Positions 1-25,328 of a stretch of DNA of 25,328 nucleotides are shown one piece after another. The number at the start of each line of letters is the position of its first letter. Position 1 is the first letter of the stretch. This stretch comes from an uncultured archaeon (GTDB lineage Archaea; Asgardarchaeota; Lokiarchaeia; Sigyniarchaeales; SOKP01), in contig CAZGJX010000063.1 of NCBI GenBank assembly GCA_964525635.1, positions 1 to 25,328 on the forward strand. Reading direction: 5' to 3'. The notes below the pieces were generated by a model. The model saw nothing but the letters and a program-made list of their open reading frames with translations. It was not told the origin of the DNA and made no database searches. A program made the position numbers and the translations under genes.

Positions 1-1
1 C

Positions 2-3000
2 AAACATTTTATATTGTCCCATTCCTGGACCATCTGATGTGAATTCTTCAGTACCTAATGATTCATAATAGATGGGAACTCCGTCCTCTGTTAAAGCACG
101 TTCATTTATAAAACCCGTACCTGCCTTTGGCATAAAACCTATGTGAAGCCAAACTATGTCTCGTCTTAAATTCCCTTCCCAGTCTGTTAACTTGAATGTA
201 AATTGGTATTCCTCCCCCGCAAGAGCATCAATAATTAGTTGGTTATATTCTCCTCCTTCCTCTAACGTCTCAAGTGGATTGATATTGAAGATATATTCAC
301 GTTCTTCTATAAATTCTTGAGTCATTACCATATCTTGGGTGATATCTTCAACCATTTCCAATTTTCTTTTCTCTGGAATGGTAATTATCCTAAATAGTTT
401 CTCCCATTTATCAGACTGCTTATATGAATAGATATTAAAGCCATTGATATTGTAGGTAATATTTTCAAAAGATTCTGCTGATTTGTTATACACTTGCGTT
501 GGTAGGTAAACTAACTTCATATTTACTAAAGTCTTTCTACCCAGAGGAAGACTTAATGAAGAATTTTTGGTAAATACCTGCTCATATTCAAAGATTCCGA
601 GGTTATATATCTCAATAAAATCAATTACAATATCATGATCATATTTATCTTTCATTGTAAGCAAAATAGTCCTGCTGAGATCTACCCGTCTTGTTAATGG
701 AGCATAGTATTTTATCTCTATTGTATCATAGACACTAAAGTTCCCTTCTTTGAGGATAAAATTATAAAGATCCAAAAGATAAAGATTATATCCATTTTGA
801 GATATTTTATACTCCTCTGGTTGGAACTCATAATATAGAGAACTATTTTCCCTTGAAATAATTTTAATTGAATAAAGATCTGAGTCTGTTTTTGTAAGAG
901 ATTGATCGAGAGTAATTGGATGATATGAGGAATAGCCGATTTCAAGCTCATCTCCCTGTTCAAAATTATAATAGGTGAAGTGAAGATATCCATTTGAGTC
1001 TATGGAGTACTCATACTCATCCTCTATGAGTGGTACATAGATATTTGAACCTGATTTATTTACATAGACGGTCTCAAGACCAATGATACCTAATCGAATA
1101 ACTTCTGAGTCCAAGAGATACTCTGGTCCTTTAATTAATGCTGTTCCTTCATTTATATTGGTATAGAGGAATTTTTTTTGAAGTGAGCAGAGCTCGGTGA
1201 AATTTTGCTCTGTAATCCATTTATCATGTATCATATCATATTTAGAAAATGGAACCTCAACTAAATTTTCGAAATTATTATGTCCGTATTCATCAATTGT
1301 GCTGTATGATATAGGATTTATTGTATTTCCGCACTGCTTTTTATAGGTAATGAGTAGATTTGTATCATAATTAATGAAATTGGATGATTGTGTATTATTC
1401 CAGTAAATTGTTAAAATAAAACTGTTATCTATATAACTAATCTCAGGATTTTTACGGTAATCTAAAATACTATTATTTTTATAGCTATATCCATCGATAT
1501 GTACATATAATGGTATTTTTTCAAGCTTTTTATCCAAATAATAAATTGCAATTTCAGATGTATTGATAAATTGTTCATTTCCATAGGGAGAGATGATATT
1601 TAACTTAAAGGATGATTCCCCATCTATACCCTCTTGCCATTTGTAATCATATACCTCATCACGAACAAGATAATTATCATTGTCAAGCACACTTCCTTTT
1701 AGGACAAGTGTATCTTGATATGTAAGTTCAAATAAATCCTTCTCTAAATATATTGGTTCTTCCTCTGATAAGGATTCTTGAGTTAAATTAAGTAAAATAT
1801 TGTATGGTTTATCAAACATTATCTTGTGAAGTGGAGTACCGAAGGATTCTAGAGTGAGGCTATGAATTCCCAAACTAAAAGGTAAATAAAGCCTTAAGTA
1901 GTAAAATTTACAATAAAATGAGGGAGGTGAGAGCTCATCAACTCTTGAAATCCAGCAGAGTGTTCCAGATGATTGTATCTGACCTGATGAGGAGTTCACA
2001 AGATTTACATAGATGTTTTGAAGTTCTTCAAGGGGGATCTGTGATAAACTACCATTGTCTCTCATAAATAATTCAATATAATCAGAGTACTCAACATTGA
2101 CATACTCCTGTGTTGCGGTGATATTTTCTTGATTATAATATATTTGAATATCTGTAAGAGTTGATTCAATTCTTTTATATTGAAAAGTGTCTGAAGCATA
2201 ATAATTATAGTAATTTGGAGCTCTTAGTTCAATATTTGAGGTAATATAACCATTAGTATTTTCTAAAAGATCATCTCCAATAAAATTATAGAGCTTTATA
2301 TCTCTAATTGCAATAATTTGATAAGGTAGACTTAAAACATCGTAATTTTCATACTCAATAGCAAAAGAGGAGGGCCATATTTCTGAATCTGAAATTGTAA
2401 AGCTAATGGACTCTAATAAGGATAAATCGAACATAACATCGGGATTAAGTAAGATAAGTTCTTCAAAATCTATATAGAGAGGGATTGTCATTACATTTCC
2501 AAGACCGAAAACAGTTTCATTGTACTTTTCTCTTACATTAGGCATGAAATATTTTCTCAAATCAAAATCGTAGTAGACCTTGGAAAGAGAATAACCAGAT
2601 ACAAGATTTAATCTTATAATAAATTTTTGAATGGTAGTATGATCGTAATAGGTGGCGGGGATGGAGACATTTACAAATAAACCATTTGCATTAACAAGCT
2701 GTAGTTGATTACTCAATTGAGATGCATCATAATTAAAGTAAATAAGGTTATCTTTTACATCTTGAGGATTGCTATAAAGATCATGAATTATTGAATTTTG
2801 GTACCAAACAACCTCACCTTCTCTTGTTATTAAAAATTGGTCTTTACCAAATATTGTAATTGAATTGTTGTTTGAACTATTATAGAAAAATGCTTGCTTT
2901 AATCTTAGAAATTTTGGTAATATAAGACCACGGTTATAAAGGTTTTCTAAGTTCATTGTAATTGTTCTATTATAACTGAGAGGATTAATAATTTCTATAT

Positions 3001-6000
3001 CTCCATCGACTAAAACATGCTTTACCACACCGTACATCTCATCATTTCTTACTTCCCAACTAATATGATTCATCGGATTTATATTTGAATATATATTGCT
3101 GCTCATCAGAGAATCCGAATAGCATAAAAATGATTCATAGGAATTAAAAATTTGAGGTAATTCGATCAATCCGATATAAGCTTGCATAATCAATGATTCA
3201 TCAACCTCATTAATACTTCCATCATAATTCACATCTGCTTCTTTAGGGTAAAATGGTTGAGGATTCATTCCTGAATTGTATTGGTTAGTTAATAGAACAT
3301 CAACGATATCAACATTACCATCATGATTCACATCACCATTCTGAAACCTAGCTCCAAAATTTACTTGATAATTATTATACTGTGGATCATACCATGCAGT
3401 CCCGTAATTGAATCCATTAATCTTTACATCTAGAAAAGGAATTTGATTGAAATCAGCCTGAAAGATTATTTCTCTCTCGCTTAAATCCTGACTATTAAGA
3501 TCTGTTGAGTTATCTATCCATGTGATATTCATCTCAGTCGAATAACTTATAGAGTCGTATAAGTTATTGTAAATTGAAGTAATTCCTACATTTTCACAAA
3601 AATCAATTATTTTATAGTTAATCCTAAACTTTTCTGGAAGAGTTCCGAAATCTCCTAGATATTGTATATTGGATGAATTAAATTGAATCCAATCAGATGT
3701 CTGACCTGAGTTAAGATCAATAATTTGATAATATTCTCTATAACAATAATCTGAAAAAGAAGAATCCCATGAATAATTGATAGTATCAATATCTAAGATA
3801 TGATTGACTCCTGACCAACTCATTTGGAACTGAAGATCATCTATATACGAGACAGGAGTTCTAAATGGAAAAGGACCATATTTTGTATTATTGATCCAAA
3901 TATAGAAGGTATCTGATGAAAGATCTTTGTATCTACCTTCTCCACATTCAAATTCAATAGTAATTGGATACCATATATTATCCAAAGCGGGACAGATGGG
4001 AATCCATTCATCCCCATATCTATACTTAAACATACCATTATTTATCCCTAAGTAAATTGCAAATATATTTGCCGAATCTGTTCCAAAGAAATAACAATAT
4101 TTATTTGCATCATTTGTTTTCGCCCAAAAGCTAATTGTCCCATGTTCTTTTGCTGGAAATTGATTAACTGCAATAGGAGATTTTTCACCATTATCATCTA
4201 AACGAATGAATTTCTTATGAAGATTCATTTCTCCACAAATCCCTATGCTAGATCCGGGATTTGTGATGATATTCCAATCATTGTCTTCTAACTCAGTAAT
4301 TATCTGTTTTCCATACGCATTTTCATTATCTTTTTCATTATAATTTGGATCTGCTGTAAAACCAAATGCATCAAAATAATATTTAAAATCAGATCCCACT
4401 GGTCTGGTTGTCAATGCAATCTTATTTGCTGAGATTATTGAATTATTTTGATAGTGGCATCCTTCTGTTTTAAGAAAACCATTGATATATACATCAAACT
4501 GATTTTGAGAATCATATAATTTAATTTTAATATGATACAATTTATTATATGTTAATCCCGACGCAATTATGTAATATAGGTTATCATTAGAACGATAATA
4601 TAATTTATCTGAAATAGATTTCAAAAATATAAGAGTTGTATCATCTTCCTTAAGTGAAATGTAAATCGTTTCTGAGTTATTTTTACCCATATAAAATTCA
4701 ATTACCTGATTTTGTTGTTGAGGGATTGATCTCCAGATTCCACAATATCCAGAATCACTTTGATCATTTAATTCAAGAACTTTAGAATGTCCATCATACG
4801 AGTCTATAATGGTTGATGAGCATCCAGATTGATCATTATTTGTCCAACCTGAGGGTGATTGTCCTACAATATCATCTTCAAAGGAATATGTACCGTAATA
4901 ATTTCCAATTTTAGATATATCATATCGTTCGAAATCCTCATTTCCGTTATAAATATCATAATAATAATTATCATCAATCTCAAAATTCGGATCTGCTGAA
5001 AATCGGAAGTTATCAAAATATCCCGCGTATCCAAAATGTGCACCCACCTCTGTCTTTATCTTAATCTTATTTACAGAAATGACTGTATCACCAATATAAC
5101 TTAGCCCAGAACCTTCAGGAACTCCGTTGATATAGAAATCAAATGTATTTGTATCATCATTTAGCACTATTTTAAAATGAACCCATGTATTTGACCCAAT
5201 AAAATCAGTCTTTATATCTTCAAATAAAAATTTATATTCATTTAATTCTATATTTATATTTTTCATATCGCCAATATAATGGTATATATCTTGTTCCAGA
5301 TAATACATAGATACATTCATAACTTCATAATCTGCGATAAAAGTGAAAATTTGGCTGTTATTGAGGAACCTAATCCGAGGTTCCCGTAAATAACCAGTAG
5401 GATTGTTCATTCTGAGTAATAAATCTGAGTATTCTATATCTAATATAATATTTTGAGCCTCTTGCTGACCTTGATCGAATAGGTAGCATAAGTGCTCCCG
5501 TACCATTAATCTCTGGCGTGTTTTCATGCTCTTTAGGAATCCTCCGGCAATTCCAATATCAGAAGCGTTGTCATTTGGTAAAATTTCAATTGAATTATCA
5601 GGTTTTATAATATAGTTAGGAGCATCAATCACCTGCAATTGATATGGGAACTCATATTCATAAGCGGAAATACGCCTAGTTTTAAGCTTGGTATATTTTA
5701 CATTGAGGTCGTATTTATTCAAGGTTAATTCTGCCTCTATTTGAATCTTGGAAGATCCTATTGATTCTATATAGCTTATACAATTCCATTCATACTCTAT
5801 TTTAGCCCTTAAATAGTATTTATTATGATCTACTGAATAAAATATAAACTCCTTTAGCTGTTGTGTTGATAAAATTACTTTAGAGGTATCTGTTAAATTT
5901 ATATTTTGAAATTCTAAATACTTATCAAGTAAATAGAACTTATAATTTTGTTTTATTAATGAATTTTGTAGAAAAATCTCATTATTATCATAATTTAATT

Positions 6001-7420
6001 GGGAATTATAATCTAAATTTAATGTTACTTCTTCTATTGTATTATCTTTTGATATTAAATATTCTGTTAAATCTACATCAAATAATACCTCTGGGTTTAA
6101 ATTATGGCTTGTAGTAGGTGGATTATAGTAAATTGTTGCATCAATTGAAGTAATATCAAATCCAAGCTGGGTGGAATAGGGAATTTCATTGGAAATATCA
6201 AATTCCATTGAAAAAATAACTTGAAATTCAAACTCATCAGGACTTATTTCATTGAAAAAATCTTCAAACACAATGAAATTACGATCGAGAACATAAGAGA
6301 AGGCTGGATTAAATACATTAGAATTCTCTTGATCAATATTTTGGTACACGACTGCTTGTACCTGCTGCCAAACATTTCTACGATAATTATATAGGTATAA
6401 TGATAAAAGATTAGCATTTTTATTCTCTTCTATTAGTACTTGACGACCAGAATCCTCTGAAAAATCCCTCAGTTCATACCCAGCAATACCATTTTTTTCA
6501 TATTGAACTGTAAATTCTATAAACTTTGTATATTTATTTATATAGTTCTCCGTGCAATTGAATGTTATAGGATCAAGTGTGGAAATCCTATTCTTCTCCC
6601 ACTTAAATGACTTAAAGATAATATTTGCCGTTAAAATCGCTGAATATTGTGAATAATTACCCAATAGCGTAATAGTTTTTTGTGAGTAATCAAAACTATA
6701 ATCCTCTATCTTAAGTTCATTTTCACCGGCAAAAAGAGTATTTATTGTGAAATCTTCTTGATAATTCAACTCATTGAGATCGAATTGATAATATCCTGAA
6801 TAAAGATTGGATAGTTCAATATTATTTTGCCAAATTGGAATATAAGCATTCTGTGCGGTCGTTCCATTGTAATTTAAACTATTATCTGGAGAATCAAACA
6901 GAATTGAAGCATTTGTTATCTGTGAAGCAAAAAATCCTTTAAAGAGAGGGGAAAGGACTTCACAGTTCGCAACTGTCGATTCAATTGAGATTACCAGATC
7001 ATTGTCTAAAGATTGTGTTAACGCTTCAGCTAATATTTGCTGATTCTCACTGACAAGGTTAAACTCGCTTAGCTCAATTTCCAACTTATGTAGATGGAAA
7101 TCAAGTCTATCAGTATCTAGGGGAATATTAACTGTTCCTATATATGTAAATCTTTCTGATTTGCTTAGCTTATATAGGTTGACTGCAACGTGATAATCAC
7201 TGGATACTACTTGAGAAAGCTCGCTGTATGAAATGTCGTTGAATCCTGTTTTGATATCTATCAAAAGTCTTGCATCAATAAGATCATTAACTTCATTTAA
7301 AATCTCATAATTACATAGGACATAATCTGTAATAGGAATACCAAAAATATATCTATCGTTATTTTTAGAGAAATGAATGGTTGCTCGTGGAATTCCTACA
7401 GGGGGGTTGGTAAAATTCAC
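2..7420 (-). CDS. Giant extracellular multidomain protein, 3'-truncated by the window edge (at least 2,473 aa from GTG 7420); probably the frameshifted continuation of the upstream giant protein; contains a dockerin and ConA/LamG-like repeats
   Basis: Manual codon-by-codon translation shows no stop from 7438 down to 2. The nearest upstream in-frame stop is TAA at 7439-7441. The frame reads DEFGICVNFTNPPVGIPRATIHFSKNNDRYIFG...SLGTEEFTSDGPGMGQYKMF. It is absent from the ORF track, presumably because it has no stop inside the window. Composition is rich in Asn, Asp, Tyr and Ile, like the upstream ectodomain. Confidence 0.92.
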   Translation of the reverse strand, partial: MNFTNPPVGIPRATIHFSKNNDRYIFGIPITDYVLCNYEILNEVNDLIDARLLIDIKTGFNDISYSELSQVVSSDYHVAVNLYKLSKSERFTYIGTVNIPLDTDRLDFHLHKLEIELSEFNLVSENQQILAEALTQSLDNDLVISIESTVANCEVLSPLFKGFFASQITNASILFDSPDNSLNYNGTTAQNAYIPIWQNNIELSNLYSGYYQFDLNELNYQEDFTINTLFAGENELKIEDYSFDYSQKTITLLGNYSQYSAILTANIIFKSFKWEKNRISTLDPITFNCTENYINKYTKFIEFTVQYEKNGIAGYELRDFSEDSGRQVLIEENKNANLLSLYLYNYRRNVWQQVQAVVYQNIDQENSNVFNPAFSYVLDRNFIVFEDFFNEISPDEFEFQVIFSMEFDISNEIPYSTQLGFDITSIDATIYYNPPTTSHNLNPEVLFDVDLTEYLISKDNTIEEVTLNLDYNSQLNYDNNEIFLQNSLIKQNYKFYLLDKYLEFQNINLTDTSKVILSTQQLKEFIFYSVDHNKYYLRAKIEYEWNCISYIESIGSSKIQIEAELTLNKYDLNVKYTKLKTRRISAYEYEFPYQLQVIDAPNYIIKPDNSIEILPNDNASDIGIAGGFLKSMKTRQRLMVREHLCYLFDQGQQEAQNIILDIEYSDLLLRMNNPTGYLREPRIRFLNNSQIFTFIADYEVMNVSMYYLEQDIYHYIGDMKNINIELNEYKFLFEDIKTDFIGSNTWVHFKIVLNDDTNTFDFYINGVPEGSGLSYIGDTVISVNKIKIKTEVGAHFGYAGYFDNFRFSADPNFEIDDNYYYDIYNGNEDFERYDISKIGNYYGTYSFEDDIVGQSPSGWTNNDQSGCSSTIIDSYDGHSKVLELNDQSDSGYCGIWRSIPQQQNQVIEFYMGKNNSETIYISLKEDDTTLIFLKSISDKLYYRSNDNLYYIIASGLTYNKLYHIKIKLYDSQNQFDVYINGFLKTEGCHYQNNSIISANKIALTTRPVGSDFKYYFDAFGFTADPNYNEKDNENAYGKQIITELEDNDWNIITNPGSSIGICGEMNLHKKFIRLDDNGEKSPIAVNQFPAKEHGTISFWAKTNDANKYCYFFGTDSANIFAIYLGINNGMFKYRYGDEWIPICPALDNIWYPITIEFECGEGRYKDLSSDTFYIWINNTKYGPFPFRTPVSYIDDLQFQMSWSGVNHILDIDTINYSWDSSFSDYCYREYYQIIDLNSGQTSDWIQFNSSNIQYLGDFGTLPEKFRINYKIIDFCENVGITSIYNNLYDSISYSTEMNITWIDNSTDLNSQDLSEREIIFQADFNQIPFLDVKINGFNYGTAWYDPQYNNYQVNFGARFQNGDVNHDGNVDIVDVLLTNQYNSGMNPQPFYPKEADVNYDGSINEVDESLIMQAYIGLIELPQIFNSYESFLCYSDSLMSSNIYSNINPMNHISWEVRNDEMYGVVKHVLVDGDIEIINPLSYNRTITMNLENLYNRGLILPKFLRLKQAFFYNSSNNNSITIFGKDQFLITREGEVVWYQNSIIHDLYSNPQDVKDNLIYFNYDASQLSNQLQLVNANGLFVNVSIPATYYDHTTIQKFIIRLNLVSGYSLSKVYYDFDLRKYFMPNVREKYNETVFGLGNVMTIPLYIDFEELILLNPDVMFDLSLLESISFTISDSEIWPSSFAIEYENYDVLSLPYQIIAIRDIKLYNFIGDDLLENTNGYITSNIELRAPNYYNYYASDTFQYKRIESTLTDIQIYYNQENITATQEYVNVEYSDYIELFMRDNGSLSQIPLEELQNIYVNLVNSSSGQIQSSGTLCWISRVDELSPPSFYCKFYYLRLYLPFSLGIHSLTLESFGTPLHKIMFDKPYNILLNLTQESLSEEEPIYLEKDLFELTYQDTLVLKGSVLDNDNYLVRDEVYDYKWQEGIDGESSFKLNIISPYGNEQFINTSEIAIYYLDKKLEKIPLYVHIDGYSYKNNSILDYRKNPEISYIDNSFILTIYWNNTQSSNFINYDTNLLITYKKQCGNTINPISYSTIDEYGHNNFENLVEVPFSKYDMIHDKWITEQNFTELCSLQKKFLYTNINEGTALIKGPEYLLDSEVIRLGIIGLETVYVNKSGSNIYVPLIEDEYEYSIDSNGYLHFTYYNFEQGDELEIGYSSYHPITLDQSLTKTDSDLYSIKIISRENSSLYYEFQPEEYKISQNGYNLYLLDLYNFILKEGNFSVYDTIEIKYYAPLTRRVDLSRTILLTMKDKYDHDIVIDFIEIYNLGIFEYEQVFTKNSSLSLPLGRKTLVNMKLVYLPTQVYNKSAESFENITYNINGFNIYSYKQSDKWEKLFRIITIPEKRKLEMVEDITQDMVMTQEFIEEREYIFNINPLETLEEGGEYNQLIIDALAGEEYQFTFKLTDWEGNLRRDIVWLHIGFMPKAGTGFINERALTEDGVPIYYESLGTEEFTSDGPGMGQYKMF
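3155..3340 (-). other. Dockerin domain (duplicated Ca-binding loop-helix), internal to the protein
   Basis: NGDVNHDGNVDIVDVLLTNQYNSGMNPQPFYPKEADVNYDGSINEVDESLIMQAYIGLIELP has two DxNxDGxxxxxD loops, each followed by a helix, with canonical dockerin spacing. Confidence 0.9.
3764..5220 (-). other. Three tandem concanavalin A/LamG-like beta-sandwich repeats (the first is partial)
   Basis: The repeats end in YFDNFRFSADPNF, YFDAFGFTADPNY and IDTINYSWD. Internal motifs align across copies: NTWVHFKIVL..FDFYING / NKLYHIKIKL..FDVYING / NIWYPITIEF..FYIWIN; DGHSKVLELND / NLHKKFIRLDD; VIEFYM / GTISFWAKT. Confidence 0.7.
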
Positions 7421-10400
7421 ACATATTCCAAACTCATCTTAAATATAGAATAATTAGCTGGAACATTAGGGATCATATCTCCGTAGTAATTAGCCTCATC
7501 TCTAAGATTGCTTATTGAAATTGGATCAGAATAATAATATGAGCTATTAGGAATATACCAACGCCCATCAAACAACTCAAGTGGGAGTGAGGGGAGATAT
7601 TCAATACTTACATTGGTAAATAACTCTTTTTGAGAACATTGTTCTAAAGATAATTTATTATTGTGGGTTACAAGAAAATTAAACACAGGATATTTTTCAA
7701 TAGTATTTTCCTCAATTCTAATACCATATACTTTAACGATCTCTCCAATAGCAGGATCATCTACCCCATTGAGATCAACTTCAAAATTATCTTCAATAGG
7801 TAATTCCACAGCAAAAGTCGATGCGGGGAAAATAGTCTGCCTCTTTTCAAGAAGCATAACGCATTCATTTATATTAACTTGTTGGCTAATCTCAATCGCT
7901 AGATTAGGATTTACGCGTTTGAACGCTTCATATATATTATTATTAGCTGAATAATTTGAAGGTAGAATATATGAGATTAGAGCCAACTTCATGATTTGAT
8001 TGTTATCAAGATAATCATTTGTTAGACCTTTGATTTTAAAGGGATTCATGAGTTTTAAGCTAGGATTTTCATTTTGAATTTCTATAAAACAATTCGCATC
8101 AGGAGATTGAATATAATAGAATGGATTCGAGGAGTAATTATAATTCCAAACTGCTCTATTTATACCATTATTTTCTGCTCTGATCTGTCCATTGAAATCC
8201 TGCCATTCTTCAGTAAGATAATTATAATATACTAACCTGCTTCTTAAAAGCCAATCTGTATTGTATTTCCTATTCACTATGGTGATATTTAGCCCTAAGC
8301 TTACTTCCAACTCAGCTAAGTCGTAAATATTGAGATCCAAATTATCAAATTTTAGCTCTATGGGTGTAATTAGTGGTATCTGAATATTATCTATTGCGCT
8401 ATCCTTAAATCTGTCTAAACCATAATTTAATTCAGAGATATTATACCTTTGAGCATCAGATCCCCATACATTATATGTCTGGCTTGGAAAATCCGAGGGA
8501 TAAAGGTTAAAGATAAATTCTAAATCATCTAGCTCCAGATCGGTGTAAATGGTCTGGCTTTCTCTCTTGAAAATTGGAGTTATTAAACTATTTTCTAGAC
8601 TAAATTCTATTGTATTATTACCAAAAAAGGTATTATTTTTAATTTTTGTATTATCGCTAGATTCAGGTGGATCTGTATTATCATATATTTTGGATATATC
8701 TGAATTAATTTGAATCAATTTATTATTGATTGGATAATAGGTAATATTTGTTGAAATATCGTAAATATAGAGGGAGTCTATTTCTAATTCCCAGACATCA
8801 TCCCAATATCCTAAATCTATTGAAATACTCTCAACATCATATATAAAACAAGATCCTTGTATACCAGATTCTCCAAAAGAAAAGAGTGTATTATCATTTA
8901 CTATAAAATTGGCTGTTCCCTCTAAAGTGGAGCCTTTAAAGTATAAAATGAAGTCTCTTTCTGAATTTAGAAGACCATTCTGAAAATTAAATTGAACTTT
9001 TGATTCAATAGGAATGTAATAGAGAGTAGCATGTGCCATATCACAATAATAATCTACTATATGTCCTATCACTTTATCGTTTGGATTAGAATATACTTTA
9101 GTCATTATATCTATATTTCCTTCTGGAGATATGTAATGTGATAATAAAGAATCTATTAAATGAGTCTTATTAAAAACACTTATTTTATTAAATCGATAAC
9201 AAGTAGGACTAGTCTCTTCTGGTGTATAAGAATGATCAATCTGATCCCATTCTTCAGTATAATGATTATATATAAAATATGCAAGGCTTGCAGAATCAAC
9301 ATATTTCCATACTATATTATTTTGAAATTCAATTTCAATATCAGATATTACCATATCTTCATTATAATCTAAATAATTAGATGGAATTCTGTATTTCTCA
9401 TAAGACCTGGTCCATGACCAAATTTTATTAATATGATAGTACCTACTAATTCCATCTATCTCAGCAGACCAATCTCCTGAGGGAAAAGATGTGTCCAGAA
9501 TAGGTGGAGCTCCATCATAACTTACATGAAAATCCTCCCAGATACTTTCTCTAAAGCTATTGTTATCTTTACTATCAAAAGTCTCTCTCTGAATGGATAA
9601 CAAATTCCCATCAGGATAATACAGATCAGTCTCATCCCCTTGAATTATTGCATATGTATCCATCATTTCTACAGCATAACTAAATTTTAAAGAATCAGAA
9701 TGGTCTAAGAGGAGAGAGTCTTCCCTATAGGAAAAATTAGTAATATTATCTTGATATGTATTTGATATGTATGTTGGATTTAAATCATAGGAAAAAATGT
9801 TCTGAGGTACCATCTCATCTGCAAAGCTGTAGATTACGTCAATTTGGGAAGTCAGGTCAACGAAGGTATTATCTCCAATTAATCTACTGCTATATTGATC
9901 TAAATCAATATATTTAGTGTATACAGCTCGTTTACAAAGCGAGACAAGATACTTATAATCGGTAAAATCATTTTGATCTCTAATTCTTTTGAAATATTGG
10001 GATTTAAGTGATGTAATTTTTATTCCTTCGGAAGGATCATCATAGAAGCATTCTATACGGGGCACAAGTCTATGGAAAGTGGGATCATACAATCTTCCCA
10101 TATCCCCAAAATGTTCTATTGGATTATTATTATGATATGCATACCAATAATATGTGCTGGAGTTATAATAAAATGAAACTGTATTTTTCTCAGTCAATTC
10201 CTCCTCATCCAAATATACATAAATATTATCATTCAATGAGAAGCAGATCTTTCCTTCTTGCCCTTGTATAGGACTTAACTTACTAAATTGCACTTCTGCT
10301 CTGTACATATCATGAAGACCGTTCCATGGTTTATATACAACTGAATATACCGAATCAAATGAAAGAGAAAATGAATCTTGGGAATTACATTGAAGAAATA

Positions 10401-13400
10401 GTCTTACAACATAAGAATCGCTGGCAGAATCAAAAAGCCGATAGAAATCATTATATTCAAATCTTAATATGATATACCCATCTTCAAGAATTGGAGTAAT
10501 TAATCTATAATTGTTCTCAATATAATCCCAATATCTGTATTTGATTTGCTCCAATAAAGAGAGATCTGAATTCCCTTTCAATTTAATTTCAAATTTAATT
10601 GCATCATCCAAATTTTCTCCATATATTTCCTCGAATAAGAATTCAGCTTCTATAGTATTTTGAGTTATAAATTCTGAATTAATGATCCATATTTGCCCAT
10701 CATCTTCATGAGCCATTGAAGGTGTTGTAGGATATGCAGTTGAGCCCCGTATAATTTGGGGATATTGTGGATTATTTTGCTCGATAAACTCATATCTTGA
10801 GGATATTGAATATAAATCTCCAAATGATTCTTTCTGAGCTTTAATATCATATATAATAATATTTTCAGTATCATCAAGATATCCACAGATCTTTAATTGG
10901 TCAAATGTTAACTGAGTAGGGATTTGAATTGATATAGAACGATGTGTAAAATCATTATTTCCCTGAGGAATTAGAGTATATTCATCTACAAATTCCCCTT
11001 CATTGAATAATTGTATTTTAATTTCATTGGAAGTGAAAGGTTTGCAATCAATTATTAGAGCATCCTCGGAACTAAGCGTATTTGAAGAATATTGAGGCGA
11101 ACAAATGGAGAGATGCTCATGAGTGTCTGTCTGTAAAAACATATATCCTTGGTCTTGGTAAAATTTCGAAAGGTAATGGGTGAATTGAGGTCTATATAAT
11201 TGATTCTGAGCTTCGCTTGAATAAAATCCAACCAATTCACCTCCATTATTCATGTAGAAGCTGTCATCGTATATAGCATCACTTGTAAGAGTGATAATTT
11301 CAGTTGGGGCGCCTAAGATTAGAGTCTGATATCCTTGACCCAATGAATCAACAGTTGATAATAGATTCAATCTATCCGGTTGATTCCAATAGTGAAGTGA
11401 TTGTTCATTGAAATAATTAGATTCATATATATTAAAGTAAGGTCGCTGAGTTTGAGTGACATACAACTGTAACTCGGAGTCTTTCCAATATCCATCTGAA
11501 AGATATGGTATATCATGCGATAAATACACATTACTCCACTGAAAATTATATTTATATACAAATCCAATGATACCATTCTCCAACATCCAGATATATCTTC
11601 CATCAAAACATACTCCTTCTGGGGAGGAAATAATTGGAGAAAGTTCGAAATTATAATCCAAGTAATTGCCTTCTAAATCATAAATGTAAATAAAGTTACT
11701 TTCGCTTGCAAACCAATGCGCTCCATCAGTCCAAAAACAATCAGCATTCTCATTCTGTAGGATGATTTTCTCTTGTGTATAGATTAAATCATTAGGTGGG
11801 AAATTTTCTTGATTGGATACTTCTACTAATTTATATATTACATTATCATCAACTAGAATATATAAGTAAGGAGAATTATAGTAAATATCTTTTATATCAT
11901 GATACCCCCATGGTGGTTCTTCATGGAATATCTGCACTATATCATAGTCCCAATAATCCCCTTCCATTTTTAACCTAGATGCAAACAATGTATTTCCATA
12001 ACTATCTGTTTCAATAACCCAACAATATTTCCAACCCCAATAATTATCAACTCCCATATCAATACATATAGGAATACCGTCCCATAGAGATATATCTTGA
12101 TTTTTATTTAGATAATTTCCATTTGAATCGTACTTATATACATAATCTCCGGCTAATACCCAATAAAATTCTCCATCAAACGCGATATCTTTTGTCCTTT
12201 CAATTCCATCCTCATCAACACTATAAAAATCCCCTGAATAATCGAAATTCCCTTGAACTTTTAGTGTCTGACTATCTCCGAAGTTTTCCAAGCTATATTC
12301 AGAAGAGACATATGTATCTGATGCTGCATATGTAGAATATATAAAAGTTCCATCAGTTCCCTCAAATTGCCATGGAGAATATAAATTATCTTGGAATTTT
12401 ATAAGCGGTGGATTTTCTTTAATATTAAATCCGCTGTCTCCGCTTAACATTAATCCATCCGAAGTTAATTGGATTCCATCATTTATATGAGATCTCTTTT
12501 GATAAGGAGCTTTCAATTTGTAAACTTTATCGTCTTCAGTGATTATATAATTTTCAGATATAGTGACAATTTGATCACCCTCATCTATTTGAGGTGTTGC
12601 TATTTTATAGTAGTTATTATATTTTCTCATTTGAAAGATTTCATTCGTTTCCATATCAAATCCAATGTTATATCCATTTTCATCTAATATGTTACTATCT
12701 CGCGTGAAAATTACATTACTTTCTCGAATACGCTTATATTCATCATCATCAATATTATATGAATAAAAATAGTGTTTACCATCGGTCATATCTTTTAAAA
12801 TAAAAGAAATGGTCTCATCTCCATCATAATTTAATGTCCTCAAATTAATATTAGAAGGAATCATCATATTTTCCCCAAAATCTATCTGTGACCATAATAA
12901 TCTTGTGAGATCATGATATTCCTCATCTTTATTATCATTTGCCCAAAGTTCTACCTTTCCATCACTCCACTGCCATAATATATAAGTAAATCCATTATTA
13001 GCTGTACAAGTCCTTGATGTAGAAAAAGTCCTTCCAGAAGCGGGACCCATATCTTGTCGCCCTTCCCTATCCTCGTCTTCTATCGATCTAAACTGTAACC
13101 AACCCTTAACTATTCCACTCGATTTATATGCTCGAACAGTAAAATGTTGATTTTGATCCTTATAGATATCTACATTCGCATTATAATTGCTTACGGAAAT
13201 AGGATCTCCACCATATATACTATAATTATACACACCCCCAGCACCATAATAAATATTCTCTTCTTCTCTATCGTAAAAAATGGTATTAGATCCAAGACCA
13301 AAATCTATAACGCTCCATGTTCTTCCTCCATCAATTGAAGTATATAAGAAATAGCCATCGAAATTAGGGAGATAGCCCATAATAAATAATCTCCCATTTT

Positions 13401-16400
13401 CAGCTTCAATGAAAGTACTTGCTTCATTGATAATTGGATCATTAAGATTTATAACATAACTCCATTCTTCAACCTCTCCAAAATGTTCATATTCAGCCAT
13501 AATTTCGGGATTTGAATTCTCAAAATTATCGTAATTCAGATAATTTGAGCTTAACTGCGCATAGGTCTTAAAATCTCCAATGCATAAATACTCATCAGGT
13601 AAGTCAGATTCTTTTGTTGTGATTATTCTTACTTTAAACTCCTGCTCTGAGTTTACAAATTCTCTGAAGAAATCCCTTTCTGTAAATTGAGTCTGTGAAG
13701 TCGGCGCAGGGAAGTTATTACTACCTGTGGTGTAGAACTCATGGGGATTGATTTTTATGCTATTTAGCTGGAACCTGTTTGCGTTAAATAAATCATCGTA
13801 AAATAATACTTTATGGCGATCTATACCTTCATCTTCTTCGAAGCTCCAATAGTTGTTCATCGAATACTCATTATTTTTATTATTTTTCAGGAAATTGGCA
13901 CCAGAATAGGGATCGTATATAATTTCATCGAACCAAATGGCATCATCAGTGATTTCCATAGGAACACAATTACCGAAAGATACGGTATTTAAACTCAATA
14001 TGTTCTTAGTATACCAAGCAGGACGGAAGGCATCTATATGGTAGGGAGCTTGCCATGTCCAGAAAAGATAATTTAACTCTTTGAGAATATATTTTCCGTT
14101 CTGAACGGTCGAAATAGGTAATGCCTCCCACGAGTCGGTATAATAGTTCCAAATTTGAAGTGAGAGAGGGTAAGAACTAGCTGTTGAGATGACACTTGCA
14201 TCAAAAGAAAGAGAGATGTCTAATAAGCCCTCCTTGTCCACAAGCGGTAATTTATTTGTGATTTCAAGACCATATACACTGTCTTGGTCCGACATTGCTA
14301 ATGCAATATATTCATCCCAATCATCCAAGGTGTATGCTATTTCTCTTTCTGAGCCCATCTGGGGGCTAAAAGCTGGATTGAATGGGAGAATTCCAGAGGG
14401 AACGATTCCTGACTGGAATTGATCTGCTAAAATGTTGTATTCGGTAAGCGAGTTTTTAACAAATAAAGTCTGTAGCCCGCTATAATTATTATATATGCCT
14501 TCCTCTGAGGCATCGTGAATAGAATCGTAATACATCCTGCTGAAATTATACGATTCAGAAAGGGATGGATTTGAAAGCCAAGTACCGTCAATATAATTAT
14601 TTTCCTCAAATTCTTCATACCCCATTAAACTTTCTGATAACATAGCGGAACCATAATCTCCTCCATAATCAATTAAACTGTTAGAAAGCTCGGGCATATT
14701 GAAATATTCAGAACTTGTATCATCATTCCAACCAGATTGTACTTGGGGGTAGGCAACTGTACTTCCAATTCCAGATATTACAGGGGTATATTGGTAATTA
14801 ATACCTCTTTCATTCCATCCTGATATAGTTGAGAATTGTCGCCAATCTGCATTAGGATTGTACCAAGATGTTCCTGGATTTAACCATTGTAGAGGGAGTG
14901 TCGATATATCGAGAAACGTTCCCGAGACAGACACCGAATGAGCATTAGGATTTGCATTATAAATCTTAAATGATGGATCTATTTGAGCCTTTTTCGTATC
15001 TGAAAACGATAAAAATGAATAACTTATTTTTATGAACTGAATATCATCCCAGAGATCTTCTAAATTAATCCTGATTTGATTGTAGCTGTTGCTATAAAAT
15101 GCCTGATCAAGCTTAATCCATTGCCCTCCAGATTTATACCATATATTATTAATTTCTTTGATTTGGATATGCTTTAATTGGATGATTGGATATTGCTCTG
15201 GAGTGAGATCTTTTTTTCCAAATGTTTCACTTACATAACATATTGGAGATAGTATTGTAGAGACATCCTCTATATAATCTATTAATGACTCAAATAAGCC
15301 TGTTTTAGAGGCAATTATTATTTTATCATAGTTATTTTGTGTTATTGTGAGTAGATCAATTATTTCAAATCGAATTTCATCAAAACCAGAAATTTCATAA
15401 GAAATCCACTCTTCTTGCTCACTGCTGTATTTTAAGCTAATAACGGCGTCCATCTTCCCTATTTTTAGTCTTTCGACGCCGATTAAAATAGTATCAATTC
15501 CATTAATATTCTCATGTTTAATACAAGATATTTTTCCAAGAATATAGTCGCTAATTATATCTTTATAATTTAGCGATAGATCAAATTCAAACAACTGTGA
15601 TGAATAGCTGTTATGCATTAATCCGCCAATAAGAATGGAATTACAATCACTTTCTCCAAAATTAACCACACCTTTAATCATCGTAGGAATAAAATTCTCT
15701 GGAGCAGTCTCATATTTAACTACATCCACATCAAAACTGCTTAAAAATCTATACTTCCAAAAAGTAAATTCCTGAGATGTATCCAATTGTGCCACAAATA
15801 GGTATGAATCCGAGGATTCAGGAGCCTGAAATATATCATAACAGAAGTATTGATAATCATGAAGTTGAGTAATATTTGATTTACATTTCCATTGGGAACT
15901 TCCAAAATACAGTACATCAATTTGCCCATTACTGAGACGAATGATTTCTGGAATATTATCTTGGTCAACATCAAAGAGTTTAAAGGATTGGCTTTCAATA
16001 CAATTAATATCTACTTCTTCACTCTTTTCGGGATCTATTAACCATCCAGAAGAATTATCAAATTGATATACCTCAATATTTATTTTACCACCTTCATCTA
16101 AAATTAGAATTGGTTGCCAATTATCTCCAAATTTTCCCCATGTACCCCAGATCGTCTCTCCTGTTAAATAACCTATCTTCATAGGTAAATAATCATAGCT
16201 AAAATCTCTCATCTGTTCAAGGAAAAATTCATCATCATTAATATCCCAGATTACTTCATAATCTCCTGATTCCATGATGGTTGTAGACTCAATAGCTAGG
16301 TTAATCCATTGGTCCTCAATAGGCGAATAGTATTGAACGATAACGTCCCATAGCTCTGATGGACTCTCGAAATTCTCTATTATTCCCGAGAAATTTACAG

Positions 16401-19400
16401 GATTATAATTACTTTTATCATCATAGGAAATACACTCTCCAAATATAGTATCCGCTAGTAATTGTACTGATGAGTAATCAAATATTCTTAAATCTCTGAT
16501 TTCCTTTAAGAGGTTTCCAGCTCTGTCAAGTAATATTATCTTTATATAGATAGTATCTATTGGAATTTCATCCAATGAGTCTACATCCCAATAATACGCC
16601 CATTGTCCAAATTCATTCCAGTATCCTCTTCCAAGATAAGTGAAATTGGTTTGACTACTATTGGAACAATAAAGATAGATTCTATCAACATCAGATTCCT
16701 CCAAATAATTTAATCTAATGGATGTTGTATTTATATAAATTGTGGAATCGCTTGGATCTTCCGAACCAGCGATTAAAATACCCTCACCAAAAGATGTAGT
16801 TCCCAGAAACCATGAGAATAAACTTTCTCCCACAAATTCGAGAGAATTATCATAAATACACAGATATTTAGAGGATATATATTCATTTGAGACAGTTCCA
16901 TTTATTTGCCCAATTCCATCCACAATTGAGAACCATATTAATAGCTCATCTCCTTGATCTAATTCCAAATAATGAGATATGTTAAAATATTCATATCCAG
17001 ATGTTAGAATCTGCCAATAGGAAAATTCATTTATGAACGTAAGCGGTAAAGGTTCTTCAATTAATTCATAATAGAGGGCATCAATTTTGTAAGAATTTTG
17101 TGGAGATAATAGATATCTATATTGTTCATCAAATTCGATAAATAACTCATCATTCTCACGGTAGACATTAAACTCATCTACTATACGATTATCAATTCGA
17201 ATCTTCTGTATTTCGATTATTTTATCAATATCTCCCGTAATTTTGTATAGTAATTTGTTATAATTGAGTGAACCTTCTATGCTTACATCATACCAACTAA
17301 GGGTATTGGTGTAATGCATGTACACTTTTTGAATTCCCATTTGCTCTGCAATTGTGGTATTGATACCGTTCCAACTAAATGAATCGAATAACTCATCATA
17401 AGCGGTCAGGTTAATGTATTCTTGATCATTAATGTAGATAATATCATCAAGAGATTGGGAGTATACTATTTCATTATCAACATATACATTGTCCATAAAA
17501 TCTACCAACACAGGAGCGGAATTATCAAAATATCGATCCTCAATAATTAACTCAATTTCATTTCCACAGAAATCAGTTACACCTATAATTAAATCGAAAA
17601 GACCGTTTGGCAATTGATTCGTATCTAAGATTACGTTAGTAAGGCTTCCATCCTCGATTAAAGAGATATCAAGATTGGAATAGATATCTCCTGTGGAAGA
17701 ATTTCTTGCTTTAAGAGTGATACTATAGGGTGAAAGATCAAAAATATTAAATTCAATGCGGAATAGTCCGTTCCAGTATTGGGGATTTGTATAGATATTT
17801 TGTAAAATAGGTGGTGATCTGTCTAAAATTAATGAGAACTCATATGAACTAATCTGATTTAGAGAATCCTTTGCAATAAGCCTAATATGATGAATTCCCT
17901 CAAGAATTTGTGTATCATTAAAATGAAAGATATATTCATTATTATCTGTAGTAGTCCAATATCCATTTATCTCTGAATTATTCAGATAATAGTTGTCTAT
18001 ATCAGATAGATCTTGTAAAATAAATGAGATCTCTCCTGAGTTGGGATTTACTGAAATTCCATCCGAAAACTGAGCATAAATTTCTGGACCTGAAAAATCA
18101 ACTGATTGAGTTTGAGTAAATAATATAATTTCATTTGAGATATCAGTAAACTTTGTAATTGCTGTATATATTCCCTGAGGGAGATTCTTAAAGTTAAGAG
18201 ATCCCTTGTATTGATTATTTTCTCTGTAGGAATTTGTATATGAATAATATATCTCAATAGGAATAGATTGTCCATACTGCCCATCTAACAATTGTCCTGA
18301 TATTATTTTTATAGAGAGATGGGAATCATCAATAAAATAATAAAATTGGTATTCAGTTGCATTAATAATTACTTTATCAATGGTAATAATTGCCTCTTCA
18401 GATAAAAGATTTGAAGGAAGAGGTAAAATAAATTTATTTGAAAGTATTTCTATTTCATCCTTATCATAGACCTCAGTACGAGATCCATCTGTAATTGGAG
18501 CAAGATTAACTGTTCTAATTAGCTGATCCTGCTCATTATATAATGTGAGAGTTGGTATTTGATTTTTTACAATATAGGGCACATTATCCCGATTACTATA
18601 GGTATTTTGCAAATCCTCAAAATTTACCCATATATTGTCTTGAGCACTGTTAATATCTATAGAAACATCAGTGATATTTACTACTTCGGAAAATGTGCTA
18701 TCCGTTGAGGTAATAATTATTTTCCTTGAAGATATTAGGTTATTTTGCTGATATAATTCAATATTTAGTGGAATTTCTTTAAATTCTCCACCAAAAATAT
18801 TGTAATACAATCCATTTAGCTTAATTTCATTTCCCAAATCTGCAAAATAAATATAATTATCTGTTAAATATCTTGTCGTTAAATAAAATGTCTCATAAGC
18901 CGTATAAACCTTTACTTTTGTGATATCATTATCATATGGTCTTATTGTAATGTTAAGATTAATCTTCTCCTCCTCATCTAATCCATAAATAATGGTATCA
19001 TCTATCCCCTCAAGTTCGAAATAGAGATTTTTGTTAAAATCTTTTACAAATCTGAATGATTCGTTATAATATTCCCTATAATTTTCAAGGAAATCGAATG
19101 GTTTTAACATAAATTCGATTTGATCATCTTTCAGACTCCAGATGTTAAAAGTAAAATTAATTGGGGAGTCGCCACCTTGAAAAGTATCATAATAGCTCCA
19201 TTGGGTGCTTTCTGTTGTGAAATATCTGTAGTACAATTTGAAATGGCTAAAATCGGGTGAATTAGGGGTGATCGCACCAGTTAAAATATAATTGCTCGAA
19301 TCTGTATAGGTCTTTTCAAGGTCGAGGGAATATGATTGATTAAGCAAGAGTGAGATAAAAGGCGCTTGGAAATCGATCATTGTCTCATTTAGGCTGTAAT

Positions 19401-22400
19401 TAAAGGAGTAAAATGGAAAAGCGTCTCCATATGAATAATTACATTCAATCGTAAATGATGCATTTATTTCTTTCCCATCCAACTCATAGATATCTCTCCA
19501 ATCTTCTAAAGAATCGAGATTCATTAAGAAATAATTTTCAACAAGCACTGAATAATTAACAGTTGTGAGTAAATCTATGTTATTTGAATAATTTATATAA
19601 AGATTAAGCGAGGATATATGCTCACTTATATCCTCATGGGGAATCACTGCAATTTCAGAATCAATTCCGATTTTTCCAATAGAATCAAGATAAGTAAAAT
19701 TTATTACATTATCAAAATGATTAATTCTAATACTTTTATTGTAATAATCATATGCTCTGTTTTTCCAATAATCTTGCACTTTTGTAACTAAATACCATTC
19801 TCCATCGGGGAGTTCATAGGAATTTTTTACCAAAGCATAACTTTCGTTATCATAATAATAACCTCCAATTAAATGTAACAATGAATCATTGATTTGAATA
19901 ATATCAGGTGGTGCAGTACTTAAATAAAATTCCATTGAATCTACAAACGCGGTTTGATATGAAAGCATATTAGTTTTAAATAAGATGTAAGAGTCTATTA
20001 ATTCCTGAGACTGATCAAGATCAATCCAACCGCCTGAACCATCTTCTTTAAATATATTACATTGAGGAATGAGTGCCTCAACTCCTTTATGCTGTTCAAC
20101 ATCGTTTCTCGATATAGCTTTCTCATAAATACTTATATCATCTAATTTTCCCGTAAAATATGAATCTCCCGCACTATTAGAGCCTACAGTGAGATTACCT
20201 AGAATTTCTTCATTATTAATGAGGTCTCCGCAGTTCAGCCAAGGCTCTTCAATTCCTCCATTTGCAATTTCATACCACTCATTATTTATTCTAACATCTA
20301 TATTACTTTCATTGAAAATAATTGCTATATAATTCCAGTCTCCAATTACAATACTCCCTTCTGATCCATATGTAGCAATGGTCTCAACATTTTCAGTATT
20401 TAAATATACCTGCAATTGACCAAGCTCATTTATCCCAAACTGGATTGTTCCATTTTTTGATATAAAGGAATTTTTAATACTATTTCCATTTTCAATTGAA
20501 TTTAATTCAAATGGTTGAATCCATGAGGTAATGGTGAACTGGTTAGAGCTATTTAGCTCATCGTATAGAATATTACCAAATTCAACATGTGCAGAGTTAT
20601 TATAGTACAATGAATTTCCATGGATACCCCATGTTCTTATAGGATTATTTGTTAATTTTCCATCATAATTATTTACGTTGTCATACGTATTGATACCTGA
20701 GGATTCATTAAACTCTAGCATGAATGAAAGATGGTTTTCACTTGTCCAAGAGGGGGGTGGATTAGGAGCAGTCAATGCTTTAATTAAATCATAGACAGAA
20801 TAACCCCAGTCGGGTAGGTCATCTCCATTGGCATCTGGAAAGAATTTTTCTCCATCTTCGCTTATCTCTAACCCTGCATATTCGATAAACTCCATTTTAT
20901 TATAGAGCCCATTACCTTGAGATTCAATTTTTGCAAGTGCATTAATCTCAAATGACGAATATATCTCAGTTTTGTAGTAAAACCTTCCCTTTTCGTCAGT
21001 ACTTACAGTAGCAAGTTCCTCCCACTTATTACTTTTCTCAATATATAACGTTATTTCTTTGTGAGGTAATGCTTCTCCTGCTGAATTTACTAGCTTACCA
21101 TCAAAATATACTGTGAAATTGCCACCATTATCAATTGTATAGACACTCCCAAAATTAACTTCTTCATTGTTTAGCTCTTCAATCCCAATAACATGTAAAT
21201 CATCCTTATTTAGTGTTATATCATAAACTTCAGGTTCAGAACTCTTCCATGAGAGAGCACTATATTCTGAGTAATAGACATACATTTCATAACCACCAGG
21301 GATTAGGTCAAGTTTATTTAGCTCGCCATAGGTGAATAGATTTCCATTTTTCAGAGGACCATTTAGATAACAGGAACGTATATCATAATAGGATTGCCTT
21401 ACCCTATCTTCTACGATATTTGGTAATGATTTATTAGGGATCAGTCTAAAGAGCATTTTGGATGATTCAGAAATTCCTAATGTGCTCTCACATTTAGCTA
21501 TAAACATGTCATTTATTGATAAATCTCCTAAATTATTGTAACTACCAAAAGTTAAGGAGTTAAGATTAATTGCAGAGCTCTCTACTCTATCTACTCGATC
21601 GACTTTGGCAAAGGATATTTTTGGCATATCAATATTAATAAGAGACTGTATACCAAAAATAGTGGGGAGGAGAATTAAGAAAATCAAAGCTAGTACAGAG
21701 AAAGCTTGATACTTTCCCCGAATTTCAGGCTCTAGAGCGTTATTAATAACATTCTCATTCTCTACATCCAGAGCTTTTTTTACTTTTTTCGATATTTTAA
21801 CATGACTTTTTAATTTCCTTTTACTTTTCATCCGTAGATGTCTTGCCAACATCACAGAGGGTGCGCTCATACATAAAATTGGTATCATTGTGAATGCTGG
21901 ATAGATTAGGTATAATATGATTGATACGAAAAGGAGGATTAAAATAATATAAAAAAGAGCCATTTTTTTTCTTCCATGATATTGAATAGCATTTGCCTCT
22001 TTATCTCGCAATAATTTCAGTATTTTTTTCCTCTCTCTCATTAAAATCTCTGTAATTAGGATAAAAACAGGCATTATCCAGAGAGAAATTGTTCTATATC
22101 CAAAATAATTCAGACTAATTGATATTGTTATAATACTTGCCGAGACAAATAAGAATAGATATTTCGGAAATCTAAATTCTGAGAATTTATTGTTTTTAAT
22201 AGTATAGATGCTGGTAATTATAATCTGTATTAATAGAAATAAAGTGTTATAATTTGGTCCATTTTTAGGCTCTGAAAATAAGAATTTGCAGAATGGTAAA
22301 TATGATATAAAAAATATAAAAATAAATATTAATAGAAAGTTTTTAATTGTCTTTCTACAATCATATGTACCTTCTTTTTTGAAATTTCGCGTCCATATAA

Positions 22401-25328: not shown

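Follow-up and report, generated by a model that had tools for sequence, protein, structure and literature searches.

Polymorphic toxin and contact-dependent inhibition (CDI) systems such as CdiA-CdiI, Rhs and MafB (PMC3482391) are characterized by a very long extracellular stalk, a conserved junction and a variable C-terminal cassette, accompanied by spare cassettes and by an adjacent, co-varying gene for a cytoplasmic partner; polymorphic toxin systems are generally scarce in archaea (Zhang et al., 2012, PMC3482391). In the bacterial Omnitrophota, giant proteins that exceed 10,000 aa and largely defy annotation bear a dockerin and carbohydrate-binding modules, are predicted to be mainly extracellular, and have been proposed to attach to another cell (West-Roberts et al., 2023, 10.1101/2023.11.21.568195). 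The sole Pfam domain common among huge archaeal proteins (>5,000 aa) is Laminin_G_3, located near the N-terminus, and 12 such proteins were counted in Lokiarchaeota, their function being stated as not understood (PMC11573180). Unrelated giant genes are found across Asgard archaea, and the aloposons of Heimdallarchaeia are recognized by a pair of different giant genes, by insertion at a tRNA and by four genes upstream, ParA/MinD among them (Wu et al., 2022, PMC8813620). Neither of these two surveys (PMC11573180 and PMC8813620) includes an analysis of topology, family definition, tails or partners.

The window analyzed herein is the whole of contig C63 (25,328 nt) from the genome of a Lokiarchaeota-type Asgard archaeon, as the names of its relatives indicate; hereafter, other C numbers denote contigs of the same genome, and G numbers other Asgard genomes. 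Judged from sequence, the C63 protein is a member of a giant stalk-tail family almost confined to one Loki-type Asgard family, which probably belongs to the catalogued set of Laminin_G_3 huge proteins, as matched by description. At the family level, all the features of the polymorphic toxin/CDI systems listed above have a counterpart, whereas the family departs from CDI and Rhs in being anchored by an N-terminal 11-helix module instead of a T5, T6 or T7 secretion domain, in its non-repetitive stalk devoid of FHA, RHS or YD repeats, and in having no recognizable toxin, pretoxin or releasing peptidase domain. The nature of the partner (an LRR protein of 330-520 aa), the avoidance of sequons in the tails, and the archaeal host are further differences. 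In the C63 protein itself, Pfam and NCBIfam detected no T2/T5/T6/T7 trafficking signal, RHS/FHA repeat or releasing peptidase, and a variable C-terminal domain exchanged between loci, together with stand-alone cassettes, was seen in the paralogues only.

The Omnitrophota giants share with the C63 protein the size of the family, the scarcity of annotatable sequence, the dockerin and carbohydrate-binding modules, the predicted location and a proposed role in attachment; however, most of their N-terminal part is free of TM segments and they have C-terminal TM and intracellular regions, whereas the C63 anchor is polytopic and N-terminal, and its only dockerin was inserted recently and does not occur in the orthologues. 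As in the cellulosomal type I dockerin-cohesin assemblies of Acetivibrio/Ruminiclostridium, a Dockerin_1 domain with two calcium loops co-occurs with cohesins in the same genome, but the C63 dockerin occupies a mid-stalk position in a non-enzymatic giant, not the terminus of an enzyme, and belongs to an archaeon. The absence of tandem repeats and the polytopic N-terminal anchor set the C63 protein apart from repeat-type adhesins and S-layer proteins (SiiE, LapA, Bap, halomucin-like), which are defined by a signal peptide or T1SS signal together with tandem arrays of nearly identical Ig/cadherin-type repeats. Unlike aloposons, C63 contains one gene split by a frameshift, without a tRNA or recognized upstream genes.

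Organization of the locus and the frame break

Coding sequence occupies the minus strand from position 23853 to base 2 and is broken once, at 7417-7420, in good agreement with the preliminary description of about 23.8 kb of minus-strand coding with a single break and an open edge. ORF A (7417..23853, minus strand; 5,478 codons) covers the N-domain and TM module and extends 4,730 aa into the ectodomain. ORF B (2..7420, minus strand; 2,473 codons), whose protein is referred to as P0002, continues the ORF A ectodomain, is cut by the contig end, and showed neither a signal peptide nor a TM segment by hydropathy. Their sum, 5,478 + 2,473 = 7,951 codons, agrees with the size of at least 7,940 aa estimated earlier. 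In the public gene calls, ORF A starts from an ATG at 23832 to give 5,471 aa; its product occurs unchanged at NCBI as P0008, and P0003, a variant from JGI/IMG that differs at 2 aa, is carried by a 33,720-nt JGI/IMG contig. The upstream region (23854..25328) is AT-rich with no recognizable genes, an 83-aa membrane-protein ORF lying at 25070-25321 upstream of ORF A, and no tRNA gene was found in the window.

Since the window spans the entire contig, the open edge of ORF B is a real contig end. No contig end of the same genome overlaps C63 so as to extend it beyond base 1, exact-pattern scans of metagenome contigs for an extension gave no match, and no copy of the missing middle part beyond ORF B was present on other contigs of the MAG. 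Two 5'-open tails, C129 and C85, are candidates that could be the ends of C63 or of C21.

At the break (7417..7425, minus strand), which reads TAT GTG TGA, the GTG of ORF B overlaps the stop of ORF A (GTGA). Compared with all homologues, a surplus TG is present in a (TG)3 run within TATGTGTGA, equivalent to a +2 (or -1) shift at (TG)3 after codon 5,478. Six relatives (paralogues on C5 and C21; orthologues in G001, G201, G216 and G259) are read through this junction as a single, collinear frame, and by these alignments ORF A and ORF B are one ancestral gene, not two designed genes. An apparent frame break in the C21 paralogue proved to be an assembly artefact, namely a scaffold gap of 100 N whose flanks are duplicated. 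Programmed frameshifting was rejected on the grounds that neither a slippery heptamer nor a frameshift-stimulating RNA structure 3' of the break (z = -0.34) was found, and a mini-intron of the tRNA type was likewise rejected, the junction being residue-for-residue collinear with the homologues and the excess being 2 nt, not about 30 nt.

These observations bear on whether the C63 copy is a decaying pseudogene, in which the break would be real and inactivating and the distal part and dockerin unused. We regard this as a serious possibility, to be given slightly less than even weight, and it is compatible with either of the functional readings of the family considered below. The JGI/IMG copy P0003, from a second public assembly differing at 2 residues, ends at the same premature stop, although the break could also be an artefact common to both assemblies, which may share reads. 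The lack of an export signal on ORF B, the missing RNA structure, and an in-frame TGA in the C5 paralogue point in the same direction as the shared stop. On the other hand, no further stops or shifts were found in the 7,951 codons, and ORF B remains open for 2,473 codons in DNA of 30% GC, so that any inactivation must have been very recent. The GTGA overlap would also allow re-initiation, and re-pairing of tRNA-Val from GUG to GUG at +2 over a slow UGA is left as a speculative route.

N-terminal domain and membrane topology

The protein begins with a basic domain predicted to be cytoplasmic (22714..23853, minus strand; aa 1-380), containing 22.9% K+R and 15.5% D+E with a normal sequon count. 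This domain is an orphan: aa 1-322 matched only themselves among 1.84e9 representative proteins. It is followed by a polytopic membrane module (21640..22702, minus strand; aa 384-738), for which hydropathy, the helices of an AF2 model and the loop charges all indicated about 11 helices. The basic domain and the helix count of the preliminary description were thus both reproduced. In this topology the inner loops carry 40 K+R against a single one on the outer loops, and by the positive-inside rule the acidic 7,200-aa remainder is therefore placed outside; no hydrophobic segment occurs after aa 738 in either ORF A or ORF B. The arrangement proposed earlier, a polytopic N-terminal anchor with a basic cytoplasmic domain and a giant ectodomain, accordingly held up against the loop charges. 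The AF2 model of the TM module (pLDDT 56.7, pTM 0.36) was too poor for a fold search. The N-terminal module found 5 matches among 1.84 billion proteins, and its membrane part is homologous to the N-modules of C21, C5, G001, G201, G216, G259 and P0004-P0007.

Modules of the ectodomain and the dockerin insertion

The ectodomain is acidic (K+R 6%, D+E 15%) with a normal sequon density. No internal repeats were detected at E<1e-3 across the 7,951 aa, and the coding DNA is likewise free of tandem repeats. Pfam recognizes approximately 5% of the protein, as LamG, ConA-like units and one dockerin, and PDB sequence searches over all 7,200 ectodomain residues returned dockerins only. With no internal repeats, and with PDB and Pfam matches ending at LamG and the dockerin, the protein corresponds to no known S-layer protein or repeat-type adhesin, in line with the preliminary description, which set it apart from passive S-layer proteins.

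Of the modules that had been read from the sequence, LamG was substantiated as a Laminin_G_3/ConA-like lectin domain above the Pfam cut-off (20098..20595, minus strand; aa 1087-1252; PF13385, E 1.7e-16, 61 bits). The ConA-like modules were upheld in part: three ConA-like/LamG-like lectin units were located (3680..5503, minus strand; P0002 aa ~640-1250), with scores just below the cut-off (Laminin_G_3 E 5e-5, Sialidase-like CBM E 1e-4), and units related to them are repeated on C106, C70 and C167. Ig-like modules were supported for the conserved core (2..3145, minus strand; P0002 aa 1426-2473), an all-beta region in which an AF2 model of low overall confidence (pLDDT 52.5) and Foldseek indicated a string of Ig-like beta-sandwiches. 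This core is the most conserved part of the family, with 41-49% identity in most matches and about 26% in a few distant ones, and an Atlas search with it yielded no usable match.

A sequon-poor cassette (11194..15876, minus strand; aa 2660-4220) overlaps a stretch of higher GC at 13000-16000. It contains 4 sequons versus about 17-20 expected, the homologous part of G216 having 4 versus 12, and its center (aa ~3450-4210) has no counterpart in the C5 and C21 paralogues. Within the cassette lies a single Asp-box motif (13315-13338, minus strand; aa 3506-3513), and multiple Asp-boxes were not found; the Asp-box module was thus not confirmed. Nor was the DNRLRE-like module, represented by a sub-threshold DNRLRE/CBM96-like start in the same cassette (12244-12330, minus strand), and the FG-GAP-like and propeller modules likewise lacked confirmation, as neither FG-GAP calcium loops nor a propeller was detected.

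The dockerin, by comparison with a gathering cut-off of 22.9 bits, was firmly established: the type I domain (3146..3352, minus strand; P0002 aa ~1357-1425; PF00404) scored 39.4 bits at P0002 aa 1362-1413 in Pfam and retains two intact D-x-N-x-D-G calcium loops (DVNHDG and DVNYDG). In the alignment it forms a precise 67-aa insertion absent from 6 homologues and, as this comparison indicates, the gain of the dockerin is recent and peculiar to the C63 copy. Dockerins encoded elsewhere in the same genome match it at 60-67% identity; the genome contains 25 dockerin matches and 8 cohesin matches, the latter on C10, C110 and C90. A signal-like N-terminus is present in the cohesin proteins, and of the four examined, the three on C10 and C110 end in a TM anchor, which the C90 protein lacks. 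The dockerin would let the stalk plug into the membrane-anchored cohesin scaffoldins of the cell.

Giant relatives, variable tails and LRR partners

The family, consisting of paralogues on C5, C21 and C9 and orthologues in G001, G201, G216, G259 and others, was found in 22 of the 400 Asgard genomes searched, 21 of which, the source genome included, fall in one family. The relatives are stop-free single frames of 11,241-20,619 aa, collinear with the C63 protein at 31-49% identity over segments of 600-3,100 aa; a homologue search limited to proteins of 4,329-5,000 aa found none. All four full-length relatives fetched, as well as the C5 paralogue, possess an N-terminal TM cluster and one or more hydrophobic segments far toward the C-terminus. 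The source genome has several paralogues, and the functional C-terminal end is missing from contig C63; its C-terminus being unassembled, the former presence of such an end in the C63 protein is therefore inferred from the paralogues.

In the complete relatives, a conserved hydrophobic junction is reached 9,000-17,000 residues along the chain and is followed by a tail of 700-2,500 residues with a cytoplasm-like composition (K+R 10-15%) that differs between copies. Conservation is confined to the proximal 400 aa or so of the tails, beyond which they cannot be aligned. N-glycosylation sequons are totally absent over 1,086-2,683 aa in eight of eight tails, compared with a genome-wide median observed/expected ratio of 0.94; the sequon-free zone begins 270-560 aa before the hydrophobic segment and so covers both of its sides. 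Spare tail cassettes were found on C4, C91, C96, C26, C70 and C147. Furthermore, a gene for an LRR protein of 330-520 aa adjoins the 3' end in C5, C129, C85, G259 and G001, and in all three testable cases (C5/C96, C129/C70 and C85/C26) the nearest relative of the tail stands beside the nearest relative of the partner. These LRR partners look cytoplasmic and match no known immunity family. Pfam gave no match at E<=0.1 over the final 500 aa of 8 tails and, with a noise-level Macoilin match as the sole exception, none at E<=0.01 over C-terminal stretches of 1,939-3,000 aa from 4 of these tails; no known toxin, peptidase or pretoxin domain was thus found.

Proposed function and alternative explanations

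The explanation that we favor, with roughly even confidence, is that the protein is a contact-dependent delivery or recognition fibre, of which C63 encodes the anchor and most of the stalk as a probably recently disabled copy. A basic cytoplasmic domain and about 11 membrane crossings are followed by a long, acidic, lectin-like/Ig-like beta chain outside the cell; in this model, the stalk would reach a neighboring cell, the bare C-terminal unit would insert into or cross the target membrane, and the LRR partner would neutralize or recognize the matching tail. The family would then work like the bacterial polymorphic-toxin and contact-dependent systems. Taken at face value, only an anchored stump of 5,478 aa would be exported from C63, and this copy has therefore probably been disabled or switched off recently. 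The stronger proposition that the family is an archaeal counterpart of CDI/Rhs built from unrelated parts, comprising a single polypeptide of 11,000-20,000 residues with a novel 11-helix anchor and an exchangeable unglycosylated cargo, a matching LRR protein, and, in this genus, dockerin wiring to a cohesin-based scaffold at the surface, is put forward only tentatively and seems somewhat unlikely as a whole. The idea of a cell-contact receptor contained in the preliminary description fits the variable tails with cognate partner genes in the relatives. The multi-ligand module list of that description could be verified only partly.

The composition of the tail and the hydrophobic segment that precedes it also fit a second anchor with a cytoplasmic C-terminal domain binding an LRR adaptor. 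The protein would then be a surface loop or adhesin-receptor anchored doubly, by the N-terminal module and a C-terminal TM segment, involved in attachment, surface coat or signaling without any delivery, which we consider rather unlikely. The conserved hydrophobic segment followed by a K+R-rich tail in all relatives, the cytoplasmic character of the LRR partner, the failure to find a toxin domain in the tails, and a stalk bearing lectin-like and Ig-like modules and a dockerin are in accordance with such an arrangement. A cytoplasmic location of the tail, however, leaves the total loss of sequons unexplained, as counts are normal in the basic N-domain and in ordinary ORFs, and the sequon-free zone spans both sides of the hydrophobic segment. 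Conflict systems, moreover, typically show polymorphic tails, orphan cassettes and co-variation of tail and partner.

It is very improbable that the polytopic module is a channel dedicated to exporting or translocating the ectodomain or mobile DNA. Eleven helices exceed the needs of anchoring, and the last five of them are conserved together with a cytoplasmic Y-H-x-x-K motif (aa 625-629) ahead of TM9; nevertheless, the first six helices are weakly conserved or absent in the relatives, no ATPase or DNA-handling gene lies within the window, and searches of Pfam, NCBIfam, the Atlas and 1.84e9 proteins revealed no similarity of the TM module to transporter or secretion families. With this result and the low-confidence AF2 model, the suggestion of an export apparatus or of element transfer made earlier was not borne out. 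Finally, despite the adjacency of two giant ORFs (5,478 and at least 2,473 aa), the tandem genes of 3,000-6,000 aa in Asgard mobile elements (Wu et al., 2022, PMC8813620), and IS66 transposases near the C5 paralogue, a pair of tandem giant genes in a mobile element, like the Heimdallarchaeial Otus/Ephialtes aloposon pairs, can be dismissed as extremely improbable, being already contradicted by the collinear single frame of the 6 homologues across the junction, as well as by the lack of a tRNA gene in the window and of any recognizable gene, ParA/MinD-type included, in the upstream 1.5 kb.

Significance for the Asgard family

No known organisms are more closely related to eukaryotes than the Asgard archaea, and, to our knowledge, little is known about how their cells touch, recognize or fight other cells. 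With single frames reaching 20,619 aa, the family described here would rank among the largest protein families in archaea, and its anchor module is known from only a handful of sequences worldwide. The combination of a stalk, a bare swappable tail and a partner gene follows a logic known in bacterial conflict systems, here from unrelated parts, and the complete avoidance of sequons in the tails may, from sequence only, mark those parts of archaeal proteins that must cross or enter membranes after export. The C63 copy is probably disabled, and its main value lies in delimiting the N-terminal module and in revealing the topology and the event of dockerin insertion. What is new in this copy, as the comparison with its homologues indicates, is the precise insertion of a dockerin in a genome with membrane-anchored cohesin scaffoldins, which would represent a giant fibre being recruited into an archaeal cohesin-dockerin surface network. 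If the family indeed constitutes a machine for delivery or recognition, the way in which Asgard cells tell their partners apart or keep hold of them could be affected by it.

Gene Organization and the Frame Break

The window corresponds to one complete contig (C63) of the source Asgard genome (G000; 4.45 Mb, 245 contigs, 26.8% GC) and carries on its minus strand two long open reading frames, ORF A (23853..7417; 5,478 codons) and ORF B (7420..2; 2,473 codons, still open where the contig ends), which overlap by GTGA. In public gene calls, ORF A starts with the ATG at 23832, resulting in a 5,471-aa protein, and the corresponding NCBI protein (P0008) was identical to the window sequence. Across the boundary between ORF A and ORF B, the sequence was collinear with single frames in the paralogues on contigs C5 and C21 and in the orthologues of the related genomes G001, G201, G216 and G259. 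At the junction, where the homologues share Y-x-(I/L)-(N/D)-F, C63 reads TAT GTG TG AAT TTT, with one extra TG within a (TG)3 run. A tRNA-type mini-intron was excluded because the excess is only 2 nt, and no RNA structure was found downstream of the break site. A JGI/IMG protein, encoded on a 33,720-nt contig, differed from ORF A at two residues (G2163C and K2176N) and ended at the identical stop; the break is therefore probably real, although the two assemblies may share reads. ORF B possesses no export signal. Taken at face value, the surface would receive only the anchored 5,478-aa part, and we tentatively consider that the C63 copy may currently be disabled.

The C63 break differs in kind from the irregularities of the paralogues. 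The apparent break in C21 (G000:C21:25456-25591) is a 100-N run flanked on either side by the same 18 codons, and was thus rejected as a mutation and attributed to scaffolding. The C5 paralogue (14,266 codons) is open except for one in-frame TGA at codon 1541 (G000:C5:63999-64001), opposite which the paralogues have E or N. The window contains a real and unusual gene in a broken, truncated copy without the functional end, and we regard this description of the structure, including the assignment to one broken gene, as highly probable.

Upstream of ORF A, the AT-rich region 23854-25328 contained no recognisable gene; neither a tRNA gene in the window nor tandem repeats in its coding part were found. 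An 83-aa ORF at the right contig end (25070-25321, minus strand) encodes a two-helix membrane protein having paralogues on C14 (56%) and C58 (31%) and no Pfam match.

Membrane Anchor and Ectodomain

Residues 1-380 of ORF A are strongly basic (K+R 22.9%, D+E 15.5%) and precede 11 membrane helices at aa 384-738, as judged from hydropathy and from the helices in an AF2 model of low confidence. If the N-terminus is taken as cytoplasmic, the inner loops contain 40 K+R and the outer loops 1, and everything past aa 738 is therefore placed outside, in agreement with the polytopic N-terminal anchor and cytoplasmic domain proposed in the preliminary description. The gene encodes an anchored, outward-facing giant stalk. 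Conserved features of the N-terminal module are its last five helices, a Y-H-x-x-K motif on the cytoplasmic side and the initial extracellular segment; the N-domain and first helices are not conserved. The module gave five matches among 1.84 billion representative proteins, including the protein itself, and none in Pfam, NCBIfam or Atlas.

The ectodomain of ~7,200 aa is acidic (K+R 6-7%, D+E 14-15%), free of internal repeats and normal overall in the density of N-glycosylation sequons (N-x-S/T). A Laminin_G_3 domain (ORF A aa 1087-1252) and one dockerin (ORF B aa ~1357-1425, window 3146-3352) scored above the Pfam cut-off, three ConA-like units (ORF B aa 640-1250) fell just under it, and a single Asp-box motif and a DNRLRE/CBM96-like start were sub-threshold. 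PDB sequence searches of the ectodomain returned dockerins only. The initial description of the giant minus-strand gene was largely correct, including the single frame break, polytopic anchor, LamG and dockerin; neither a propeller nor FG-GAP loops were confirmed in the ectodomain.

For ORF B aa 1426-2473, where the family is most conserved, AF2 gave an all-beta model (mean pLDDT 52.5, with three confident sub-domains), for which Foldseek retrieved, with low TM-scores, the Ig-like sandwich strings of adhesins, complement MG domains and integrin legs. The same search (window 2-3145; model m5320a735cd51) also retrieved chain P (602-607 aa) of the human Sec61-TRAP-OST translocon (8b6l, 9n9j) with a probability of 0.99-1.0 over 240-284 columns, a likeness of the model that may be only generic beta-sandwich similarity.

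One stretch, ORF A aa 2660-4220 (window 11194-15876), is sequon-poor (4 versus ~17-20 expected), as is its counterpart in G216 (4 versus 12). A sequon-free run of 1,021 residues spans ORF A aa 3543-4564. The stretch coincides in part with the gene's single region of higher GC (0.35-0.37 at 13000-16000), and its centre (aa ~3450-4210) had no match in the paralogues on C5 and C21.

Dockerin Insertion

The C63 dockerin, in which both calcium loops are present, is a precise 67-aa insertion separating two conserved blocks; the alignment showed no dockerin at that site in C21, C5, C9, G001, G201 or G259. The C21 dockerin is located elsewhere, directly after the membrane module, and the Pfam matches of C5 included none. 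The C63 dockerin was 60-67% identical to those of other proteins of G000, in which 25 dockerin and 8 cohesin matches were identified. The cohesin proteins of contigs C10 and C110 start with a signal-like sequence and end in PGY(D/N)LFIFLGSLWI...RKRRQ, a putative membrane anchor whose sequence resembles a PGF-CTERM/archaeosortase-type sorting signal more than a plain anchor. Given such presumably membrane-anchored cohesin proteins, the stalk could be clipped via its dockerin to the scaffoldins of its own cell or of a neighbour. In the C63 allele as it is, the dockerin would stay unexported because the break lies upstream of it.

Complete Relatives and Their Tails

The conserved core was detected in 22 of the 400 Asgard genomes searched, namely 20 of the 134 genomes of the same taxonomic family besides G000 and one genome of another family, and sits in stop-free open frames of 11,241-20,619 aa. 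Four full-length genes (11,376, 12,745, 13,906 and 20,619 aa) have a plan in common with the C5 paralogue: an N-terminal domain and TM cluster, 9,000-17,000 residues with no hydrophobic segment, then one or two such segments, and finally a tail of 800-2,500 residues. The largest member seen is one uninterrupted frame of 20,619 codons (G216:C13:86445-148301) from a related genome of 30 contigs whose reported completeness is 100%. Directly upstream of three family genes lies an ABC-2 type transporter pair (ATPase and permease) that is absent from the window; it is on the same strand in C5 (G000:C5:69628-71557) and C9 (G000:C9:61379-63329) and on the opposite strand in G001 (G001:C69:29300-31245).

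All eight tails, none of which lies in the window, contained no sequon over 1,086-2,683 residues, where 7-21 per tail were expected (z -2.8 to -5.4 by shuffling, seven tails). The genome-wide median of observed/expected sequons is 0.94, and sequon-free stretches as long as the tails occur nowhere else in the genome. This desert starts 270-560 aa ahead of the hydrophobic segment, and the tails have a cytoplasm-like K+R content of 10-15%. Their first ~400 aa are conserved, and the remainder is unalignable between copies. None of the tails showed a known toxin domain. Additional tail cassettes occur on C4, C91, C96, C26, C70 and C147, and headless copies also on C91 and C9. The tail-only gene G000:C4:6837-13670 (2,278 aa; 1 sequon versus 18 expected) starts at the junction conserved among the giant proteins, and an LRR partner gene of its own lies convergent to it (~14355-14930).

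Such a partner gene, encoding a conserved N-domain and LRRs, adjoins the 3' end in C5, C129, C85, G259 and G001. Its product lacks an export signal and is normal in sequon count, and the N-domain gave about two dozen matches in G000. In each of the three cases that could be tested, the tail's closest relative stood beside the closest relative of the partner: C5/C96 (48% tail, 70% partner), C129/C70 (69% and 80%) and C85/C26 (29% and 43%). The relatives show a conserved junction leading into a bare, variable tail, and a cytoplasmic partner that varies along with it.

Proposed Function

Earlier studies recorded giant genes in Asgard archaea but did not analyse their function (Wu et al., 2022, PMC8813620; West-Roberts et al., 2023). 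A survey (PMC11573180) counted 12 archaeal proteins >5,000 aa in Lokiarchaeota and stated that such archaeal proteins typically carry a single Laminin_G_3 domain at the N-terminus, with a function that "is not understood". Polymorphic toxin systems are scarce in archaea (Zhang et al., 2012, PMC3482391). In the literature on Asgard giant genes, polymorphic toxins and dockerins, we found no description of the present giant stalk-tail family.

The cell-contact role initially suggested fits our analysis, and no evidence was obtained for an export apparatus or element transfer. The main rival to a role of the tail in another cell is a doubly anchored loop having a cytoplasmic tail with the LRR protein as its adaptor, which accounts for the tail composition and the hydrophobic segment but leaves the sequon desert, the cassettes and the tail-partner co-variation unexplained. 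According to the delivery or recognition mechanism that we propose instead, the tail would be exposed to the glycosylation machinery and yet have to remain unglycosylated, because it would later enter or cross a membrane of another cell; the LRR protein would then neutralise or recognise its cognate tail. This scheme follows the same logic as bacterial polymorphic-toxin and CDI systems, and we give it slightly less than an even chance of being the mechanism by which the giant family acts.
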